Assembly (NCBI GenBank): GCA_008632985.1
Contig: QPGO01000039.1
Coordinates: forward strand, 186,001 to 250,000
Direction of reading: 5' to 3'
DNA from: Psammoneis japonica
Taxonomy: Eukaryota
Length of the DNA: 64,000 bases
Shown here: one piece after another, positions 1 through 64,000 of the stretch
How positions within the stretch are numbered: the first letter of the stretch is position 1
Layout of the letters: each line of letters opens with the position of its first letter
The notes under the pieces: generated by a model
The model's input: only the letters and a program-made list of their open reading frames with translations
Database searches by the model: none
Told to the model about the DNA's origin: nothing
Position numbers and translations under genes: made by a program

Positions 1-172
1 CGAACTTCGAGAAAACGGTGCTCGTGCAGTGAGCAATCTTAAGATTGACCTCCGCGTCCTTTTGAGCGATGTACTCGATGTGGCTGGAAATGCGCGTTCG
101 GCACCCACTGCTGGGTCCACCACTGCTGCCGTTGCTGCTCCATCCACCAAGAAACAAAGGACAAAGAGGTAG
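1..172 (+). CDS. 3' end of an unknown gene entering from the left edge
   Basis: Open frame from nt 2 (ELRENGARAVSNLKIDL...PSTKKQRTKR) ending at TAG 170-172; normal TpA content. Confidence 0.4.
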   Translation, partial: ELRENGARAVSNLKIDLRVLLSDVLDVAGNARSAPTAGSTTAAVAAPSTKKQRTKR

Positions 173-360
173 ACTGAGAACAAATATGTGGATCCTTTAC
201 TTGCACTTTATTCTGAACATATGGAGAAGGCACCATTTCCAATATAAGATTCTGAGTTTGTCCTTCGAATAACCGTCAATGATGCTCACTGTCAACGGAA
301 CAATACGATTCTCCTAACCAGAAAAACTAACGTGGGATATCTAACACTTTACACTCCAAA

Positions 361-657
361 GTGACCCTGTTGGATGAAAACTTGTTGGAAATCTTTCAGG
401 CCCTCGACAAGAATGGAGATGGAGTTTTGGAACTAGCAGAATTGGAACTCATTCTGCGCGACTTGGGTGCCAAGGACATTCCCAGAACCTTTGTGCACAT
501 GGATTTGGACAATACGGGCATCGTCCATTGGGACGAATTTTGTGCCATAATGCAACGACAATTCCATGACGGACCGGGTGTGTGCATGCGTTATCGACAA
601 CAACGGTTTCAAACTGCCGTTCTCAATCACTTTGGGGTAGACAGTCCTGCTATGTAG
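361..657 (+). other. Paired EF-hand coding fragment (exon or remnant of a Ca2+-binding protein)
   Basis: Two EF loops: DKNGDGVLELAE and DLDNTGIVHWDE. No convincing ATG; the 3' end overlaps an antisense ORF. Confidence 0.55.
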
Positions 658-971
658 TAAGAACGAGACGTCGATGCATTGTGAAGGAAGAAACGACATG
701 TAGCCGAGAAATTCATGACATCTGAGTAAGGAACGTGATCAGTGATGATCTTGGCCCAAATCTCTTGAGGGAGAAACGGCAGCTCCCGAGACGAACGTTC
801 TATAGAGTCGTCTCCACCGGAAGCATCAACAAGATCTGAATTTTCCTCATCTCCCTTCTTTTCACCCTCATCTTCAAGTGTTCTCCGGCGCTTCTTGTTC
901 ATCTCTTCTTTCTCGCCTCCAAAAGCAGCCTCAGGTTCTAAGCGCTTGGCTGCATCGCGGGTCGTCACCAT
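627..971 (-). CDS. F-box-like protein, short or truncated
   Basis: ATG at 971 (MVTTRDAAKR), basic NLS-like KKRRR, then LPFLPQEIWAKIITDHVPYSDVMNFSATCRFF, which resembles an F-box. Confidence 0.5.
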   Translation of the reverse strand: MVTTRDAAKRLEPEAAFGGEKEEMNKKRRRTLEDEGEKKGDEENSDLVDASGGDDSIERSSRELPFLPQEIWAKIITDHVPYSDVMNFSATCRFFLHNASTSRSYYIAGLSTPK

Positions 972-2656
972 ATCGGTCGGTTTTTCTTGCGTTTGCTGCT
1001 TTTTCTCCGGTCTTTCAATAGTCCAGTTATCCCTCTGTATTAACTTAAATCTGAAAACCTCAAAAAAAGCAGAGATAAAGCAGCAGGGCAACAACACGTC
1101 GCAAAAGCAACACGACCTCTGCTTGCGTTTATATTTTGCCTGCCCTCGAGAGGCCGGCGTGCCGGCGTGTTCCAACGTACGCCACCTTCAGAAACTCACC
1201 GGAGATTCGTGACATCGTTGCATATGATACTCTACGACCTTCTAAAATAGCAGTAGAGCTACTTAGGAGATGCCTGAGACATTATGAGGGCAGATACTAC
1301 AGACGATGATCAACGAGGGGCAGTTATTAGTTTCTGAATTAAAGTCTGCCGTTTCGTCTGGGCAGAATGTGTAAAGACGCTACATGAATTCACAACTTTA
1401 GCTCCTTCACGACCTCATCAATGCACTCACAGGCACACCCCGAGTCCACATGTAAACAGTTGTGTTCTTGTTTCTCTCCTCCTGGTGAACAAGGAAACTT
1501 GGCAATGGGTGGAGTGCACTTTTCTCGAATGACGGCTTGGGCATGTCGAAACGTGATCACTGCTTGTTGTTGGACTCAACGTCTTCCCAATGTTTCGATG
1601 GTCACATCCAGACTCTTGTTGACAGCTTGATAGAGAGCAATGTCCCATCGTATGACAGATTGATTTTGCAGCTGACATGGCTGGTTCCACAGCAAATGAG
1701 TGGGTCAATGCATCGACTTGAGGTCTCATTGACTCGATTGTGCCTGATGGACCTCTGCTTGGGGCAGCCTTGCTGGCAATCAACTCAATTTACCCAAAGG
1801 CCTCTTGGTGGAGTCAGTTCTCACCAGACTTGACCAACAGGGATGTGTTCTGCATGTTGGTCTCACGAGCGACAGCCACAGAGTCAGAAGCTCACTTTGT
1901 GCATCAAGTGAACGACTTTGCATGCTCGCATTTGGCAACACCTGGGTGTCAAATCATCAGTCTTGATTTCGTCAATGAGGCTCTGTCCATGTTGTTTGTT
2001 TTTTGGACACGTCAATTATGCCATTGACAAGTCACGTGGCTGTCAGCATGCTGTTGCAATGTGTCCAAGTGCGAGCAGTGTCACACACACATCACACTGC
2101 GCGACGTCATCTTTTGAACAAGATGGAGCACTTGTGGGTGCAATGAAGTCGACAGGAGACAGTGGGCACTCGCCCAGAATCACATGCCTCATGAACAACC
2201 ACACACTGCATGTGACAACAACAAGTGTGAGTGCGATGAGCGACACTTCTGCATCTCCTCCAATCAACATGACGACACAAGAGACGCTTGCGTTCATGCT
2301 GGACGATGATGCGATGCGTGCCAGTGTCATTCAAGATGTCTGCGTCACTGCAACTACACAGCAGGCCTCTGTTTTGCTGCAGTCGACACAACTCTTTTAC
2401 ATGAAACTGGCATCAGAGGAGGAACATGTCGAGCGCATCAGGAGTGATCATGATGAATCTCACAACATGTCAGCAACTCTTCGTGTCACCATGATGACTG
2501 ACTGTTGGAAGCAAGTGCAGATTGTCCAACAGAACAAGAGTGGTGCATGTGTGACCCCCTGTGCTTGTCATTGTCTCCTCACAGTGAAACAAACAGTGGC
2601 GGGCCAAACACTGGTGTGGTGGTGGGGTTGGTGTTGCTGGGAGTGGTGGTGTTGAC

Positions 2657-2892
2657 AGTCACGACTCAATGTCATTTGGTCACGTCTCACGACTAGAACC
2701 CAGACTCAACTCATTTGTCAATTTGTCCAGCCAACCACACAAATTGGATTCAAAACAAAGTCAACAACCTTTCGTCATAATTTCCAGACAACGACTTTCA
2801 TCAAGCGTCTGTTTGCCTCTTTGCCATTGTCATTGCTGCCAACCTGCGAGATCTCCATCCATCCCTCCCACTGCAGGGACTGCATCTCGAGT
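2657..2892 (+). repeat. 5' LTR of copia element
   Basis: AGTCACGACTCAATGTC...GCATCTCGAGT, direct repeat of 8848-9059. Confidence 0.9.
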
Positions 2893-3203
2893 GGTTGCAG
2901 AGCCCATGTTTGTGCATTGACGTGAAGCTCCTGACCGAGTTCTTCATTGCAGACGCTTTGTGTTTGATTTTGAAGAAAACCTGGGGAAGAGCTTGAGAGC
3001 TCCTCGCTTCTCTCGTCTTCATGCTGTCAAGAACCAACTCCCCACTCCTGCCATGTCTACGATGGACTCGGATGTGCTGTCGGAAGCGTTTGCCAAAGCA
3101 ATGGCCGCAAACAATGCCGCAAATCCCACTGTGACTCAAAACAATGCCGTTGCGTGGTGGAATCCATGCAACCCACAGGGTCTGCATTGGCGGTTGTTCC
3201 AAG

Positions 3204-3649
3204 TGCAGCATGCATCAGACAAAAGGTTGTTTTTGTCATGCCCTTTGTGACATTTAAAGGCTGCAACACGTCGCCGTGACACATTGGCTCTTGTCAGTGG
3301 CTGCACATTGCACTCCTCCCCCTGTGTCACGCGTCCATGCGGCTCTTTACTAACGTGCACTGACACTGCACGTTTTTGGCGGAACAGTGTGGGTACGTGC
3401 GAAGGAACACACAGAACTGCACAGAGTTTTACGCGTTCGACAGTGATCAACGTTGCTGCAGACAACTCCCACTCAGGGTTTCGAACCCCTGGCCTCCTGC
3501 CTGATGGTCACGATGAACCACTCCGCTGTGAATTCACAACGCAGCATGCATGCAGACAAAAGGTCATTTTTGTCACGCCCTTTGTGACATTTAAAGGCTG
3601 TAACACGTTGCCGTGATACATTGACTCTTGTTGGCAGCTGTGCGTTGCA
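3204..3649 (-). mobile_element. TRIM (mini LTR element) copy 1 with internal tRNA-like cassette, nested in copia
   Basis: ~110-bp direct repeats 3204-3312 and 3540-3649 with outer TG...CA ends; 4-bp TSD CAAG/CAAG; minus-strand PPT next to the left repeat; A-box/B-box at 3528-3476. Confidence 0.85.
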
Positions 3650-6600
3650 CAAGCTCAACAACAACTGTGCAATGACCTCATCAAGAACCTGCCAACTCGC
3701 TGCTCAGCATCGTCACCTGAAGGGAATCTCTCTCACGTTCTAGATCCTGACAGTGGCGTGCCCTTGGGCCTGCCTGCTCAGACCACCAAGGAACCCTCCA
3801 ATGTGGAATCGGTCCCCAATGAGTTGGTTTTTATGGGAATGTGGTGTGTGGCTGCGGATGCCACTGATGACCCTGTTTCATTCCCTGCGGTGGTTCCAAC
3901 TGCTGCTGCGTTTGCTCCGGCACCTTTGGCCGAGAGGGAGAGTGACGAGATTGTCAGTGCTGTGGTGAATTGCAACGAATTGAGCCCGCATGTCACTCAC
4001 CCAGTCGTGACCTCAGTCGTGCTTGAGTGCTCCGATGCTCCATCTGCGTTTGAACACAAACCACCGGCTGTTGAGTTGTTTCTGGCCTTGAAGCTGCACT
4101 CTGTCAAGCATCCAGATGAGTTCTTTGATGCTCCTGAAAATTTGACGGACATGCTGTCAGATGACACAAAGTCACATCTCATTCTTGAACATGAGCTGCA
4201 CTTTGAAGATGCACAGGACGACCCACCTCCATGTGTTGCGTGCTGCAGCTTTGATTTCTACAATCCAGAAGACCCAGGCATGGATGATTGTCATGGATGC
4301 GACAAGGAAGAGACCCCTTTGCATCAGTCTTTCTGGAGCTAAGCCAAACTCTTCGTGTTCTGGCTCGTGGCTGTGTTCTGGGAAACAGCGTTGCACTTTT
4401 GCTTTGCACCTGTCCCACGCATCCCTCGTGTGCCATGATGCAAGCATCACAAACGCTTTCTGGCATCTTGGATGGTGCTGTCCATTGCAGCAATGGTGTG
4501 GACCATGGTGCACATGGGCACATTGCCCAAGCACCCGTTTTCGAATGTTCCGAGCTGCTTTTCCACCACGGCCTCCCAAGTCTGTTTGGTTGTTGGTGAG
4601 CCAGACGAGAAGACAGTGTCAGATGCTGGAGCATTCTTCAAATGCAACAAGATCAAGGGCACGCAGGTGCTCACCGAGTTTGTCACGAACCATCCATCGC
4701 GCGCGGTGAGCAAGCATCTCCAAGCCCACTGGAAGGATCTCCAGAAGTTGTTGAATGGTCAGATGCAATTGACAAATCAGCCTTCTTTGATGCCCATGAG
4801 GAATTGGAACCTCTTGATGACCAGAAGCACTTCTTTGATGCCCTCAAGGAATTTAGCCCTGATTTCTTCCAGTTTGACGAACTCTGCATCCCCCATCACG
4901 TCGTGGACACTGCGCATTTTCAGTGTCCCATTGCTCTGTTGGAAGAAGCACGTGTTGGACCAGTCGTGTACAACACATCCACCATCCAGTTGCTTGCCGG
5001 TGTGTCTCAAGCCAAACTGCCAGCGTCTGATCCGCAGGCACTCATTGGACTGTCGGACGAGGCTCTGGCTGTCATCATGGATGCTGGTGCCACGTCAGCT
5101 GTTGCTCCGGATGAAGATGATTTTGCTGGACCCATGACTTTTCCCAAGAAACCTCTGCAGATCAACAGGATGGCCAATGGTCTGACCATTCAAGGTGCCG
5201 GACCAGTCGCGTGGGTGTTCACAACGCCAAGCGGAGCTGCCATCCACTGATCACCATGGCGTGTTACGTCCCTGGCGCCCAGCATCAGCACCTGCTCTCG
5301 CCTCAATGGCTCTTCAACAAAGAGAGAGGCATGTGTGGGAAGTGTGAGGGTGACGAGCATGGTTTCAAGCTCTGCATGGATGGCGTTGGACAGTTGGACA
5401 TGCCGCATCATCAAACAAGCCACCCACCCATTGCGTCGACAACCAAGGGGGCATCCGAAGCTCCCCAAGTCAACCCACTCATCCTCAACAAGAACAATCA
5501 GAACCTGACCACGGGCCAGAAGCTCTCATTGGACATGCACTCCCATTTTGGTCATTTGAACTTTGGCTGCGCACAGGCCCTTCTCCGCGCAGTTCCTTTC
5601 CTGTCGAATCAGTTCAAGGCAGCATCAAAGTGCGACCAGCCACATTGTGAAGTGTGCAAGTGTGCCAAAGGACATCGATGGTCTCCATGCTCAACCAAGA
5701 AACAACAGCCCCTGAACGCGATGGGGCGCTTAGTGCTGACCATCTCCGACTGGATCAGGTTGTCAGCGTTGATCAGTTTGAGTCACACCTCCTCGGCAGA
5801 ACCTTCAACTTGTGCGGCAAAGCCACATCCAAGCAATTCAAGGGCAGGTGTGTGTTTGTTGACCACGCCTCTGGCCACCTTCAGGTCAAGCATCAACCAG
5901 GTTTCTCCGCTGCAGAGATGATCCAAGCAAAACAAGCATGTGAGAAACATGCTTTGGACCATGGGGTCATCATTCAAGAATGTCTTGCCAACAGCAGTGC
6001 TTTCAAGGCCAACTCTTTTGTCCAGCATGTGAGAGAGCGTGAGCAACATGTCTGATGATTTTGTGGAACCAACGCCCATCATCAGAACAGCACAGCAGAG
6101 CGGAGCATCCAAAGCATTTCCAACATGGCAAGAGCAATGTTGCCACATGTTTTTCATCAGTCATTGGAAGGGGGGAGTTGACAGTTCCTTGTGGCCCGTG
6201 GCTGTTTCTTGTGCCACGCACATCTGCAATGTCACACCGAACATGCAACGGCATTGCCCAGCAGACATTTTCACAGGTTTGACAGTGCCAAGACATTGCT
6301 TGCGGGACATTCACACATGGGGGTGTCCAGCACATGTTCTTGACCCGGTCCTGGCATTGGGGAAGAAACTTCCTCGATGGCAACCGCATTCTCGCAAAAT
6401 GACTTTTTGTTGGTTTGAGCATGATCCATTTGAGCAAGGTCCCGTTGGTCCTCAATTTTCAAACTGGAAGCATCGCTCCTCAATGTCATGTGGTTTTTGA
6501 TGATCTCTTCACCACCACACCATCGATTGAGAGGGAGATCGATCCACCTGACCACTGGGAGCAACTTTGCCTTGAGCAGTCGATTTGCGTAAATCTCAAG

Positions 6601-8847
6601 GAGCATCAGACGGTCCACCTGCACGATGAGTGGCTTGCTCCTCCTGAACGCCAACACAAGGAGCAAGAACCAACCAGCCCAAGAGACCCGTCTTTGCGGT
6701 CATTTTCAACCAACTCCATCAATTCAAGTGCAAGATCCACCCATTTCTTGCACCGATGCACCTGATCCAGTCCCATCTGTGACTCAGGAACCCACGCCTT
6801 CAGCCCCACCTGTGACTCCAGCTGCTGCGGATCACACGGAGCCTGCGCAACCTCCGCCACCTTTGCCTCAAGAAAATGACAAACTTCCGCCACCTGAAGC
6901 ACCTTTCCAACCAACAGCACCACCTCCTGTTGAAGCACCTGCGACAATGAATTCAGAGAGAGCATCGGAGCTGTGACGGTCTTCCAGGTCAACCAAGGGA
7001 CAGCTCCATTCTACCAAGCTCATGGACAAAGTGCATTTCAGCTGTGTTGAGGAGGAAGAAGTGCCGATCGGGCATGAGGCTCAGCTTGCTTATCTCGCCA
7101 GTCTCAAGACTGATTTAGATGATGGCACACACAACATTGGCAACCCTTGGGCCCATGCAGCTGGCAAGAAGAGCAAGAACCCCGACATGCCTTTGCTGCA
7201 CAATGCTCTGAAGAGTCCAGACACCAAAAAGTGGATCAAGGCAATGAAAATTGAAGTCAACACACTCACACATCATCGAGCATGGAAAGCAGTCAACAAG
7301 CGCACGCTGCAGAAGAACGCACTTCCAGGCACGTGGGCACTGCAACTCAAGAGACCATCAGATGGCATGCTCCTGAAATGCAAGGCCCATCATTGCGTCC
7401 GAGGAGATTTGCAGAAAGAAGGCATCGACTGCTTTGAGACTTATGTGCCGGTCATGCAATGGTTCAGTGTCCGACTCATGCTCACCACTGCATTGAAGGA
7501 AGGATGGACTGCACATCAAGCAGATTACACTGCGGCCTGCGCATCACCGCCCAAGGGTTTCGTGCCAAAATCGGGACTCAACATGGTCCTCAGGCCACTG
7601 AAGGGACTCTGCGGCCTCAAGCAGTCACCGAAGTGTTTTCATGAGAAACTGCAAGACGGCTCAATCAAGCGCAGATGGGTGCCGTTGGCTGTTGACCCAT
7701 GCTTGTGCTTCAAGCAAGGCATGATGTGTGTCGTGCATGTCGACAACACGGCATTTGCTGGTGTGTCAGCTGAAGCTCTGGAGGAGGAGATTTGGAAACC
7801 AGGAGTCTCTGCCGACAAGCATCACCACGCATTCAAACTCAGGGACAAAGGAGAAGTCAGGAATTTCCTCGGGATTAAAATCAAGAAGCTCTCCGAGGGA
7901 CAATTTCTGCTCACCCAACTGGTCTCATTGACAATGTCCTGCGCACCACACAGATGCAAGACTGCAATGGAGCACCCACTCCAGTGCCACCCACTCCCAT
8001 TGGTGCCAACACGGACGGCCTCCCTTTTGACAAACCCTGTGATTGTTGCTCTGTTGTTGGAATGTTGATGTGTCCAGTGGCAAACAGCCGGCCAGACATC
8101 GCACATGCTGTGCATCAAGTGGCTCGATTTTCATTTGCACCCCGAGCGTCCCACGCTGCTGCAGTGAAGTGGATGCTCCGACACCTCAAGGCCACTGCCA
8201 ATGAAGGTCTTGTTCTCAAGCCTGCACAAGATCATCAAGTTGATTGTCACATTGGTTCTGACTTTGTGGGTTTGTTTGGTGTGGAGGACAGGCAAAACCC
8301 AGTTTCAGTCAAGAAGTCCAGGACTGGATGCCTCATCTGCTGCACCAGATGTCCGCTCATCTGGGTGCCCAAGCTGCAGACTCTTGTGGCATTGTCAACT
8401 GTGGAAGCAGAGTGTGCCACACTTTCTCAAGCTGTGCATGATCTCATCCCCATTCATGAAGTTCTCAAGGAGCTCAACCACCACGCATTCGGAAAGTCTG
8501 ACCACCAAAACCCCACCACGACTCACTCCAAGGCTTTCAAGCTTGCCAACCAAGGCTCCAAAGACTCACCCGTTGCGTAGAATGTCCTGCCTGCGTCCGT
8601 TGTGTACGAAGATAACACCGCGTGCCTCAAGTTTGCATGCATGCCCAAGTTGTCTCCACAAACCAAGCACATCGGTGTCCCGCACCACTGGTTTAGGACC
8701 AAAGTCAAACAATTGGAGATCGACACCCAACCTGTCAGCACTCTGGAGCAACTGGCCAATCAGTTCACAAAGGGGCTGCAGACCGATGCGTTCCGCATGG
8801 CTAGAAAGGCTCTCATGGGCTGGCGAGCTCTCTTGGTTGAGAGGGAG

Positions 8848-9059
8848 AGTCATGACTCAATGTCATTTGGTCATGTCTCACGACTGGAACCCAGACTCAA
8901 CTCATTTGTCAATTCATTTGGCCGACCACACAAATCGGATTCAAAACAAAGTCAATGACCTTTCATCATAATTTCTAGACAACGACTTTCATCAAGTTGT
9001 TGCTGCCAACCTGCGAGATCTCCATCCACCCCTCCTGCTGCAGGGACTGCATCTCGAGT
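8848..9059 (+). repeat. 3' LTR of copia element
   Basis: AGTCATGACTCAATGTC...GCATCTCGAGT directly after the PPT; ~24 bp shorter than the 5' LTR. Confidence 0.9.
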
Positions 9060-11491
9060 TTGATTGTTGTGTTGCATGCATGTCATCGTCGTGTTGTCAA
9101 ACAACAAGCAAATGCTCAGCAATTTGAGTTTGCTCGACGAATTGCCAAGACAATTGCTGTGGAGCGCAGTGGTTCATCATCCGTTTCGCATGAGGAACTG
9201 TTGAGTGAACCGCAAGCACGCAAGAACGAAATTCTGGCTAAAAATGAATTGAAAGAGTGCCTCACTTCGGGCAACATTGGTGTCGCCATGAACGAATCGC
9301 ACTTCAATGCCCCATTTGCAGTGATCGATGCAGACAGCACTGGCAACATCTCCTTTCTTGTGTTTGTGGGATGCATGGCCAAGTGCTGCGATGAAGTGGA
9401 GGAGGCAATGAGAGGAAGACCTTCTTGTGTTTGCATGTTTCGATCAGCTCAAGAAGTGGAAATGTCTCGCTGACGGGATCGCATTGCCAAGGCGGCTGCA
9501 AGAAAGCTTGGTGCCGCGACAGCAGTGATGACACCAAAAACAACAACTGCCATGGCGGCATTGGTGGAGCCTGATGACAACGCCGCACTGACAAGAAGGA
9601 TTCCAAGATGCAGAGCAAGGAAGACAAAGGTGGCAACATGGAACTGATGGCTCAGAACACAACAATTGAGCAGCAGCAGCGACAGAGGCTCCTGCTGGCT
9701 GGTCGAGAGACGATTGGGTAGACTGGGTGCGACTCTGTTTTGATGCCACATCTGTGGAGCACTGCATTCATTGTCGGGTTGCTTCCTGGTGCACGTTGTC
9801 ACTGGTGTCATTGCTGTCGGACAATCAAACTGGTCTCTTTTCTAAACTTAACTTACGACAACTGCTGGACGCTGAAACTTGTTGCGCAGTCGCACCAAAA
9901 ACGCATGAGAACCCCGCTGTCAAGGCCCAAGACTGCCCACAAACAGAAACTCTTTGACAAGCAAACATGAACGATTCCATCTGTCTCCACACTGTGCACA
10001 GGCAAGCTCTTGCTGCAGGTCTTGAGTGAACAAGAGTGCCCCCAAGCTGACGTTCACTCTGCCATTCTTGCACAGACAATCATGAAGTGGCTCTTGACAC
10101 TTGCGACCATTTTCATGACTGCTTGTTTTGTGGTGAAAGCACCGTCTTTTTTTGTGCCACTGTCGACCACAAACTGCAGGTTGATGCATCGGACCATGAG
10201 TTTTTCATCTCAGAGATTTGACAGAACCCCAAGTGGTGTCTCACTGCAACAGAAACAAGAATGAATGGCAATCTGGGCTTTCGCCTCTGCAACTTTGACA
10301 CAAACCCAGTCAATCAGTTGTGGAAGCTTGCTGCAAATGGAAGTCTCATGAGTGGAGTTGGGGCGACTCATTGTGCGCAACAGGGATGCTTTGGAACAAC
10401 AAGAGCCTTTGAAGGCATTTGCATCCGTCTGGGGGTGTGCAACGAAAATCCCATCCACAAGTTTACCTGCAACAACATTGCCAAGCATTTGAGGACTCCC
10501 AAAGGACGATGTGTGACCAATCGTGGTGAAAACCCTCACACCACCAACATTGTTCATGCATTGACGTGCATGAATTGAGGTGATTTCCAGCGGACTCTAC
10601 AAGCACAAGAGAGGGATCGTGTCGAGATGACACTGGCACCTGCACCCAAGGAGTGGCAGTCACCTGTCAAAGTGATGCTTGGATGTTGTCTCATGCTGTC
10701 TGTGCCTTTGTGGATGGCTTGGAGAAGAGCATGCCAACCATTGTTGCTTGGGTGACGATGGTCGTGTTGGTGTCAACTGTGATGCTCGCTTGGCGTGTGT
10801 GTGGATGTGCGCGTCTGTGCGGACGGAGGAGGGGCACGTCGTGGTCGTCCCATCGTCCAACCACCCCAACAGACTGGGTGCAAGCACACTGCCCTGATCG
10901 TGTGTGAGAGATTGGGAGCAGCTGAAGAAACGTGCTTTCTCCAAAAACACTGACCCGCAACTCTTCTGTCCAACTCTTCAGGGATGGAGTCCAATGGCAT
11001 CTTGGTTGTGACATGCCCCTTCTGTGAGCACTGGCATCTGCCAGATTCAACATTGCCAAAAGACATGCCCAAGGCAGTCCGTGCTCACCCATGCTCTGAA
11101 CATGAGGAAGCAGACCTTTGATTCCTCCCACTTGAGTTTTTGTCGCAAGCCGGTTTGCACTTTTGCCATCATTGCAACTCCACCTCTCATCTGCACCTGC
11201 AATCCGGCGACCTGCGAAAACATGTCACGAAACACAATGCCCACATCTTCACACTAACTCAGAGCTCATTGCTCAACACCTCCCACAAGGCACCGCATGG
11301 CCTTCCACCCTCCGCTGGCTCCAAACCCTCACTGTCACGCCACCACCTTTCCGTGCGTCTCTCTTCTCCAAGCTCTCTCCATCCACCAAACGTGAGCTGC
11401 ATATTGCACTCCACCATGTCTGCACATGGATTTTGGCAGCCTCCAACCCCCTCCAAACTGACGGCGTGCAACCACCACTTCATGAACGCTC

Positions 11492-11887
11492 GACGGGTTC
11501 CAGCCCCAGGTGGGACTTTTTGTGACATTGGGCCCATAGAATTCTGCGTGTGAGCTGCGCAGTAAAATTGTCAAGCAATGAACACATGAATGATCGCCAA
11601 CAGAAAAAGAGGCAATTTTGCGAACGCATCTCCTCCTCCACACTTGAAGCACATTCTTTGCAGCATGCCCGGGCACATTCTTCAGACATTAAAGAACACA
11701 CCCAGCGCATTTTTGTTGACGTGAATGCAGACAACAGAAAGCCTTTGGCTTCGCAAAACAGGCAGTGTGGAACAATTTTTTACAATGGAACATGTAGAAA
11801 TGTGTGTGCGAAACACATGACGGATGATGAAAAACAATTGTGTCACAGTTCAGCAGCATGAGGTCCCACCTAGAGCTGGAATGCGTC
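11492..11887 (+). mobile_element. MITE family A copy 1
   Basis: TIR GACG(C/G)GTTCCAG..AGGTGGGAC; 4-bp TSD GCTC/GCTC; 396 bp. Confidence 0.88.
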
Positions 11888-12574
11888 GCTCGCCCAACAG
11901 TCCATTCTGGAAGCTTCTCCTTGCACCACCCAAACGTCGTGCCAACACAAATCCAAAAAAACGACCCTTGGCTTCCTGCCTTGTTTCATGACATCTTAAA
12001 CTCTTTTGACAAGGTCGTGTCCGCGAGCTCTACAATGCCGCACATGCCGTTGCACAACCACACAATGCTGTTGCGTCTGCTCCAGACTTCTTGGCCACTT
12101 CCCACTGTCACACCGCACAACTTGCCACAGATGCTGACAACCTTGGCATTGCTTGCAAGCACGTCACATCAAGCCTCCCTGTTGCCTCCATTGACTCGGA
12201 GGGCCTTGCAATCATTCAACAACTTTGTCCGCCTCGACAACACCAGCACTCAGCTGCTGCCCCTCCTGCCCATGACACGCGTCACACGCCTCTGCCACCT
12301 GATCCACCGCCTGTCTCAGATGACAACCTGCCATCCGCCCATGGCAAATGTCAACCAGGTGCCACCGCAGGCCCCCATGCTGACTCTGCAGACCTCCTCA
12401 AAGCATGTGCCTTGTTCAAAACCTCTGCACCAACCAAGACACAAATCCGCCCTGATCTCTCCACGTTCAAGGCCATCCTGTGCCTTGCACAAACCAACTC
12501 CATCCCTGCTGACATCCGACCTCTCATCACAGCCAACTACTTTGTTGCACTGCACAAAGATCCAGACAACCTAA

Positions 12575-12966
12575 GACGCATTCCAGGTCTAGGTGGGACC
12601 TCGCACTGCTGAACTGTGACATTGACAGTTTTTTGAATCACGTCGCATGTCGCACACGTAGATTTCTACGTGATTTTTTTGACATTTTGTGTCATTTTAC
12701 GGTGCACTTTTATTGAGCGATCCGTCCAACAACTTTTGACATTTTTTGTTACAGCGCGATTCTACAATGTCTTAAAAATCGCGCAGGGCAGGCGCATTTG
12801 CAAAAACGTCGAGTTGCAAGAGGCACAATTGCGCCACAAACTTGGCCGTACATTTGATGTTGAAGATGAACATGTCCATGTGTTAAATTCTCGCACTGCG
12901 GAGCTCGCACGTAGAATTCTACGGGCCCAATGTCACACAGAGTCCCACCCAGGGCTGGAACGCGTC
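12575..12966 (-). mobile_element. MITE family A copy 2 (reverse orientation) inside the RT coding region
   Basis: Same TIR; TSD CTAA/CCAA. Removal restores DPDN-LSKLRPVG in frame. Confidence 0.9.
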
Positions 12967-15850
12967 CCAAGCAAACTGCGACCTGTCGGGTGTGGCACCA
13001 CTGTTCGTTGCACAGCTGGTGGCCTTGCCATGACTGCAACTGCTGCTTCCTTCACTGAATTCCTTTTGCCACAAGGACAATTTGGAGTTGGCGTCAAGGG
13101 AGGCCTTGACTGCCTCATCCACGCAACGCACGCTAACATCGAATGCTGTCTCAATGTCACAACCCCTGCTCACGCCCTCATCCTCCTCAATCTGGTTGGT
13201 TGCTTCAACGAATGCTCTTGCGACACTTGCTGTGGCGTTCTCAACTCCAACCCACAGTTCTGACATCTGCTCCCCATCTTCGACTTGTGCTGCGAAACTC
13301 CTGGCTCATGCTGGTGCCAAAATGACAAAGGCTCCTGGCAATCCTTCCTTCAACCTGAAGGATTTGCTCAAGGTTGCCTGCTCAGCCCGCTGCTCTCAGC
13401 ACTTGTTCTCAACGTGGTTTTTCAAGCTCAACAACTCAACATGGAACTCCGTGACTGCCTCCCCACTGCTGATGTTACGTCCACAACCTCTCTCATTGAT
13501 GACACAAGCATCTGGCTGCCACACACAGAACTTCTGTGGTTCCTCCAATGTCTCAAAGAAATCGGTCCCCCGCACGGTGTTAAACTCAGCCGCTCTAAGA
13601 CGTGCATCCTTGCATCCATCACCAGCTCTGGCCCTGTGGATTTGCTCCCACCGGAAAGTGCCAATGGCCTCCAACGTGCTCTCAACTTTCTCAATCCCAC
13701 CAACGACCCCACCTTCTCAGCGGAACACATGACAGGCATCCATTTCCTTGGTCAACCAGTTGGAAATGCGGACTTCGCCTGAACACATCTAGCTCAAAAA
13801 GCTGCCACCTTCCGCACCAACCTCAACCGCCTCTCGCAATGTCTGCATGATCGCCAAACCAAGAGCACCCTCTGCCGCACCTGTGCTCTCTCCTCCCTTC
13901 TTCACCTCCTTGCCTCTGACGCTTGTTTTAACTTTGACCCAGACAACCCGGACCTGCACACGACTGGAACTCGTCGTTCCAATCCAAAGTACAACAACAC
14001 TGCCATGAATTCCCACAGCACCTCACCGCACAATCTCAACCACTCCCAAACCATTTTATCCCACTGTCCAAACTTCCCACTTCCGCTGGTGGCCTGGGCT
14101 TCCATTCTGCTGCCGCGTCAGCCATTCCCTGCTTCGTCACAGAGCCAGCACAATCCCTCCGGCATGCTGCACATGGCATCCCATCCAAAGATGGTGCGAC
14201 CCTGCATCTTCCTCCGTTCTGCTCACGATCTCTCTGCACACAGGCCACTTCACACCAATTGCTCCACCCGCACAAAACATTCAAACACTGCGCCACCGCC
14301 GTTCTCCCATCGCTCGACGTGCCGCCTGCCTCCTTGGCTGCCTTTGTCAAGGACCACCAGCTCAAGCATGTGTCACACCACCTCTGCCATGCACACTTCC
14401 AATGTGAGCTCAAGACACTGCAACAATCGGGGCCGTTGCATGTTGCCATCCCACTCCCGTCACTTCTCTCCCCACTCACAAGCTTGCCCCTGCACTCCCT
14501 CACGCACTCTCTTCCTTCCCAGTGCCTTCCATCTGACCTTTTTCAGCTTCTGCTCCAACGAAAGCTGCACCTCCCAATCTCCTCTACCCACCTCGAATCC
14601 ATCTCATGTCCGGCCTGAAATGGCACCGCCGACCCTTGTGGTGGCCATGCCTTCTGCTGTCGTGCACTCGGCCACAAAACCACTCTCTCCAACGCAATCC
14701 GAGATGGGTCATTTGCCATCCTTCAAACCATCGCCCCCCTCTCTGGGATGTGCAAAGACTCCTCTGCTGTCCATCACAAACCAACCAACCTTGTCAGTCA
14801 CTCTCCTCTGAAACGCCCTGCTGACGTTGGCACACAACTTGCACCAGCAACTGACACCGCTTCACCCGCCACCCACACCTGCCTTGGAATTGACGTCACC
14901 GTTCCCAAGCCTCCCCCTTTGCCAGCTCCTGGCTTGCCTGCCCCTGCCAACAATCCTTGTGTTGAGGCACAAAACGCGAGCACAAAGCAGAAGTTCCACT
15001 GAAACCACAAGACTCAACATGGAGCCACCATGATGGAAGCACTCAATGACACCGGGGTCTGTGTGATCCCCTTCACTGTCGACCATTTTGGCGCCCCAGG
15101 ATGTTTTGCTCACCGCCTTCTGTTTGGGACAAACGTGAGCCACCCTGTCCCTGCTCCGCCTGCTCAGCCCTGGACATCAGCCACCTCCTTCCAACACCCA
15201 GCTGCACACACTGCATGCGCTTTTGTGCAATGTTCCCCCTCAGGCATTCTCACTGCTGCCTCCACTGCTTGGTCATCCATGTCCTCTGCTTGCTTTGGCC
15301 ATGCATGTCACGCTTCTACACCAGCCCAATGGGGGCTCCAAAGTTTCAGCCTTACGGTTGCAAAATCCTTGGCCAAACACCTGCAGAAATGTGCTCACAA
15401 ACTCCATGCACACATGGCAATGCCATCCTCCAAATCCCTGCCATGCCCAGCCTGCATGACCCGCTTCAACCACACCACACCATCTGTCACCCCCACCGCA
15501 CCACCAGGCGAAGTTGCACGTGAACTCCTTGTGCGTGCGCACCAGACAGCACCCAACCTTGCACACAAACAACACCAGCAGCAATCTTGCCGTGTCATCT
15601 GCCAACCGATCCGCACAAATGCTGGCAGTCCTGCAACAACAGCAAACATTGCCAAGGCAGAACCCGTGTAAAGTGCAAGTGGAGCAGTGACAACAAGGCC
15701 CCTGGTGCAAGATTTTATTTGCATGTTGTGCACTTCTAACAACTCCCAGTTGCATGTGTGTTTCCTGTCTTGTTCACGCCGTTCCTTTTGCCTCGACTGT
15801 CTTTCCCTGACTGTCGGTCTCTTGTTTTCTCATTCTGCCTGCCACATCAC

Positions 15851-16400
15851 TCAGACCTGCTGATTGCCAATGACCTCTTGATTCCACCACTGCTGAACTG
15901 TGTCATGCGAGACACGTCCAGTCTTGTGCACATCCAATTGCAAAAAAGCCGACTCCACTTCATGTGCTGTGAGTGACAATCCGAGTGCACCCAGAAAGGA
16001 ACCAAACTGTGCTTCAGTTAAACTTCCCTTGACACCCACATTGGCAATGGCAAATTGCTCTTGGAGTGTGGTTGGAGAGATGTCTTGTGTTTGCTGAGAC
16101 AATTTCTGTTTGGCACTGCAACCAATCAAAACAAACACGAGGCCAATCACACACACACAACTTCCAACAACAATGTGGCCCAATGACTTGACAGATGCAC
16201 ACAATGTGCCGGCCACAAAGTGCAAGATGATGCCATGTCCCCACACACATTGCAAAAACTTGGCATTTTCATGCAAGGACTTTTCTTCATGGAAACGTCC
16301 ACAACAGCTCAGTTGGCTGCCACATTCCAGCAGAAGAATCAAGAAACCACAGATGAACACATGGACATCAAAACAGCGTTTGACCATGAAAACGTAAAGA
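15851..16400 (-). pseudogene. Degenerate multi-TM (COPI-associated/TVP15-like) plus EF-hand gene fragment
   Basis: AKFLQCVWGHGIILHFVAGTL (Tyr replaced by Cys/His), hydrophobic helices, then two EF-like loops (..LDVHKTGRVS). Confidence 0.5.
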
Positions 16401-16429
16401 TGTGGCCAATCACACCTAGAATCGACACC

Positions 16430-16830
16430 ACCATGAGCGACAATGCCACGAGCAATGCCAAGACCCGCCTCAACCAACAGCTGGTCCCATGCAAGCTCCT
16501 GCCTCTGCCCCAACGCCATCTCCCATGGCTGCCCCAACTTTGTTGCCAACCAAAGCAACTTCTGCACCAACTCAGTCTTCTCCTGCGCCATCAACGCCCG
16601 GCACAACACCTTCCCCATTGGTGTTGCCAGTGGACACTTCTGCTCCAACTTCACCAAATGGTCCACTGCCAGTTGACACTCCATCTCCGACTGTGTTTCC
16701 TGTTGACACCCCCGCCCCCAGCCCGGGAACAGTGGTGCGAAGTGTCATTGAGGTTTTTGCCCTGCGGGGTGGAGACAAGTTTGAAGACTTTGGCTCTTTC
16801 CAATCCCAAGCATTGACTTCATTGGCAACA
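16430..16830 (+). pseudogene. Pro/Thr-rich stalk fragment of a diatom LRR-type surface protein
   Basis: PTPSPMAAPTLLPT...SVIEVFALRGGDKFEDFGSFQSQAL resembles the stalk and pre-LRR region of that family. Confidence 0.4.
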
Positions 16831-17169
16831 ATGCCAATGGCACCCAGTTCAGAATTCTCAAGACAGACAGACCAAGCATCCATCTCCTTCAAACATGTTC
16901 CTCTGCACAAAGATTCCTCCCATTTGTCCAGTTTGCATGGGGTTCCTTCAGGGAAAACTCAAGTTTCTGATGGTCAGGAATGACAGCATGTGGTGAGGTC
17001 TCCAAAAATGCAGTTGAGCCAAAGTGCACAGCCGTCTTTTCCTGTGATGTCACCGTTTGGGTTGCAGCGCCATTCTCCAGCAGCAAGACCCTGAGGTCCT
17101 CATTGAATGCTGCAAAATGACACACACTCATGTGGGCATGGGAACTGAGAAACGAACTCTGGATCATTG

Positions 17170-18570
17170 AGAACAATCAGGCAGGTGCGCTGCTTGACAG
17201 GGCAGTTTCTGATGTTGCACTCTTTGGGGTTGGCAGAGGGCTGGGTGTTTGGTGCTTGGTGTGGGACTTGGGGCACTGGGGAGGGGGTCAGAGTTGCAGA
17301 GTTCACTGGCGCATTGGCTCCGGTGACGTTGGGCTGGAAGCAGTGGGAGCAGCTGTCACATGGGCAGAAAGTGACAATGAAATTTGTGGACTGCCAGTTG
17401 TCGGTGCAGCTGAGGGTTGCTCCACCATGATTGCAGTTTCGCCATCACGGCACAATGCACAACAGCGATGAACAATGGCGACGCAGTCCGCTTGCAATTC
17501 TTTTAGCATCACAACATGACAAACATCTGCAGGTGCCACACCGGTGAAGTTGTTTGTGGACAGGTGCAGAGAGAGAAGCTTTTGGCAATCACCAAGTGCG
17601 TTTGGCATGTTTCTGGTGAACTGGTTGAACTCAAGGTCAAGAAAATTCAGATTCTTCAAGTTTCCCATCTCCAATGGAAGAGGGCCTCCAAGTCCACCAA
17701 ATTGCTCAGTTCTCCAATGTCATCAGGCAGCACACCAGCAAATTGATCATTTTGGAAGATGAGATTCCTCAATTCAACAAGATTCTTCAACGAGGTCAGA
17801 AATGGACTGCTCAAGGAGTTTGAACTGAGATCAATGTCAGTCAAATGAACAAGCAGTGCAAGATCACTCGGAATGACTCCCATGATGAGGTTGTTTTGCA
17901 GGTCCTGTCAAAGTGACTGCCGCTTGGTCTTTGGCGCATGCATCAAGCTCCAAAAGATCACATTTGATGCCATGACTGACATTCATCCTCTTGCGTGAGC
18001 CAATTTGATGCTTGGGCCCAGCCTTTGCCATTTGAAGCAAACTAAAATGTGGCAAGAGCATGTCATTGTACGATCATCCATTGGTCTTCCACAACCAAAG
18101 GGCTGAGCTCCAACCCATCTTGATTGGCCAGCCACTGCATGGCAAGCAACTCTGGACTCCATGGATCAGCAGAAGTGGCACTGCCCATGAAGCTTGTGGT
18201 GGACAGGAATGCTTCCATGTTGCTCTCACCTTCAGAAGTTTCTGACGGAGTCAAAAGAGGAGTTGGATGGACAGCCAGTCTGGGAGTTGGTGGTGGTGTG
18301 GGTTTTGGCATTTCAGCATCTTCTCTGCAGATGGACTGATGAGCAATTGGGGTCTGCACAGGCAGAGCAATGGTTGCAAAAATCTTGACTGCTCTGGCTG
18401 TTGATGTCTCCGGCATCAACCCATTCACTTCCGACAGCCAAAGTGCAGCTCAATCCACAACATGTGCCATCCAATGTGATGTCTGGCTTGTCACAGTCCA
18501 AGAGACCAATCAAGGCAAACCTTCCTCCTGGACAAAGAAAGTCGAGGCAAAGCTTGTTTCCTCCTGACAT
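17170..18570 (-). pseudogene. Leucine-rich-repeat protein pseudogene
   Basis: SPELLAMQWLANQD pre-LRR motif; plant-type LRRs GVIPSDLALLVHLTDIDLSSNSL, LKNLNFLDLEFNQF, LLSLHLSTNNFTG; several frameshifts. Confidence 0.8.
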
Positions 18571-19324
18571 GGCAAGTCACCAGTCCAGCAGCACGACAGG
18601 TGCTGGAACACCGTTTGATCTCCACAGATGTTTGGGGGCAGATCCAAGTGCCACTCCAAAACTGCATCTTGTGGTGTGTTTGAGTTGCGTGGAACAAAAC
18701 AAAGAGTGCAGATCTTCATTGGTGTTGACGTCTGCCCCCCATGGCAAGATGAACAAGGCTGGCAATCATCATGATTGCTTTTGCATTGCATGTTGGTCCG
18801 ATCTGTTGATTGTTTCATTTTTGCTCTTCAACCTGCAACACAAAAGAGCAAACAGCCGCACACATGATTTCAAGTTGTGTCACGTCATTCTTTCATGACC
18901 AAGAGGTTGTGGAAGCAGACTCATCAATTGCCCTTGATTCCACAAACCAGAGAGGCTGTTTGCAGTTGTCAAATCAAAAATTGCCTTCAATGCATGCTCC
19001 TTCCACCGGATTCAGTTTCACATCCTTTTCCTGCTGCCCATTGCTGAGTGATGTTTGTGGCAAATTTCATCATGTGTGGTGGGCTCACATCCTTTTCTTT
19101 TCCTGCCCATCTCTCAGGAGTGTGTGGTTGATGTGGACATGGCAGATTTTATCATGTGTTTGCATGATGCCCCTGCTCTCCTTTACCCAATGTTCCATGG
19201 GTGCTGCAGGTGCAGTCACAAAGCTTGGCACTGACTGGCTCAACTGAGTGCAGCACATGGCAGTTGCTGTGTTGTCCTTGTGTGCCACCGAATTTAACAT
19301 GTGGGGGAGAGCTGTTTCTTCCAG

Positions 19325-19636
19325 TGAGCAAATTGGTGCGTGTGACTGCTGATCTCTGCCATCCTCAGCTGCTTTGTTGGCAAGCCTGCATGAACTTGTG
19401 CTCAGATGAGTCCAATAAAGCCAAGCTGTGAGCCTCAAAGATGGCCATTGAAAGTGCTCCAACTGAGAGCTGCCTGTTTCTCTTCTGGTGGGCAAATTGG
19501 TGCATGTGTGGCTGCCAGTCTCTTCTGCCATTGTCAGCTGCTCTGTCAGCAGGCCTGCCCAAACTCATCCACAGATCAGACAAAAAAAGCTGAGTTGTGA
19601 GTCTCAAAGATGGTCACCAAAAGTGCTCTAACTGAC
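19325..19636. repeat. Diverged ~165-bp tandem duplication
   Basis: GCAAATTGGTGC...CTCAAAGATGG..AAAGTGCTC.AACTGA occurs twice. Confidence 0.6.
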
Positions 19637-20829
19637 ATGATTGCTGAGCAAACTCTTGGAGCACATTTGCCCACAAAGCACGACTCCTGCACTCCTGCGG
19701 CCAGACTCACATTTCTTTCCTTCTTGAGGCAGGTGCATGGCAGCCACCCACATGCTGGGGAGGCATGGCACAGTGGGCCAATTGTGGGCCAGCACCATCA
19801 CAGAGCTTTTTGATGTGGCCAAACAATTGCCTTGAGAGAGTGCCCACTTTTGGCTTTGCTCATGTCAGAGGGTGGGTGGAATGCACTCTCCTCCTGCAGC
19901 TCAACAAACTCACAAGAAACAATTCGCTCAAATTTTCCCTCAATCTTTTTGCCACAAAGCCCTCTGCAATTTTTTCCAATTTTGCCACCCTTGCCTTGGC
20001 TGCTCTCCCCACACTGGCCATGTCTCATCTTGGCTGACTTTGTTGCGCAGCTCTCAGGAGCTGTTGTTTTCTCATGTGATGTGAGAAAACGAGAGCAGCA
20101 GGCTGATTTGTGGAGCTCATCTCTCAGCACCTTGGACATGCTCCACCTCAATGTGAACATTTCAAGAATGCCTGCAGTGAGGCTCACACCAACGGTGACT
20201 TTGTTGCCAAGGTTGCTGACATGGACTCCTTGTGATCTCCAAAGTTGTTGCTTGCTGCTGCACTCAAAAAACCATTGTGCACAGCTCAAGAGAGGAGGCA
20301 CACTTGCTTCTTTTTTTCACAGCACACACTGGGCCTCAGAATGACACCCATCATGCGCCACTCTTGAAAAACCAAACCAGAGATTTTTGTGCCACGATGC
20401 ATGACTCCAAAGAACGTTGTTTTCACACCAAAGGCATGCAGCAGTTCCAATGACACATCCAACAACCGACAACACGACAGGCAAAAGATTTTGCAAAAAA
20501 TCAAAATCGCGATCTTTGCACGCTTCAGACAGTAATGAATCTACATGCGTGGATTTGTTACCGACTCCCACGTGTAATATTATATATTCAGCAATTAATT
20601 ATTTTCAATCATGACAGCTGTCTTGCATCATCCAACTGACACGACGGCAACGCGCGCTGACACAAAAATTCCTGAGAACAAAAAATTCTCACACAACCGT
20701 GGCATTGCCTCTGACAGAACAATAAGAATTTGTCATTGACTCTTTGTCATACCACGTTGTTACTACATTATTTGTTCGAAAAGGCTTGTTGTCACAACTT
20801 ACAAGGATCAAGAGAGAAAGAGTCGAAAC

Positions 20830-21822
20830 ATGTCGAGTCAAAAAGCAACATTCCGTAGTAGGAATGCAATGTTTGCACTCTTGATGTCCTGGGTGTCAAG
20901 TAGTAATACCGCCGCCGCATGGGTCATGCCTTCTTGTACAAGAACAACGTCATCACGCTTGTTTTATGAAAATCCCAAAGATTCTTCCTTTTTATCCGAG
21001 TGTGACTTGTTGCGTCTACAGGAAATGAAGAGTCGTCACGAATGCATTCCCATTTTGATCCTCGATGCGCTCGTTCCCGGTCAAGCGATTGAATTTGGTT
21101 CCTCCCAATCCAATTTTAACAAGCTTGTCGCACATGTTGTTCAAGAAGAAAAGGGAGAAATTGGTATTCTTGGATTGCATCCTACGACGGGGAATCCACT
21201 CAATACAGGAGTAAGTACCGGTAGTGTAGAACAAGGAGCAGTAGTTGCGGGGACTTTTTGTTTTGCGCAAATTCTGATCAAAGAACATTTTGCAACTCAC
21301 ATGTGCCCGTGTTGTTTTTGTTTTCTCGCCGTACATCAGGTTACTATTTCTGTCAATGCCGATAATGTCAAGCGCGACGCCCACAACTCACTCGTGATTT
21401 CTGGAATTGGAAGTCGAAGGTTTGACGTGCAGGGTGAACCCTTTTTGCACCCAGACCAATTCTACATGGCCAACGTGGAAATGACACCACCCGACGATGA
21501 CCAAGTCGACTTGATGACGGCACAACAAGTCGAACGGTGCAAACAACTCAAGGGGACAGTACTGCCTGATTTGATGGCCAAGTGGAAACAATTGAGAAGC
21601 AAGGACAATATGAATGACGAGCTTGTACTTGACGAGAGTATGCCAATGGATGACGACGCTGACATTAGCTTTTGGATTGCATCCGTCCTCAATCCGCCTT
21701 TTGAACGCAACAGCATTGTGGGTATGGACATTCGTCCCGCCATGTTGGCGTGTAAGAATGAGTACGAGCGAATTCATTTGGGATGCACCGCATTGGCTTG
21801 CAGCATTGATCGAATGTCTTAG
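20830..21822 (+). CDS. LON-protease N-terminal (substrate-binding) domain protein with N-terminal targeting peptide; intron 21211-21339
   Basis: PILILDALVPGQ, IGILGLHP, GIGSRRFDV motifs; GTAAGT...CAG in-frame 129-nt intron; signal-like N-terminus. Confidence 0.7.
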   Translation: MSSQKATFRSRNAMFALLMSWVSSSNTAAAWVMPSCTRTTSSRLFYENPKDSSFLSECDLLRLQEMKSRHECIPILILDALVPGQAIEFGSSQSNFNKLVAHVVQEEKGEIGILGLHPTTGNPLNTGVSTGSVEQGAVVAGTFCFAQILIKEHFATHMCPCCFCFLAVHQVTISVNADNVKRDAHNSLVISGIGSRRFDVQGEPFLHPDQFYMANVEMTPPDDDQVDLMTAQQVERCKQLKGTVLPDLMAKWKQLRSKDNMNDELVLDESMPMDDDADISFWIASVLNPPFERNSIVGMDIRPAMLACKNEYERIHLGCTALACSIDRMS

Positions 21823-22809
21823 AGCGACAAGAAGTGAATTGTTAAACATGCAAGCAGTTCTAAATGCCTGATCCACTCGGCAGCGAGTCACAAAATACAC
21901 AGGGAAACAAAACAAGGCTCGAGGCAAAAACAACAATCATGGTTGAAATAGCACACGACAAAAGCACGCAAAAAGCCCATGAATCTTTAACAGAAGAGCG
22001 AAACGATGCAACAAACGCCATCCTACAGAAGGATATTACATACTGAATTTTTTATAGATGCACGTTTACGCCAAAGACTACTCTCAATCATCTGGACATA
22101 AGTTTGTATGCAAGAGGCAAGCTCCAAAAGAGCTATAGCGCCAGAGAGAAGCAAGTGTTGCAAAGAGAGGACATCCTACCAGAACCAACTCGGAAGCTGC
22201 TCTTTAGCCCAAGATTGTGCACTGGCTCTCTAGAAATTGCTATCCCCAGTTCGCTACCTGTAAGCGATCCTTCGGATAAAAAATGAGCAGAGGGCCACAC
22301 AAAGGTATTAGAGCTAACGTCTCAGTCTACGTTGCTATGGAGTAGTACAACTTTTCTCATAATTTGAGACTACTAGAGCGTTCCTTGCATCTCAAATATA
22401 TTGTAAAACACTCGGTCAACAAAACAACTCGACCGACGCGAGCGACACGACAGACGGACTGACTCAACGAGCACGAGCAACTTTTTCTGCAAACAATCTG
22501 CATTGACGCGTGACGAGCAGACGGTACCTTCTACCGCTTTACTTTACTTCCTACCGCGGGTACTAAAATTCTGGCTCTGTAAGATTCTACGTCGTGACGT
22601 ACTAGTTCCGAGGTAGTACCAACGTGCACGCAAACTGCACGTCTCGACGAACCTCGCACGCGGCAAAACAACGCAAATCTCGTCTCGGCCCCGTGCCAAC
22701 CCGTTGCCTTTCCTCTTGCTATTCATTCATCGGTCGCTTCATCGACTCTTCTCTCCGTTGCATTTATTTCTTTCTTGTCATAGTTGTTCAATAGAGTTTT
22801 AATCGCATC

Positions 22810-23693
22810 ATGCCGACCAACGCCATCCACCGAAACTGTGAGTAACATCATGTTGATTGTGTTGTTGCTGTTGTTTCTCTTGAATCCATTCGTCGAGTTG
22901 CGCTCTACGTGGAGAGCGTGTAGAAAAGATACCGTCGTACTTGAGTGCTGTAGAATCAACGACTACTTTCCAACTGGATGAAGTGTTTGCGAACACCCGA
23001 ACTCTAAATCGTTTCTGATTGGGCGAGACGTGCTCGTCTTCCGATTCTCGACCAATCAGAGAGCTCAGATTGATTTTGCGGTTATTGTCCGTTAGTTTTT
23101 CGAATCTCTCTGAAGAATTTTCTTTTGCTTTTGCTCATGATTCAGACCGCAAAACCTTCAAGACTCCCCGTCGCCCATACGAGAAGGAACGTCTCGATGC
23201 CGAGCTCAGGCTCGTTGGCGAGTACGGCTTGAGGTGCAAGCGTGAAATCTGGCGTGTTCAGTTTGCTCTTGCCAAGTTGCGAAAGGCTGCCCGTACTCTC
23301 CTCACGCTCGACCCCAAGGACCCCAAGCGCATCTTTGAGGGTGCCGCTCTCCTGAGGCGCATGTCTCGTTACGGTCTCTTGGCCGACGACGAGCTGGAAC
23401 TGGATTTCGTCCTCCAGCTCACCACCCAAAAGCTCTTGGAACGCCGTTTGCAGACCAAGGTGTTCAAGCAAGGCCTTGCCAAGTCGATTCACCACGCTCG
23501 TGTGTTGATTCGGCAGCGCCACATTCGTGTGGGCAACCAGCTCGTGAACGTGCCCTCGTTCAATGTGCGTACCTCGAGTGAAAAGCACATTGACTTTTCG
23601 GCCAACAGCCCCTATGGACAAGGTGCTCCTGGACGTGTCGCCAAGAAGCGTGCTGCTTCCAGGGCGGCCGAAGGAGGTGACGATGAGGAGTAA
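22810..23693 (+). CDS. RPS9: 40S ribosomal protein S9 (uS4); exons 22810-22837 and 23146-23693
   Basis: [30 protein letters not shown]...[27 protein letters not shown]...TTCAG intron restores the frame. Confidence 0.97.
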
Positions 23694-25330
23694 GCAATGA
23701 AGTTTTTACCAATTACAATTTACAACTATAATGAGAAATGTCAATGGACTTTCATTTAATGTAGCTTTGTTGTGCTAGTTTAGAATCGTTGTGATTAGAA
23801 GTGGAGGGTGTTCTTTTGGTGGGTACATGCACGAAGGAAATGGTTGCGTCTTGTTTGATGTCGTACCGTAAGGTTCCGTATGGGAAGCAGAACAAACAAA
23901 AGCATCAAAACTCTGCCATAGAGCACTCCTCACGTGGTAAAGTCATACTGCGAAAATGCTATTCTCCACCACCTCACGTCGTGTTTAGTTTGCTCAAGTC
24001 GTGTCGGCTGGAGTAGATATATGTGTTTGACACGTTACTCGTTTCTCTGCAAAACTCAACGAGCTTCACGTTGGACGTCGAACAAGGTGCATCAATTCAG
24101 GCGAGGACGACTCAACGGCTTTTGCTATTTCCTTGTAATTGTAAATGAGCTCGTCGTGACTCGGCATGGATGGTCTATTGTTCCCTTGAGTGGAAGGAGC
24201 GTGGACGCATTTCTCCATCGACCGAATCGAGCATGTTGCAAACAAGTAAAGCCCATGCCTCAATGCTGGATTGAAACTGCGCCTTTGAATGCAAATATCA
24301 GTACGAGTGCCAGTGTTGGCATAGACTGAATATCCGGGTTTGTCTTGTGCATTGCAGTCTCGAACCATGCACACTAGACGATCCAACGCGTTGGATCGAA
24401 TGAAGGGGGCAAGACTACTTGCATTCAATCGAGAGGCAAGACCCTCGTTGATGGCCTTGTTGGACACATAACAACAAGAATGCTATTTGCTTGTATAGTG
24501 TCGTCGTTCAGCATTTTCAAACCCTCCACAATATAACTTCATCCTCAGTCGGAGGTGCCTTGCCAGGAGCTCGGTTACGCGCAAGAGCTCTTCTTTTGCA
24601 TCCTTGTAGCGCCTGTTCGTTCATTCTTTAAAAGGCTCAAAGTGCAGACGAAAACACGTTGAAACCGTGTGCGTGTATAGTGTCTCTTACAAGACGTTGA
24701 ACAAAGTTGGAACCACTGCAATTGTTCATGATGAATACCCTGGGTCTGCCGTCGGGAGAAAGTGCCCTTGTTTCCCCTTGTGTAGCGAGATTGCATTCTC
24801 TTTTTGGTACCAAGGAAAAAACACAGTGACAGCGAGAGCCAACACAATCACTCAATCTTTTGTATCTTCCGGATCAAGACCATAAATATAAGATAGAGCA
24901 GTCGAAAGAAAGAGAACAAAAGCATGAAATGAAATCAGAAGTGTTAAGGTTATACTCCTAGGGCCCTATTTCATCGGCATTTTTGTGCGTGGAAAAAACC
25001 CAAACAGCACAGAAACCAACTATTCATCGATGCACACATCACTCCAGATTGGACCTCAAAGGAATGAGGAATGCATCTTTGTGACAATGATTAATTCACC
25101 AATTCTTGCACGTCCAACATGTATGAGAGGGCAAACACGTCAGTGAAGCGAGATTCCCTCAGGTTTTGCGATCCAAAGCCAGAGCCAAAAGGTGAATGAA
25201 GCCCGACAAGCACAACACAACGAAAGTGTACCGTAACACCGTAACAGGTGTCATAACATCATACTGCATCTGATTTGGACTACACTCGCTACGAGCCGTG
25301 TTATCAAAAAGAGAAGCAAGCTCAAGAAAT

Positions 25331-25792
25331 ATGTTTTGGAAAAACTGTGTCCCCGTGATCGTCGTGATTGTACTGTGTCAAATGATGCTTCACGTCACTT
25401 GTCTGAGCACTTTGCCCATGTCACGTCGCAGCGGAACTTCCCATTCCAGGGTATGCCTCGCAGCGAGTGCGGGAGACAATGACTCGGTGACTAATCCTCA
25501 GAAAGAATTGTCCCGCATGGCCTTTCTTGCCAAGAGCGCCACGAGTGCCCTGACATTCATGACGATACTGTCGCCGCAATCCGCCATGGCGGCCAAAGAG
25601 GTGGATGAGAGTCTCAAGGGTACCAAGCAAGATCCCACATACGAGGCGTGCGTCTCCAAATGCATGTACGAATGCACCAAACCCAAAGGCATGGAGCAAA
25701 AGTCGAGAAAGGAGTGCTTGCCGGGTTGCAAGCAGGAGTGTGCCACCACAAAGCAACAGCTCATGCTGGGTACGCCAATCAATAAAGAGTAA
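25331..25792 (+). CDS. Small Cys-rich protein with signal plus possible thylakoid-lumen presequence
   Basis: Hydrophobic N-terminus, SRMAFL...SPQSAMA-A cleavage-like site, mature part with two CxxxCxxxC motifs. Start codon uncertain. Confidence 0.7.
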   Translation: MFWKNCVPVIVVIVLCQMMLHVTCLSTLPMSRRSGTSHSRVCLAASAGDNDSVTNPQKELSRMAFLAKSATSALTFMTILSPQSAMAAKEVDESLKGTKQDPTYEACVSKCMYECTKPKGMEQKSRKECLPGCKQECATTKQQLMLGTPINKE

Positions 25793-26659
25793 AAACGATT
25801 ACTCTTCGGTGTACCTGTGGTGCATTACCCATTTCGGAAAGGTAAAGTCTATCAGAATTGGATGTGGTGTGTGATGCTACGACGCGGTGATTTGGTGAAC
25901 GAGACCTATCAGTAATTACTTTGGCTAATGGTAACGCTACGACTTTATATGTTCAGAAACCAGGATGAGCGACGAATCAAACTTTTTTCGATACCTATTT
26001 GTGCATGTTTTTTTAAGTTGTGATCAAGAGCATTTCTCCTTTTGCTTTCCACCAGTTGGCGGACGTGCTCGTTTGTTCGTGTTTTCCGGTTTAGAAATGC
26101 CGATGAAACTTCTTCGTCACCACTTGTGTCTGTCCCTTGGATTCTCCACGTCTTGGGTACTAGTCTCTTTTCTTTGTGAAAACATTTTAGGGCTCAATCA
26201 GGAGCACGAAACAAACGCTACTACTACTAGCTAGTAGTAGCTAGCTCCTGGATCAAATAGCGGGTGGGGCGGGTCGCGAGAAAAAAAGCGCAGAAAACTT
26301 GGACTCATGACTCGTTTCCGATTCACTATCGCGTTTGTGTACAGAATTTGTGCGTTGAATCCCACTTGGTCGGCGGCAAGTTTGACAGAGCTGACGCACG
26401 AGTTTTGCGCGCACCCAACGGATGCTCTCAACGCTGGTACAAAATCAACGTAGGACCTACAGCCTTTTTGGAATGTCTGCCTGCCTTGTCAAAACCGACG
26501 ACTGGGTGACACGGCCTCTTTTTTGTTCTGCGAACACACATCAACCGCGATAATAATTGTTGCGAGAAAAGAGGGAGCGGGTTTCAATATGAATTCTGGT
26601 TTCCCGATGCATGACTAGAAATTACTCTTTACAACAAGACAAGGAGGTGTCTTAACAAG

Positions 26660-28385
26660 ATGGAATTGACAACACAACACGAAGCAACGATAGAGTTGGA
26701 ACACGAGAGTGCAGAAGAGACTTTCCCTTTTGCACTCTCATCTCATAATGTGACGATGCCGTTTGAGTCGAGCAAGGGACTCCTTCCATTTTCGGATGGT
26801 GGAGTCGCTTCTGTGGCATACACGTCTTGCAGTGAGTCTATAGGAACTAGCAGTTTTCTTCACGATAGACCTTCACTTTCTTCGTCGACCCAACACTTTG
26901 GAGGTGCGCCATACACGACAACACCAACGACGACTGACTCGAGTACAACAAAAACTCCAAGTAGTAGGAGTATCACACTTGAGCGGCAAAAACAACAGCA
27001 TCAAGCGAAAAGCAACAATAACGATATTACAACATCATCACCCATACATACAACCGTATCGCAACTGGCAAGTACAACCATAATGCATAGCCATGCGAGT
27101 CTCGATGAATCTGAGATTCGTAAGGAGAGTTTCCATGTCGATCGAGATCAGTCTATAAACAGGAGTGGTGTACGAAGGTCTTTAAATTATTCACAATTGA
27201 TGGAACGTGCAGATGATGCAACATTGTCAACTATACCGCTTACTCAATCGTACTATATGCCGCCCTTGGTGGAAGAACACGAGGATGGACAACAATTGGG
27301 TCCATCGTCGTCACTGGAAAACCATGACGATGGGTGGCTTGATGCCATGAATGCCTGGGTGACTGGAAATGGTAGTCAAGCAAGGCTATCAAATCCGTCA
27401 TCCTCCCTTACTGCGTCCTCTCCCAAGAAAATGTCGCAACCCTTACCTGCTAATGCACTTGCAGACACGTTTGGAGCGAAAATAACGCTACCCGATGGTA
27501 TTGAAGCTTGTCAAATGAGTCACACGCAAATGGAAGTTCGACTTGTTCTCAATGATCAATCAATGCAAGAATCAAGAATGAATAATCATTTGGTGCCAAC
27601 CGTTCAAGAAATCATGGATGTTATTAGCAATCCTGAACTGTTGGGACTATGGTGCGAGCCGGTATCTGCCGTAATTGTGACAAACACGAGTGATGGCGCA
27701 AGAGGAGTATCAAGCCATTGTCCAGAACAAGATCGTGGGCGAATGGTGAGCTTGTGTTTTGTTTCTTGACTAATGGGTGCCGTAGTCGATAGTCTTTTTG
27801 CATGCGAGAATTGCTCACGCCGTCGATTCATTTACTCTTTTCTGGTAGTATGATGGAGAATGGATTGAAGGGACTACAAATATGCTAGTGACACCTTCAA
27901 GTCACTTGCATTACTTTTATATGCTTGGGAATATATTTTGGTCATCACTGGGTTTCCCGTCTTATGGAAAGGTAACAATGTTTGTCGAGCGTCAGCGCGG
28001 GCAGGTTGGAATGACCCTTGGTCCGTTTCCAGATGGTCTTGTAGCGTCGCATACATTTGTTATTCAAAGTGAGGAGAATGGGAGTGTGTCGGTTGTGAAC
28101 AAACTGGAGATGCGGTATGAAAGCGAAGACGGCGATTCGTCGTGTCATTGCAATTTGTTGCAACCATTAGAGCAAATGTTTTCGTCCCAGAACAAAGGAT
28201 ATCTCGAACAAGCGGTTTCAAGCATGCGGCATTTGAGGCATTTGCTACAAGAGGGCGGAGAAGTTGGTGCTTTTATCATGGATTCTGGATCAATGGAAGG
28301 TGATTTGACAGACGATTTTGCAGTTGTAAAAAAGGATCCTGGAGGGTTAACGGATACGACCGCACAAACGCCACTTCTTGGCTAA
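26660..28385 (+). CDS. Hypothetical protein, Ser/Thr-rich N-terminus plus possible SRPBCC/START-like domain; intron 27746-27848
   Basis: Two long ORFs joined in frame by GTGAG...TAG; VQEIMDVISNPELLGLWC resembles an SRPBCC N-terminal helix. Confidence 0.7.
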
Positions 28386-28538
28386 ATTGCTAGTGAGAAG
28401 TTAATGATCGGTCTAATTCAAACCATGCACAATTGTAGCTGCAAGACCTCCATTTTAGGAAGTTCCAGTCAGCCCCAGTTTAAATATGTCTGCTTCAGTT
28501 CATGTTCATAATTCCTTCGACATTAGCCAGATGCAACT

Positions 28539-30328
28539 CTACAAATAGTTGTAGGGTTCCATCATTTTTCGGTCAAGCTCCTGTCGAGAACATTCCTCGA
28601 GTGTTACCGAAGTATAAAAACCAGTTTGTTCTGTACTTGTTGCGGCGACGACGGCCAAGTGTATGTCTTTCGAAGGTCCTTCACCATCGCTATCATCACT
28701 ACCTGAAACGTTTAAAATCTCGCTGCATACCTTTCCGTCATTGAATACAGGGCGTCCCAAATAAGCGCCCGCTCGTGGAATGTTAAATGTCACGCTTGCT
28801 GTGCAGTCTGTGTCGTTAGTAAAGCCCAATCTTGGAATGCAATCTGTGTCGCAATGCCTTGCTTCCACAGTCAGTCCTAGGTTCACCTCCATGGGACCAC
28901 CACCCGTTGCGGCGCCCTTGTTGTCTCCACTAATCACATTAACGAGTGCGCAGTTTGCAGTTTCGGCTCCAAAACCTCCTCCTGGTTCACCCAAATTCTT
29001 TGCAGGGTCTCGATCAAACTCGTTTTCTCTTACAAGACCAACCCACACATCTCCGTCACAGGCCATGTCGGCACGTAGTCGTACACGAACGAGAAAGTAG
29101 CGAGTTTCGGGTGCGTTTGAGAGCACCAAAACCGGTCTGGATGCACGTGCGTAGTAAAAGCAATAGTCACGTACTCGTCTGGGTGCGATAGCCGCAGCTT
29201 CATTTGTCGTTATGGTGTTTTGCGTTGTCCAAGTACGACAATGGATCCGAGTAGCAAAAACGTTCGTATTGTCGTTGGCATCTCTTGTATCGCTCTCTTC
29301 GTCTTCTTCTCTGACCACCATCAGTTGCAGTCCCTCCCGGCAGTAGCACCACCCTCCATTATAATGATGCTGCAGATCGGGCGAACAAAAATCAAATTGT
29401 AGAGTTCGCGTTGTTCGCCACCACTGCTCGTGGTGTGTATGTATTTGCCTTCCTGTCGCGCCCTCCGAACGTCCATTTCCCATGGCATCAACTGGACTCC
29501 ATCCACAGTCATGCCGGCTTGTCGACGAATGTTCCAAATATTGTCGTCATTATCCTGTCGCCAATCATTGTTGTTGTCTTGTTGCTCTCGATATTGTTGC
29601 AAAGCCCGTTGGGCACGCCGCTCTACGACGGTCCGTACAAATCGCGAAACGACGGACCATTGACCACGATCGCGCACCGTGCAATACTGTTCCAAAATCA
29701 AAAGTAATAGCGGACGAGGAAGAATGTTTTCGATAAAATCCACAAACAAGGATGGTTGGTCTTCGTGATTTGTCTCTTCATGGCTTATTATTTCTTCCGA
29801 AACGCCTTCATCCTTTTCTTCAGTCGTTTGTATTACGGATGAATTACTGCTAGTATTTGCTTCCAAGAAATCTTGACCCGCCTGTATGCATTGCATAATG
29901 CAGGGTATACCAATCTCCACCTCGGCTTGTACAGCTTCAAGCAGTTGTGTCTGTATGTGATCTTGTTGACTATGGTTTTCGTTTTCGTTTTCCAAACAAG
30001 AACGTACGATTACAGAAAGCAGAGGCGCCTCGTCGGGGTACCGCGCTGGGTATTCGACCCTCAAATAATAACTAAACAAGCAAGGGCTACAACCATCGTC
30101 GGGGTTATTATTATCTTCTGACGCCAATCGGATCGTATACTGAATTGGATACTCATAGGACGAACTATCGTCGTCGATATCGCAACCAGCAGAACCAGCC
30201 TGCAGACGTTCTTTGGCCGACACGAGTTGAAATTCCTCGGGATAAATCAAGGACAAGGCCACCACCTCTTGAACTTGCGCCTCGGCGTGTTCAGCATCTG
30301 GAACAACAGCAGAACAGGATGTCGCCAT
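28539..30328 (-). CDS. RWD-domain protein with F-box-like segment and beta-rich C-terminus; frame change near 29440
   Basis: QVQEVVALSLIYPEEF and LRVEYPARYPDEAP (RWD); LPRPLLLLILEQYCTVRDRGQWSVVSR (F-box-like); two overlapping ORFs. Confidence 0.65.
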
Positions 30329-31101
30329 TGAAATAAGCTGTTCTCTTGAGGTGTTGTGTGTTGTTTTTCGTTGTTGTTCTTGCGTTTTGTTCCTGTGGGT
30401 TTTCGGTTTCTCCGACTTGTGACAACAGTGAAATCAGGCATAGTCGGTTGTGCTGCTCAAAATGATGACGTGGCTCGGCTAGCGCCGCGGCTCTTAGAGT
30501 ACCGGTAGGCTACGGCTATTACTGCCAGTAAGCCAACAAACGTAACATCAAATCTCCTCCTCTGTAAGCACACAAAAACACAAGATTTACTCAGCAGTGC
30601 CATTTTCAAAACATGAAATTCATGTAACCAACTGACACACAGTGCAGCGGCTGACATCAATGAGGAGTTTCAGTTTTTTTTTTTGGAAAAAAATGTGAGA
30701 TCAAAAAGCGGACAATTTTTAAAAAATGGCGGGAATTCTCAATACATTCAATCATGTATTTCTATCATAAACACCACTATCGCGAAAAATCAGCGAATAA
30801 GTATATTTTATTATCAGAAGTTACGGATATATGTGTAATGATCATATTAATATTTGAATTATAATAATTTGTTCACTATCAATATATATCTATTAACTAC
30901 TAAAGGATTATATTCACGAAACTATCCGTTGCAAACTCGATACTCACCACTCGCTCATTATGTTTTGCGAGGTGATCGACATCGCCACAACATGATACAC
31001 TCGCAAAAGAGGATCGATACGTTCCTCCTTCGCAGAAACTCACACAACATTGACCATACTGCACAAACAAGAGAGAAGTGGTGTGTGGTGTTTTTTAGAA
31101 C

Positions 31102-34100
31102 ATGGCGGAAGTGTCGAGTTCACCGCCGTTGTCTCCGGTGTCATCATCGGAGGAAAGTGACGGTGGGCCCATGGCAAAGAAGGTTATCCAACAGTTGATT
31201 GACGATAAACTGGCAGAGGGCTACGTTGTGATCGAAAAAGCTAGTTGTCCTTCGTGTTCGACGTCTCTTGTGAAACGTACCGACTCTAATGATAATGGTT
31301 TGACTGGACCCAGTACATCCAACTTGTCAGCTGGTGGTGAATCCTTTGATAAACCGGCAACGCCAATGGTGGATATTCCATTTTGTGTCGCCTGCGAAGC
31401 CCATGTCGTCATGGAAGAAACCGACGTTGGTGCCTTGAAGAAAGTGCGAAAGGCAAAGGGTAGTATCTTGGTTGCCCTTGAAGAACCGACCGACAAGGAC
31501 GACTCGGCTGGAGCTCAAGACGACGAGAAAAGCACAAATGACGTATCTGCTGAAGAACCTGATGAAACGTTAGAGGAAGTCACCAAGGACGACGAAGCCG
31601 AGACCGAAAGTATGGATGTGGGAGAAGAAGATACGTCGGAAGTAGTCGAGGAGAAACCCGAGGAGAGGGAGGAATCCGATGACTGGGATCAAACTCTCAA
31701 TCTTGGCAACCCCAGAGAGAACTCTGCTCCCACAGAAGAGGAAGCGACTCCAGTCGCAGGGGAAGAGAAGGTTGTATCCACGGACAACGAACCCGTCGCA
31801 GCAGAAGAGGCTTCTGAACAAGATGCTGATACCAATGAAGCCTCCAAGGAAGTAGCTACCAAAGAAGCCACCATGGAGGTTTCGACGGAGGAAGAAGAGC
31901 AAGAAAAAAGTGTATCTTGCTTCTTCTGTATGGATGGAACTCCGCTCGCAGCTGACGAAGAGCATGATGCATCAAGTAGTCGAGGCATTTCTTCCTTCTT
32001 TTTTGGTAGTGCCGTATCCTCGCCAACGGCAGCCACAAAAACAGAACCTACGAAAGCGGACGATGCTTCACCAAAAGAAGGAGCCGAAGAAACCAAGTTC
32101 GACGCCCTCAACGAAGAAGCAGAAGCTGACCGGTGGGCTGAAATGGAGCCGAAGGAACAAGCAGACCCAGACTGGGACAAATCTGTTGTATTGGGACAGC
32201 TGAAGGAAACCGTTCCCGACAACAGCAATGAGATTGTAGACACAAAAGACGCCCCCGTCAGCGACGAAGCAGAACCTACGAAAGCGAACGATGCTTCACC
32301 AGAGGAAGGAGCCGAAGGAACCAAGACTGACGCCGCCAACGAAGAAGAAGAACCAGAAGCTGACTGGGCCGAAATGGGCCAAAGGAGAAGCAGACCCAGA
32401 CTGGGACAAATCTGTTGTATTAGGACAGCCGAAGGAAACCGTACCCGACAGTAGCAACGAGAGCAAAGAGACTGTAACTGTCGAGCCGACACTTGAGGCG
32501 GACTTCAAAATTGAAGTGTTAGACTCCGACGTGATTGTGGAGGAAGTATTGGACTATCCTGAAAGGTAAGCTTGCATTTTCACGCTTTTGTTATCATTAT
32601 ATGGCACTATACAGGTTACTAAACTATCTACCATTTGCATTTTTGCTGGCGCGCTATTTGCAGGAAAGCAATTGCCACAAAAGTCTTGGGAAGTAAAATG
32701 GCCCAAGGATACAGACTCCTGGCGACTCCTTGTGACGAGTGTGGAATGCCACTAGTGACAAATGAAGAGGAGACCGAATGCGCTGCGTGCCCGGCCCTTT
32801 TTAAGAAGGCCAAAAAGGTTCTCGAAGAAGAGGCTAGGAAACGCGAAGCGGATCGTCCTGCGAGGGAAGCTCGATTGGCGGAAGAGGCTCGCTTGGCAGA
32901 GGAAGCTAGGCTACGTGAGGAGGCACGTCTCGCAGAGGAAGCTCGTCTCGCAGAGGAGGCACGTATCGCGGAAGAAGCTCGCTTGGCCGAAGAAGCTCGT
33001 CTCGCAGAAGAGGCCCGCCTTGAAGAGGAAGCTAGGCAAGCTATTCTTCGTGAGGAGGCTCGTCTTGCTGACGAAGCTCGGTTGGCGGAAGAGGCGCGCT
33101 TGGAAGAGGAAGCAAAGCTCCGTGAGGAGGCTCGTGTTGCTGAAGAGGAGCGGAAAGAGGAAGACAAACGCTTAAACGCTAGTTTGTTGGAAGAAACGAA
33201 ACGACTTGAGGAACTGGAGCTGACGAAAGAAGATCAAGAACAACCTGCAGACGAGGCTGATGATGATGTCGAGTCCGTAGCTGGTCCTCCATCGCCTTCT
33301 TCTCTCGATGACTCTGTTGAAGCCAGGGAAGTCGTGAATCCAACAGAAAATCAGAGCGTCGAGGATCTGAAAGAAGAGTTCGAAGTGAAGCGGAAGAAAG
33401 TAACCAAAGCCATTGGCAAGAGAATGGCCAAGGTTGGTCATTGCTCGATATGTCGTGTCCAACTTGCGCCATGCCACTCATGGGTGATCCCAAGGGTGGA
33501 CCCGACACCTGTGTTCTCTGTGGTCCCGTTGCGTTGCCGTCTTCCGTTGAGAAAGGCGAGCAAGCTGATGACGCCGATGTCATTGAAGAGTCGCCGTCTG
33601 TTGCGAAAGACGACAAGCTGATGACGCTCCTGTCGTTGCAGAGGAGAACCCACGGGCGCCTACCCTTCGCCGCAAAATGTCGAGGAAGAGGCAAGATTTC
33701 TTGAGGTCGAAACCAAGGTTTACGAGGCAGTCGAGGAAGACGAAAGAATTCTTGAGGTCGAAACCAAGGTTTACGAGGACGCTCCGGCTACAGCTGAAGA
33801 AGGTAACACTGATAAGGAGAACCCTGCCGACGTCAAAACAGTGCCGAATGCAGGCGAGGAAAGCGAAAAAGTGTCGGAGGGTGAAACCAAACCTGACAAG
33901 GAAGCCGCCGACTCTAAAACAGCGCCGATGCCTGACAAGAAGAAATCCGTCAATACAGGTATGACCTTGCAGATCCCTTCAGACTTTGACTTGAATGATG
34001 AAAATGCGCTGAGAGCTCTTATAGCCTCTACCCAAGCTGGGACGACGACGGCAGTGGTTGACGTGACGCAGCAGGAGGTTGTATCACCAATACACATGCA

Positions 34101-34743
34101 CGGTGATTTTCCAGACAACTCTAATCCGAAGAAAAAGAGCTTTAAGGAAGAGGATGATAAGCTCAAAAGGCTTGAAATGCATGCCTTGGGACTACTTCCC
34201 ACACCCAAGACAAATATGAATGAGACTCCGCCAAAGCCTAACGGTTCTCGCCATTCTCATGGTAGTCCATCCCCTAGGCCTACACCTGATGGGGGGCTAC
34301 GACGAGTTCGCTCTCCTCCCATGAGGAGTCCTGAAGTTTCTCGTTCGACACCAATGAAACGCGGGACACCACCGCGCCCTCCAACTTCTAGGTCGAAAGG
34401 CCCGCCTCGTCCCGACGGCAAGCTTTGCCCGCCCAAACAACAATCACGTACATTATTGGCATCGCCACCCAAACCAGCGTCGTCTGCTGGTGAAATGACG
34501 GCGACGCCTTCGCCACCCAGAGTAATCTCGGCTGGTGGTGGTGGTGACGTTGCAGATGACGAGACGATTGCAACGTTTGCGAGCAGTGCCTACGATACGA
34601 TTATGCTTCGGCTTGAGACGGCCAAGGAGAAAATGTTGGAAGGAAATGCACCTGTGTCGGAACAGGTGCAGACTGCCCAGCTTATAGAGCAACTGGCTAC
34701 TGCGGCGGTTGCCATGAAGAAGTTGGAGGAAATCGGTGGATAA
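31102..34743 (+). CDS. Large acidic protein with three Auto_anti-p27 (SSSCA1/ZNRD2-like) zinc ribbons and EEARLA coiled-coil repeats
   Basis: KLAEGYVVIEKASCPSC, KMAQGYRLLATPCDECGMPL, RMAK-GWSLLDMSCPTCAMPL; intron from 32566 (GTAAG) to about 32662; small frame breaks near 32380, 33432 and 33640; ~228-bp internal repeat 32041-32460. Confidence 0.75.
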
Positions 34744-34981
34744 AATGTCGATGAGAATCGTTTCTTATTCCATAGTTTTAGGAGTGTTGTTTTAGTCGAA
34801 ACCCTTACATGTCACACTACGCTTTGATTTTTTTAAAGCTTGTTGATTAGACTAGCTGGTGTTTTGTCAGCAGATCGGTCCTTACCTCTAATGTCCTCCA
34901 GAGAGACTCACACAGACAGCGTCTTGATATGGAGTATTGTGAGTTTGAAGAGAGGAAATTTAGACGGCCAGGGAAGGCAAA

Positions 34982-35567
34982 GGTGGTGGTGACGTTGCAG
35001 ATGACGAGACGATTGCAACGTTTGCAAGCAGTGCCTACGATACGATTATGCTTCGGCTAAAACCAGCGTCGTTGTGGTGAATGATAGTTGACCAGAGTAA
35101 TCACGGCTGGTGGTGGTGGTGACGTTGCAGATGACGAGACGATTGCAACGTTTGCGAGCAGCGCCTACGATACGATTATGCTTCGGCTTGAGACGGCCAA
35201 GGAGAAAATGTTGGAAGGAAATGCACCTGTGTCGGAACAGGTGCAGACTGCCCAGCTTATAGAGCAACTGGCTACTGCGGCGGTTGCCATGAAGAAGTTG
35301 GAGGAAATCGGTGGATAAAATGTCGATGAGAATCGTTTCTTATTCCATAGTTTTAGGAGTGTATGTTTTAGTCGAAACCCTTTTTATATTTACATGTCAC
35401 ACTACGCTTTGATTTTTTTAAAGCTTATTGATTAGCTGGTTTTTGTCAGCAGATTGGTCCTTATGTACCTCTTGTGTCCTCCAGAGACTCACGCAGCGTC
35501 TGATATGGAGTATTGAGAGTTTGAAGGAAGAGAGGAACTGTAGACGGCTAGACCTAGGGAAGGCAAA
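34982..35567 (+). repeat. Tandem duplication of the 3' end and 3' flank of the preceding gene
   Basis: 34982-35058 copies ~34536-34612, and 35060-35567 copies ~34471-34981 almost identically in the coding part. Confidence 0.9.
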
Positions 35568-36025
35568 GAAGAGACTCTTCGGTCGCGGTGTGTCTAGGCT
35601 AGATACTGCAACTGTGTCTGGAGATACCGAAGAAAAAGTAGCAAACCAAGCCTTAATGTCATGTCTGATAAAAGAAGAGAAGAATTGAAAGGTCTTAAGA
35701 ATTCTTTACTGTAGTGGAAGCCCCTTTTTTTTAAGTGTGTTGCATTAGATTTTTCCGTGTTGGTATCACTGTCAGCCCAACAACAACTACTGCAGTGTTG
35801 TCGAGATAGACTCTCCCCTCAAGACTCGGTTGCAGCGTCTTGATTCGTTTGTTGCCACTGCGTCAAGAGATAGAAAAAGTAGCAAACCAACCCAAATTGC
35901 AGCAAGCTCTGTAACTTATCGGCATACGGAACTTGTTCTTTGTAAGCAACAAGAGCCACGACAGCGCAAGACCTATTATTTGGTTGTATATAGACAGAGT
36001 CACAACAACAACAACAATGATAGAA

Positions 36026-36349
36026 TCAGCCAGAAGCGAGAGAAACTATTGCACATCTTCGTGACTCACATAAAATAATCACGGGGTTTCGAATCGCCGT
36101 TTTCAATAGGGTTGAAATACCACCAACAATTCCGCCTCCACGAAGATTGTGAATGCAACTAGTAGTCGTTGTTGGCAAGAATGGTGGTGGGAGCTCTTCG
36201 AGCTTGGCAGCTGCAAACGGAGGCTTTTTAGAGGACTTTTCGCCGCATAATAAAGAGGGCCGCTGATGCTTCAAGACAAACGTTTCCCCATGGGCAATGG
36301 GTGACAGGAACACTGCCACTAGTAGGCAAAAGTGAAAGAGCGCTACCAT
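36026..36349 (-). CDS. Small secreted/membrane hypothetical protein (first exon)
   Basis: Signal peptide MVALFHFCLLVAVFLSPIAHG, LRGG motif, GTGAGT donor near 36069. Confidence 0.5.
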   Translation of the reverse strand: MVALFHFCLLVAVFLSPIAHGETFVLKHQRPSLLCGEKSSKKPPFAAAKLEELPPPFLPTTTTSCIHNLRGGGIVGGISTLLKTAIRNPVIILCESRRCAIVSLASG

Positions 36350-36603
36350 CGTGCTTTTGTGATTGGAGAAGATGCGGGATCGGCTCATGGCGTCGCTCGT
36401 CGCGCTCGCAAGATTTCAAGATCTTTTTTTTTTTCAGGGCTGAGGCTGGATACGCATTTTATTGCACCTTCAGCTCTGAATACAATTTACCTTATGCATG
36501 AAGGAGTGCACGTCATCAGCAGGGAATGTAGCTCACCAATTGCCCCGTTTCGACAACTTGCGACGACCACAAAAAATTTTGTGATCTGCCTCTTCCGTTG
36601 ACC

Positions 36604-37818
36604 ATGGCGTGTTCTCTTTTTCTTTTTTGCGCAATCCTGGTATTCCCTGACTCAACAACTGCAGCAACAACTGTTTCCTTTATAATGCAACAAACTACAA
36701 GACCTCTCCCGCTGCTGCATGCAACAAGTCTGCCCATTTTGAAAAACGACAACATTGCACAACAACCGCCTGCTCCTCTGACCAATCAAGTTCCACTCAA
36801 AAAGATTCAAGATGAAGAGCTCTGTGATGACAGTCTGTCTCCCTTTCGAGTGGATGTGATTGCTCATCATGGAGCCTCTGGTGTGAGTCCCGATCATGCG
36901 TTGGCGAGTTGGCGAGAAGCCTTTTTGGCGGGCGCCGACTGGATTGAAGTTGATGTGCAGTGCACCAAGGATGGAGTGCTTGTCATTAAGTTGGACCATC
37001 GGCTTTTTTTTTGCACATCTTTTCCGGGTTTTTCTGCATTTTTGACGGGTCATGACAGAAAACAACACGACAAAAGCATGAGCAACAATGATGATGTTCG
37101 CGACGAGCGGTGAGTTGCAAAGTGTCACCTCACGAGGGATGCTCACTGGTTTTGTTGTCGTGATGTGGTGCAGATTGATTTGTGTGCTTTCATCCCTCGT
37201 GCTGCTAGGCCAATTTTGAGAGACAGCGCAATGGCCATCATCGTTGTGCTTCGATCGCGGTGCCTGATGTTGTCGTTTTCAAGGGCGATCGAACAGCTCT
37301 TGTGTTTAAAATTGACAAACACAAATTAACATGTTTAAACACAGTGCCAATTTTAGGACAAACGCTGAAAAAATGGGTCGGCGGTCCCCCTCAATCACAA
37401 TGTCAACTTGGGAGAAACAACCGACATTGCCGACTGGGCATGGGCAGCACCGCTTCGTTGTCAAACCAAGGCCGTGCCGTGTCAGGACGGAGATCCATCC
37501 ACCGTGGAGGGGTGGGTTGTCAAGGATTTGTTGTCAGAGGAAGTCAAGCAATTGCGTGTCAAGGAGAAGAGCAAGTGTTGACCACAAGATTGCAATTTAA
37601 TGTGCGATGTTCCAACACTGGCCAAAACTGCCAACTTTGTGCAAGACATGGTGGACAGTGAACAACGATTGCATCGCACAAACAGTGTGACCAAGTCCAA
37701 GTGGCTTCAAGAATGCAATCAGCACATGTGTCAAAGTGCAGATGTTGCCGACCAAGTCCTTGAGTTGGGCTGCACATTGAAACAAAGTGCCCAGCTTGGT
37801 GTTGATCTCTTGGTTTGC
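36604..37818 (+). pseudogene. GDPD copy A (3'-truncated, interrupted)
   Basis: Colinear with 45607-46410; HRG changed to HHG; 401-bp insertion at 36990; TpA lost from ~36900 onward. Confidence 0.9.
36990..37390. mobile_element. Non-autonomous DNA element inserted at TTAA
   Basis: Empty site GTCATTAATCAC in copy B; flanks TTAA / TCAA; imperfect TIR GTTGGACCATCGGC / GTCGGCGGTCCCCC. Confidence 0.75.
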
Positions 37819-39413
37819 AATCATTTGGTGCACAATGCATTGACAGGCAGAAGCTGCTGGCTTTGCAGAAGGCTTGGTGGACAGCAAATGATCGCATCTC
37901 ACAAGTGGCACAGCCAAGCCCCAGCAGCTTCAAGAAAAGTTGACCATGCTGTCATCATTTTGCTGTGCCACCCATGCCAATGCTGGCCAGAGCAGACCTG
38001 CCATGTTCCACAGCACCCAAAAGCATGGCAGGGGGATCCCCAGCGGGTGCAGTCCAGTGCATCATCGCAAAGCAGCACATGTCACAATGCAGCTGCAAGT
38101 TAAAACAGCAGCCAGCTGGGTGCTTGCCACACAGCAAGAGAAGTCGCTGTGCTTCAAAAAATGGACAAAGCCAGCTGTGCCACACCCAGAGCTGCAAAAA
38201 AGTCATGGAAAGCCAGCCAAGTGTGCAGCTGTCTCTGAAAAAAACACAACACATGAACAGGGAGAGAACAACCTTCCTGGAACAGAAGATGGAAGACAAG
38301 GGTTGGCAAAAAATGCCATCATGCACAGAGAGTTGCACTGTGGGAAGCTGTGCTGAAGCTGGGGCAATGAAGTGTCAAAATGGTCAGTCAATGAAGCCTT
38401 GAAATGTTCAGTCAATGAAGCCTTGAAATGTTCAGTTGAAAGCTTTTCAAGGTCTTGCATCAGAGTGCCAGATGATGTCCTTTTGAAGTTTGAAAGTTTG
38501 CTGCAAGATGGAGACTCAGAACTAGAAAGCTGGCAAGAACAATGTGCAAAGTGACAAAACATGAACAACCATGGCCATCTCAACAACATGCCAAAATGCA
38601 CAGAGTTGCACTTGAAATTTGTGCTGCTGAAGACTGGTGCAAAAATGAGCTGAAATTGTGCAGAGTTTGACATAGAAAATGCGCTGCAGTCTGGGTTGAA
38701 AATGCAAAGGGAGTTGGCATCACAGTGGGGCCAAAACTCCCAAACACTGGCACAGCAAAGTGTCCACCCCAAAACACTTGGTCTTTTGCAAGTCAAAGAG
38801 TGAGCATGAAAATTGATGTGAGAGAAGATGACATGTGCCTCAAGCAGGTTTCTCTGGTTGTTTGATTTAACTGAGTGTCCATCAGCACAAGCACCACCAT
38901 CAGAGGGCAAAATGCACTGCCCCTGTTGATGGCATTGTCAGCTTCCCTCTACTTGGCCAACCTGCCACCATTGGATGAGGCTGTCAGCTGAGACAGAAGA
39001 AACAAACAGCCAATGGAGAGGATGTGCAGCTTGCAGGAGCCACACACAACCAAATGTGCCTTGTCTTTGCCTTTCATTGCATTGATTGTGTGTCAGTGCT
39101 GAGTCTGCTCTTCCACACTGACAGTGCACAGTGGTGAGACAGGGCCACAATTTCCAAACAGAAAGAAGAATCTTCTTGGGCTGATCCATCTTGGAGATGA
39201 GTTCTCCTGGGCCTGGGTAGCAAGATGTCACCAGGACCAAGAGCTCCGGCTCAAAAAGCCATGCGCTGTCAACGGAAACTGCCACCAACTTGTGACGACA
39301 CAAATGCTACGCTGTCCAAGGCGTTGAGCTCTACCCTCTTGATTACTGAAGGTGCAGGATAAGGTCAAGTGGCACCAATCGACTCCTTATAATTTAGTGC
39401 GTGGCGTGTGGTA

Positions 39414-40475
39414 TCAGATAAGGTAGACGGCCGGGTTGAACACCGCTGACATTAACAAAAGAGGGAATGCAATGAGTGAAAACGTCTCTGGAGAAACTAG
39501 CTTTTTGTCTCGCAAGGTGAGCATGAGTGCCGAGTAGGAGCAGGCAGCGACACCCAGTACATTGTTGTAGTAGTAGATGCTTGGTCCCAGATGATCCTCT
39601 GCGTACGCCAAAAACCAGGCCTGATCATGGTCCGGATGAAGTAGAATTGCCGTCGAAATGACAATCAAAACCGTTGTCAATGGGCCCCCCATGAGATAGT
39701 TGGCGACTGCCACGCCCGTAGGTGGGGACTCGAAAGCACCACTGCTGCCTTGTTCTTGGTTGCTCGGAATTTGCGAGGCAGTCTTTTTCTTCTTTTTTGT
39801 CCCCCCTTGCATGCCTGCCTCCCAATCGAAGATGCCCGACATGGAGCATACAAGTCCAACTGCGGCACCACAGGCAACTAGAGTGTCCGCCACCGCCTTG
39901 TTTCCAACAATAAAAGGTGTGAAAGGTGAAAACATTTCACCAAGAAGTGTTGTTGAAACATTCAGCAACGCCATGATGATGAAACCATCTCGAACGAGTG
40001 GCTGATTCTTTCGATATTTGAGGGCCATGTATATGGAATGGACCGACATAGTGACCACAGATACTTGGAGAAGGAGATCCATTGGTTGTAGCCATGTAGG
40101 AATCTCCTGAAAAAGTGTAGTGGCTCCTGTAACCAGCACCGTGGTAGATGCGACCATATAGGCCAAGCAAGTGATTTTATGGATCCAATTCTTGTCTTCA
40201 TTTGTGCTGAGACGGGCAGCCCAAGTCTGCCACGTTGGAGCCAAAGCGAGAGCTGCACCATCACGGTCGCTTGGGACAAACCTCGGTGTTTGACCATCAT
40301 GAGCTTCAGGTTCATTGACGGGAGCAGACGCAAGACGCGTACTCTGCTTCTGTCGCATGGGAGAGATGAAATTGTTCAAGCCAACAATTTTTAATTGTGT
40401 AGTCTGAAAGCACGAAACACGGAAGTAACAGCTCCGAAGTGCCAGCACCAGTAGAAAGATACGCATCGTGGACAT
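39414..40475 (-). CDS. Multi-pass membrane hypothetical protein with N-terminal signal/transit peptide
   Basis: Intact 353-aa ORF, signal-like start, about 7 hydrophobic helices, normal Tyr/TpA content. Confidence 0.8.
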   Translation of the reverse strand: MSTMRIFLLVLALRSCYFRVSCFQTTQLKIVGLNNFISPMRQKQSTRLASAPVNEPEAHDGQTPRFVPSDRDGAALALAPTWQTWAARLSTNEDKNWIHKITCLAYMVASTTVLVTGATTLFQEIPTWLQPMDLLLQVSVVTMSVHSIYMALKYRKNQPLVRDGFIIMALLNVSTTLLGEMFSPFTPFIVGNKAVADTLVACGAAVGLVCSMSGIFDWEAGMQGGTKKKKKTASQIPSNQEQGSSGAFESPPTGVAVANYLMGGPLTTVLIVISTAILLHPDHDQAWFLAYAEDHLGPSIYYYNNVLGVAACSYSALMLTLRDKKLVSPETFSLIAFPLLLMSAVFNPAVYLI

Positions 40476-41201
40476 AGCAGTAGTGTGTAAGGCACGTAGT
40501 TCTTGCTATGGCTGTTCTTTGATGAGTGAGAGGTGCGGGGTGCGGTGCAAAGGGAACACAACAGTACTGTATGAGGACGATACGATACGATACGAACGTC
40601 CGTCTGCTTTTGCACTTTTGTTTCGCTATTACCGACTAGCTCTAGAGAGAGTGGGCCCTATCTTACACGAGTTGCTGTGAGCGTTGCGTGAACCTACCTG
40701 TGGAAGTAAGAATTGAGAACCTTACCTCTGTCCAAACTGGACCATACAGTACCTATGTACCGTACATAGCTGACGTCATATGATAGAGCCGAAAATGAGC
40801 CTCTTCGAAAAAATTAATGGTTATTAGCCCTATGCATGACGTAATTTTAGGCCATGCCAACTTTTGTGAGGAACACTGTTCTGGGGTGAACTGTGTTCCT
40901 CGAAAACAGCATGCCCCAAACACCACACCCCCGAGTCGACACACGAGACGACCCAGAAGTGGCGTTTTTGATGCAACAAAAGTGCCCATGGCTGTGCCTT
41001 TTCCAAGAACAACCCACAATCTCATCACACATGAGGCACTTGCTGTGTTTGGGTCGCTTTGCGTGCCGTTCTTGTCTCATCATGACGCAGCAGTTTTCCT
41101 GAACATTCTCTCAATCAATCTGCTGCAGACACTCATGCAGTGAAGTTGATCACACACAAGTCACACACAAGTTTGACAATGTGATTGATTTGCATCCTTT
41201 G

Positions 41202-41598
41202 GACGGGTTCCAGTCCCAGGCGGGACTCTGTGTGACATTGGGCCCGCAGAATTCTACGTGCGAGCTCCGCAGCAAATTTGCACTGCAATGAAAATGTGAA
41301 TGATCGCCAACAGAAAAAGAGGCAATTTTACGAACGCATCTCCTCCTTCACACTTGGAGCACATCGTTGACAGTTTGCCCGGGTGCATTCTTCAGACATC
41401 AAAGAACACACCCAGCGCATTTTCATTCTCACAAATGTTGAAAATGGAAAGCCTTTGGCTTCGCAAAACAGGGAGCATGAGACAATTTCGCAGAATTTCA
41501 CACGTAGAAATGCATGTGCGCGACATGCGACGCGATCCAAAAAACTGTTGATGTCACAGTGCAGCAGTGCGAGGTCCCACCTGGAGCTGGAACGCGTC
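41202..41598 (+). mobile_element. MITE family A copy 3
   Basis: TIR as copy 1; TSD TTTG/TTTG. Confidence 0.9.
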
Positions 41599-41871
41599 TT
41601 TGCTTGGCTTGTTGCCGCCTCATGGCAACGTCATCGTCGTCATGGTGTCGTCACTCTCGTCATGTGTTTTTGTTCTGTTTCGTTTCAACTTCGTCGATGC
41701 AGTTGGTTCAATGCCCTGGTGAAATGATCAACCTTCATCAGTTAGAAGATGCATGAAATCAGAGATGCAACATGTTCATGTGTGAATGAAGTGGGGGCAT
41801 GCATAAAAGCATGATGCAGTTTGGGAAGCACTGCATGGGTGTGACCCTGTGACGTCCGCAAAAAGGCTTTG

Positions 41872-42303
41872 TGCAGCATGCATGCAGACAAAAGGTTGTT
41901 TTTGTCACGCCCTTTGTGACATTTAAACTGCAACACGTCGCCGTGATGCATTAACTCTTGTCAGCAGCTGTGTGTTGCACTCCTCCCCATGTGTCACGCG
42001 CAGAACTCACGTGTGCTGACACTGCACGTTTTTGGCGGAACAGTGTGGGTGCGTGCAAAGGAACACACAGAACTGCACAGAGTTTTACGCGTTCGACAGT
42101 GATCAACGTTGCTGCAGACAACTCCCACTCAGGGTTTCGAACCCCTGGCCTCCTGCCCAGTGGTTACGATGTGCCACTCCGCTGTGAATTCACAATGCAG
42201 CATGCATGCAGACAAAAGGTCATTTTTGTCATGCCCTTTGTGACATTTAAACTGTGACACGTCGCCGTGATACATTGACTCTTGTCAGCAGCTGTGCATT
42301 GCA
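41872..42303 (-). mobile_element. TRIM copy 2
   Basis: Colinear with 3204-3649; TG...CA ends; TSD TTTG/TTTG. Confidence 0.88.
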
Positions 42304-42639
42304 TTTGTGACATCAGGCATGCACACAGGTGTGGTCCAGTTTGGACAGGGTCTTGTCACACATCATGCCATGTGCAGTCTGCTCTAGAGAGAGTTGTGGC
42401 CTGGAACTGAGAACTCGCTCGCCAAATGATTTTTTTCAAGATGATTTACAGGGGTCACCGATCTCCAGCTGGCCAGTGTTTGTTGCTCCATTTGTTGTCC
42501 CGTGCGATTGCTTGTACGTTGGACAACAACACCACTGCATTTGCGTCAAAACATGAAAACAACACTGCGTTTGTGTTCATCAGCAACAACACAATGCTCG
42601 CGGAAATGATGCGAAAAACAACAAACACTGGGGGGGCCA

Positions 42640-43920
42640 ATGCCCTGTCCATCGCAACGATGCGACGTGCCAAATGGCTCTGTTGGCAAACGGTTCATTG
42701 CAATGTTGGCAGAACTGCTGGATGGAGTCACAAGGTGGAAGTGGAGCTCGGAAAGATTCACAGCACATCAGACGGTTGTTTTGCAGCGGGACCGCAACGC
42801 AAAAGGAGGAGCCAAAGACATCAGAACTTTGCTCAACATGTGCATGGACGATTGGGATGCGGGCAAGCACAAAATGCTGGTCCAATCAATGGAACGGCTG
42901 CTTGAAGCAAACCCAAACCCCGCCAGCTCTCCAGGAAACACCAACTCCAGCATGTCCAAGGATGGCGATCGCGGCGACCTTCTCGGCATGCAATTTTGGG
43001 ATGGAAGGACAGACATGGTGACGGACATTCACACTCCCGACACGGACGCGAAGTCACACCCATCCAAAACACCAGAAGAAGTTCTGGCAATGCACGAATG
43101 TGAGAAAAAGTGCAAGTGCCTCAAGCCCTGTCTTGAGCAATGCCGTCATTTCACGCCCTTTGCAGTGTCATGCGACAGACTTTTGACGTGTTCCAGTCCC
43201 AGGTGACACACAAAACGACAATCAATTTTGAACGTAAATTGTGCATCTTTCAGTGCATGAAGCATTTTCACACAAAACACTCAAGCGGATTGGCTTTTGC
43301 AGGCATCTAGAGTGTGCACATTTAAATGGTTTTTTGTGGGGCATTAAAGTCCTCGTGTGGGATGTGCATCATTGACTTCCTCAGCAGACTCAATGCTGTT
43401 TGTGCGTCAGTTCATTCTACACTGAGATTTCTTTGCAGGCAGAAAACCTGCCAAGCAGCATCCATTTGGGCAACATCCAAATGACGGCAACAATTTTGCG
43501 GAAAATCATCCGTTGTGTTGCGATTTGTTTGTCGCAATGAAAAACACAGACAGCACAATAAAAATGACATTGCAACACTCACACGAGTCTTGCCAGTGTT
43601 GCAAAACATTCGAATTTGCACAAATCTATGCTTTTGGTGGTGAAAAACCATTCACAAGTCAGAGACCGCGCAAAAATTGCTTAAATGTCGTTTTTGTGCA
43701 CGATTTGGGTCATGTGCGGCTGGAACACATCTTTTTGGCAAAGAAGCTGAGGCAATGCTCCGCAAGACAGCCTGGAGACCATCAGACAAATGGCAAAAGC
43801 CATGCTCTGAAGCATGCGGCCATGTCAATGCAAGAATGAGCACTGCCATGGTCCGGGCGACCCACCGTTGCCTCAGGGGATCCCGCATTCCCGCCTCTCA
43901 GATCAGCTCCAGATGATCCC
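42640..43920 (+). mobile_element. Internally deleted CRE-like non-LTR element (RLE endonuclease region)
   Basis: VPNGSVGKRF..., DRGDLL..FW, DTDAKS, FTPFAVSCD..GKEA, VRATHRCLRGSR motifs; RT region absent. Confidence 0.7.
43185..43731. mobile_element. MITE family B (same TIR type, different interior)
   Basis: GACGTGTTCCAG...CTGGAACACATC; TSD TTTT/TTTT; splits the CD.L-GKEA motif of the non-LTR remnant. Confidence 0.75.
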
Positions 43921-44570
43921 AGTGGGGGTCTGTCTTTGTGCAGACACCAAAGGACCCCATCCAACTGACCTGCACCCTTCCAGACAGTGTGCCAACTGAC
44001 TGTCCAACGACAACATTGATGGCGTGCCTGGAAGTTGACAAAAACCTGCCACCACACCAAACATGGCGCCACAATTAATTCAAACATCATGCGCACAGCC
44101 TGCAATCTTGTGCGCAACAACTGCCCCTTGCGGCACTCATGCGACTGCATTGAGGGCCCCACCCACTTTTTCTCTCCAGATGTGCGCGCTGCGTGATTTT
44201 GATCAGATCAGCCACAGGCTCAGATGCGCTGCTGGACAGGACAATGCATGCTCCAACTGCTTGGAAAGCACGGATCTGAAATGCTTGTCATTCATGAACA
44301 CAACCAACAGGACCTGCAGTTTCGCATGATGAATTTAACCAACGGACACTGGTCAGGTGGAAATCTGCAGAGAAGCCTCCATTGGAAATTTTGTCAAGAG
44401 CGCACATGATGTGCGCCACCGAATTTGTTTCAGAAGTCAGAACGTTTTTGTGTTGCTGTTGCTGCTTGTGGTTCTTGTTGTTGCAACCATGCGATCGCTC
44501 TGCACTGGCTCAATGCAGTGGAGCTGCAATCGGGAAATGTGGGCAGCCCAATGAGGATGCATGAATTGTC

Positions 44571-44960
44571 GACACGTTCCAGGTCTGGGTGGGGCCTCGT
44601 GCTGCTGAACTGTGACATCGACAGTTTTTTGAGTCTCGTCGCATGTCGCGCACGCAGATTTCTACGTGATTTTTTCGACATTTTGTGTCATTTTACGGTG
44701 CACTCATTGAGCAATCCGTCCAACAACTTTTGACATTTTTTGTTACAGCGCGATTCTACAATGTCTCAAGAATCGCGCAGGGCAGGCGAAGTTGCAAAAA
44801 CATCGAGTGGCAAGAGGCACAATTGCACCACAAACTTGGGCGTTTGTTTGATGTTGAAGATGAATGTGTCCATTCATTAAATTCTCGTACTACGGAGCTC
44901 GCACGTAGAATTCTACGGGCCCAATGTCACACGGAGTCCCACCTGGGGCTGGAACGCGTC
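44571..44960 (-). mobile_element. MITE family A copy 4
   Basis: Closely similar to 12575-12966; TSD TGTC/TGTC. Confidence 0.9.
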
Positions 44961-45606
44961 TGTCAGAACAGGCACGCACTCCATTTTGTGCCACTGTCTG
45001 CGAACGACGTGACGACAGGTCGGTCATCGAAGGCTCCGCACAAAAAGAGCGTAGAATCCCATGGAGAGATTGTGATTTCCTGGCACGTCAGAAGAAAAAA
45101 ATCGGCCATGACAACACGCCGTCGACAATTTCATCACAACGCAAGTGGGGCCGTCGAGCGCCCACACCTGAAACGTGTGCTGCAATGCCAACTCAATGAG
45201 ATTCCCATGGTCGGCGCTCGACGGCCCCACTTGCATTGCAGCGCATTTCGACCATCATTGTCGTCGTGCTTCGCCGTGGTGAAACACCCAAAATCGGTGC
45301 ACAAAACAGAAAGGAACCCGGCAGAAATCGCCCAAAACCCGGAAGTGTGTCCGTGAAAATCACGTCATTTTGCTAAATAAAAAAGTTTCTTAATTATTGT
45401 AAATGTTGATTTTCTACTGTCCTGCCTCTCTAGTAGTAGCAGTGTACTGTATCTGAGCCTGTGGATCAGCGATGCCTGTATTTTTTGGATATCCGTACTT
45501 GCATGCAGTAAAATTAATGTATGATAGACTGCACGTCAGCAATGTCGCCCACCAATTGCCCCGTTTCGACAACTTATTTTGCGCGACGACGACTAGACTC
45601 TCGACC

Positions 45607-46941
45607 ATGGCGTGTTCTCTTTTTCTTCTTTGCGCAATCCTGGTAATCCCTGACTCAACAACTGCAGCAACAACTGTTTCCTTTATACTACAACAAACTA
45701 CAAGACCTCTCCCGCTGCTGCATGCAAAAAGTCCGCCCATTTTGAAATACGACAACATTGCACAACAACCGCCTGCTCCTCTGACGAATCAAGTTCCACT
45801 TCAAAAGATTCAAGACGAAGAACTCTGTGACGACAGCCTCTCTCCCGTTCGAGTGGATGTGATTGCTCATCGTGGTGCGTCTGGTGTCAGTCCCGATCAT
45901 ACGCTGGCGAGTTATCGAGAAGCCTTTTTGGCCGGCGCCGATTGGATTGAAATTGACGTGCAGTGTACCAAGGACGGAGTGCTTGTCATTAATCACAATG
46001 TCGACTTGGGAGAAACAACCGACGTTGCCGATTGGGCGTGGGCAGCACCGCTTCGTCGTCGAACCAAGGCCGTGCCGTGTCGGGACGGAGATCCGTCCAC
46101 CGTGGAGGGGTGGGTTGTCAAGGACTTGTTGCTCGAGGAAGTCAAACAATTGCGTGTCAAGGAAAAGAGCGAGTGTCGACCACAAGATTACAACTTGATG
46201 TATGACATTCCGACATTAGCCGAGACGGCTAATTTTGTGCAAGACATGGTGGACAGTGAACGATCGCATCTCGCAAACAGTGTGACCAAGTCCAAGTGGC
46301 TTCAAGAACGAAATCGCTATGTATTAAAGTACGGACGGTGCCGACCGAATCCACGAGTTGGGCTGTACATTGAAACAAAGCGTCCAGCGTGGTATCGATC
46401 TCTTGGTTTGCCACTCGAAGAGAAATTAGCAGACGTTATTGACAATAGCAAGTTTGAAGGACCAGTAATTGTACAAAGCTTTGAAGAAGACAGCCTCCGT
46501 CGTATGCAAGAGCTAAAACCAGACTGGAGAACAGTCAAGCTCATGACAAAGCATGATGCTGACAGTATCATGAGCAACAATGGAGATTTAGACAAGTTTA
46601 TGCAAGGCCTGATATCCTGGGGTTGTGATGGGATTGGACCCGACAAGTCCTCTATCATTCCAGAAGCAACGTTTCCTCCGAATAGCTCTCCCTTGATTGA
46701 GGCGGCACATGCACACGGTCTCTTTGTTCACCCCTATACCTTCAAGAGCGACACGTTGCATCTACACAGAGTCTATGGTGGCAATGCAGGCCAAGAATTT
46801 GCGCAATTTTTCAAACTTGGGATTGATGGCGCCTTTGCGGATTTTCCCGACCACGCGGTGTTTGCAAGAGAGCTGTACAATCGTTTGCAGATTCGAGGAG
46901 ACGGTTTTTTGCTGTTTTCCGACGTGAAGGGACAGTTTTAG
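45607..46941 (+). CDS. Glycerophosphodiester phosphodiesterase (GDPD), secreted type; intact copy B
   Basis: Signal peptide, VIAHRGASG, GADWIEIDVQCTKDGVLVINH, LYIETK, VQSF, VHPYT, GIDGAFADFPD. Confidence 0.93.
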   Translation: MACSLFLLCAILVIPDSTTAATTVSFILQQTTRPLPLLHAKSPPILKYDNIAQQPPAPLTNQVPLQKIQDEELCDDSLSPVRVDVIAHRGASGVSPDHTLASYREAFLAGADWIEIDVQCTKDGVLVINHNVDLGETTDVADWAWAAPLRRRTKAVPCRDGDPSTVEGWVVKDLLLEEVKQLRVKEKSECRPQDYNLMYDIPTLAETANFVQDMVDSERSHLANSVTKSKWLQERNRYVLKYGRCRPNPRVGLYIETKRPAWYRSLGLPLEEKLADVIDNSKFEGPVIVQSFEEDSLRRMQELKPDWRTVKLMTKHDADSIMSNNGDLDKFMQGLISWGCDGIGPDKSSIIPEATFPPNSSPLIEAAHAHGLFVHPYTFKSDTLHLHRVYGGNAGQEFAQFFKLGIDGAFADFPDHAVFARELYNRLQIRGDGFLLFSDVKGQF

Positions 46942-47879
46942 CTCATCATGAGAAGCATATGGCATAACCGGGCTTGAGATTCAAAGCGTGCCGCCGGATG
47001 CACCCTCAAAACGATATGGCCACGTCCTCGATTCAAAGAAAATATTGCTTGTAGCTCTACAGAAGCACGGAGAAGTTCAGGGGATGTAATGAGCACTTCG
47101 ATGCCAAAGCAAATCAGGGACGAGTTTGTACGACCCTTTATTCTTTTTTTACACAGGTGGCGACCTTGTCTAGTAGGCAAAGTACTTGTGCCGTAATTTT
47201 GTAGAAGTTTGCTACTGCTTTGTAAAATAGTCCGATATTATCCAATCAGTTCGATAGGGATGTGGCAGAGAGAAAGGAGAGATTTAAGCGCGTGACTTCA
47301 ATGCCGACCGAGGGCTCTGGGCTGTTGTTGCGACGCTGGAAAGATGGGATATTATTTGTCGACATCTCTTAAAGGCAGGTTCTGTCTTCTACCCCTTTCT
47401 TATGGGGCATGAATACATAACTAGCTAGCAGTTGTCTTTTGTAAGAAGTTCTAGAGTTTCAGCTAGTAGTGCGTGGTGTCTTCCCATGATGAAAGCTATT
47501 CCCCCCCCCTCCCCCCGACTCTTCCAGAGGAGGGCCAACAAATCCTGCGAGAGTGGGTAGGGTCAAGTCATCCTCATTAGCCCTACCGGTACAAGACTCT
47601 GTCAAAACTCATGAGTCACAGTATATCTGCGCACCTTTCAACTTCTAAACGGATCTCTAGATTATCAATCTTCTAAAATGGATGGACTCTTTCTTTAATT
47701 TTGGCTTGAATCATGTAAATCATCACAGCAGTCGCAAATCATACCTCAAAACCGACAGTACGAGCTATTTCGAGCTCCGGGTGTGCCTTTCTATCTGGAG
47801 CCAGTCTTACGTTTTTGTGCGTCCTTTTTGGAGGGCCCATCAGGAACCTCGGTGGGCCCATCAGGAATGCCAACCAATG

Positions 47880-48935
47880 CCTGGTTACAGACGTACTCCG
47901 GTGCATGGCAAGACCCCTGACTGGGAGGATCGAACGGTGAGCAGCCTTTTTTTGACAGGAGGCAATCGACACTGTCAAGCTTGAGACACTTGCGCCACTT
48001 GACATTGCTGCTGTAGAGAAGACAGAATTCGCATCCTGCGCTACCTCGAATGGTGCAACTGTCCAATCCCAATGGGCAATGAGAAGTGCCCACATCAGCA
48101 TGAGTGGAAATGCCGCAGCCGCCTCCTTCATTGTCAGCTCCTGTGCTGCTTTTGACATCAAGAATGAAATCCGTAAACTTGGCATGGTGCCCCCCCCAAA
48201 ACAAGAAAGTAAGTGCCACCGGCTGGGTGGGGGAACCCATCCTTTCTGGCAGAAAATGACAGCATGCTCTTCAAACCATCGCCGCCATCATCGTCCATCG
48301 CGATCAAATTGCCGAGCCAATCGCACAAACCAATCACAGTGTCGTCGATGTCAGATGGATTTGTGTCGATGAAGGGAGATTTTTCACGGCCTCTTTCGAT
48401 GTCAGATGGATTTGTGTCGATGCAGAGAGAGGTTTCACGGCCTGTCAATTCAAACTTGAACAAAAGGACCTCATTGGGAAGCAGATTTCCACAGTGACGA
48501 AGTCCGGTGCTGGTCACGAAGCCAAAATGATGCTCGATTGGCGGCAGCAGCCCAGTGTCGGCATGAACCGTAATTTCGTAACAGCCGCGTTTACCGGCTC
48601 CTTTGACCTCAAAGTTGCAGTCATAAAACTTGGTTCCATGCGCTCCCACCGCAAGGTGGCAAGTGCCAGCCGGAGGGACTGGTCCATCGGAGCCCGTGCA
48701 GGAATCATCATCTCCATCATAAATGTCTTCACCGGAGCCAACACCAAACGACAGTGTGCTCCACACACCGATGCCGCCATCGTCATCCACCACAAGCAAA
48801 TCACCATCTGAATTGTGCAGAGCAATCACAGTGTCTTCCACATTGTCGGCACCATCCAAGATGACAAAGTGGTGTTCTTCCATTGCAATGTCAAGATGCG
48901 TTTCCCTGCCTGTCAAACAAAACCCAAACCAATGC
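47880..48935 (-). pseudogene. PPC/DVUA0089-like repeat protein, copy 1 (5' part replaced by copia fragment)
   Basis: Paralog of 63005-64000; frameshift, 51-bp in-frame duplication at ~48345-48445; TpA loss increases toward 48935. Confidence 0.8.
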
Positions 48936-50520
48936 TGGTGAGCTCAAAAGCCTTGGAGTGAGTCATGGTGGGGTTTTGGCAGTCAGACTTTCCAAATGTG
49001 TGGTGGTTGAGCTCCTGGAGAACTTCATGGATGGGGATGACATCATGCACAGCCTGAGAAAGTGCAGCACATTCCACTTCCATGGTTGACAATGCTGCAA
49101 GAGTCTGCAGCTTGGACACCCAGACAAGTGGACAGCTGGCACAATGGACAAGGTGTCCAGTCCTGGACTTGACTGAAACTGAGTCTTGTCTGTCCTCAAC
49201 ACCAAACAACCCTGGAAGTCAAAGTCAACATGACAATCAACTCTGTGATCTTTCGCAGGCTCAAGAATGAGGCCTTTGGCAGCTGTGGCCTTGAGGTGCC
49301 AGAGCATCTCTGCTTCACTGCAGCAGCATGGGACACTTGGGGTGGGTCTGCATCAACATTCCAACAAAAGAGTGACAGTCGCAAGGTTCTTCAAAGGGTG
49401 CATTCTTCCGTGTCAGCGCCAATGGGTGCAGGCAGTGCTGGGGTGGAGACGCCCCATTGCAATCCTGCATCTGTGCAGTGCGCGAGAACTTGTCAACCAG
49501 ACCAGGTTGGGTGAGCAGAAATTGACCCTTGGAGAGCTTTTTGATCTTGACACCAAGAAAAGTGCCAACCTCCCCTTCACCCCCAAGTTCAAATGTGTGG
49601 CGATGCTTGTCATTGGAGACTCCTGACTTGTGAATCTCCTCTTCCAGAGCTTCAGCTGATGAACCAACAAATGCCGGCATGTCTTGTTGATGTGCGTGAC
49701 ACACATCATGCCTTTCTTGAAATGCAAACATGGGTTGCAAGTCAAAGGAACCCATCAGCACTTGATTGAGCTGGCTCTTGACTTCTCATGGAAGCATTTG
49801 GGAGACTGCTTGAGGCCGCACAGTTCTTTTGAAAGCTCAAGGACCACATTGAGTGCCAACTTTGGTGCAAAACCCTTTGGCAGTGATGCGCCGGCTTCTT
49901 TGGGGATGACGGCTTGGCAGAAGACTGCAGTGCAGTCTGCCTGATGTGTGGCCCATCCTTCTTTCAGTGCAGCAGTGAGCACAAGTCAAATGCTGGACCA
50001 TTGCACCACCGGCATGCAGATCTCAAAACAATCCACTCCCCCTTGCTGCAAACAACCACAGATGCAGCATTGGGCCTTGCACTTCAGAGGTGTTCCATCT
50101 GGCAGCCTCTTGAGTTTAAAAGCCCATGTCCTGGGAAGCCCATTTGTCTTCAGCATGCATTTGTCTGCTTTCCAGGCCCAATGATGGATGAGTGCATTGA
50201 CTGCAATCTTCATTGCCTTGATCCATTCTTTGGCATCCGGACTCTTCAGAGCATTGTGTGATGAAAGCATGTCAGGGTTCTTGCTCTTCTTGCTTGCTGC
50301 ATGGGCTCTGGGATTTGCCAATGTTGCGTGTGCCTTCATCCAATCAGTCTCAAGCCTCGTGCCCAATTGGAACCCATTCTTCCTTGATGGAGCTGAGACA
50401 CACTTCATCCACAAACTTGGTGGAGTGGAGCTGGCCCTTGGTTGACCGTGAAGACCATCGCAGCCCTGACACTCCCTCTGAATTTGCTGTGGGAGGTGCT
50501 TCAATTGGAGCATCAGAGCG
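48936..50520 (-). mobile_element. Copia RT/RNase H fragment, same family as 2657-9059, no LTRs
   Basis: Reverse-complement homology to ~6930-8545 (KKSKNPDM, GLKQSPKCFHEK, SVKSRTG, LSTMEVE). Confidence 0.88.
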
Positions 50521-51982
50521 TGCAACACAGTGATTGACTGTGACCCTTTTTCACAGTGATTGTCACTCCTGTTTTAGACACAATTTGCAAGGTTTCAAAC
50601 CTCATTGGTTGTGCATGCCTCAAGACAATGGACTCAACTTGTGAAACACAGGCTGACCTCACCCAAAAATCATCAATCCTCATCAACTCCAAATCATCCA
50701 GAGACATCTCCACATCCTCGTTCTTGAGGTTCGCCATCAGAGAGGGCAACGAGAACCATGGAAAAAAGCTTGAGAAATGGGCCAACACATGCCTCTTGAT
50801 TCATTCCCAGCTTGGTTGACATGAGCATGTCTGGACAGGCTGCAAACAAAATGTCCTTGGACAGCTCATCTTGAAAATCCCCACATGCTCGTGCGCACCT
50901 GGTGGTGTTCCGCTTTTTCCACTTGAGGTTGCTTTCTTGGAGGAGGTGGCTGACTGTGCAGGAGATTTTGGGTGTGTTCTCTCTGGCACCTTCTTGAAAA
51001 TGCCATCGTTGACAGCATTTTTTTCTGTCAAGATTGGCAACAACAGCAGATGTTGCACTGCTCTTGGGATGTCACTTTCCTTCGGCCCAGTGTCGCCAGG
51101 CACTGACACAAAATGACCAAATGGTTCTTGCTGATTTCCTTTGCATCATCTCTCATCCACTCTTGAGTTGTTCAAAAGGGTGAAAGAATCTCACCCCACA
51201 CTGGATCATCAGCAATTTCTCCTCCTCGCTGAGCTCAATGAAATGGCTCAACCACATTGATGCCATTTTTCAAAGGTTTTGCAGACAAAGCAACAGCGGA
51301 TGAGACACAGCCATTTGGCAAAGTGTCCAATCTGCACAATGAGGGAAACTTGGGCAGCCTCTTGTCATTGTCCAGGTGTCTGTCCATCCACCTTCTCCAG
51401 CGTGCCGCTGTTGCACGGTGACTCCTCCAAGAGCACGGCCGCCCACAAGCTTGTCCTCTTCTCGCGCTTGGCCTGACATCTTGGCATGACCAGGCCAGAG
51501 ATTGGCACCATCCTGCTGGATGCCCCCTCCTCCCCAACAAGAAGGCCAGCTTGTTGATTTAAAGAAAATGTTGCTTGTGGCTCGGCAGAAGCCTGGGGGC
51601 AAGTTCGGGGGATTTGACAAGCACTTTGATGCCAAAGCAAATGAGGGGTGAGTTTGTGTGGCTCTTTTTTTTTTTACACAAATGGCAACCTTTACCAGGC
51701 AAAGCACTTGTGCCATGTTTTGCAGAAGTTCACTGCTCTCTGGTCAATTTGGACATCGAGGATGCTTGCGCTTGTCAGTTGCCACCTGGTGTGGCCAGCT
51801 GATGCTTTGCAAAACAGTCCGATCTCATTTTCAGTCAGATTCAAGCACACAATTTCAATGCAGACCAAGGACTCTGGGCTGTTGTTACAACACTGGAAAG
51901 ATGGGATGTTGTTTGATGACATCTCTTCAAGGCAGGTTCTGTCTTCTGCCACTTTTTTCTGGGGCATGAATGCACAACTGGC

Positions 51983-52405
51983 GACGCGTTTCCAGACCTG
52001 CTAAGTACAGCAGGTGGGAATTCGTGTCACATTGGGCCCGTAGAATTCTACGTGCGAGCTCCGCAGTAAAATTATTAGGTAATCGAAAATGTCAATGATG
52101 TCGCCAACAGAAAATGAGGCAATTTTGCGAAAGCACAAACTCGTCCATGATTGAAGTACATCATTTTTTACTTACCCAGTTACATTCTTCAGACATTGAA
52201 GAATGTAACTGGCGCATTATTGTTTCTATAAACTCGTTATATAAAACGTCTGGGGCTTCGCAAAACAGCGAGTCTAGACATTTTTTTGTAATATTTCACG
52301 TAGAAATGTACGTGCGAAACATACGACGGATGACAAAAATTATTTATGTCAAACGTCGAGCTCCCGCCCACCTACTGTATGTATTTCACAGGGCTGGAAC
52401 GCGTC
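51983..52405 (+). mobile_element. MITE family A-related copy 5 (TpA-rich, apparently young subfamily)
   Basis: GACGCGTTTCCAG...CTGGAACGCGTC; TSD TGGC/TGGC; absent from the paralogous site at ~47421. Confidence 0.9.
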
Positions 52406-52939
52406 TGGCAGTTGGTTTTTTGCAAGAAGTTCTAGAGTTTCAGCCAGTGCGTGGTGTCTTCCCATGATGAAAATTAGCTCTAGTGCCCCCCCCACCCCCC
52501 ACCCCCGACTCTTTAAGAAGAGAGCCAACAAAATCCTGCGAGGGCAGGTGGGGTCTCTAGAAGTCATCATCAGTTCTGCAAAACTCTGCGTCAAAACTCA
52601 TGAGTTGGTGCACCATTCATCTTCTAAACGGATCTCTAGATTGTCAATCTTCCCAGTGGATCTGTGCAACATCAATCTTCTAAAATGGATGGACTCTTTC
52701 TCTCTGATGTTGGCTTGAATCATGTGAATCATCACAGCGGTCGCAAATTCCGCACCACAGCTCAAAATCGACCGTGCGAGCTGTTTCGAGCTCCGGGTGT
52801 TGCTGCATCTGGCCAGTCTTTTTCTTTTGTGCGTCCTCGGTGGGCCTTTCAGTCTTTTTTTGTTGTGCGTCCTCGGTGGGCCTTTCAGTCTTTTTTTGTT
52901 TTTGGATCCTTGGTGGGCCCATCAGGACTGTCAACCAAT

Positions 52940-54000
52940 GCCTGGTCACAGACGTGCGCCGGTGCAAAGCAAGACCCCCTGCTGGGAGGATCGTACCGTG
53001 GGTCGCAGCCTCTTTTCGGCAGGAAGCAATCGATGCTGTCAAGCTTGAGGCACTTGCGCCGCTTGACATTGCTGCTGCAGAGAAGACAGAAATTGCATCC
53101 TTTTGACACCTCCACTGGTGCACTCATCCCAATCTCCGCAAGTGGAGTCAGCATAGATGGAAATAGTGCACATGCCGCCATGACCACGTCCCGTGCTTTT
53201 GACATTAAGAATGTCACCCGTAAATTTGGTGTGGTGCCCCCCCCCAAAACAAGATGGCAAAAGCCACCAACGGGGACCTCACCGTCCTTTTTGCCAGGGC
53301 CAAACGACAGCAAGCTCTGTCCATCTCCAAAGTCACATTCATCTGACAAGCCATCATCGTCCATCGCAACTAACTCACAACTGTCATTGTCATGCAACCC
53401 AATCACAGTGTCGTCGATGTCAGATCCACAGGTGTCGATGCGGAGATGGGTTTCACTGCTGAACATTTCAAACATGAAAAAAACGACCTCATTGGGATTC
53501 AAACATCCCGAGTAATGCGATCCAAAGCTGCGCACAACGCCAAAGTCATGTTCGATTGGCGGCCGCAGGTCAGTGTCAGCACAGATTGCAACTCGGCATC
53601 TGCCGCCACGACCGGTTGTTTTCACCTCAAAGTCATCCTTTGCAGATTTCGATGTTCCAAAAAAACCAATCTCCCAACGCAAGGCAGTAAGTGCCAGACG
53701 GAGGGACCGGTCCATCGGACCCCGCGTGGGATTCCCCTCTTTCTTCACAATCACAAATGTCTTCACCGGAGCCAACGCCAAACGACAGCGTGCTGAACAA
53801 ACCGGCACGACCATCCTCGTCCTGCGCAAGCAAATGACCATCTGAATCACACAGAGCAACAAAAGTGTCGATTGGGATAAATTCATCGCCAGCCTCGGTT
53901 GCAATGTCAAGATGCGTTTCCTCGCCTGTCAAACAAAACCCAAACCAATGCACCTCATTTGGCCCCAGAGAATTCCCATGCCCAAACCCGCATCCAATGT
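52940..54000 (-). pseudogene. PPC/DVUA0089-like repeat protein, copy 2
   Basis: Colinear with 63005-64000; Tyr mostly replaced by Cys/His; frameshifts. Confidence 0.8.
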
Positions 54001-57000
54001 TAAAAAAAAATGTCTTCAAGCTTCGGCTGTGCCTGAACTGCTGCCATTCCTGCAATGGAAGCGAGAAAAGCAAGAGATGTGCCAAGCTTCATGGTGCTTG
54101 TCCTGCGTTGTAAAAAGGCAAATCGAGAAGATGTTGGTCAATGATCTTGTTGGTCCGTTGCACAGTTGTGCACAAAAGTTGGAACACTTCTTGCAGCAGA
54201 GAGCCACAAGTGCTTTCAAACAGCACAAGATGAAGCAAAAGGGTGGGTCTTTCAATCACAGATGAGGTCTTGGACTGCCGCTCTCAAGACGACAGTGAAG
54301 TCCTGATGGTGCACAGAGTGTGTCATGGAACAATGCATGCTCAATTTATGAGGAGAGCGCGGGGGGGAGGGGTTTCCCAGGTGACAGGGCATTGTGGACA
54401 GATGCTCCAAATGATGGTCAACTCGAAGTGTGTTGGAGAGAGAGGAGTGGAAAGAAGAAAGAAGACAATGAAGCTCCACGTTGCCAGCAACACACCTCCA
54501 CTGCATGTGTCCAATGCATGGAGTGGCCACATGAAACGAGTTTGCGCTCACCTTTATCGGAATTGTTGCTGTTGTCGTTGTTGTTGCAATTGCAGTGTTG
54601 TTGCTCAAGCAGTGTTTTGTGTTTTATGATCACGTGTTTTTTCTTTGCCGTCCAAACTCCAAACTCACACAAACTGGAGTGGTCTTGCTTTTGAACATTT
54701 GAAACAATCTCGACACGAAAATCTCTGCATTAAAAAACGCGAAAGCGTGTCAACTTGGGTGTCAACCCGACCCGAACCCTGAACACATCCATCGTGTCAA
54801 CACCTCCTCATGGTGCTTGTTGTTGTTGTTGTGACAAGTGAGCGCCGTTCACTTCACCACCATCAGCGAATTCCGGGTTGCTGATCGTAGGTTCTGCGTG
54901 ACTTTTTCCATTGGCATTGTCTGTGCCGTCATCACCAGGAACATGAAAGAAGGTTTGTTCCAACGCAAGATTCCCAATTCTTCTGCTGTTTCCGTGGTGC
55001 ACTTCTTGTGCATGCAGGAATCAAGTTGCGCGCAGACTTTGGCGGCCACAGAAGGAGGAAAGGTGGTGCTGGGTGGGCGGGCACATGATTGATGGAAAAA
55101 GGTGATGGAACAATGTGGGCAAGGAGGGGGGCAGCAGAGCAAGGTGACAGGCTTGTTGCTGTGGTGTGGCAAATGTTGAGTGATGGCACTCTGGTTGTCT
55201 GTTGACAAAATCAGAAAGAACAAGGGCCCAACAGGCAAGTGCCAGCTGCAGTGCCATCACAAGTTGCACTTTGTTGAAAGGCAAAGTCAAGCCACAAAGA
55301 CTCTTCTTGTGCTCAAAGCAATGTGAAATGAAAAGCAAAGAGGGGGGCCTCGCTGGGGCGGAAGAGAAGTCCCGGCTCGGTCCACTCGATGGGACGAGCT
55401 GGTTGTTTGTTTTGCAACGGGCTCAATTTTGACATCAAAGCAGTTGAGAGCAAACTCCAGATGCAGTTTTGACATGAAATGACCAGCTTCTCAAGGATTT
55501 TTCTTCACCCAGTTTGTGCCATGGTGCGAGTGCTGTGTGTGGACAGCAGCTGCAGCTCGGGGGGGGGGGGGGGGGGCAGCGCCAGGTGGCAACCCAGATG
55601 CATCAGCTTGCTCTTCAAAAGAGCTGCAGCCACAACCCAGCAAACCCAGATGGCAGTTGCCAGAAGCAGATCTCTTGCTTGAAGTGAAGCTGCTGCTCTG
55701 AGTTGTTTTTGCACATGAAGAAAAACAACAAGAAAGCTCATTTCCAGCTGCGCCAGCGGGGCTGCTGGGTTTGCAAGTGAGAGCAGGGGTCGTGCTGCAA
55801 GCTGGGGCAAGCAAAGTCACTGGAGACAACTCAAACTGGGGTCATGTGCATGATCTTGAAAAAAGGGAACAGGAGCGCTGGATCAAAAGAAGAGAAAAAA
55901 AGCACTGCACAGGCAAGGGCACCCTGCCGAGGCAGCAAAAAGCACGCCAACTGGCTTTGCTCCCCAGGTGCACCAGCTGCTCCCCTGCAAAAGAGTTTTG
56001 TCATTGCTGTGTTTCTGTCTTGTGCTTGTTGTCAAAGTTTTGCATGCACTGGACAAGCTGATGATTTGAACAAGGTGCTGAAGCAACACACAAACATGGA
56101 GTGTGTGCGCATGGAAGTGGGCCGCGTTTTGTGAAGGAGTTTCTGGCAATGCAGAGCAGCAGAGAACCTGCTGTGCAATTTAAAACCACACACAGATGAG
56201 TCATGGTGAGGCACTGAAAAGTGTGGCAGAGCAAACTGGCGAGAAGGGAACAAACTGCAAAGCATGGTCATGGTGTGCAAGCACAAAACTCTTTTTCTGT
56301 GTTCTGCATTTTTGATGCACTGGCCGAAGGACTGCTTCAATCTTGACATCTCTCAGGCTTTGCTTCTGACAAAGTGATGAGGATTCCAATGTTTGTGCCA
56401 TTGGCTGCAGGCATCCCGTCGCCTGTCATTGTTTTGTCTTTCGCTGGTGCGAACACAGTGGCACAACACATGCACATGCAGATGGGTGTTGTGTCATTTT
56501 AAGGGGCTCAAGTGTTGTTTTGTTGATCTCATGTGATGTTTTGTCAGCGGGCATTGCATTTGTGTGTTTTGGCCAACCAGAAAACTCTTCCTGAGATTTG
56601 CGACATTTTTGTCAAAGGAAAAGAACAAATGAAATGCTCTTTCTTTTGTCGCAACGACAAATTGCAATTGGCCATGTCAAAACAAAGGCGATTTGTTGAT
56701 GTCCCATGTGTCATGACATGATGTGATCACATTTGTTCTGTGACTGGGTCACAATCATCACAACACTGTCGCACAGCCCTTCAAAAACACGATTGTCGAA
56801 CTTGGCGTCACACAATCATGCTTCTACATTCACGAACAATTTTTACAACTCCTCACATGCGTTCTCATCAAAGAACACTTTTTCAGGAAGTGATGTCATT
56901 TGTGCTGTTTTTTTAACAACTTCAATGCCTTCTATCTCGAAAACGAGTCAGAATCCCCCCACTTTTCTCATTTCCAAAACATCTCTTTTACTCAATTGCA

Positions 57001-58154
57001 TGACATGAGTGAATCATAAAAAAATCTGCAGAACCATTTTGGAGACATTTTTGCTTTTGTGCAATCGTGCAGCATGTCACGAGCTCTTTTTCTGAATTTT
57101 GGTCTCAACTTCACGATCGGTGTTCCATGCATTGAAGCGCAGACAGAACCCTGAAACCATTGTTTCCTCATCCACCTTCACGCATTTTGCACTTGGTCCA
57201 CAAAAGTCAGACCCATCCACCCGGTTTGAAAAATCTCTCTCCGTTTGCTCCTCCTTTCGCCGACCAACAAGGTCCCATTTTTTCAAAATTCCAAAAAACA
57301 AGTTGAAATTCCAGGCCCTGATCGGCACACAACACTTGGTTGACACACACCTGACTGCAAGACGCCTCTCCAGGTCCCTCCCCGTGAGGCAAAACACTTG
57401 GCCGGCCGCGCCATGAGAGCGCAGCCGGTCCATCCAGGGTGCAGTTTTGCTGGCTTTTCCAAACCTCTGTTTCACTCAAGACTGAGTGTTGAGATGGCAC
57501 AGTCCTGATGGTGCACAGAGTGCATTCATGGAACAACACATGCTCAAATCACAGGCTTTTCCCACCACTCGGCAACAGGGCATTGTCCACTGCTGCTCAA
57601 ACCGCGCAAATTTTGCACCACAATTTTTTCAAAACAACATGTGCTGCTGTCACAGCCATTGTGCAGCATGCCATTTGAGCCCCATTTTGTCAAAATGCCA
57701 CCTCATGTGAGACTGGCAATTGCTCAAATGTGCACTTTGAGTCCAAAATGATGGGTGCTCATGCGAAACTGCAGTGCAGCACTGGCGCCTGCTGCACTCA
57801 GCCCCACACTCCCCTCATCATGACATTGCACACTTGGGGCACAACAGTTGTTCCGTGTGTGTCAGAGAGAGGGCACACACCATGACTGCAGGTGCAGCTG
57901 CACAGGTGTGCATGACCAGCAAGCGGAGTTTGCGCACACTGACAATGCGCAGTGATTGTGCGCAGTGCCATGAACAGTGCTGCACAGGTTGTGGTGTGTA
58001 GAGTTGGCGCAATGGAAATGAAGTGCTCTTGGAAGTCCTGGGCAACAGCGACATTTCTTGATCACAGAACATTGTTTTTTTCTTTTCTCAACAACATGTG
58101 TTCATGTGTCACACCAGAGCTCCTTGCGACAGTCATCATTTTCATGGATGCATG

Positions 58155-58270
58155 TTTGAGCAATTGCTCAAACTTGCAGAAGTTTGAGCAATCTCACAAG
58201 TTTGAGCAACTGCTCAAAGTTGCCAAGTTTGAGCAAATGTCAATGCAAGCAAAAGCAATTGCTCAAACTG
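58155..58270. repeat. Cluster of TTTGAGCAA motifs in both orientations
   Basis: Four TTTGAGCAA and three TGCTCAAA copies within ~115 bp. Confidence 0.7.
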
Positions 58271-59832
58271 TTGCTGGCAAAATCCAAGACTGAAACACCA
58301 CTCAGCCATGATCGTCAAACATTCTTGCTTGAGAAGGCATCCACTCATGTCCACTGCAAACACGTGCTTGTGCACATTTGAGCATTTTTCCCACATGGCA
58401 CTGTGGCAGCATGCAGCTTTGCAAGCTCTTCTGCAATCTCTTTTTCATTCAAGACTGAGTGACGAGCACTTCATGAAGTGTTGTGCATGCTCCAAATGCC
58501 CCATGTGTTGATGCCAGCAGTGCTTGTCTTGTTGCAAGCACATCCTCACAAGCAGTGCAAGAGCCACACAAGGAGAGCCACCTTCTCTCTCTCCTTGTCA
58601 GCATGCTCTGCTGCTGCAAATCTTTAGAGAACTGCAAAAGCAGCGTGCAGCTGGCTGCTCAATGAGTTGGTTTGCAGTTTTTTCTCCTTTTTTGTCAACC
58701 AGCAAAATGCCATTCACACAAACAAGTGCCACAACTCTCTTTTGTTCTTTGCCTTGGTGATCTGCCCAATCATGCCTCAACCTCTCAAGCCTGCAGCCAA
58801 GTGTCCCATTTCATGGCTTTGGTGCATCCAAAAGGTGCTCTGAGAGAGTTTGGCAAAATGTTGGCTTTTTTGGCATGCACTTTGAGCCCGCCATCTTCTC
58901 AGAGTGTCTTGAAACCTTTGCCCTCACTTTCTCAAGATGGCACTCAAATGATTGTCATCAGGTCATCTGCAAGCATGCCTGGTGTAAAAGACAAACCTCA
59001 GAACAGGTGTGTCTCACACTTTTTCTGGAAAAAAATTGGAGTGCAAAGCTTCCAGGATTCCATGTTGAGTCAGACACAGCAGCAACCCAGGTTCACATCA
59101 AACAAGGTTGGCCGCTGAAGACCAACACATTCTAGATCCACACAGAGTCTGTGTGGTTGCAGTGCAAGAAAAAAGCTCGGGCAACTCTTTGAGCACCTTT
59201 TTTTGCACCAATTTTTTCCCTGAAAACTGCGTGCAATGATTTGCAGATTTGTGGAGAGGGTTTTTGTTGTTTTGGCTCAAAAGAGCCTTTTGCCAGCACC
59301 AGGCTTGAGATTGACAGCATCACTCCATTGGGTGCATGGTGCACCCACAAAATGATGAGGCTGCTTTCTTGATGATTCAAAGAAAATGTTGCTTGTGGCT
59401 CTGCCGAAGCACGGAGAAGCTCAGGGAGATTGACGATCACACTTTGACGCCAAAGCCAACCAGGGACGAATTTGAACCACCCGTTTCTTTTTTGCACAAG
59501 TTGTGACCTTGTGCCACTTGAACTTGGGCATCAAGGATGCCCGCACTTTCCCCTGCTCCAATGACTTGCAACAGCTGCTCTCGACACGGGAGCTTCACAA
59601 ACACCACCGCCCAGGCACGAGAGTCTGGCCTCAGAAGGCAAAGCCTGCAGAAAACATCTTGGGACACGCAAATTGGTGCCATGGCAGCAAAATGAGAAGA
59701 ATCTGGAACATCAATTTTGTGAATGAATCACACAGCAGTTGCCACTCGAGGTGGCGTGCGTTTTGCTTGTTGCATCAAATCTCTGCAACAATCGCCCCCT
59801 CATTTGAATTGAATTGTTCAATCTTCATTGCC

Positions 59833-62211
59833 GTCAGTCTATCTCCCATTCAAGCAGCTGTGGTTGCTCATCGTGGGTGCCTCTGGCACAACACACGTTG
59901 GTTCAAAGCCCCGATTCCCGATCGTGCGTTGGCGAATTGGCAAGTTGTTGAGAAGCCTTTTTGGCCGGTGCCCATTGGATTGAAATTGATGTGCAGTGCA
60001 CCAAGGACGGAGTGCTTGTCATTGATCACAATGCCGACTTGGGAGAAACGACCGACATTGCCGTTTGGGCATGGGCGGCACCGCTTTGTTGTCGAACCAA
60101 GGCCATGCCATGTCGGGACGAAGATCCATCCACCGTGGAGAGGTGGGTTGTCAAGGACTTGTTGCTCGAGGAAGCAAAGCAATTGCATGTCAAGGAGAAG
60201 AGCGAGTGTCGACCACAAGATTGCAATTCAATGCACGACATTCCAACACCAGCGGAAACAGCTGACTTTGTACAAGACATGGTGGACAGTGAATGATTGC
60301 ATCTCACAAACAGTGTGACCAAGTCCAAGTGGCTTCAAGAACGAAATCGGTGTGTGTCAAAGTGCGGACGTTGCCGACCGAATCCCCGAGTTGGACTGTG
60401 CATTGAAACAAAATGTCCAGCGTGGTGTTGATCTCTTGGTTTGCCACTCAAAGAGAAACTGGCAGACATTGTTGACAACAGCAAGATTGAAGGACCAGCA
60501 ATTGCACAGAGCTTTGAAGAAGACAGCCTCCGGCAGATGCAAGAGCTAAAGCCAGACTGGAAGACGGCAAGCTCATGACAAAGCATGATGCTGACAGTGC
60601 CACAAATTGCCAAACACTTGTCACTTTTCATGCACAAAGCACCTTCGATCGCCCTGAAGAGGAAAATTTCCTTTCGTTGGCTCGCTTGCACCAGGCCACG
60701 TAGAAAATTACAGTGCAGAGTCTTGCTGCTTTCCAACTCCTCCCTCCGACCACCAACAACAACACGCGGTGAAGCACGAGGATGTGTCCGACAATGGCGG
60801 TGCCCATTCTCATTGATTCTGCCAATTTTCACAACTCTCCTGTGTTTCAGTGCGCTCTCAATGGCGACAAAAGAGAGCTTTGTTGCTTGCATTGTTTCCG
60901 CTGGTGCTTTCACTCACATTTGTTCTCTGTCTGCACTGTTTTGACATCCTAGCTGGCGTGTCGTATGATGCTTGCTTTTGTTCAGCAGCATTGAGGCTCA
61001 ATTGATCTTTCATCAACCGAAGCTGGTGAATGTCGTTCGAATGTTGAATGTTTGGTGTTGCAGTGTGGACGTTCGAGGTGATGAGAGGGGGCCACAAATG
61101 GCTCGTGCAAGAGAGAAATGGAGCACTCAACTCGTCTCTCTCATGAGTGGGATCTTGAACCGGGTGATGCAGTCCATTGAGCGAAAGTGTGTGTGACAGA
61201 CATGCTAGAAGGAAGAGTTGCATGTCACTGATGGAGACATTGAATGCATTGCATGCAGTGCAAACATCAAAAACACTCTCTCTGCATCGGCAGAGCAAGT
61301 GACTCGCTGTCGGCTCTCAATGACACAGCGCGAAGAAGACAGCAGAAATTTCAATTTAGCTTTACAGGCAATGGATCTAGGAACAAAGGCAGCATTGTTG
61401 AATGATTAAATGGAATGCTTGTCATTGACAGGCGTTTGAGTTTCGGCGCAGTTGTGTTCACCACGCCAAACATTGTCGTCTTGTTTTGCAGTGCTGTTCA
61501 GTGTCCTGTATCCTGCAACTCCTTGCTGTCAACATTGTGCTAAAGGTGTCAATAATTCCTGTGAACAAATGCTGTCATTTCCATTCTTTTATTAGAGAGG
61601 GAAAGTTGTCGCAAACTGCCGACGGTGTTCCCCGCATTGTCGCGTGTTGTTTTGCGAGAAGCGCGGGTGAAACGTCGGAGGGAGTTTCTGTACATAGAAT
61701 TCTGCGTGGCCTGTACAAACGAACAACGAATGGAAAATTTCCTCTTCAGAGCGATCGAACGCGCTCTGCGTGCGAAGAGTGACAAGTGTTTAGCAATGCT
61801 GCTAGAGGTAGTTTCCCTAACCAATAATAAATTTGTAGCATCATGAGTGACAATGGAGATTTGGACAAGTTTATGCAAGGCCTGACATCCTGGGGTTGTG
61901 ATGGGATTGGACCCGACAAGTCCTCTGTTGTTCCAAAAGCGACGTTTCCTCCGAACAGCTCTCCCTTGATTGAGGCGGCACATGCTCACGGTCTCTTTGT
62001 TCACCCCTATACCTTCAAGAGCGACACGTTGCATCTACACCGAGTCTATGGTGGCAATACAGGCCAAGAATTTGCGCAATTCTTCAAGCTTGGGATTGGT
62101 GCCTTTGCGGATTTTCCCGACCACGCGGTGTTTGCAAGGGAGCTGTACAATCGTTTGCAGATTCGAGGAGATGGTTTTTTGTTGTTTTCCGACGTGAAGG
62201 GACAGTTTTAG
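59833..62211 (+). pseudogene. GDPD copy C, split by a 1.24-kb DNA element; 5' half hypermutated, 3' half nearly intact
   Basis: 59833-60599 aligns to ~45835-46567 with stops; 61839-62211 aligns to ~46566-46941 with an open frame. Confidence 0.92.
60600..61838. mobile_element. Non-autonomous DNA transposon with ~120-bp imperfect TIRs, inserted at TA (Tc1/mariner-like target)
   Basis: Empty site GACAGTATCATG in copy B; ends C(C/T)ACAAATT / AATTTGTAG; 60607-60720 is the inverted match of 61687-61797; TSD now reads TG (left) and CA (right). Confidence 0.85.
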
Positions 62212-63004
62212 TTCATCATCAGGAGCATTCGGCAGTAGCGGGCTAGAGATTGACAGCATGGCGCCGGATGCACCCCCAAAACGATAAGGCCACTTTGTCG
62301 ATGGATTCAAAGAAATCATTAGTACTTGTAGCTCTACGGAAGCACGAAGAAGTTCAGGGGATTTAACGAGCACTTCGATACCCAAGCAAACCAGGGACGA
62401 ATTTTTTGCGGCCTTTTCTTTTTTGACACAAGCGGCGAACTTGTCAAAGCAAAGTACTTGCGCTATAATATTGTAGAAGTTTGGTTACCCTCGTTTCAAA
62501 TTGCATATCGAGGATGCTTGCACTTGTTAGTTACTACCTGGTATAGCTAGCTGACGCCTTGTAAAGGAGTCCGATTTTATTCAATCAGAACGATAGGGAC
62601 GTGGCAGAGAGAAAGGAGGGATTGAAGCGCGCGACTTCAATGCCGATAGAGGGCTCTGGGCTATTGTTGCGACGCTCTCTAAGCTAGAAAGATGGAATAG
62701 TTGACGATTCACATCTCTTCAAGGCAGGTTCTGTCTTCTATCCCGTTTTTCTGGGGCATTGAATACATAACTAGTGCCCTATTGATTTTCTAAACGAATC
62801 TATACATTATCAATCTTCTTAGTGAATGTGTGTACAGTACTATCAATCTTCTAAAACAATGGAGATGTGCACTATCAATCCTCTAAAATGGATGGACCCA
62901 AATTCCCTATTGGTTCGATGAAGATGGAACATTCCGGCATCTACGTCCAGGGGAAATTGTGCGTCCTCGGTGGGCCCATCATTGATGCCATTCAATGCTT
63001 ACGT

Positions 63005-64000
63005 TTAGTCACAGACCCACGCCGGTGCAAAGCAATAACTCCGAGTGGGAGTATCGTACGGTGGGTCGCAGCCTTTTTCGAACAGGATGTACTCGTCATC
63101 ATCAAGCTTGAGGCACCTAAGCCGCCTGGCACTACTTCTGGAGAGAACACAGTAATTGCATCCTGCGCTACCTCCACTGGTGCATTCATCCCAAGGGTCG
63201 CAAGTAGAGTCAGCAGAGATAGAAATATGGTAGTCGCCGCCAAGATCAGCTCCTGTGCTTTTGACATCAACAATGTAATCCGTAAAAGAGGCATGGTACT
63301 CCCCCAAAACAAGAAAGTAAGTGCCACCCAAATTGTCGACATCACCGTTCTTTTCGCCTGCGCCAAACGACAGCATGCTCTTTGTACCTTCGCCGCCATC
63401 ATCGTCCATCGCAATCAACTCGCCGAAAGGATTATACAAAGCAATCATAGTGTCGTCGATCTCAGACCAATAGGTGTCGATTTCGAGAAAGGTTTCAAAG
63501 GATGTCAAATAAATCGTGAAGAAAAGGACCTCATTAGGATCCAAATATCCTGAGTAATCCGATCCAATGCTGTTCACTCTGCCGAAATCATGCTCAATCG
63601 GCGGCAGCAGATTAGTGTCGGTATAGACCATAATGTGGTAGGTGCCGCCACTACCGGCTCCTTCGACTTCAAAGTTGTATTCATAAAAGGTGGTTCCATA
63701 CTCTCCCACCGCAAGGTAGTAAGCGCCAGCCGGAGGGACCGGTCCGTCGGAACCCGCGTAGGACTCCGGTCCATAAATGCCTTCACCGGAGCCAACGCCA
63801 AACGACAGTGTGCTCATCAAACCGCCTCCACATCGTCGTCCTCCGCAAGCAAATAACCATCTGAATCATACAGAGCAAGAAAAGTGTCGAAATCATGGTC
63901 AGCCTCGGTTGTAATGTCAAGATACGTTTCCTCGCCTGTCAAATATAACCCATACCAATGCACCTCGTTTGGCCTTAGAGAATCCTCATAGCTAAACCCG
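63005..64000 (-). CDS. Protein with at least two PPC/DVUA0089-like beta domains and a Cys-rich C-terminus (5' end outside window)
   Basis: DTFLALYDSDGYLLAEDDD and DTMIALYNPFGELIAMDDDGGEG...GTYFLVL repeats; six-Cys tail; one 1-nt frame break near 63832; normal TpA content. Confidence 0.75.

Follow-up and report, generated by a model that had tools for sequence, protein, structure and literature searches.

The 64-kb window, by which we mean the whole stretch of Psammoneis japonica DNA analysed here, was divided by a two-state segmentation into TA-normal DNA and six TpA-depleted (LOW) blocks, which cover 38.6 kb of the 64 kb (Table 1). The preliminary description called the TA-poor stretches transposon blocks, which holds insofar as retrotransposons are present, but dead fragments of host type (GDPD, serpin, ricin-B lectin, LRR, COPI_assoc/EF-hand) lie in the LOW DNA together with the transposons. 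GDPD and a second gene, here called gene X, belong to a duplicated unit, with one normal and one converted gene in each unit copy, and the edge of LOW block 4 lies about 85 bp ahead of the intact GDPD open frame. Between 12 and 16 kb the + strand is markedly C-rich.

Table 1 Features of the 64-kb window (TA and CG, observed/expected ratios, o/e)
Feature	Position	Strand	TA o/e	CG o/e	Context
LOW block 1	1454-12537		0.09	0.54	
Serpin fragment	1722-2024	+			inside LOW block 1
Copia-type element, RVT_2	6977-8068	+			inside LOW block 1
Ricin-B-lectin fragment	10222-10575	+			inside LOW block 1
Long-inverted-repeat element, short copy	11492-12966				begins in LOW block 1
TA-normal island	12538-12920		0.44 (13 TA)	1.23	right arm of the short inverted-repeat-element copy
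LOW block 2	12921-20532		0.06	0.36	
RVT_1 remnant	13264-13779	+			inside LOW block 2
COPI_assoc/EF-hand pseudogene	15851-16744	-			inside LOW block 2
LRR fragment	17306-17719	-			inside LOW block 2
Gene-rich TA-normal segment	20533-36696		0.58	1.00	
RPS9	23019-23690	+			gene-rich segment
RWD-domain gene	29324-30433	-			gene-rich segment
p27-domain gene	32623-33618	+			gene-rich segment
Control tandem duplicate	34517-34982 / 35092-35568				gene-rich segment
Dead GDPD copy c37	36494-36989 and 37393-37818	+			LOW block 3
LOW block 3	36697-39307		0.08	0.36	
LOW block 4	40849-45373		0.12	0.76	
Very abundant element, long copy	inverted ends 41202-41598 vs 44571-44960				LOW block 4
Intact GDPD gene, copy B	45457-46941	+			TA-normal
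Gene X, dead copy	47847-48935				LOW block 5
LOW block 5	47895-52001		0.06	0.37	
Second Copia RT remnant	49351-50510	-			inside LOW block 5
TA-normal island	52002-52681		0.68 (37 TA)		piece of abundant repeat family
LOW block 6	52682-61356		0.06	0.51	
Gene X, third copy, dead	52907-53990				inside LOW block 6
Dead GDPD copy C, 5' part	59938-60598	+			inside LOW block 6
1.2-kb insertion, inverted ends	60599-61836				splits GDPD copy C
Dead GDPD copy C, 3' part	61837-62483	+			
Gene X, TA-normal copy	62964-64000	-			open frame 63008-63865 (-)

In 1-kb windows, the TA o/e is 0.20 or lower in 35 of 64 and 0.26 or higher in the remaining 29. The pooled LOW DNA (38,614 nt) contains 179 TA, while 2386 ± 38 are expected from 200 mononucleotide shuffles (shuffle minimum 2286), and the o/e values are 0.07 for TA, 0.49 for CG, 1.74 for TG and 1.65 for CA. 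The pooled normal DNA, taken as the five large segments (24,323 nt) with the 1,063 nt of the small islands set aside, contains 1024 TA against 1700 ± 29 expected, with o/e values of 0.60, 0.97, 1.19 and 1.13, respectively. Counts given in the preliminary description (1 TA in 5041-5400 and 12 in 27121-27300) were reproduced exactly, and its four TA-poor blocks are the six LOW blocks of the segmentation, two of them being split where the small TA-normal islands interrupt LOW DNA. The loss of TpA in blocks of this window is real, and the earlier observation is confirmed.

The direction of the change was derived from a few paralogue families in this one 64-kb window, as were the rates, with intact copy B as the ancestral-state reference for both dead GDPD copies. 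The 17 TA of copy B at 46187-46515 appear in copy C, as described before, as 9 TG, 6 CA, 1 TA, 1 GA and no CG. Over the 5' part of copy C, 20 TA became 11 TG, 7 CA and 1 GA, with one kept, and c37 (37393-37818) has 6 TG and 4 CA in place of the 10 TA of the intact copy. Where the three copies overlap, 10/10 TA of the intact copy are absent from both dead copies, which carry opposite products (TG in one, CA in the other) at 5 of the 10 sites, and this requires a TA ancestor. When 21 nonsynonymous TA changes were compared with eight outgroup GDPD proteins, the intact-copy residue was found in 94/168 cells and the derived one in 4/168; 7/28 scored changes in GDPD are synonymous. TA is retained at 6/79 sites. 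The paralogue alignments, the three-copy comparison and the outgroup proteins all confirm a change from TA to TG or CA, which is opposite in direction to fungal RIP, as had been proposed.

The TA-normal islands within LOW DNA look young (CG o/e 0.90-1.23, abundant family), as they should if TA were converted to TG/CA throughout the genome, the normal DNA being constrained or young and the LOW DNA simply old and neutral. This is nevertheless improbable, as the TA o/e is 0.65 (190 observed, 292 expected) at the largely synonymous codon 3-1 junctions of 11 open frames and 0.67 in the normal DNA outside these frames (12.6 kb), and synonymous TA survive in the intact GDPD gene while being converted in both equally old dead copies. 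Furthermore, the 3' part of GDPD copy C has 5/6 TA converted up to 61956, whereas from 62008 onward 12/21 are kept and 1 is changed to TG/CA, which places an abrupt domain edge inside a single duplicate, in an interval of about 50 bp. The loss is regional, without a genome-wide bias, and synonymous and intergenic TpA near genes are normal.

Most of the converted DNA occurs more than once in the window or in great abundance among the reads, and some diatoms have DNMT4 enzymes that are kin of the RIP factor RID (PMC9998398); both points would suit a homology-triggered, RIP-like process with another chemistry. We consider it very unlikely, since the control tandem duplicate (~470 bp, 90% identity, in gene-rich DNA) retains 20/21 aligned TA, the intact copies of GDPD and gene X remain unaffected despite their converted duplicates, the 5' and 3' parts of GDPD copy C are not converted alike, and TA-normal pieces of abundant repeats exist. 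Sequence duplication is not the trigger.

Both TG and CA are elevated in LOW DNA, so both strands are affected; strand runs were absent (z = +1.3, +1.3 and −0.8), and both Cys and His occur at the conserved Tyr columns of the Copia reverse transcriptase. Retrotransposons (RVT_2, RVT_1) are among the targets and RNA adenosine deaminases prefer a 5' U, as stated in the Discussion of a preprint (bioRxiv 10.64898/2026.01.13.699255), as would be expected of ADAR/ADAT-type editing of transposon transcripts that are then reverse transcribed and inserted. The equality of the strands, with Tyr replaced by either residue, speaks against such editing, as do the in-place conversion of segmental gene duplicates and of the inverted-repeat element, the conversion edge inside GDPD copy C and the lack of any increase after a 5' A (27/331, see below). 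The affected DNA includes retrotransposons, the long-inverted-repeat element and dead host-gene copies, and RNA editing, already contradicted by strand symmetry and non-retro targets, was rejected as scarcely tenable.

The substitution spectrum was obtained from four pairs of normal and depleted paralogues. A>G changes are 5-6 times commoner after T (64/167) than after A (27/331), C (21/347) or G (23/336), i.e., 0.06-0.08 for the last three, and the proposed dependence on a preceding T withstood this comparison. CpG decay accompanies the TpA loss, as noted earlier, with C>T in 62/318 CpG and in 15/346 CpA, 12/261 CpC and 18/253 CpT. This decay, together with TA being one of the two WA motifs, would be in line with the previously suggested error-prone patch repair of polymerase-eta type at deaminated 5mCpG (WA>WG), but ApA stays at background, A>G transitions account for 64/77 changes at the TpA adenine and there is no strand bias, which contradict this candidate and leave it with very little probability.

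In E. coli, the scarcity of CTAG has been attributed to very-short-patch repair. A comparable bias would arise here if repair of deaminated 5mC resolved T:G to C:G and thereby turned replication errors at TpA into TG and CA, which are its expected products; the CpG decay suggests that such repair would be busy in the blocks. However, A>G outside TpA is not raised (0.06-0.08, with non-CpG C>T at 0.04-0.07), so the bias would have to be specific to TpA, which the model does not predict, and the effect, with TA retained at 6/79 sites, is large for it. We regard this explanation as unlikely. 5mC deamination is insufficient for the TpA loss, as the preliminary description had argued. TpA conversion is several times faster than CpG decay of the same blocks, and near-complete TA loss occurs with mild CpG decay in LOW block 4, which indicates that the coupling of TA loss to 5mC is loose or absent.

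A secondary context rule is also observed: conversion is disfavoured at TAA and almost fails at TTAA, and hardly any ATAT is left. Scored per strand, A>G is found in 18/89 cases if the next base is A and in 99/263 otherwise (Fisher p = 0.0027). Among surviving TA, TTAA makes up 34/179 in LOW and 45/1024 in normal DNA, while ATAT accounts for 1 of 179 and 68 of 1024; the contexts of surviving TA differ between the two classes (chi-square 102.7, 9 d.f., p = 4e-18). CG products are nearly absent at converted TA sites.

Run X1 yields contigs of up to 315 kb, at a word depth of ~30, that are identical to LOW DNA, e.g., at 37684-40812, 47769-49117 and 50851-52058, although the window may have been assembled from this very run and library types of the runs are off record, which leaves some room for an artefact of sequencing or base calling due to modified heterochromatic bases. 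An artefact is very unlikely given this exact match and a metagenome contig with the same signature: L041, a single short contig and one of 80 unrelated Copia loci from metagenomes, has o/e values of 0.04 for TA, 0.20 for CG, 1.64 for TG and 1.69 for CA, with Cys or His at 3/7 conserved Tyr columns. Besides the TpA changes, the converted copies show CpG decay, indels and further substitutions, the choice between TG and CA was made independently in the two dead GDPD copies with almost no CG, and in Bigelowiella natans Illumina data yielded the same mutations (bioRxiv 10.64898/2026.01.13.699255).

The signature of the window is that seen live in mutation-accumulation lines of B. natans, an unrelated alga. 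The preliminary description knew of no such process, but this 2026 preprint describes an A:T>G:C hypermutation confined to TpA in integrated viral DNA: in two hypermutable regions 230/231 single-nucleotide mutations are A>G or T>C, the GC-biased ones all at TpA, and reverse-transcriptase and DDE domains are enriched in TpA-depleted, CpA- and TpG-enriched clusters (bioRxiv 10.64898/2026.01.13.699255). With B. natans as the one earlier report, the diatom/bolidophyte clade is so far a new lineage for the TpA signature, and the window adds saturation, pseudogene targets, the accompanying CpG decay and the secondary context rule, with TAA disfavoured and TTAA refractory.

We propose, with a probability of about 0.55 for the explanation as a whole, a region-restricted, in-place hypermutation of DNA at TpA in silenced DNA by a recruited enzyme. 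That a TpA-specific regional hypermutation acts at the DNA level is highly probable; the real, directional and region-confined change described earlier is borne out, and the pattern is best read as the work of a mutator that is targeted locally and strictly requires a 5' T. About 60% of the window, which is nuclear DNA of a diatom or a near relative, would be silenced DNA, namely retrotransposons, the abundant inverted-repeat element and dead host-gene duplicates, whereas expressed genes and their intergenic DNA would be spared, with sharp borders. A:T would change to G:C nearly only at palindromic TpA, the strand affected deciding between TpG and CpA. The adenine of either strand would require a 5' T and be converted more slowly before a 3' A, which would explain the near-refractory TTAA and the near-elimination of ATAT, and the near absence of CG would follow because a step that has been hit once would not be attacked again.

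Targeting through chromatin or silencing state is somewhat favoured. The domains may be the large blocks of CpG-methylated repeats reported from diatoms (PMC5124317, PMC11842555), to which the enzyme would be recruited; CpG decay together with these published methylomes points to a possible link of LOW domains to heterochromatin and 5mC. Our best guess for the agent is a 5'-T-requiring DNA adenine deaminase, TadA/ADAT2-like or another deaminase-fold protein, producing hypoxanthine in DNA that would be fixed as G upon replication. Adenine deamination is put forward tentatively, at somewhat less than even odds, and thymine chemistry accounts for the pattern equally well, as TpA is palindromic and A>G on one strand is indistinguishable from T>C on the other.

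In dinoflagellates 5hmU, and in kinetoplastid telomeres base J, lie on a T followed by A. A symmetric modification of TpA in silenced DNA, either a hydroxylated thymine of this kind or a modified adenine, could mispair and yield TG and CA, acting at TpA as 5mC does at CpG, whose decay it parallels in the same blocks. The palindromic target, the involvement of both strands without strand runs and the domain restriction are what a maintenance-type mark would give. On the other hand, the modified thymines known so far are weak mutagens, and the B. natans bursts, limited to some lines in the preprint's account (bioRxiv 10.64898/2026.01.13.699255), fit a switched enzyme better than a constant mark; we hold such a modification to be rather unlikely.

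Under the recruited-enzyme reading, the TA-normal pieces of abundant repeats amid LOW DNA (12538-12920, 52002-52681 and 61357-61836) either postdate the most recent activity or mean that targeting is not purely domain-based. The first of them is read as a younger insertion with conversion still to come. Two relatives of the second have converted its aligned TA to TG/CA at 17/25 (11507-11845) and 14/24 sites (41217-41556), and are older than this island.

One-kilobase windows fall into two classes, with an observed/expected (o/e) ratio for TA of at most 0.20 in 35 of the 64 (many at 0.00-0.10) and of at least 0.26 in the remaining 29. Two-state segmentation gave six TpA-poor segments (LOW blocks), which are listed in the table alongside the pooled counts; the normal pool excludes the two small TA-normal islands. 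The remaining dinucleotides differ little between the two pools. The block map of the preliminary description is the same as that of the segmentation, apart from these two islands, and its TA counts (1 in 5041-5400 and 12 in 27121-27300) are exact. The TpA depletion is a real and striking feature of the window.

TpA-depleted and TpA-normal DNA of the window, and fate of TA sites in paralogous pairs (TA of the normal copy, then the state in the depleted copy)
Feature	Positions	Length (nt)	TA sites	TA o/e	Other dinucleotides, o/e
LOW block 1	1454-12537				
LOW block 2	12921-20532				
LOW block 3	36697-39307				
LOW block 4	40849-45373				
LOW block 5	47895-52001				
LOW block 6	52682-61356				
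TA-normal island interrupting LOW DNA	12538-12920				
TA-normal island interrupting LOW DNA	52002-52681				
LOW blocks, pooled		38,614	179 vs 2386 ± 38 (200 shuffles)	0.07	CG 0.49, TG 1.74, CA 1.65
Normal DNA, five large segments		24,323	1024 vs 1700 ± 29 (200 shuffles)	0.60	CG 0.97, TG 1.19, CA 1.13
GDPD, intact copy B and dead copy C	45905-46566 (normal), 59938-60598 (depleted)		20 TA: 11 TG, 7 CA, 1 GA, 1 TA		
GDPD, intact copy B and dead copy at 36494-37818	45991-46411 (normal), 37393-37818 (depleted)		10 TA: 6 TG, 4 CA		
Gene X, downstream of GDPD	62964-64000 (normal), 52907-53990 (depleted)		49 TA: 22 CA, 12 TG, 5 TA, 10 other		

With the loss of TpA the LOW blocks are stripped of TAA and TAG stop codons, and TGA is nearly the only stop left. 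As a result, many long overlapping open frames without a family match run on both strands, and these are likely mis-called as genes. Annotation is affected by the removal of TAA and TAG stops, by tyrosines turned into Cys or His, by long false open frames and by weaker homology searches for transposon proteins, and repeat dating by CpG or overall divergence will be biased by TpA conversion. As a separate feature of composition, the + strand is strongly C-rich at 12001-16000 (GC skew -0.27 to -0.34), over an element bearing RVT_1. This skew far exceeds that of the rest of the window, and symmetric TpA and CpG changes do not account for it.

The direction of change can be read from a duplicated unit, composed of GDPD and the downstream gene X, of which the window holds three copies that overlap in part. 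Conversion, that is TA replaced by TG or CA, has occurred at 18 of the 20 aligned sites in dead GDPD copy C, at 10/10 in 37393-37818 and at 34/49 in gene X. For the 17 TA sites of copy B that were followed in the preliminary description, the reported fates (9 TG, 6 CA, 1 kept and 1 other) are reproduced exactly. In the GDPD stretch shared by three copies, all 10 TA of the intact copy are gone from both dead copies, and five of these 10 sites carry opposite products, TG in one dead copy and CA in the other. This can only be explained by a TA ancestor that was struck independently on opposite strands. Eight outgroup GDPD proteins were compared at 21 nonsynonymous TA changes; of the 168 cells, 94 hold the residue of the intact copy and 4 the derived one. 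In addition, synonymous changes account for 7 of the 28 conversions scored in the dead GDPD copies, and at these sites the intact copy retains TA. A foreign origin of the blocks is rejected, since the paralogues show conversion in place.

To obtain a substitution spectrum, four normal-versus-depleted pairs were pooled over both strands. The preference of A>G for a 5' T, on which the earlier interpretation hinged, is borne out: A>G affects 64/167 (0.38) of the A after T, against 27/331 (0.08) after A, 21/347 (0.06) after C and 23/336 (0.07) after G. The value at TpA tops out near 0.5, because a single strike abolishes the site; TpA loss is at least one order of magnitude above A>G elsewhere. 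The A of TpA underwent 64 A>G, 9 A>C and 4 A>T changes, so that 83% are transitions and 13/77 transversions. Error-prone repair by polymerase eta (WA>WG), one of the candidates of the preliminary description, does not agree with this spectrum, in which ApA remains far below TpA and transitions dominate. GC-biased gene conversion lacks context specificity, whereas A>G is elevated only after T.

The C>T changes reach 62/318 at CpG and 0.04-0.07 in other contexts. UV-type damage is rejected, as non-CpG C>T, counted without a split by 5' pyrimidine, stays at background. Deamination of 5mC is a closer parallel, since it also turns a palindromic dinucleotide into TG/CA in silenced DNA, and the same blocks have a CG o/e of 0.49. 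As had been proposed, it accounts for the CpG loss only and for none of the TpA loss. In the same three alignments 6 of 79 TA are kept compared with 70 of 141 CpG, which indicates that TpA loss is several times faster than CpG decay. No CG arose from TA in the three-pair alignments, and only isolated cases were found in two further comparisons; this near-absence is expected if the A on each strand requires its own 5' T.

A secondary context rule is also seen, by which TAA is disfavoured and TTAA refractory. Counted per strand, A>G occurred at 18/89 sites when the 3' base is A and at 99/263 when it is another base (p=0.0027). TTAA makes up 34 of the 179 surviving TA in LOW DNA and 45 of the 1024 in normal DNA, while ATAT falls from 68 in normal to 1 in LOW DNA and ATAC/GTAT from 144 to 4. 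Overall, the 4-nt context of surviving TA differs between LOW and normal DNA with a chi-square of 102.7 (p=4e-18).

The process is regional. A genome-wide bias that selection filters out of genes is contradicted by neutral-type sites of the normal segments: the largely synonymous codon 3-1 junctions of 11 open frames have 190 TA versus 292 expected (o/e 0.65), and the normal-segment DNA outside these frames (12.6 kb) has an o/e of 0.67. In the 3' part of dead GDPD copy C (61837-62483), conversion has reached 5 of 6 TA sites up to 61956, while from 62008 onwards 12 of 21 are kept and 1 is converted to TG/CA, a contrast that sets a domain edge about 50 bp wide within one duplicate. LOW block 4 stops about 85 bp upstream of the live GDPD open frame. 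Besides this edge, a repeat-induced origin is opposed by a control tandem duplicate in gene-rich DNA (34517-34982 and 35092-35568), in which 20/21 TA are kept, and by the intact GDPD and gene-X copies, which are unconverted. The copy lost to conversion would be whichever one fell silent. The two units at 45457-48935 and 59938-64000 have reciprocal fates, with GDPD normal and gene X converted in the first, and the opposite in the second.

These observations separate the window from fungal RIP, which is likewise a transition hypermutation that destroys transposons and gene duplicates and is recorded as blocks of altered dinucleotide content. Duplication sets off RIP, and both copies are mutated; in the window, duplicates that lie in gene-rich DNA escape, and only one copy of a pair is converted. 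The chemistry is also the reverse, CpA to TpA with TpA enriched, and the earlier statement to this effect holds, as in the LOW blocks TpA is depleted, CpA enriched and C>T at CpA limited to 15/346.

Both strands are struck. TG and CA outcomes follow one another without runs (z = +1.3, +1.3 and -0.8), and conserved tyrosines of the Copia reverse transcriptase (RT) in the window have become Cys at some positions and His at others. Among the LOW-block targets are segmental duplicates of genes, an element at 41202-44960 whose ends are long inverted repeats, and serpin, ricin-B lectin, LRR and COPI_assoc/EF-hand fragments. The earlier designation as transposon blocks is therefore correct in part: a Pfam scan finds RVT_2 and RVT_1, but dead host-gene fragments are converted as well. 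An event at the RNA stage is rejected by the joint rise of TG and CA, the lack of strand runs, the change of Tyr to both Cys and His, and the non-retro targets. APOBEC (C>U, in cDNA) and ADAR (A>I, in dsRNA) likewise leave deaminase-type, context-dependent transitions in genomic transposon copies, but as they act at the RNA/cDNA stage their traces are strand-asymmetric and restricted to retro-copies, whereas those in the window are symmetric, in place and extend to non-retro DNA. ADAR-type editing also fails because A>G at ApA (0.08) is about the same as at GpA (0.07), both strands are struck and segmental duplicates are converted in place. The depletion of CTAG in E. coli is attributed to very-short-patch (Vsr) repair, which also turns TA-containing words into CA/TG, as a by-product of T:G mismatch handling tied to cytosine methylation. 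The Vsr effect is, however, genome-wide, depends on a pentanucleotide context, has no regional targeting and is far weaker than that of the window.

The preliminary description, correct in essence, knew of no precedent, and in this it is superseded by a 2026 preprint that reports the signature in the chlorarachniophyte Bigelowiella natans (Mettrop et al., 2026, bioRxiv 10.64898/2026.01.13.699255). Of the 302 single-nucleotide mutations found in the nuclear genome of mutation-accumulation lines, 231 were located in integrated NCLDV and virophage regions; 230 of these 231 were A>G or T>C, with the GC-biased ones all on TpA, the regional rate was about 1000-fold that of the remaining genome, and hypermutation occurred in only 11 of 15 lines (10.64898/2026.01.13.699255). 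The authors propose an ADAT2-like DNA adenine deaminase. In the available text of the preprint diatoms are unmentioned, and the terms "trinucleotide" and "flanking" are absent from its main text (10.64898/2026.01.13.699255). Within the openly accessible literature this is the one prior report of TpA-specific hypermutation, and none was found for diatoms.

The window shares with B. natans the near-exclusive A>G/T>C changes, the restriction to TpA with a strict 5'-T context, the TpG/CpA products and, over the 64 kb examined, the regional confinement. The long-term footprint is also alike, TpA being scarce and CpA+TpG abundant in clusters of 1-kb windows, and the TpA-depleted coding sequences of B. 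natans are enriched in RT and DDE domains, RT being among the window targets too. In contrast, B. natans is a rhizarian and the window is from a stramenopile; the targets there are NCLDV/virophage inserts, and here transposons and dead host-gene duplicates. No viral hallmark domains were found in the LOW blocks, for which Pfam gives RVT_2, RVT_1 and host-type pseudogene fragments. The o/e of 0.07 in LOW DNA is near saturation, compared with 0.45 in the B. natans NCLDV region, and CpG decay accompanying TpA loss and the secondary context rule are seen in the window. In B. natans live mutation was shown, whereas the window holds the footprint alone. We file the window signature with the TpA hypermutation described in 2026. 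The lineage is new and the range of targets wider, the footprint reaching beyond viral inserts to transposons and silenced gene duplicates.

Among diatoms, CpG methylation is concentrated on repeat blocks in Cyclotella cryptica (PMC5124317) and Thalassiosira rotula (PMC11842555), repeat blocks reported as methylated span up to 30 kb (PMC5124317), and a DNMT survey also belongs to the papers that show this pattern (PMC9998398). The available passages of these three papers make no mention of TpA hypermutation.

The comparisons show a TpA-specific A:T>G:C process that acts on both strands and in place, is bounded by domains, is faster than CpG decay and is influenced by the base on the 3' side of the A. 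The LOW domains may correspond to methylated, silent chromatin, at which an enzyme would be aimed, and the chemistry would be adenine deamination. TadA/ADAT2 natively act on tRNA at A34, which follows U33, so that a need for a 5' T would come naturally to a deaminase with this fold. The main rival is a mispairing modification of T or A directed at TpA; as TpA is palindromic, sequence alone does not separate it from deamination. Four other readings, namely repair by polymerase eta, editing of the ADAR type, homology sensing as in RIP and a genome-wide bias, are each contradicted by the comparisons above. We give a probability of about 0.4 to a conserved, chromatin-guided TpA base-editing defence across SAR (diatoms and chlorarachniophytes), in which an enzyme would change A:T to G:C in silenced DNA of any origin, as a counterpart of RIP with the opposite chemistry and without homology sensing.

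The targets of such a defence would be transposons, viral inserts and redundant gene copies, and in diatoms TpA editing would be one of the main forces that erode transposons and set the composition of the repeat-derived half of the genome. The preference for TAB over TAA would then offer a handle for enzyme discovery. A saturated footprint in a diatom or bolidophyte would make TpA hypermutation more than the curiosity of one alga, and it may be widespread in marine protists. As transformation, CRISPR and published methylomes exist for diatoms, the TpA-editing enzyme and its targeting become testable, and base-editing work would have an interest in a natural editor of DNA adenine that is specific to one dinucleotide.

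To address a possible artefact, we compared the LOW DNA with contigs of sequencing run X1 (up to 315 kb long, at a word depth of about 30-fold), which show zero differences over 37684-40812, 47769-49117 and 50851-52058, a match that alone is not independent since X1 may be the assembly's own data. No relative emerged from a metagenome scan in which the hypermutated RT was the sole query. An RT alignment as query recovered 497 relatives, and an RT homologue search found only 3 proteins. We analysed the best 80 of the 497, all Copia loci, a selection that favours intact copies, and the whole-locus TA o/e is at least 0.37 in 79 of them. One metagenome contig among the best 80 (L041, 1-1789) has 5 TA in 1789 nt (o/e 0.04), with o/e values of 0.20 for CG, 1.64 for TG and 1.69 for CA. 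It carries a different Copia-type RT, and its DNA matches the window in one weak 66-nt stretch. At seven conserved-Tyr columns L041 has 2 Cys and 1 His, compared with Tyr at 7/7 and 6/7 in two control loci. This contig is independent support that the footprint is no artefact.

Within or bordering LOW DNA lie the two islands of the table and a third TA-normal stretch at 61357-61836. The two islands belong to one repeat family, in which the summed word depth in X1 reaches 28,000-77,000, a value that compares with 30-40 in single-copy bins and does not equal copy number. Over 40670-45338 and 52009-52675 this abundant family has depths of 4,400-77,000; no Pfam domain was found in these two stretches, and long inverted ends are present at 41202-41598 and 44571-44960. 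For the TA-rich piece 52011-52351 (25 TA), the aligned sites are converted at 17/25 in 11507-11845 and at 14/24 in 41217-41556. Compared with the abundant read variant, the long copy has CA at 44767 and TG at 44846 where the reads have TA, and the relation is the opposite at 43682. We read this as a family whose active copies bear TA and whose inserted copies erode over time. The islands are probably younger, as their CpG is undecayed (o/e 0.90-1.23). Dead GDPD copy C is interrupted by a 1.2-kb insertion with inverted ends of about 100 nt (60599-61836). In this insertion the first 760 nt from the left are TA-poor (5 TA) and the remaining 480 nt on the right TA-normal (18 TA), so that either the footprint is mosaic within one inserted element or a younger insertion is nested in it.

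The genes of the window are long single open frames, encoding RPS9, GDPD and two further proteins, one with an RWD domain and one with a p27 domain. The RPS9 frame shares 90% identity with its counterpart in the diatom Chaetoceros tenuissimus and 81-85% with proteins from bolidophytes, brown algae, xanthophytes and raphidophytes. A maximum-likelihood tree (17 rows, named relatives) unites it with Chaetoceros and a bolidophyte in one clade (support 100/96). This indicates a diatom or a close relative, and not Bigelowiella. The window contains no Rfam families or tRNA, and no deaminase domain was found among its 276 scanned open frames of at least 90 residues. Two overlapping frames (32623-33701 and 32826-33164) each match the short p27 (Auto_anti-p27) zinc-ribbon domain, and the p27-domain gene has internal direct repeats of 70-270 nt. 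A second run, X2, comprises 30 Mb of contigs whose depth is very uneven. Of the 30 bins of 36001-56000 it covers 10, mostly TA-normal gene segments (36001-36667, 38669-40669 and 45339-47339) and nearly no LOW DNA. One X2 contig, at 38860-40469, extends into LOW block 3 by about 450 nt. The coverage pattern of X2 looks like that of a transcriptome.

Follow-up and report, generated by a model that had tools for sequence, protein, structure and literature searches.

Recurrent TpA mutation in transposons and dead host-gene duplicates points to a chromosomal mutator in the diatom Psammoneis japonica

In a 64,000-nucleotide stretch of Psammoneis japonica DNA (the window; contig QPGO01000039.1 of assembly GCA_008632985.1, positions 186,001 to 250,000) and in related transposon copies elsewhere in the genome, A:T to G:C transitions are almost confined to the dinucleotide TpA, giving TG or CA, with a minor component outside TA. 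Taken alone, the direction of these changes, their recurrence, their chromosomal action after transposon insertion, their strand symmetry, context rule and rate, and the positional edges of the affected DNA are nearly certain. The full reading that we favour, a position-targeted DNA mutator of TpA involving silenced-chromatin domains and an adenine deaminase, is probable rather than secure.

Host-gene array and its dead copies

Host genes of the diatom, GDPD and PPC-like, are arrayed in tandem here. Orthologs of GDPD are of eukaryotic type (41–63% identity), and copy B matches Pfam PF03009 with an E value of 3.8e-36; the PPC label denotes a sub-threshold match (PF04151, E 0.083, 14 bits where the cut-off is 25.9). 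The copies and elements are as follows.

36494..36989, plus strand: A1, 5' part of dead GDPD copy A
36990..37390, plus strand: MITE of ~400 bp inserted within copy A
37393..37818, plus strand: A2, second part of dead copy A, with premature stops
41202..44960, no strand assigned: TA-poor, TIR-bounded element adjoining B on the left
45457..46941, plus strand: GDPD copy B, intact open frame of 494 amino acids stop to stop, the unmutated reference
47847..48935, minus strand: P1, dead paralog of the PPC-like gene, frameshifted and partly mutated
48941..51480 (right limit approximate), minus strand: decayed remains of a copia-like retroelement, nearly TA-free
52907..54833, minus strand: P2, dead paralog of the PPC-like gene, frameshifted
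59938..60599, plus strand: C1, first part of dead GDPD copy C, its 3' limit being the left target-site copy TG (60598–60599)
60600..61838, plus strand: TIR element in copy C, inserted at the point equivalent to the TA of B at 46566
61839..62483, plus strand: C2, 3' part of copy C with flank
62964..64000, minus strand: P3, TA-rich reference copy of the PPC-like gene, with homology extending ~840 bases past the window

The MITE of copy A has 42 matches across the genome (G000) and the TIR element of copy C has 88; the copia-like remains match an RVT_2-bearing element at 6924–8543 at 72–82%. The TA-poor stretches are not assembly error: contigs from public run X1, which probably derives from the same sample, contained no letters differing from the assembly over TA-poor positions 47769–49117, 50851–52058, and 57279–60171, a comparison that reached the first 234 bases of C, with A outside it. 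Run X1 also held a second allele of B, with 16 listed differing places, of which 15 are synonymous. Two further runs contributed little, with X2 covering 6 of the 30 bins and X3 a single one.

Fate of TA sites in the dead copies

TA sites of B have become TG or CA at all 10 sites compared in A2 (6:4) and at 18 of 20 in C1 (11:7), and at only 5 of 12 in A1 and 6 of 25 in C2. As controls, other A>G or T>C changes were found at 10/182 (A2) and 15/291 (C1) positions, and the reverse change, from TG or CA in B to TA in the copy, at 1/63 and 1/100. CG dinucleotides decayed to TG or CA as well (21/35 in A2 and 22/46 in C1). An earlier note on this DNA had quoted four sites with TG in one dead copy and CA in the other, and all are present in the sequence: B 46201 (A 37603 TG, C 60234 CA), B 46217 (A 37619 TG, C 60250 CA), B 46230 (A 37632 CA, C 60263 TG), and B 46366 (A 37773 CA, C 60399 TG). 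A fifth, B 46318 (CA in A, TG in C), adjoins a 2-nt insertion in A, which makes its alignment less sure. Both copies span 13 TA sites of B: 5 TG/TG, 2 CA/CA, 5 discordant, and a single TA/TG site, the MITE target site in A; thus 5 of the 12 sites changed in both copies differ between them.

For the PPC-like gene, P1 has TG or CA at 21 of 41 TA sites (7 retained, 13 with other outcomes), and P2 is changed at 57 of 77 (33 CA, 24 TG), with 11 retained. The three-way comparison is less clean than that of GDPD: of the 17 sites altered in both P1 and P2, 12 have the same outcome, and the two paralogs have further differences from P3 in common, so some TA of P3 may be gains in P3.

Direction and timing of the changes

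Outgroups agree with the earlier note's premise that TA is ancestral. Among 18 outgroup proteins, 24 of 25 TA-class amino acid changes favour B, with one tie and none favouring the copies, and Tyr and Leu at TA sites are conserved. Residue Y304, His in A and Cys in C, is invariant in 18/18 outgroup proteins and encoded with TA in 5/5 outgroup DNAs, these being five short contigs at 48–59% identity that were the close members of 80 loci from a GDPD scan and that served as outgroups but were uninformative on domains. Single sites may nevertheless be TA gains in B, such as 46230, where three outgroups have CA, TG, and CG, and 45966, where two of two have CA.

Insertion sites provide a second line of evidence with known starting states. 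The MITE in A is flanked by an intact TTAA on the left (36986–36989) and by TCAA on the right (37391–37394), and its TA-rich relatives have TTAA at both ends. Likewise, the TIR element in C lies between TG and CA (61839–61840), and its relatives (L013, L020, L022, L029, and L030) have TA beyond both termini. Mutation therefore postdates insertion, and in both copies the mutator acted on chromosomal DNA after a transposon had arrived. The earlier note had argued from the TG/CA pairs that neither a shared mutated ancestor nor TA gain in B could account for them; the exclusion holds as a general account, but it does not follow from the pairs by themselves, because an ancestral methylated CG yields exactly TG or CA. 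It is the known ancestral state, from outgroups and target-site duplications, that excludes a CG ancestor. One MITE copy (L040a) with three TA changes and no other difference suggests that the mutator has been active recently.

Spectrum, strand symmetry, and flanking-base rule

The spectrum was quantified in 32 MITE copies, that is, 37 aligned copies less L042a, which served as reference, and less L044a, L047a, L074a, and L074b, whose identical flanks mark them as duplicates. A>G changes were found at 527 of 1545 adenines preceded by T, compared with 57/2577 after A, 35/1266 after C, and 16/1604 after G (108/5447 combined), a TA selectivity of ~12- to 30-fold over other 5' bases. Double changes of TA to CG were seen in only 7 of 824 cases. 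Overall, the TG:CA ratio is balanced, as the earlier note had anticipated, at 22:17 in GDPD, 36:46 in the PPC-like copies, and 247:277 in the MITE. Its description of the targeting as strand-random fits individual copies (chi-square p 0.70, 27 copies) but fails for individual sites (p 2.6e-22, 22 sites), because flanking bases decide which A mutates.

A context rule was fitted on the same 32 copies, which have some ancestry in common, with terminal sites and site 50 excluded. The mutated A prefers a 3' C or T over G, and G over A (effects relative to A of 6.4 for C, 7.7 for T, and 2.3 for G), and an A at -2 is favoured ~3-fold, so that the best target is 5'-A-T-[A]-C/T-3' and the worst TTAA. 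The rule predicts 53 of 78 outcomes in host genes (p 0.001) and the surviving 4-mers (rho -0.96, 10 classes, in a test set that includes the MITE loci used for fitting). Minor activity outside TA repeats the 3' preference, with 82/1849 changes at A/C-[A]-C/T against 10/1994 at A/C-[A]-A/G, which is consistent with one enzyme of relaxed 5' specificity. Same-strand changes are in slight excess within 10 nt (208/382 versus 192.7 +/- 6.0, p 0.014), and no strand coordination was detected beyond that distance.

Mutated domains and their edges

Targeting of TpA, which had been called near-saturating, is so inside bounded domains and not outside them. In C, an edge lies between 61956 and 62008, with 23 of 25 sites changed on one side and 1 of 14 on the other; in A, the corresponding values are 13/14 and 2/6 (Fisher p 0.014). 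Sites with other dinucleotide outcomes were omitted from these tests (1 and 5 in C, 3 in A). Within A1, TA is largely retained at 36641–36696 and gone from 36897 onward, and within the TIR element of C depletion weakens toward the right end. To the left of B, depletion extends past the TIR-bounded element to ~45250, where CG is abundant (1 TA and 24 CG in 45001–45250). Edges also cut through MITE copy L049, and edges were mapped to ~50–200 bases. TA counts are bimodal, TpA observed/expected in TA-poor DNA often falling below 0.1, and the mutated share of a MITE copy drops as the TA density of its flanks rises (rho -0.72, 37 copies). Sequence comparison thus shows edges set by position, not homology.

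In TA-poor DNA, counts of TAA and TAG per 500-base bin fall from ~10 to ~1; dead DNA therefore carries long spurious open frames, which matters for annotation. The locus is also relevant to what becomes of duplicated genes in diatoms.

Rate relative to CpG decay and independence of copies

Rates inferred from differences between copies give a TA:CG ratio of 5.4–7.6, showing a TpA mutator ~5–8 times faster than CpG decay. MITE copy L073a has changed at 12 of 23 TA and 0 of 34 CG with one other difference, and L051a at 21 of 26 TA, also with one other difference. Decay of CpG is itself evident (248/2336 CpG cytosines changed versus 39/3012 other cytosines), and TA loss and CG loss are correlated across copies (rho 0.77).

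The earlier note had inferred recurrent, independent mutation of A and C. Recurrence in separate copies is supported. As to independence, concordance at TA sites (7 of 12) is close to the 6.84 expected, but this excludes only an inherited share of at least ~65%, and the claim of full independence goes beyond it. At CG, A and C have the same outcome at each of the 10 sites altered in both, 6 of them non-synonymous (p ~0.03), and the two copies may therefore have undergone some common decay or gene conversion.

Proposed mechanism and alternatives

We propose that copies struck by transposons came to sit in domains subject to a sequence-specific TpA mutator. These domains would be silenced, CG-methylated chromatin around transposons, and B and P3 would be protected by transcription or open chromatin. 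The A of TpA would be deaminated to hypoxanthine by a TadA/ADAT-type enzyme and read as G at replication, a top-strand event giving TG and a bottom-strand event CA, either of which would destroy the target. The likely purpose would be permanent inactivation of mobile DNA, with dead host duplicates as collateral.

The genome encodes an ADAT2-like protein, a TadA-like protein, and two ADAT1/ADAR-domain proteins, the second of these belonging to a family spread across diatoms; profile matches number 9 for PF00383, 5 for PF14437, 4 (two genes) for PF02137, 27 for PF00145, and 2 for PF04493. By sequence, the candidate deaminases resemble an ordinary complement of tRNA and metabolic enzymes. No deaminase fused to a chromatin domain was found in the frames scanned, exon-split genes being outside that scope. 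The MPG/AAG glycosylase (PF02245) gave no match in the genome (the control was detected in 4/14), a result counted for a deaminase. Endonuclease V is present, which counts against one. So does the weak strand coordination, because a processive single-strand deaminase would show coordination. The TadA-derived editor ABE7.10 is described as preferring TA > CA > AA > GA and TAC (PMC8065034), and the match of this order and preference to the observed spectrum was counted for an adenine deaminase; its TA selectivity is given there as roughly 3- to 4-fold with the 3' base less important, and the far higher selectivity observed here was counted against.

The main competitor keeps the targeting and places the lesion on the T of TpA, as an oxidised or alkylated thymine pairing with G or a direct T-to-C change, with R-T-A-T as the best context. 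Modified thymines can miscode, and the outcome in sequence is identical, because TpA is palindromic. The genome contains at least five C5-methyltransferase-domain genes that are intact, and diatom DNMT4 enzymes are described as related to fungal RID (PMC9998398). The TA > CA/AA > GA order and TAC preference, on the other hand, match a known adenine deaminase (PMC8065034), and no Tet_JBP (PF12851) match was found in the genome, a weak point as the control was also silent. We consider a T lesion unlikely.

Two further readings appear improbable, to a similar degree. In one, a Pol eta-like error-prone polymerase inserts A>G changes as it resynthesises repair patches that originate at deaminated methyl-CpG. 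The Pol eta hotspot is WA, so AA should be raised as well as TA, but AA is not above CA (57/2577 versus 35/1266). The covariation of TA and CG loss in MITE copies and the slight same-strand excess within 10 nt speak for such a polymerase; against it, heavy TA loss occurs without CG loss (L073a; 45001–45250), and TA is nearly all lost with few other changes. In the other, mutation is triggered by homology as in RIP, duplicates pairing and both partners being mutated. Every mutated sequence examined is indeed a repeat or duplicate, and RID-related DNMT4 occurs in diatoms (PMC9998398). However, B retains 38 TA, 25 of them with a synonymous TG/CA exit, despite two cis duplicates at 85–89% identity; five MITE copies that differ by 2–5 bases have hardly been mutated; edges fall within uninterrupted homology; and the main target in Bigelowiella natans is single-copy (bioRxiv 10.64898/2026.01.13.699255). 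Homology as a first trigger of silencing is possible.

Denying any TA mutator, with sites ancestrally CG (or TG/CA) decaying by methyl-C deamination and B gaining TA, is highly implausible: CG does decay in the copies and outgroups have non-TA bases at 46230 and 45966, but as a general account it is refuted by the conserved Tyr and Leu of outgroup proteins, by near-identical TA-rich MITE copies set against TA-poor ones, and by target sites whose original TA or TTAA is known. Equally remote are A-to-I edited transposon RNA copied back into DNA (ADAR-domain genes are present, but this route predicts a one-strand bias and retro-copied targets, whereas both strands are equally affected, with no bias among 27 copies, p 0.70, and the mutations extend to DNA transposons, to target sites, and to a genomic duplicate that aligns along its entire gene), GC-biased gene conversion, and base-calling artefact (the library type of X1 is without record, but CG is lost in the same DNA, A/T outside TA is barely altered, and X1 contigs match the assembly).

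Comparison with known systems

No report of TpA hypermutation in diatoms was found in the open-licence PubMed Central and bioRxiv literature, and a metagenome scan with the decayed RVT_2 fragment found no relative. We know of no natural enzyme established as editing chromosomal DNA adenine for genome defence. A strict TA-specific DNA adenine deaminase, if real, would be of interest to the base-editing field. TadA/ADAT2 and TadA-derived base editors make A-to-G changes with the 5' order T > C, A > G and TAC favoured, as here, but the natural enzymes act on tRNA and the engineered ones on Cas9-opened single strands, and TA selectivity here is much stricter (PMC8065034).

Fungal RIP (ascomycetes, RID/DNMT4-related) likewise saturates repeats and dead duplicates with dinucleotide-specific transitions. 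Its chemistry is opposite, making TpA from CpA/TpG, a change almost absent here, it requires a RID/DNMT4-type methyltransferase and acts premeiotically, and it mutates both partners along homology, whereas here the intact partner B escapes and edges are indifferent to homology. CpG decay of the kind seen in CG-methylated transposons, DNMT5a-dependent in Phaeodactylum (PMC9998398), runs in the same domains as a second, slower process; it cannot remove TpA and can lag entirely.

The closest parallel is the chlorarachniophyte B. natans, where integrated NCLDV and virophage DNA undergoes TpA hypermutation described as ongoing, with a rate raised ~1000-fold and activity in some lines only (bioRxiv 10.64898/2026.01.13.699255). 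Both systems convert TpA to TpG/CpA on both strands within confined regions, sparing the rest of the genome; in that report, TpA-poor clusters are enriched for transposon domains and an ADAT2-like enzyme is the proposed candidate. The two algae belong to different supergroup branches, diatoms being absent from that paper's text. Depletion here is saturating, against a TpA observed/expected of 0.45 in the B. natans NCLDV region, and the rate was measured directly there and inferred from copies here. Targets in B. natans are foreign DNA; here they extend to host-gene duplicates, MITEs, and target sites. Compared with the text of that report, the present analysis adds a flanking-base rule, joint CpG decay, and mapped edges, and the locus contributes host genes polarised by outgroups, target sites that started out identical and can time the mutations, edges sharply defined by position, and a rule in quantitative form. 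That rule is a fingerprint for assaying candidate enzymes and re-scoring B. natans mutations, making common origin versus convergence testable.

Judged from sequence, the pattern points to a chromosomal mutator of transposon-rich stretches, for which the only earlier report concerns viral DNA in a single unrelated alga. We raise tentatively, as a possibility that the odds do not favour, an ancient heterochromatin-guided DNA adenine deaminase pathway common to diatoms and chlorarachniophytes. It would amount to a natural adenine base editor of the genome, preferring A-T-A-Y, tracking silenced chromatin instead of homology, and clearing TpA from much of the genome. If true, such a pathway would kill transposons along with their TA/TTAA target sites, and also any host duplicate that is silenced.

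TpA depletion and the GDPD tandem array

TpA was bimodally distributed in the window (G000:C37:186001-250000, from a eukaryotic assembly of 91 Mb, here G000), with observed/expected ratios of 0.0-0.2 over long blocks and 0.4-0.8 in gene-rich parts; 59 of 128 500-base bins held 4 or fewer TA and 44 held 14 or more. CpA and TpG were raised and CpG was lowered in the low-TpA blocks. The DNA is from a diatom, as indicated by ribosomal protein S9, whose nearest relative with a name is in Chaetoceros (90%), and by the diatom relatives of a deaminase gene described below. Stop trinucleotides per bin, counted on both strands, averaged 1.3 (TAA) and 0.7 (TAG) in TA-poor DNA versus 10.0 and 10.2 in TA-rich DNA, a depletion that lengthens spurious open frames (234 frames of at least 100 aa in the whole window). 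The tandem array comprises three PPC-like copies (P1, P2, and P3) and three GDPD copies.

36494-37818, GDPD copy A, dead
45457-46941, GDPD copy B, intact
59938-62483, GDPD copy C, dead

Additional fragments of the GDPD 3' end or flank were found at window positions 46960-47424, 51482-51979, 59294-59512, and 62241-62774 and at G000:C37:252414-252867, so the GDPD/PPC-like unit has undergone at least four or five duplications. C390 carries a distant paralog (69%). Two tandemly duplicated stretches of TA-rich DNA (32021-33164 and 34517-35568; for example, 34517-34982 and 35092-35568 are 90% alike) showed no TA erasure by composition. The TA-poor stretch at 15851-20316 gave weak COPI-associated and EF-hand matches (15851-16744) and is possibly a further host-gene copy that was swallowed. 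Contigs of public sequencing run X1, probably from the same sample, matched three long TA-poor stretches without any difference, and several joints of that run fall in a cluster of short inverted and tandem repeats at 58144-58268.

Direction of change in the dead copies

The four sites at which the earlier note read TG in one dead copy and CA in the other are exact in the sequence, and a fifth adjoins an indel. Both A and C cover 13 TA sites of B, and 12 of these are altered in the two copies alike or differently (5 TG/TG, 2 CA/CA, and 5 discordant). TA had become TG or CA at 10/10 sites in the core of A (37393-37818) and 18/20 in that of C (59938-60599), with other A>G/T>C changes at 10/182 and 15/291 and the reverse change at 1/63 and 1/100, respectively.

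Because methylated CG also yields a TG/CA pair, the direction of change needed a test. Contrary to the argument of the earlier note, the pair alone is insufficient to exclude a shared mutated ancestor or a gain of TA by B, but TA ancestry is backed by outgroups. The 25 TA-class amino acid changes were compared with the best 18 of 935 homologous proteins: 24 side with B, one ties, and none sides with a dead copy. Some rows have one or two outgroup residues, but T149, Y153, N179, L290, Y304, and Y313 have 15-18 of 18. Five outgroup DNA sequences, from 80 loci, gave TA in 5/5 at 46366 and 2/4 at 46318, TT in 3/3 at 46201, and TT twice and TG once at 46217, and were uninformative on the ancestral state at 46230. 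At 45966, B may have gained its TA through a synonymous change. Purifying selection acts on B, since 15 of the 16 listed differences from its second allele are synonymous; with 25 silently changeable TA sites also retained, B was spared, not purged. The second allele (run X1, window 45822-46815) agrees with the dead copies at 45904, 46338, 46500, 46503, and 46533, so these derive from an allele closer to it.

Mutation spectrum and context

MITE copies were collected from 15 loci plus 20 more, giving 37 copies; dropping the reference along with four duplicates left 32. In these 32, the 824 site-copies read TG 247, CA 277, TA 263, CG 7, and other 30. Targeting had been described as strand-random, which is true among copies (p 0.70), whereas bias among sites is strong (p 2.6e-22). 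In a strand-symmetric model, the base 3' of the hit A had relative rates of 7.7 (T), 6.4 (C), and 2.3 (G) compared with A, and an A two bases upstream was favored threefold. This context rule correlated with surviving TA 4-mers in TA-poor DNA (rho -0.96, in bins that include the MITE loci themselves), with survival from 0.004 (ATAC) and 0.007 (ATAT) to 0.30 (TTAA). As an independent test, it predicted 53 of the 78 host-gene-copy outcomes for which it makes a call (p 0.001; 121 changed sites in total).

A>G change depended on the preceding base (T 34%, A 2.2%, C 2.8%, and G 1.0%), and the minor non-TA class retained the 3' pyrimidine preference (82/1849 versus 10/1994, the 82 dropping to 39 when changes common to at least three copies are counted once). 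Cytosine changed at 10.6% in CpG versus 1.3% elsewhere. TA loss was 5.4-7.6 times faster than CG loss, which can lag behind it. Directly upstream of intact B, 45001-45250 holds 1 TA and 24 CG, so that within a few hundred bases of a live gene TA has been lost and CG has not.

Independence of hits

Concordance at TA sites was 7/12, equal to the 6.84 that the context rule predicts if hits are independent. For these sites the data reject an inherited share of at least 0.65 (p 0.024) but not one of 0.5; at least five TA sites were struck separately in A and C. Against independence, all 10 CG sites altered in both A and C are concordant. Four of them are synonymous, and there B itself may have changed; the other six are non-synonymous, R309C and R314 stop among them, with p about 0.03 given the concordance of 0.555 found in MITEs. 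Some decay common to A and C, or gene conversion, is possible. Nine other differences shared against B, all synonymous, point to a common ancestor that would have been functional.

Each dead copy carries a transposon whose insertion duplicated its target site. That in A belongs to a MITE family of 400 bp that targets TTAA, and its two flanks now read TTAA and TCAA. That in C entered at B's TA 46566, and its target-site copies now read TG (left) and CA (right); its relatives at five loci are bordered by TA at either end. The two sites, identical when formed, thus mutated to opposite states on the chromosome once the transposon was in place. A short TA-rich copy (52011-52351) of the TIR family bounding 41202-44960, with 19 TA in 52001-52250 and TA-free blocks on either side, is probably a young insertion usable as a further clock.

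Positional targeting

Mutation tracks position. The proposed near-saturation applies inside the mutated part of C and stops at its edge (23/25 sites changed up to 61956 versus 1/14 from 62008; p 1.7e-7). Copy A has a similar edge (2/6 before 36750 versus 13/14 after 36897; p 0.014), and MITE copy L049 is altered at 8/10 sites in the half facing its TA-poor flank and 0/14 in the other. Across the 37 MITE copies, the changed share fell as flank TA density rose (rho -0.72); the within-copy slope was weakly correlated with flank asymmetry (rho 0.37, p 0.028, 36 copies). Five MITE copies only 2-5 bases apart are nearly unmutated, weaker evidence than B because youth may explain them.

Candidate mechanism

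The TpA finding is real and robust: the process is chromosomal, strand-symmetric, context-dependent A:T to G:C change at TpA, bounded by position. Its lesion would be adenine deamination, since the 5' base order and TAC preference resemble those of TadA-derived editors in the available part of PMC8065034; a lesion on thymine may apply instead. The address would be silenced, CG-methylated chromatin, given that diatom transposons carry DNMT5a-dependent CG methylation and repressive histone marks (PMC9998398, available part). Pol eta-type errors, RIP-type pairing, retro-copying of edited RNA, biased gene conversion, and artefact each failed a test in this analysis.

G000 encodes ADAT2-like, TadA-like, and two ADAT1/ADAR-domain deaminases, candidates of which none is tied to the process, and endonuclease V. 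Profile searches of G000 gave no match for MPG/AAG or for Tet_JBP, the latter with a silent search control. The second ADAT1/ADAR-domain gene (L087/L088, G000:C79:344558-345390) is a putative enzyme worth testing; its family is spread across diatoms (296 matches among longer proteins), with named relatives in Skeletonema, Thalassiosira, Seminavis, Nitzschia, and Fistulifera. Three C5-methyltransferase-domain sequences in TA-poor DNA (L095, L096, and L097, on G000:C301 and C297), some with stops, are possibly element-borne or themselves mutated dead copies.

Relation to known hypermutation

No report of TpA hypermutation in diatoms was found in open-licence PubMed Central and bioRxiv. The available part of Mettrop et al. 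(bioRxiv 10.64898/2026.01.13.699255) reports measurements from Bigelowiella natans, in which integrated viral DNA is hypermutated from TpA to TpG or CpA, and proposes an ADAT2-like enzyme; flanking context may appear in its Fig. 2B and Table S2. Compared with that part, the base change is identical and likewise confined to regions, whereas here the lineage is another, the change is saturated, and host duplicates are affected. The TpA erasure described here belongs with this recently described kind of hypermutation and differs from it as a variant.

What the first reader, a model, noticed from the sequence alone, without database searches (positions are those of the whole stretch)
59833..62211. 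Mutation domain edge runs through one gene and one transposon: positional, not homology-triggered
Seen: GDPD C is saturated left of the 60600-61838 element. Right of it only four TAs within ~130 bp changed (TTAGAC->TTGGAC, GATATC->GACATC, CTATC->CTGTT, AATAGC->AACAGC), and from ~62000 all are kept. The left TIR has lost TAs that the right TIR keeps (GCCAAAC vs GCTAAAC; CCACAAA vs CTACAAA). The TA target duplication became TG on the left and CA on the right. Similar gradients occur at ~36900 and ~48050. Copy B, fully homologous, is untouched. Inference: the mutator follows a spreading chromatin domain.
Basis: partly seen in the sequence, partly recalled or inferred. Interest (0 to 1): 0.76.

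Follow-up and report, generated by a model that had tools for sequence, protein, structure and literature searches.

The report
Edge of a TpA-erasing mutation domain
In what looks like a diatom genome, long silent stretches have had nearly every TA step rewritten to TG or CA, and one such stretch ends inside a dead gene copy and its transposon while an intact sister copy nearby is untouched, so the process goes by place and not by sequence likeness.

Summary
About 60% of the window lies in six domains with TpA almost gone (o/e 0.07), CpG halved (0.48) and CpA/TpG raised to about 1.7.

With the intact GDPD copy B as reference, pseudogene copy C changed 18 of 20 TAs to TG/CA left of the 60600-61838 element. 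It changed 4 of 5 in the next 120 bp and 0 of 6 from 61958 to the stop codon (Fisher p=1e-4). TIR and target-duplication details are as described.

The tract ends inside unbroken homology in C and in copy A. Copy B is untouched. Copies A and C were hit independently. I found no sign of recent conversion from B and no break in order against B. So "positional, not homology-triggered" holds.

"Spreading chromatin" is only indirectly supported. CpG decay follows the same domains (rho 0.79) but separates from TpA loss at the margins. The "gradient" is not smooth: the element's right 500 bp is less mutated than the gene flank beyond it (p=0.03).

The signature matches a 2026 preprint on Bigelowiella natans. 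This window is stramenopile, probably diatom.

The parts
52642..61352 (.). TpA-depleted domain whose right margin is the finding. TA is 37 of 1854 YR steps and CG o/e is 0.51.
   Evidence: two-state HMM on TA/(TA+TG+CA); 500-bp table
59829..60597 (+). GDPD pseudogene copy C, left part, saturated. 18 of 20 TAs are TG/CA and 21 of 45 CGs are TG/CA relative to copy B.
   Evidence: Pfam GDPD hit on 59952-60293
59949..59951 (+). In-frame TGA in copy C where B has CGA (a CpG to TpG change).
   Evidence: sequence, alignment, ORF bounds
60294..60296 (+). Second in-frame TGA in copy C where B has CGA.
   Evidence: sequence, alignment, ORF bounds
60598..60599 (.). Left copy of the target duplication. 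It is now TG; B has TA at the empty site.
60600..61352 (.). Left ~750 bp of the non-autonomous TIR element, strongly TpA-depleted. Five TAs remain; dose is 0.56 (60600-61000) and 1.16 (61001-61352).
   Evidence: no Pfam hit in its ORFs
61353..61838 (.). Right ~490 bp of the same element, including the right TIR. It keeps 18-19 TAs; dose 0.115 (0-0.30).
61839..61840 (.). Right copy of the target duplication, now CA. Its original context G-TA-T is the most mutable class.
61841..61957 (+). Shoulder in copy C. 4 of 5 TAs changed and 0 of 3 CGs changed; dose 0.62 (0.20-1.72).
61958..62211 (+). Unmutated end of the copy C reading frame. 0 of 6 TAs changed; dose <0.10. It carries a 3-bp deletion of a conserved Asp and an Ala>Thr change at a nearly invariant site.
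45374..47894 (+). Copy B unit: intact 489-aa GDPD ORF at 45472-46941 plus flanks. It is a TA-normal island between depleted domains and serves as the reference state.
36477..37818 (+). Copy A, with a 404-bp insert at 36990-37392. TAs are kept up to 36696 (4 of 5). All 13 are changed from 36897 on.
51983..52405 (.). Very high-copy MITE with no TpA loss (dose 0.00), sitting inside depleted DNA and flanked by TGGC/TGGC.
   Evidence: dose computed on 51987-52409

Best explanation
The region 59.8-62.0 kb is the right margin of a kilobase-scale domain. In that domain a DNA-level process acts in place on both strands. It converts TpA to TpG/CpA, most efficiently in A/G-TA-T/C contexts. CpG decays to TpG/CpA in the same domains.

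The target is defined by where the DNA lies, most likely silent CpG-methylated repeat chromatin of the kind that alternates with unmethylated gene blocks in diatoms. It is not defined by likeness to another copy.

The process has run repeatedly over a long time, so each piece of DNA carries a dose that reflects its position and how long it has been there. At this margin the dose is about 0.9 in the gene. It is 0.6-1.2 in the left of the transposon and at most 0.3 in its right part. It is about 0.6 in the next 120 bp of the gene. It then falls below 0.1 within 51 bp.

What is shown: the signature, its direction, its in-place and copy-independent character, and where the edges lie.

What is inferred: the chromatin state, and the chemistry. 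The chemistry is either deamination of the A in TpA (the ADAT2-type idea of the Bigelowiella preprint) or a modification of the T that makes it pair with G.
For: Signature and direction.
- In C-left, 18 of 20 TAs of the intact copy B are TG/CA.
- In A, 13 of 13 are TG/CA from 36897 on.
- In the E unit left of the MITE, 18 of 29 are TG/CA, 2 are kept and 9 are other changes in a badly aligned stretch.
- Ten GDPD homologues favour B's Ile (9 of 10) at one changed site.

Both strands. TG:CA is 11:7 in C-left, and the two are balanced across the domains.

Domains. There are six depleted segments of 2.6-11.1 kb with TA/YR 0.015-0.031, against 0.22-0.30 elsewhere.

Action in place.
- Both copies of the target duplication are changed.
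- A and C differ in outcome at 5 of 13 sites, and 8 of 13 are concordant against 6.8 expected if independent.

Not driven by homology.
- B has dose 0.00 (0-0.04).
- The tract ends lie inside homology.
- MITE copies carry doses 0.00, 0.23, 0.28, 0.56 and 0.64.

Not selection. TAs are kept in B's non-coding flank, and C's unmutated end is itself decaying.

Link to silencing.
- TA o/e against CG o/e gives rho 0.79, p=6e-29.
- Cyclotella cryptica has hypermethylated repeat blocks up to 30 kb alternating with unmethylated gene blocks, and methylation is mostly CpG (passages read).

Same signature elsewhere. The Bigelowiella preprint reports TpA-only A>G/T>C changes in a single-copy region, seen in some lines only (Results and Discussion read).
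Against: - No methylation, histone or expression data exist for this window. No RNA run was listed.
- CpG decay and TpA loss do not share all edges. Right of the MITE at 52410-52790, TA is 10/15 changed but CG only 1/9. In 61841-61960, TA is 4/5 changed and CG 0/3. At 44922-45371, TA is 1 of 80 YR steps with CG o/e 1.16.
- The dose profile through the element is not monotonic: ER 0.115 against R1 0.62, LRT p=0.029. This needs a second event or a second episode.
- Undamaged MITEs sit inside depleted DNA. So position alone does not guarantee mutation; time or activity must also matter.
- B stands in for the ancestor without an outgroup over 61841-62211.
- The counts at the margin are small.
- The dose model borrows TA frequencies from host DNA and applies them to a transposon.
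Confidence: 0.6

Rival explanations
1. The margin is a breakpoint of repair, not of the mutator. Copy C was mutated right across. Later its 3' end, or the right part of the element, or both, were overwritten from an unmutated donor. The donor acted either through gene conversion or, in the assembly, through reads of other copies of the repeat.
For: - The switch from TA-rich element DNA to mutated flank falls exactly at the element's right end, 61838/61839. That is where homology to other element copies stops.
- The element is multi-copy: word depth is 280-515 against about 35 for unique DNA.
- No listed contig bridges 60171-62200.
- ER dose is lower than R1 dose, p=0.029.
- A parallel case exists: the MITE at 51983-52405 is undamaged while its 4-bp flanks read TGGC/TGGC, and B has TAGCTAGC at the same site.
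Against: - For the outer edge (61957/62008) there is no sign of recent conversion from B. C differs from B at 9 of 251 sites in 61961-62211, and non-target divergence is alike on both sides, p=0.42.
- C-right has its own 3-bp deletion and an Ala>Thr change.
- The surviving TAs of the element's right part are poor in the most mutable contexts. I counted about 2 of 19 by hand from the TA positions, against a share of 0.33 in normal DNA. This is a hand estimate, not a tool result. It fits a low dose better than a fresh copy.
- At the ER dose, the G-TA-T duplication copy would still change with probability 0.43-0.73.
- Conversion cannot explain copy A's edge or B's two edges.
Confidence: 0.2
2. 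The mutator is triggered by repeats or guided by RNA (RIP-like, or small-RNA-guided). It leaks a few hundred bases into neighbouring DNA. B escapes because it is expressed or under selection.
For: - The depleted domains are full of repeats: Copia-type RT at 6977-8065, RVT_1 at 13264-13779, MITEs, and four decayed GDPD units.
- Word depth in 54.7-57.3 kb is 373-1091.
- The Bigelowiella authors raise RNA guidance as a possibility.
Against: - B shares long identical runs with A and C yet keeps all classes of TA, including synonymous and non-coding ones.
- Tract ends do not match homology ends in A or C.
- One MITE family holds both mutated and untouched copies.
- In Bigelowiella the main target is single-copy.
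- The direction is the reverse of RIP: TpA is lost, not made.
Confidence: 0.1
3. The pattern is not biological mutation. It is a base-calling or polishing artefact at modified bases, or long-term selection against TpA.
For: Modified bases are known to cause transition-type miscalls on some platforms (recalled, not tested). TpA is under-represented in most genomes.
Against: - Contigs built from 31-letter words of a public run, at depth about 30-36, match 57279-60171 with 0 differences, and match four other depleted stretches with 0-1. The run's platform is not on record, and the run may be the assembly's own source.
- Each site has one fixed outcome, TG or CA.
- The mutated copies also carry stop codons and indels.
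- MITE copies show graded doses.
- A selective cause cannot act on pseudogenes and spare the working gene.
Confidence: 0.03

Closest known systems
TpA-restricted regional hypermutation in Bigelowiella natans (Mettrop et al., bioRxiv 10.64898/2026.01.13.699255; outline, Results and Discussion read)
   Same: - Almost only A>G/T>C changes.
- Only at TpA, on both strands.
- Confined to kb-scale regions.
- The main target is single-copy, so the process is not homology-dependent.
- The long-term footprint is low TpA with high CpA+TpG, in clusters.
- Activity is episodic.
   Different: - That organism is a rhizarian. This window's RPS9 is closest to diatoms: 90% to Chaetoceros tenuissimus, and up to 95% to unnamed marine sequences.
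- There the NCLDV region is at TpA rho 0.45, and 124 clusters were found in about 94 Mb. Here TA o/e is 0.07 over about 60% of 64 kb.
- The targets here are transposons and tandem paralogues of a host gene. None of the 196 ORF translations scanned gave a viral family hit.
- The main text of the preprint has no occurrence of CpG, boundary or edge. Its supplements could not be opened.
Repeat-induced point mutation (RIP) of ascomycetes (abstracts of PMC7296669 and PMC7882544 seen in listings; other details recalled)
   Same: Dense transition mutation of silenced repeats and duplicated genes in the genome itself, with dinucleotide context specificity. It leaves dead paralogues and transposons.
   Different: - RIP is C>T, mainly at CpA, and makes TpA. 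Here TpA is destroyed.
- RIP needs a duplicated partner and hits both copies. Here B is untouched, and tract ends lie inside homology.
CpG decay in hypermethylated repeat blocks of diatoms (Cyclotella cryptica methylome, PMC5124317; abstract and passages read)
   Same: - Kilobase blocks of repeat DNA alternate sharply with gene blocks.
- Methylation is mostly at CpG.
- In this window CG o/e is 0.36-0.70 in the depleted domains and 0.79-1.24 outside.
   Different: - The passages of that paper that I read report no TpA effect.
- CpG decay alone cannot remove TpA.
- In this window the two decays part company at three margins.
A-to-I editing by ADAR/ADAT-type deaminases (as discussed in the preprint)
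   Same: A>G with a T/U before the edited A. ADAT2 homologues have been reported to act on DNA in two animals or protists, according to the preprint.
   Different: - ADARs act on double-stranded RNA.
- Here the target duplication of a DNA transposon and a gene flank are changed in place.
- The flank preference found here (A/G before, T/C after) was not compared with any enzyme.

Membership tests
Bigelowiella-type TpA regional hypermutation | Changes are TpA>TpG/CpA transitions | tested here: met
   C-left 18/20; A 13/13 from 36897 on; R1 4/5. Unlike the preprint's de novo set, CpG>TpG/CpA is also frequent here (21/45).
Bigelowiella-type TpA regional hypermutation | Both strands are hit | tested here: met
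   TG:CA is 11:7 in C-left. (TG-CA)/(TG+CA) is mostly within +/-0.2 across the domains.
Bigelowiella-type TpA regional hypermutation | Confined to kb-scale regions while the neighbouring genome is normal | tested here: met
   Six depleted segments against normal segments; pooled TA o/e 0.07 against 0.61.
Bigelowiella-type TpA regional hypermutation | Independent of copy number or homology | tested here: met
   B is untouched and tract ends lie inside homology. Genome-wide copy numbers were not available.
Bigelowiella-type TpA regional hypermutation | Raised de novo rate seen in mutation-accumulation lines, in some lines only | not testable with these tools
   Only one assembly and contigs of one run were available.
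Bigelowiella-type TpA regional hypermutation | Targets are integrated viral DNA | tested here: not met
   196 ORF translations were scanned against Pfam. The hits in depleted DNA are RVT_2, RVT_1, GDPD, LRR, a ricin lectin and weak COPI_assoc/EF-hand matches; there are no virus families. The preprint itself extends the footprint to transposon and host-like domains.
RIP | C>T at CpA, raising TpA | tested here: not met
   TpA is lost and CpA/TpG gained: o/e 0.07 and 1.66-1.74.
RIP | All copies of a duplication are mutated, over the duplicated length | tested here: not met
   B has dose 0.00. C's tract ends 250 bp before the stop codon, inside homology. A's tract starts inside homology.
RIP | Premeiotic and dependent on RID-type enzymes | not testable with these tools
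   No genome is held.
5mC-driven CpG decay of methylated repeat blocks | CpG>TpG/CpA transitions concentrated in the repeat blocks | tested here: met
   C-left 21/45 against 2/18 to the right, p=0.009. In the E unit left of the MITE, 0 of 22 CGs are kept. CG o/e is 0.48 in depleted DNA and 0.97 in normal DNA.
5mC-driven CpG decay of methylated repeat blocks | The DNA is actually methylated | not testable with these tools
   No methylation data could be reached.
TA-targeting TIR transposon (Tc1/mariner-Stowaway-like), for the 60600-61838 insertion | Terminal inverted repeats | tested here: met
   60606-60705 against 61797-61700, 82% over 100 bp.
TA-targeting TIR transposon (Tc1/mariner-Stowaway-like), for the 60600-61838 insertion | TA target-site duplication | tested here: inconclusive
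   The flanks now read TG and CA. The empty site in B is TA. The TA duplication is inferred.
TA-targeting TIR transposon (Tc1/mariner-Stowaway-like), for the 60600-61838 insertion | DDE transposase | tested here: not met
   No Pfam hit in its 5 stop-free stretches of 110 aa or more, so it is non-autonomous. One contig joins 60754 to 61724, which is a shorter relative elsewhere.

The most novel reading that the evidence does not exclude
Diatoms, like the unrelated alga Bigelowiella, run a genome defence that rewrites TpA to TpG/CpA in silenced chromatin. It is guided by chromatin state and not by homology. It has a four-base preference (A/G-TA-T/C is erased 20-40 times more completely than T-TA-A). 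It acts in episodes over evolutionary time and stops within one nucleosome length at domain borders. If so, it is a widespread counterpart of fungal RIP in SAR algae, and it kills transposons and surplus gene copies while raising GC content.
Probability: 0.4. Interest if true: 0.85.

Novelty: new member of a known kind. Interest (0 to 1): 0.68.

Why it matters
Only one report describes a mutator that erases TpA, and its mechanism and guidance are unknown. It is a 2026 preprint on a rhizarian alga.

This window shows the same signature, at saturation, in a stramenopile that is probably a diatom. Some diatoms have genetic tools, methylomes and histone maps.

The margin studied here amounts to a natural experiment. 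Paralogues of one gene lie 14-25 kb apart. One is intact. Two others were mutated independently. The tracts end inside the genes and run through a transposon and its target duplication. This shows action on DNA in place and rules out a RIP-like homology trigger. It also gives borders resolved to between about 50 bp (61957/62008) and about 200 bp (36697-36897), against which methylation and histone maps can be laid.

The link to CpG decay is tight in the domain cores and loose at the margins. That makes the question "is 5mC chromatin the guide?" directly testable.

Tried and rejected
Steps that gave nothing.
- Whole-genome search: no genome is held for this window.
- The protein atlas gave only the GDPD family and no useful taxon.
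- Earlier scan notes: nothing on this genome, sequence or topic. The listed phage notes are unrelated.
- Two scans of metagenome contigs, one for the element's TIR pattern and one for the MITE core, each found 0 matches. The ancestral state of the element therefore could not be recovered.
- Sequencing runs: one holder with 0.79 of the sampled words, kept as contigs only. No RNA holder was listed.
- Contigs cannot show read-level polymorphism, and no listed contig bridges 60171-62200.
- The ORF right of the margin (63008-63865, minus strand) had 1 weak relative (E=1e-8), so the gene content to the right stays unknown.

Readings considered and dropped.
- Editing of RNA or cDNA before integration. 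The target duplication and a host-gene flank are changed, and a DNA transposon is only partly changed.
- Purifying selection as the reason TAs survive in 61958-62211. C has lost a conserved Asp there and changed a nearly invariant Ala.
- Strand-biased (transcription- or replication-coupled) mutation. TG and CA are balanced.
- A single smooth gradient. ER against R1 gives p=0.029. The test is model-dependent and rests on 6 polarised sites.
- "Mutation first, insertion later" as the whole answer. The target TA sits in the most mutable context, which would survive a dose of 0.5-0.9 only 2-11% of the time.

Correction. The E-unit Fisher test used a miscount (20/22).

Literature searches. Only the Bigelowiella preprint describes this signature. 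I found no diatom report in the searched library. Subscription journals are largely outside it, and the preprint's supplements are closed.
Full report
WHAT THE WINDOW IS

No whole genome is held for this window. A cytosolic ribosomal protein S9 gene lies at 23019-23690. Its best named relative is Chaetoceros tenuissimus (90% identity), followed by a bolidophyte (85%) and brown algae (about 84%). Unnamed marine sequences reach 95%. The window is therefore stramenopile, most likely diatom. It is not Bigelowiella.

The window is split into two compositional states (two-state model on TA/(TA+TG+CA)).
- Six depleted segments: 1408-12534, 12928-20530, 36698-39305, 40853-44875, 47902-51999 and 52642-61352. 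TA makes up 1.5-3.1% of the TA+TG+CA steps.
- Elsewhere TA makes up 22-30% of those steps.

| Pooled measure | Depleted (38,170 bp) | Normal (23,764 bp) |
|---|---|---|
| TA o/e | 0.07 | 0.61 |
| CG o/e | 0.48 | 0.97 |
| TG o/e | 1.74 | 1.19 |
| CA o/e | 1.66 | 1.13 |
| G+C | 0.502 | 0.470 |

TG and CA are balanced along the domains. Both strands are therefore affected alike.

THE GDPD COPIES

- Copy B (45472-46941) is an intact 489-aa ORF with a full GDPD domain (E=3.7e-36). It lies in a TA-normal island, 45374-47894.
- Copy C is 59829-60598 plus 61839-62812, split by the insertion.
- Copy A is 36477-36989 plus 37393-37818.
- Two 3' remnants lie at 51482-51982/52405-52748 ("E") and at 59118-59512.

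THE OBSERVATION

I used B as the reference state (alignment, counts).

| Stretch of copy C | TA changed to TG/CA | CG changed to TG/CA |
|---|---|---|
| 59938-60598 | 18 of 20 (11 TG, 7 CA; 1 GA, 1 kept) | 21 of 45 |
| 61961-62211 | 0 of 6 | 2 of 15 |

- The contrast gives p=1.1e-4 (22/25 against 0/6) and p=0.015 (4/5 against 0/6).
- The last changed site is 61956-7 and the first kept TA is 62008.
- The six kept TAs include the most mutable contexts (CTAT twice, ATAC). The dose in 61961-62211 is therefore below 0.10, and it differs from the 120 bp before it at p=0.0007.
- Two CGA codons of B are in-frame TGA stops in C, at 59949-51 and 60294-6.

THE INSERTION

- The flanks are TG at 60598-9 and CA at 61839-40. 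The element is 60600-61838, and B has a single TA at the empty site.
- The terminal repeats are 82% alike over 100 bp.
- The right arm has TA where the left has CA at three sites. There is one site the other way. Several right-arm CGs read CA in the left arm. The right tip has 35 extra bases.
- None of its five long stop-free stretches hits Pfam.
- One contig of a public run joins 60754 to 61724, which is a shorter relative elsewhere in the genome.
- It is a non-autonomous, multi-copy TIR element.

THE SHAPE OF THE EDGE

Surviving TAs in depleted DNA are far from random.
- ATAT, GTAT/ATAC and CTAT survive at 1-2% of their normal share.
- TTAC/GTAA survive at 15-28%.
- TTAA survives at 39-46%.

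From these ratios I built a dose scale, where 1 is the mean of the depleted domains, and fitted it by region.

| Region | Dose (95% interval) |
|---|---|
| C-left | 0.91 (0.55-1.44) |
| Element 60600-61000 | 0.56 |
| Element 61001-61352 | 1.16 |
| Element 61353-61838 ("ER") | 0.115 (0-0.30) |
| Right duplication plus 61841-61960 ("R1"), polarised by B | 0.62 (0.20-1.72) |
| 61961-62211 ("R2") | <0.10 |
| Beyond | 0 |

The profile therefore dips inside the element and rises again. ER and R1 differ at p=0.029. The test is model-dependent and rests on small counts.

I see three readings and cannot tell them apart.
- (a) One shoulder of dose about 0.2-0.3 spans 61353-61960. The joint fit gives 0.21. 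Under this reading the right duplication copy, in the G-TA-T context, would still change with probability 0.43-0.73.
- (b) The gene was mutated before the element arrived and again afterwards. Against this, the target TA is of the class that would survive a dose of 0.5-0.9 only 2-11% of the time.
- (c) The right part of the element was overwritten from another copy, either by conversion in the cell or by reads of other copies during assembly. This would explain why the switch sits exactly at the element's end.

Assembly join.
- Both flanks of the element continue B's sequence in order.
- Contigs of a public run, at word depth about 30-36, match 57279-60171 and 62200-63761 with no differences.
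- The run may be the assembly's own source and its platform is not on record. No listed contig bridges the repeat.

Recent conversion from B.
- Divergence at sites outside TA and CG is 31/656 on the left and 13/372 on the right (p=0.42).
- C's unmutated end differs from B at 9 of 251 sites. It lacks a conserved Asp and has Thr for a nearly invariant Ala.
- That end has therefore drifted freely without losing TAs.

Selection. It cannot be what protects B, because B's non-coding flank and its synonymous sites keep TA at the normal share (dose 0.00).

OTHER EDGES AND INTERNAL CONTROLS

- Copy A. It keeps 4 of 5 TAs between 36590 and 36700 and has changed 13 of 13 from 36897 on (p=0.0016). Here the domain begins inside the gene.
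- A and C are independent. At the 13 TA sites changed in both, the outcome is the same at 8 and different at 5. That is close to the 6.8 expected if independent and far from the 13 expected if inherited. The two copies were mutated separately, where they lie.
- CpG shows the opposite. All 10 CG sites changed in both copies share the same outcome (p=0.001). CpG decay therefore began before A and C separated, and TpA loss came later.
- MITE family. A family with 4-bp target duplications has five copies in the window, with doses 0.00, 0.23, 0.28, 0.56 and 0.64. The dose grows with residence time, and the process is long-running or episodic.
- Edge sharpness. Pooled over 13 borders, TA share jumps from 0.011 to 0.291 between adjacent 100-bp bins. 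The anchoring on model borders exaggerates this sharpness.

CpG AND CHROMATIN

- TA o/e and CG o/e correlate across the 128 windows of 500 bp (rho 0.79, p=6e-29).
- CG o/e is 0.36-0.70 in the depleted segments and 0.79-1.24 outside.
- The Cyclotella cryptica methylome paper describes highly methylated repeat blocks up to 30 kb. These alternate with similarly sized unmethylated gene-rich blocks, and methylation is mostly at CpG (abstract and passages read). This is the layout seen here.
- The coupling is not complete.
 - In the E unit left of the MITE, 0 of 22 CGs are kept. To its right 8 of 9 are kept, although 10 of 15 TAs there are changed.
 - In 61841-61960, TA is 4/5 changed and CG 0/3.
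 - Over these two margins together, TA is 14/20 and CG 1/12 (p=0.001).
 - At 44922-45371, TA is 1 of 80 YR steps with CG o/e 1.16.
- Either the TpA process reaches a few hundred bases past the methylated block, or it is faster than CpG decay, or methylation is not its guide.

LITERATURE

Four full-text searches found one paper with this signature, Mettrop et al. 2026 (bioRxiv 10.64898/2026.01.13.699255). I read its outline, Results and Discussion.
- In Bigelowiella natans mutation-accumulation lines, 230 of the 231 mutations in two viral insertions were A>G/T>C. All of those fell on TpA.
- Only some lines showed the mutations.
- The large NCLDV target is single-copy.
- 124 TpA-poor, CpA+TpG-rich clusters were found genome-wide.
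- The authors propose an ADAT2-like adenine deaminase.
- The main text never mentions CpG, boundaries or edges.

I found no diatom report.

HOW IT MOST LIKELY WORKS

Shown:
- a context-specific transition process acts on genomic DNA in place, on both strands;
- it is limited to domains whose borders cut through genes and transposons;
- it is independent of homology;
- it accumulates over time.

Inferred:
- the domains are the silent, CpG-methylated repeat blocks of a diatom genome;
- the border at 61957/62008 is a chromatin border.

Not decided: the chemistry. An A>G change at the A of TpA and a T>C change at the T of TpA are the same event read on opposite strands. Adenine deamination (the preprint's idea) and a thymine modification that pairs with G (for example oxidised thymine; recalled, not tested) fit equally well.

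VERDICT

The "positional, not homology-triggered" reading is well supported. The "spreading chromatin" reading is plausible but untested. The "gradient" needs the correction above. The phenomenon is a new member, in a new lineage and at far higher saturation, of a kind described once before.

Noticed in passing
whole window; depleted against normal segments: Surviving TAs follow a four-base hierarchy. ATAT, GTAT/ATAC and CTAT survive at 1-2% of their normal share and TTAA at 39-46%. This suggests a flank preference of the mutator: A/G before the TA and T/C after it.
   Followed up: partly
51983-52405, with flanks 51979-51982 and 52406-52409: A MITE of a very high-copy family (word depth about 35,000 against about 35 for unique DNA) sits undamaged (dose 0.00) in depleted DNA. 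It is flanked by TGGC/TGGC. Copy B has TAGCTAGC at the same site with no element, which looks like an excision footprint. If the element predates the B/E duplication, its freshness is unexplained.
   Followed up: partly
11507-11845, 41217-41556, 12575-12966, 44571-44960: Four more copies of the same MITE family (ends GACGCGTTCCAG..., 4-bp target duplications) carry doses 0.56, 0.64, 0.23 and 0.28. The copy at 12575-12966 has duplication copies TTAG and TTGG (read on the minus strand), so one was hit after insertion.
   Followed up: partly
36877-37825 and 59905-60455 against 45880-46420: All 10 CpG sites changed in both A and C share the same outcome, while TA outcomes are independent (8 of 13 the same). 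CpG decay therefore started before the A/C split and TpA loss came after it.
   Followed up: yes
52410-52790 and 44922-45371: These stretches have clear TpA loss but intact CpG. The first has TA 10/15 changed and CG 1/9. The second has TA 1 of 80 YR steps and CG o/e 1.16. The second lies just upstream of the working copy B, in DNA of very high word depth.
   Followed up: partly
depleted domains, e.g. 1408-20530: Loss of TAA and TAG stop codons leaves many long stop-free stretches on both strands (179 of 110 aa or more in the window). Almost none hit Pfam. Gene finders would over-call here. Real remnants are Copia-type RT at 6977-8065 and RVT_1 at 13264-13779.
   Followed up: partly
60754 / 61724: One contig of the public run joins these two points of the element, skipping 969 bases. 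This is an internally deleted, MITE-like relative elsewhere in the genome.
   Followed up: no
36990-37392: A 404-bp insertion in copy A relative to B. It is TpA-depleted (dose 0.67) but has CG o/e 1.03. Its nature was not examined.
   Followed up: no
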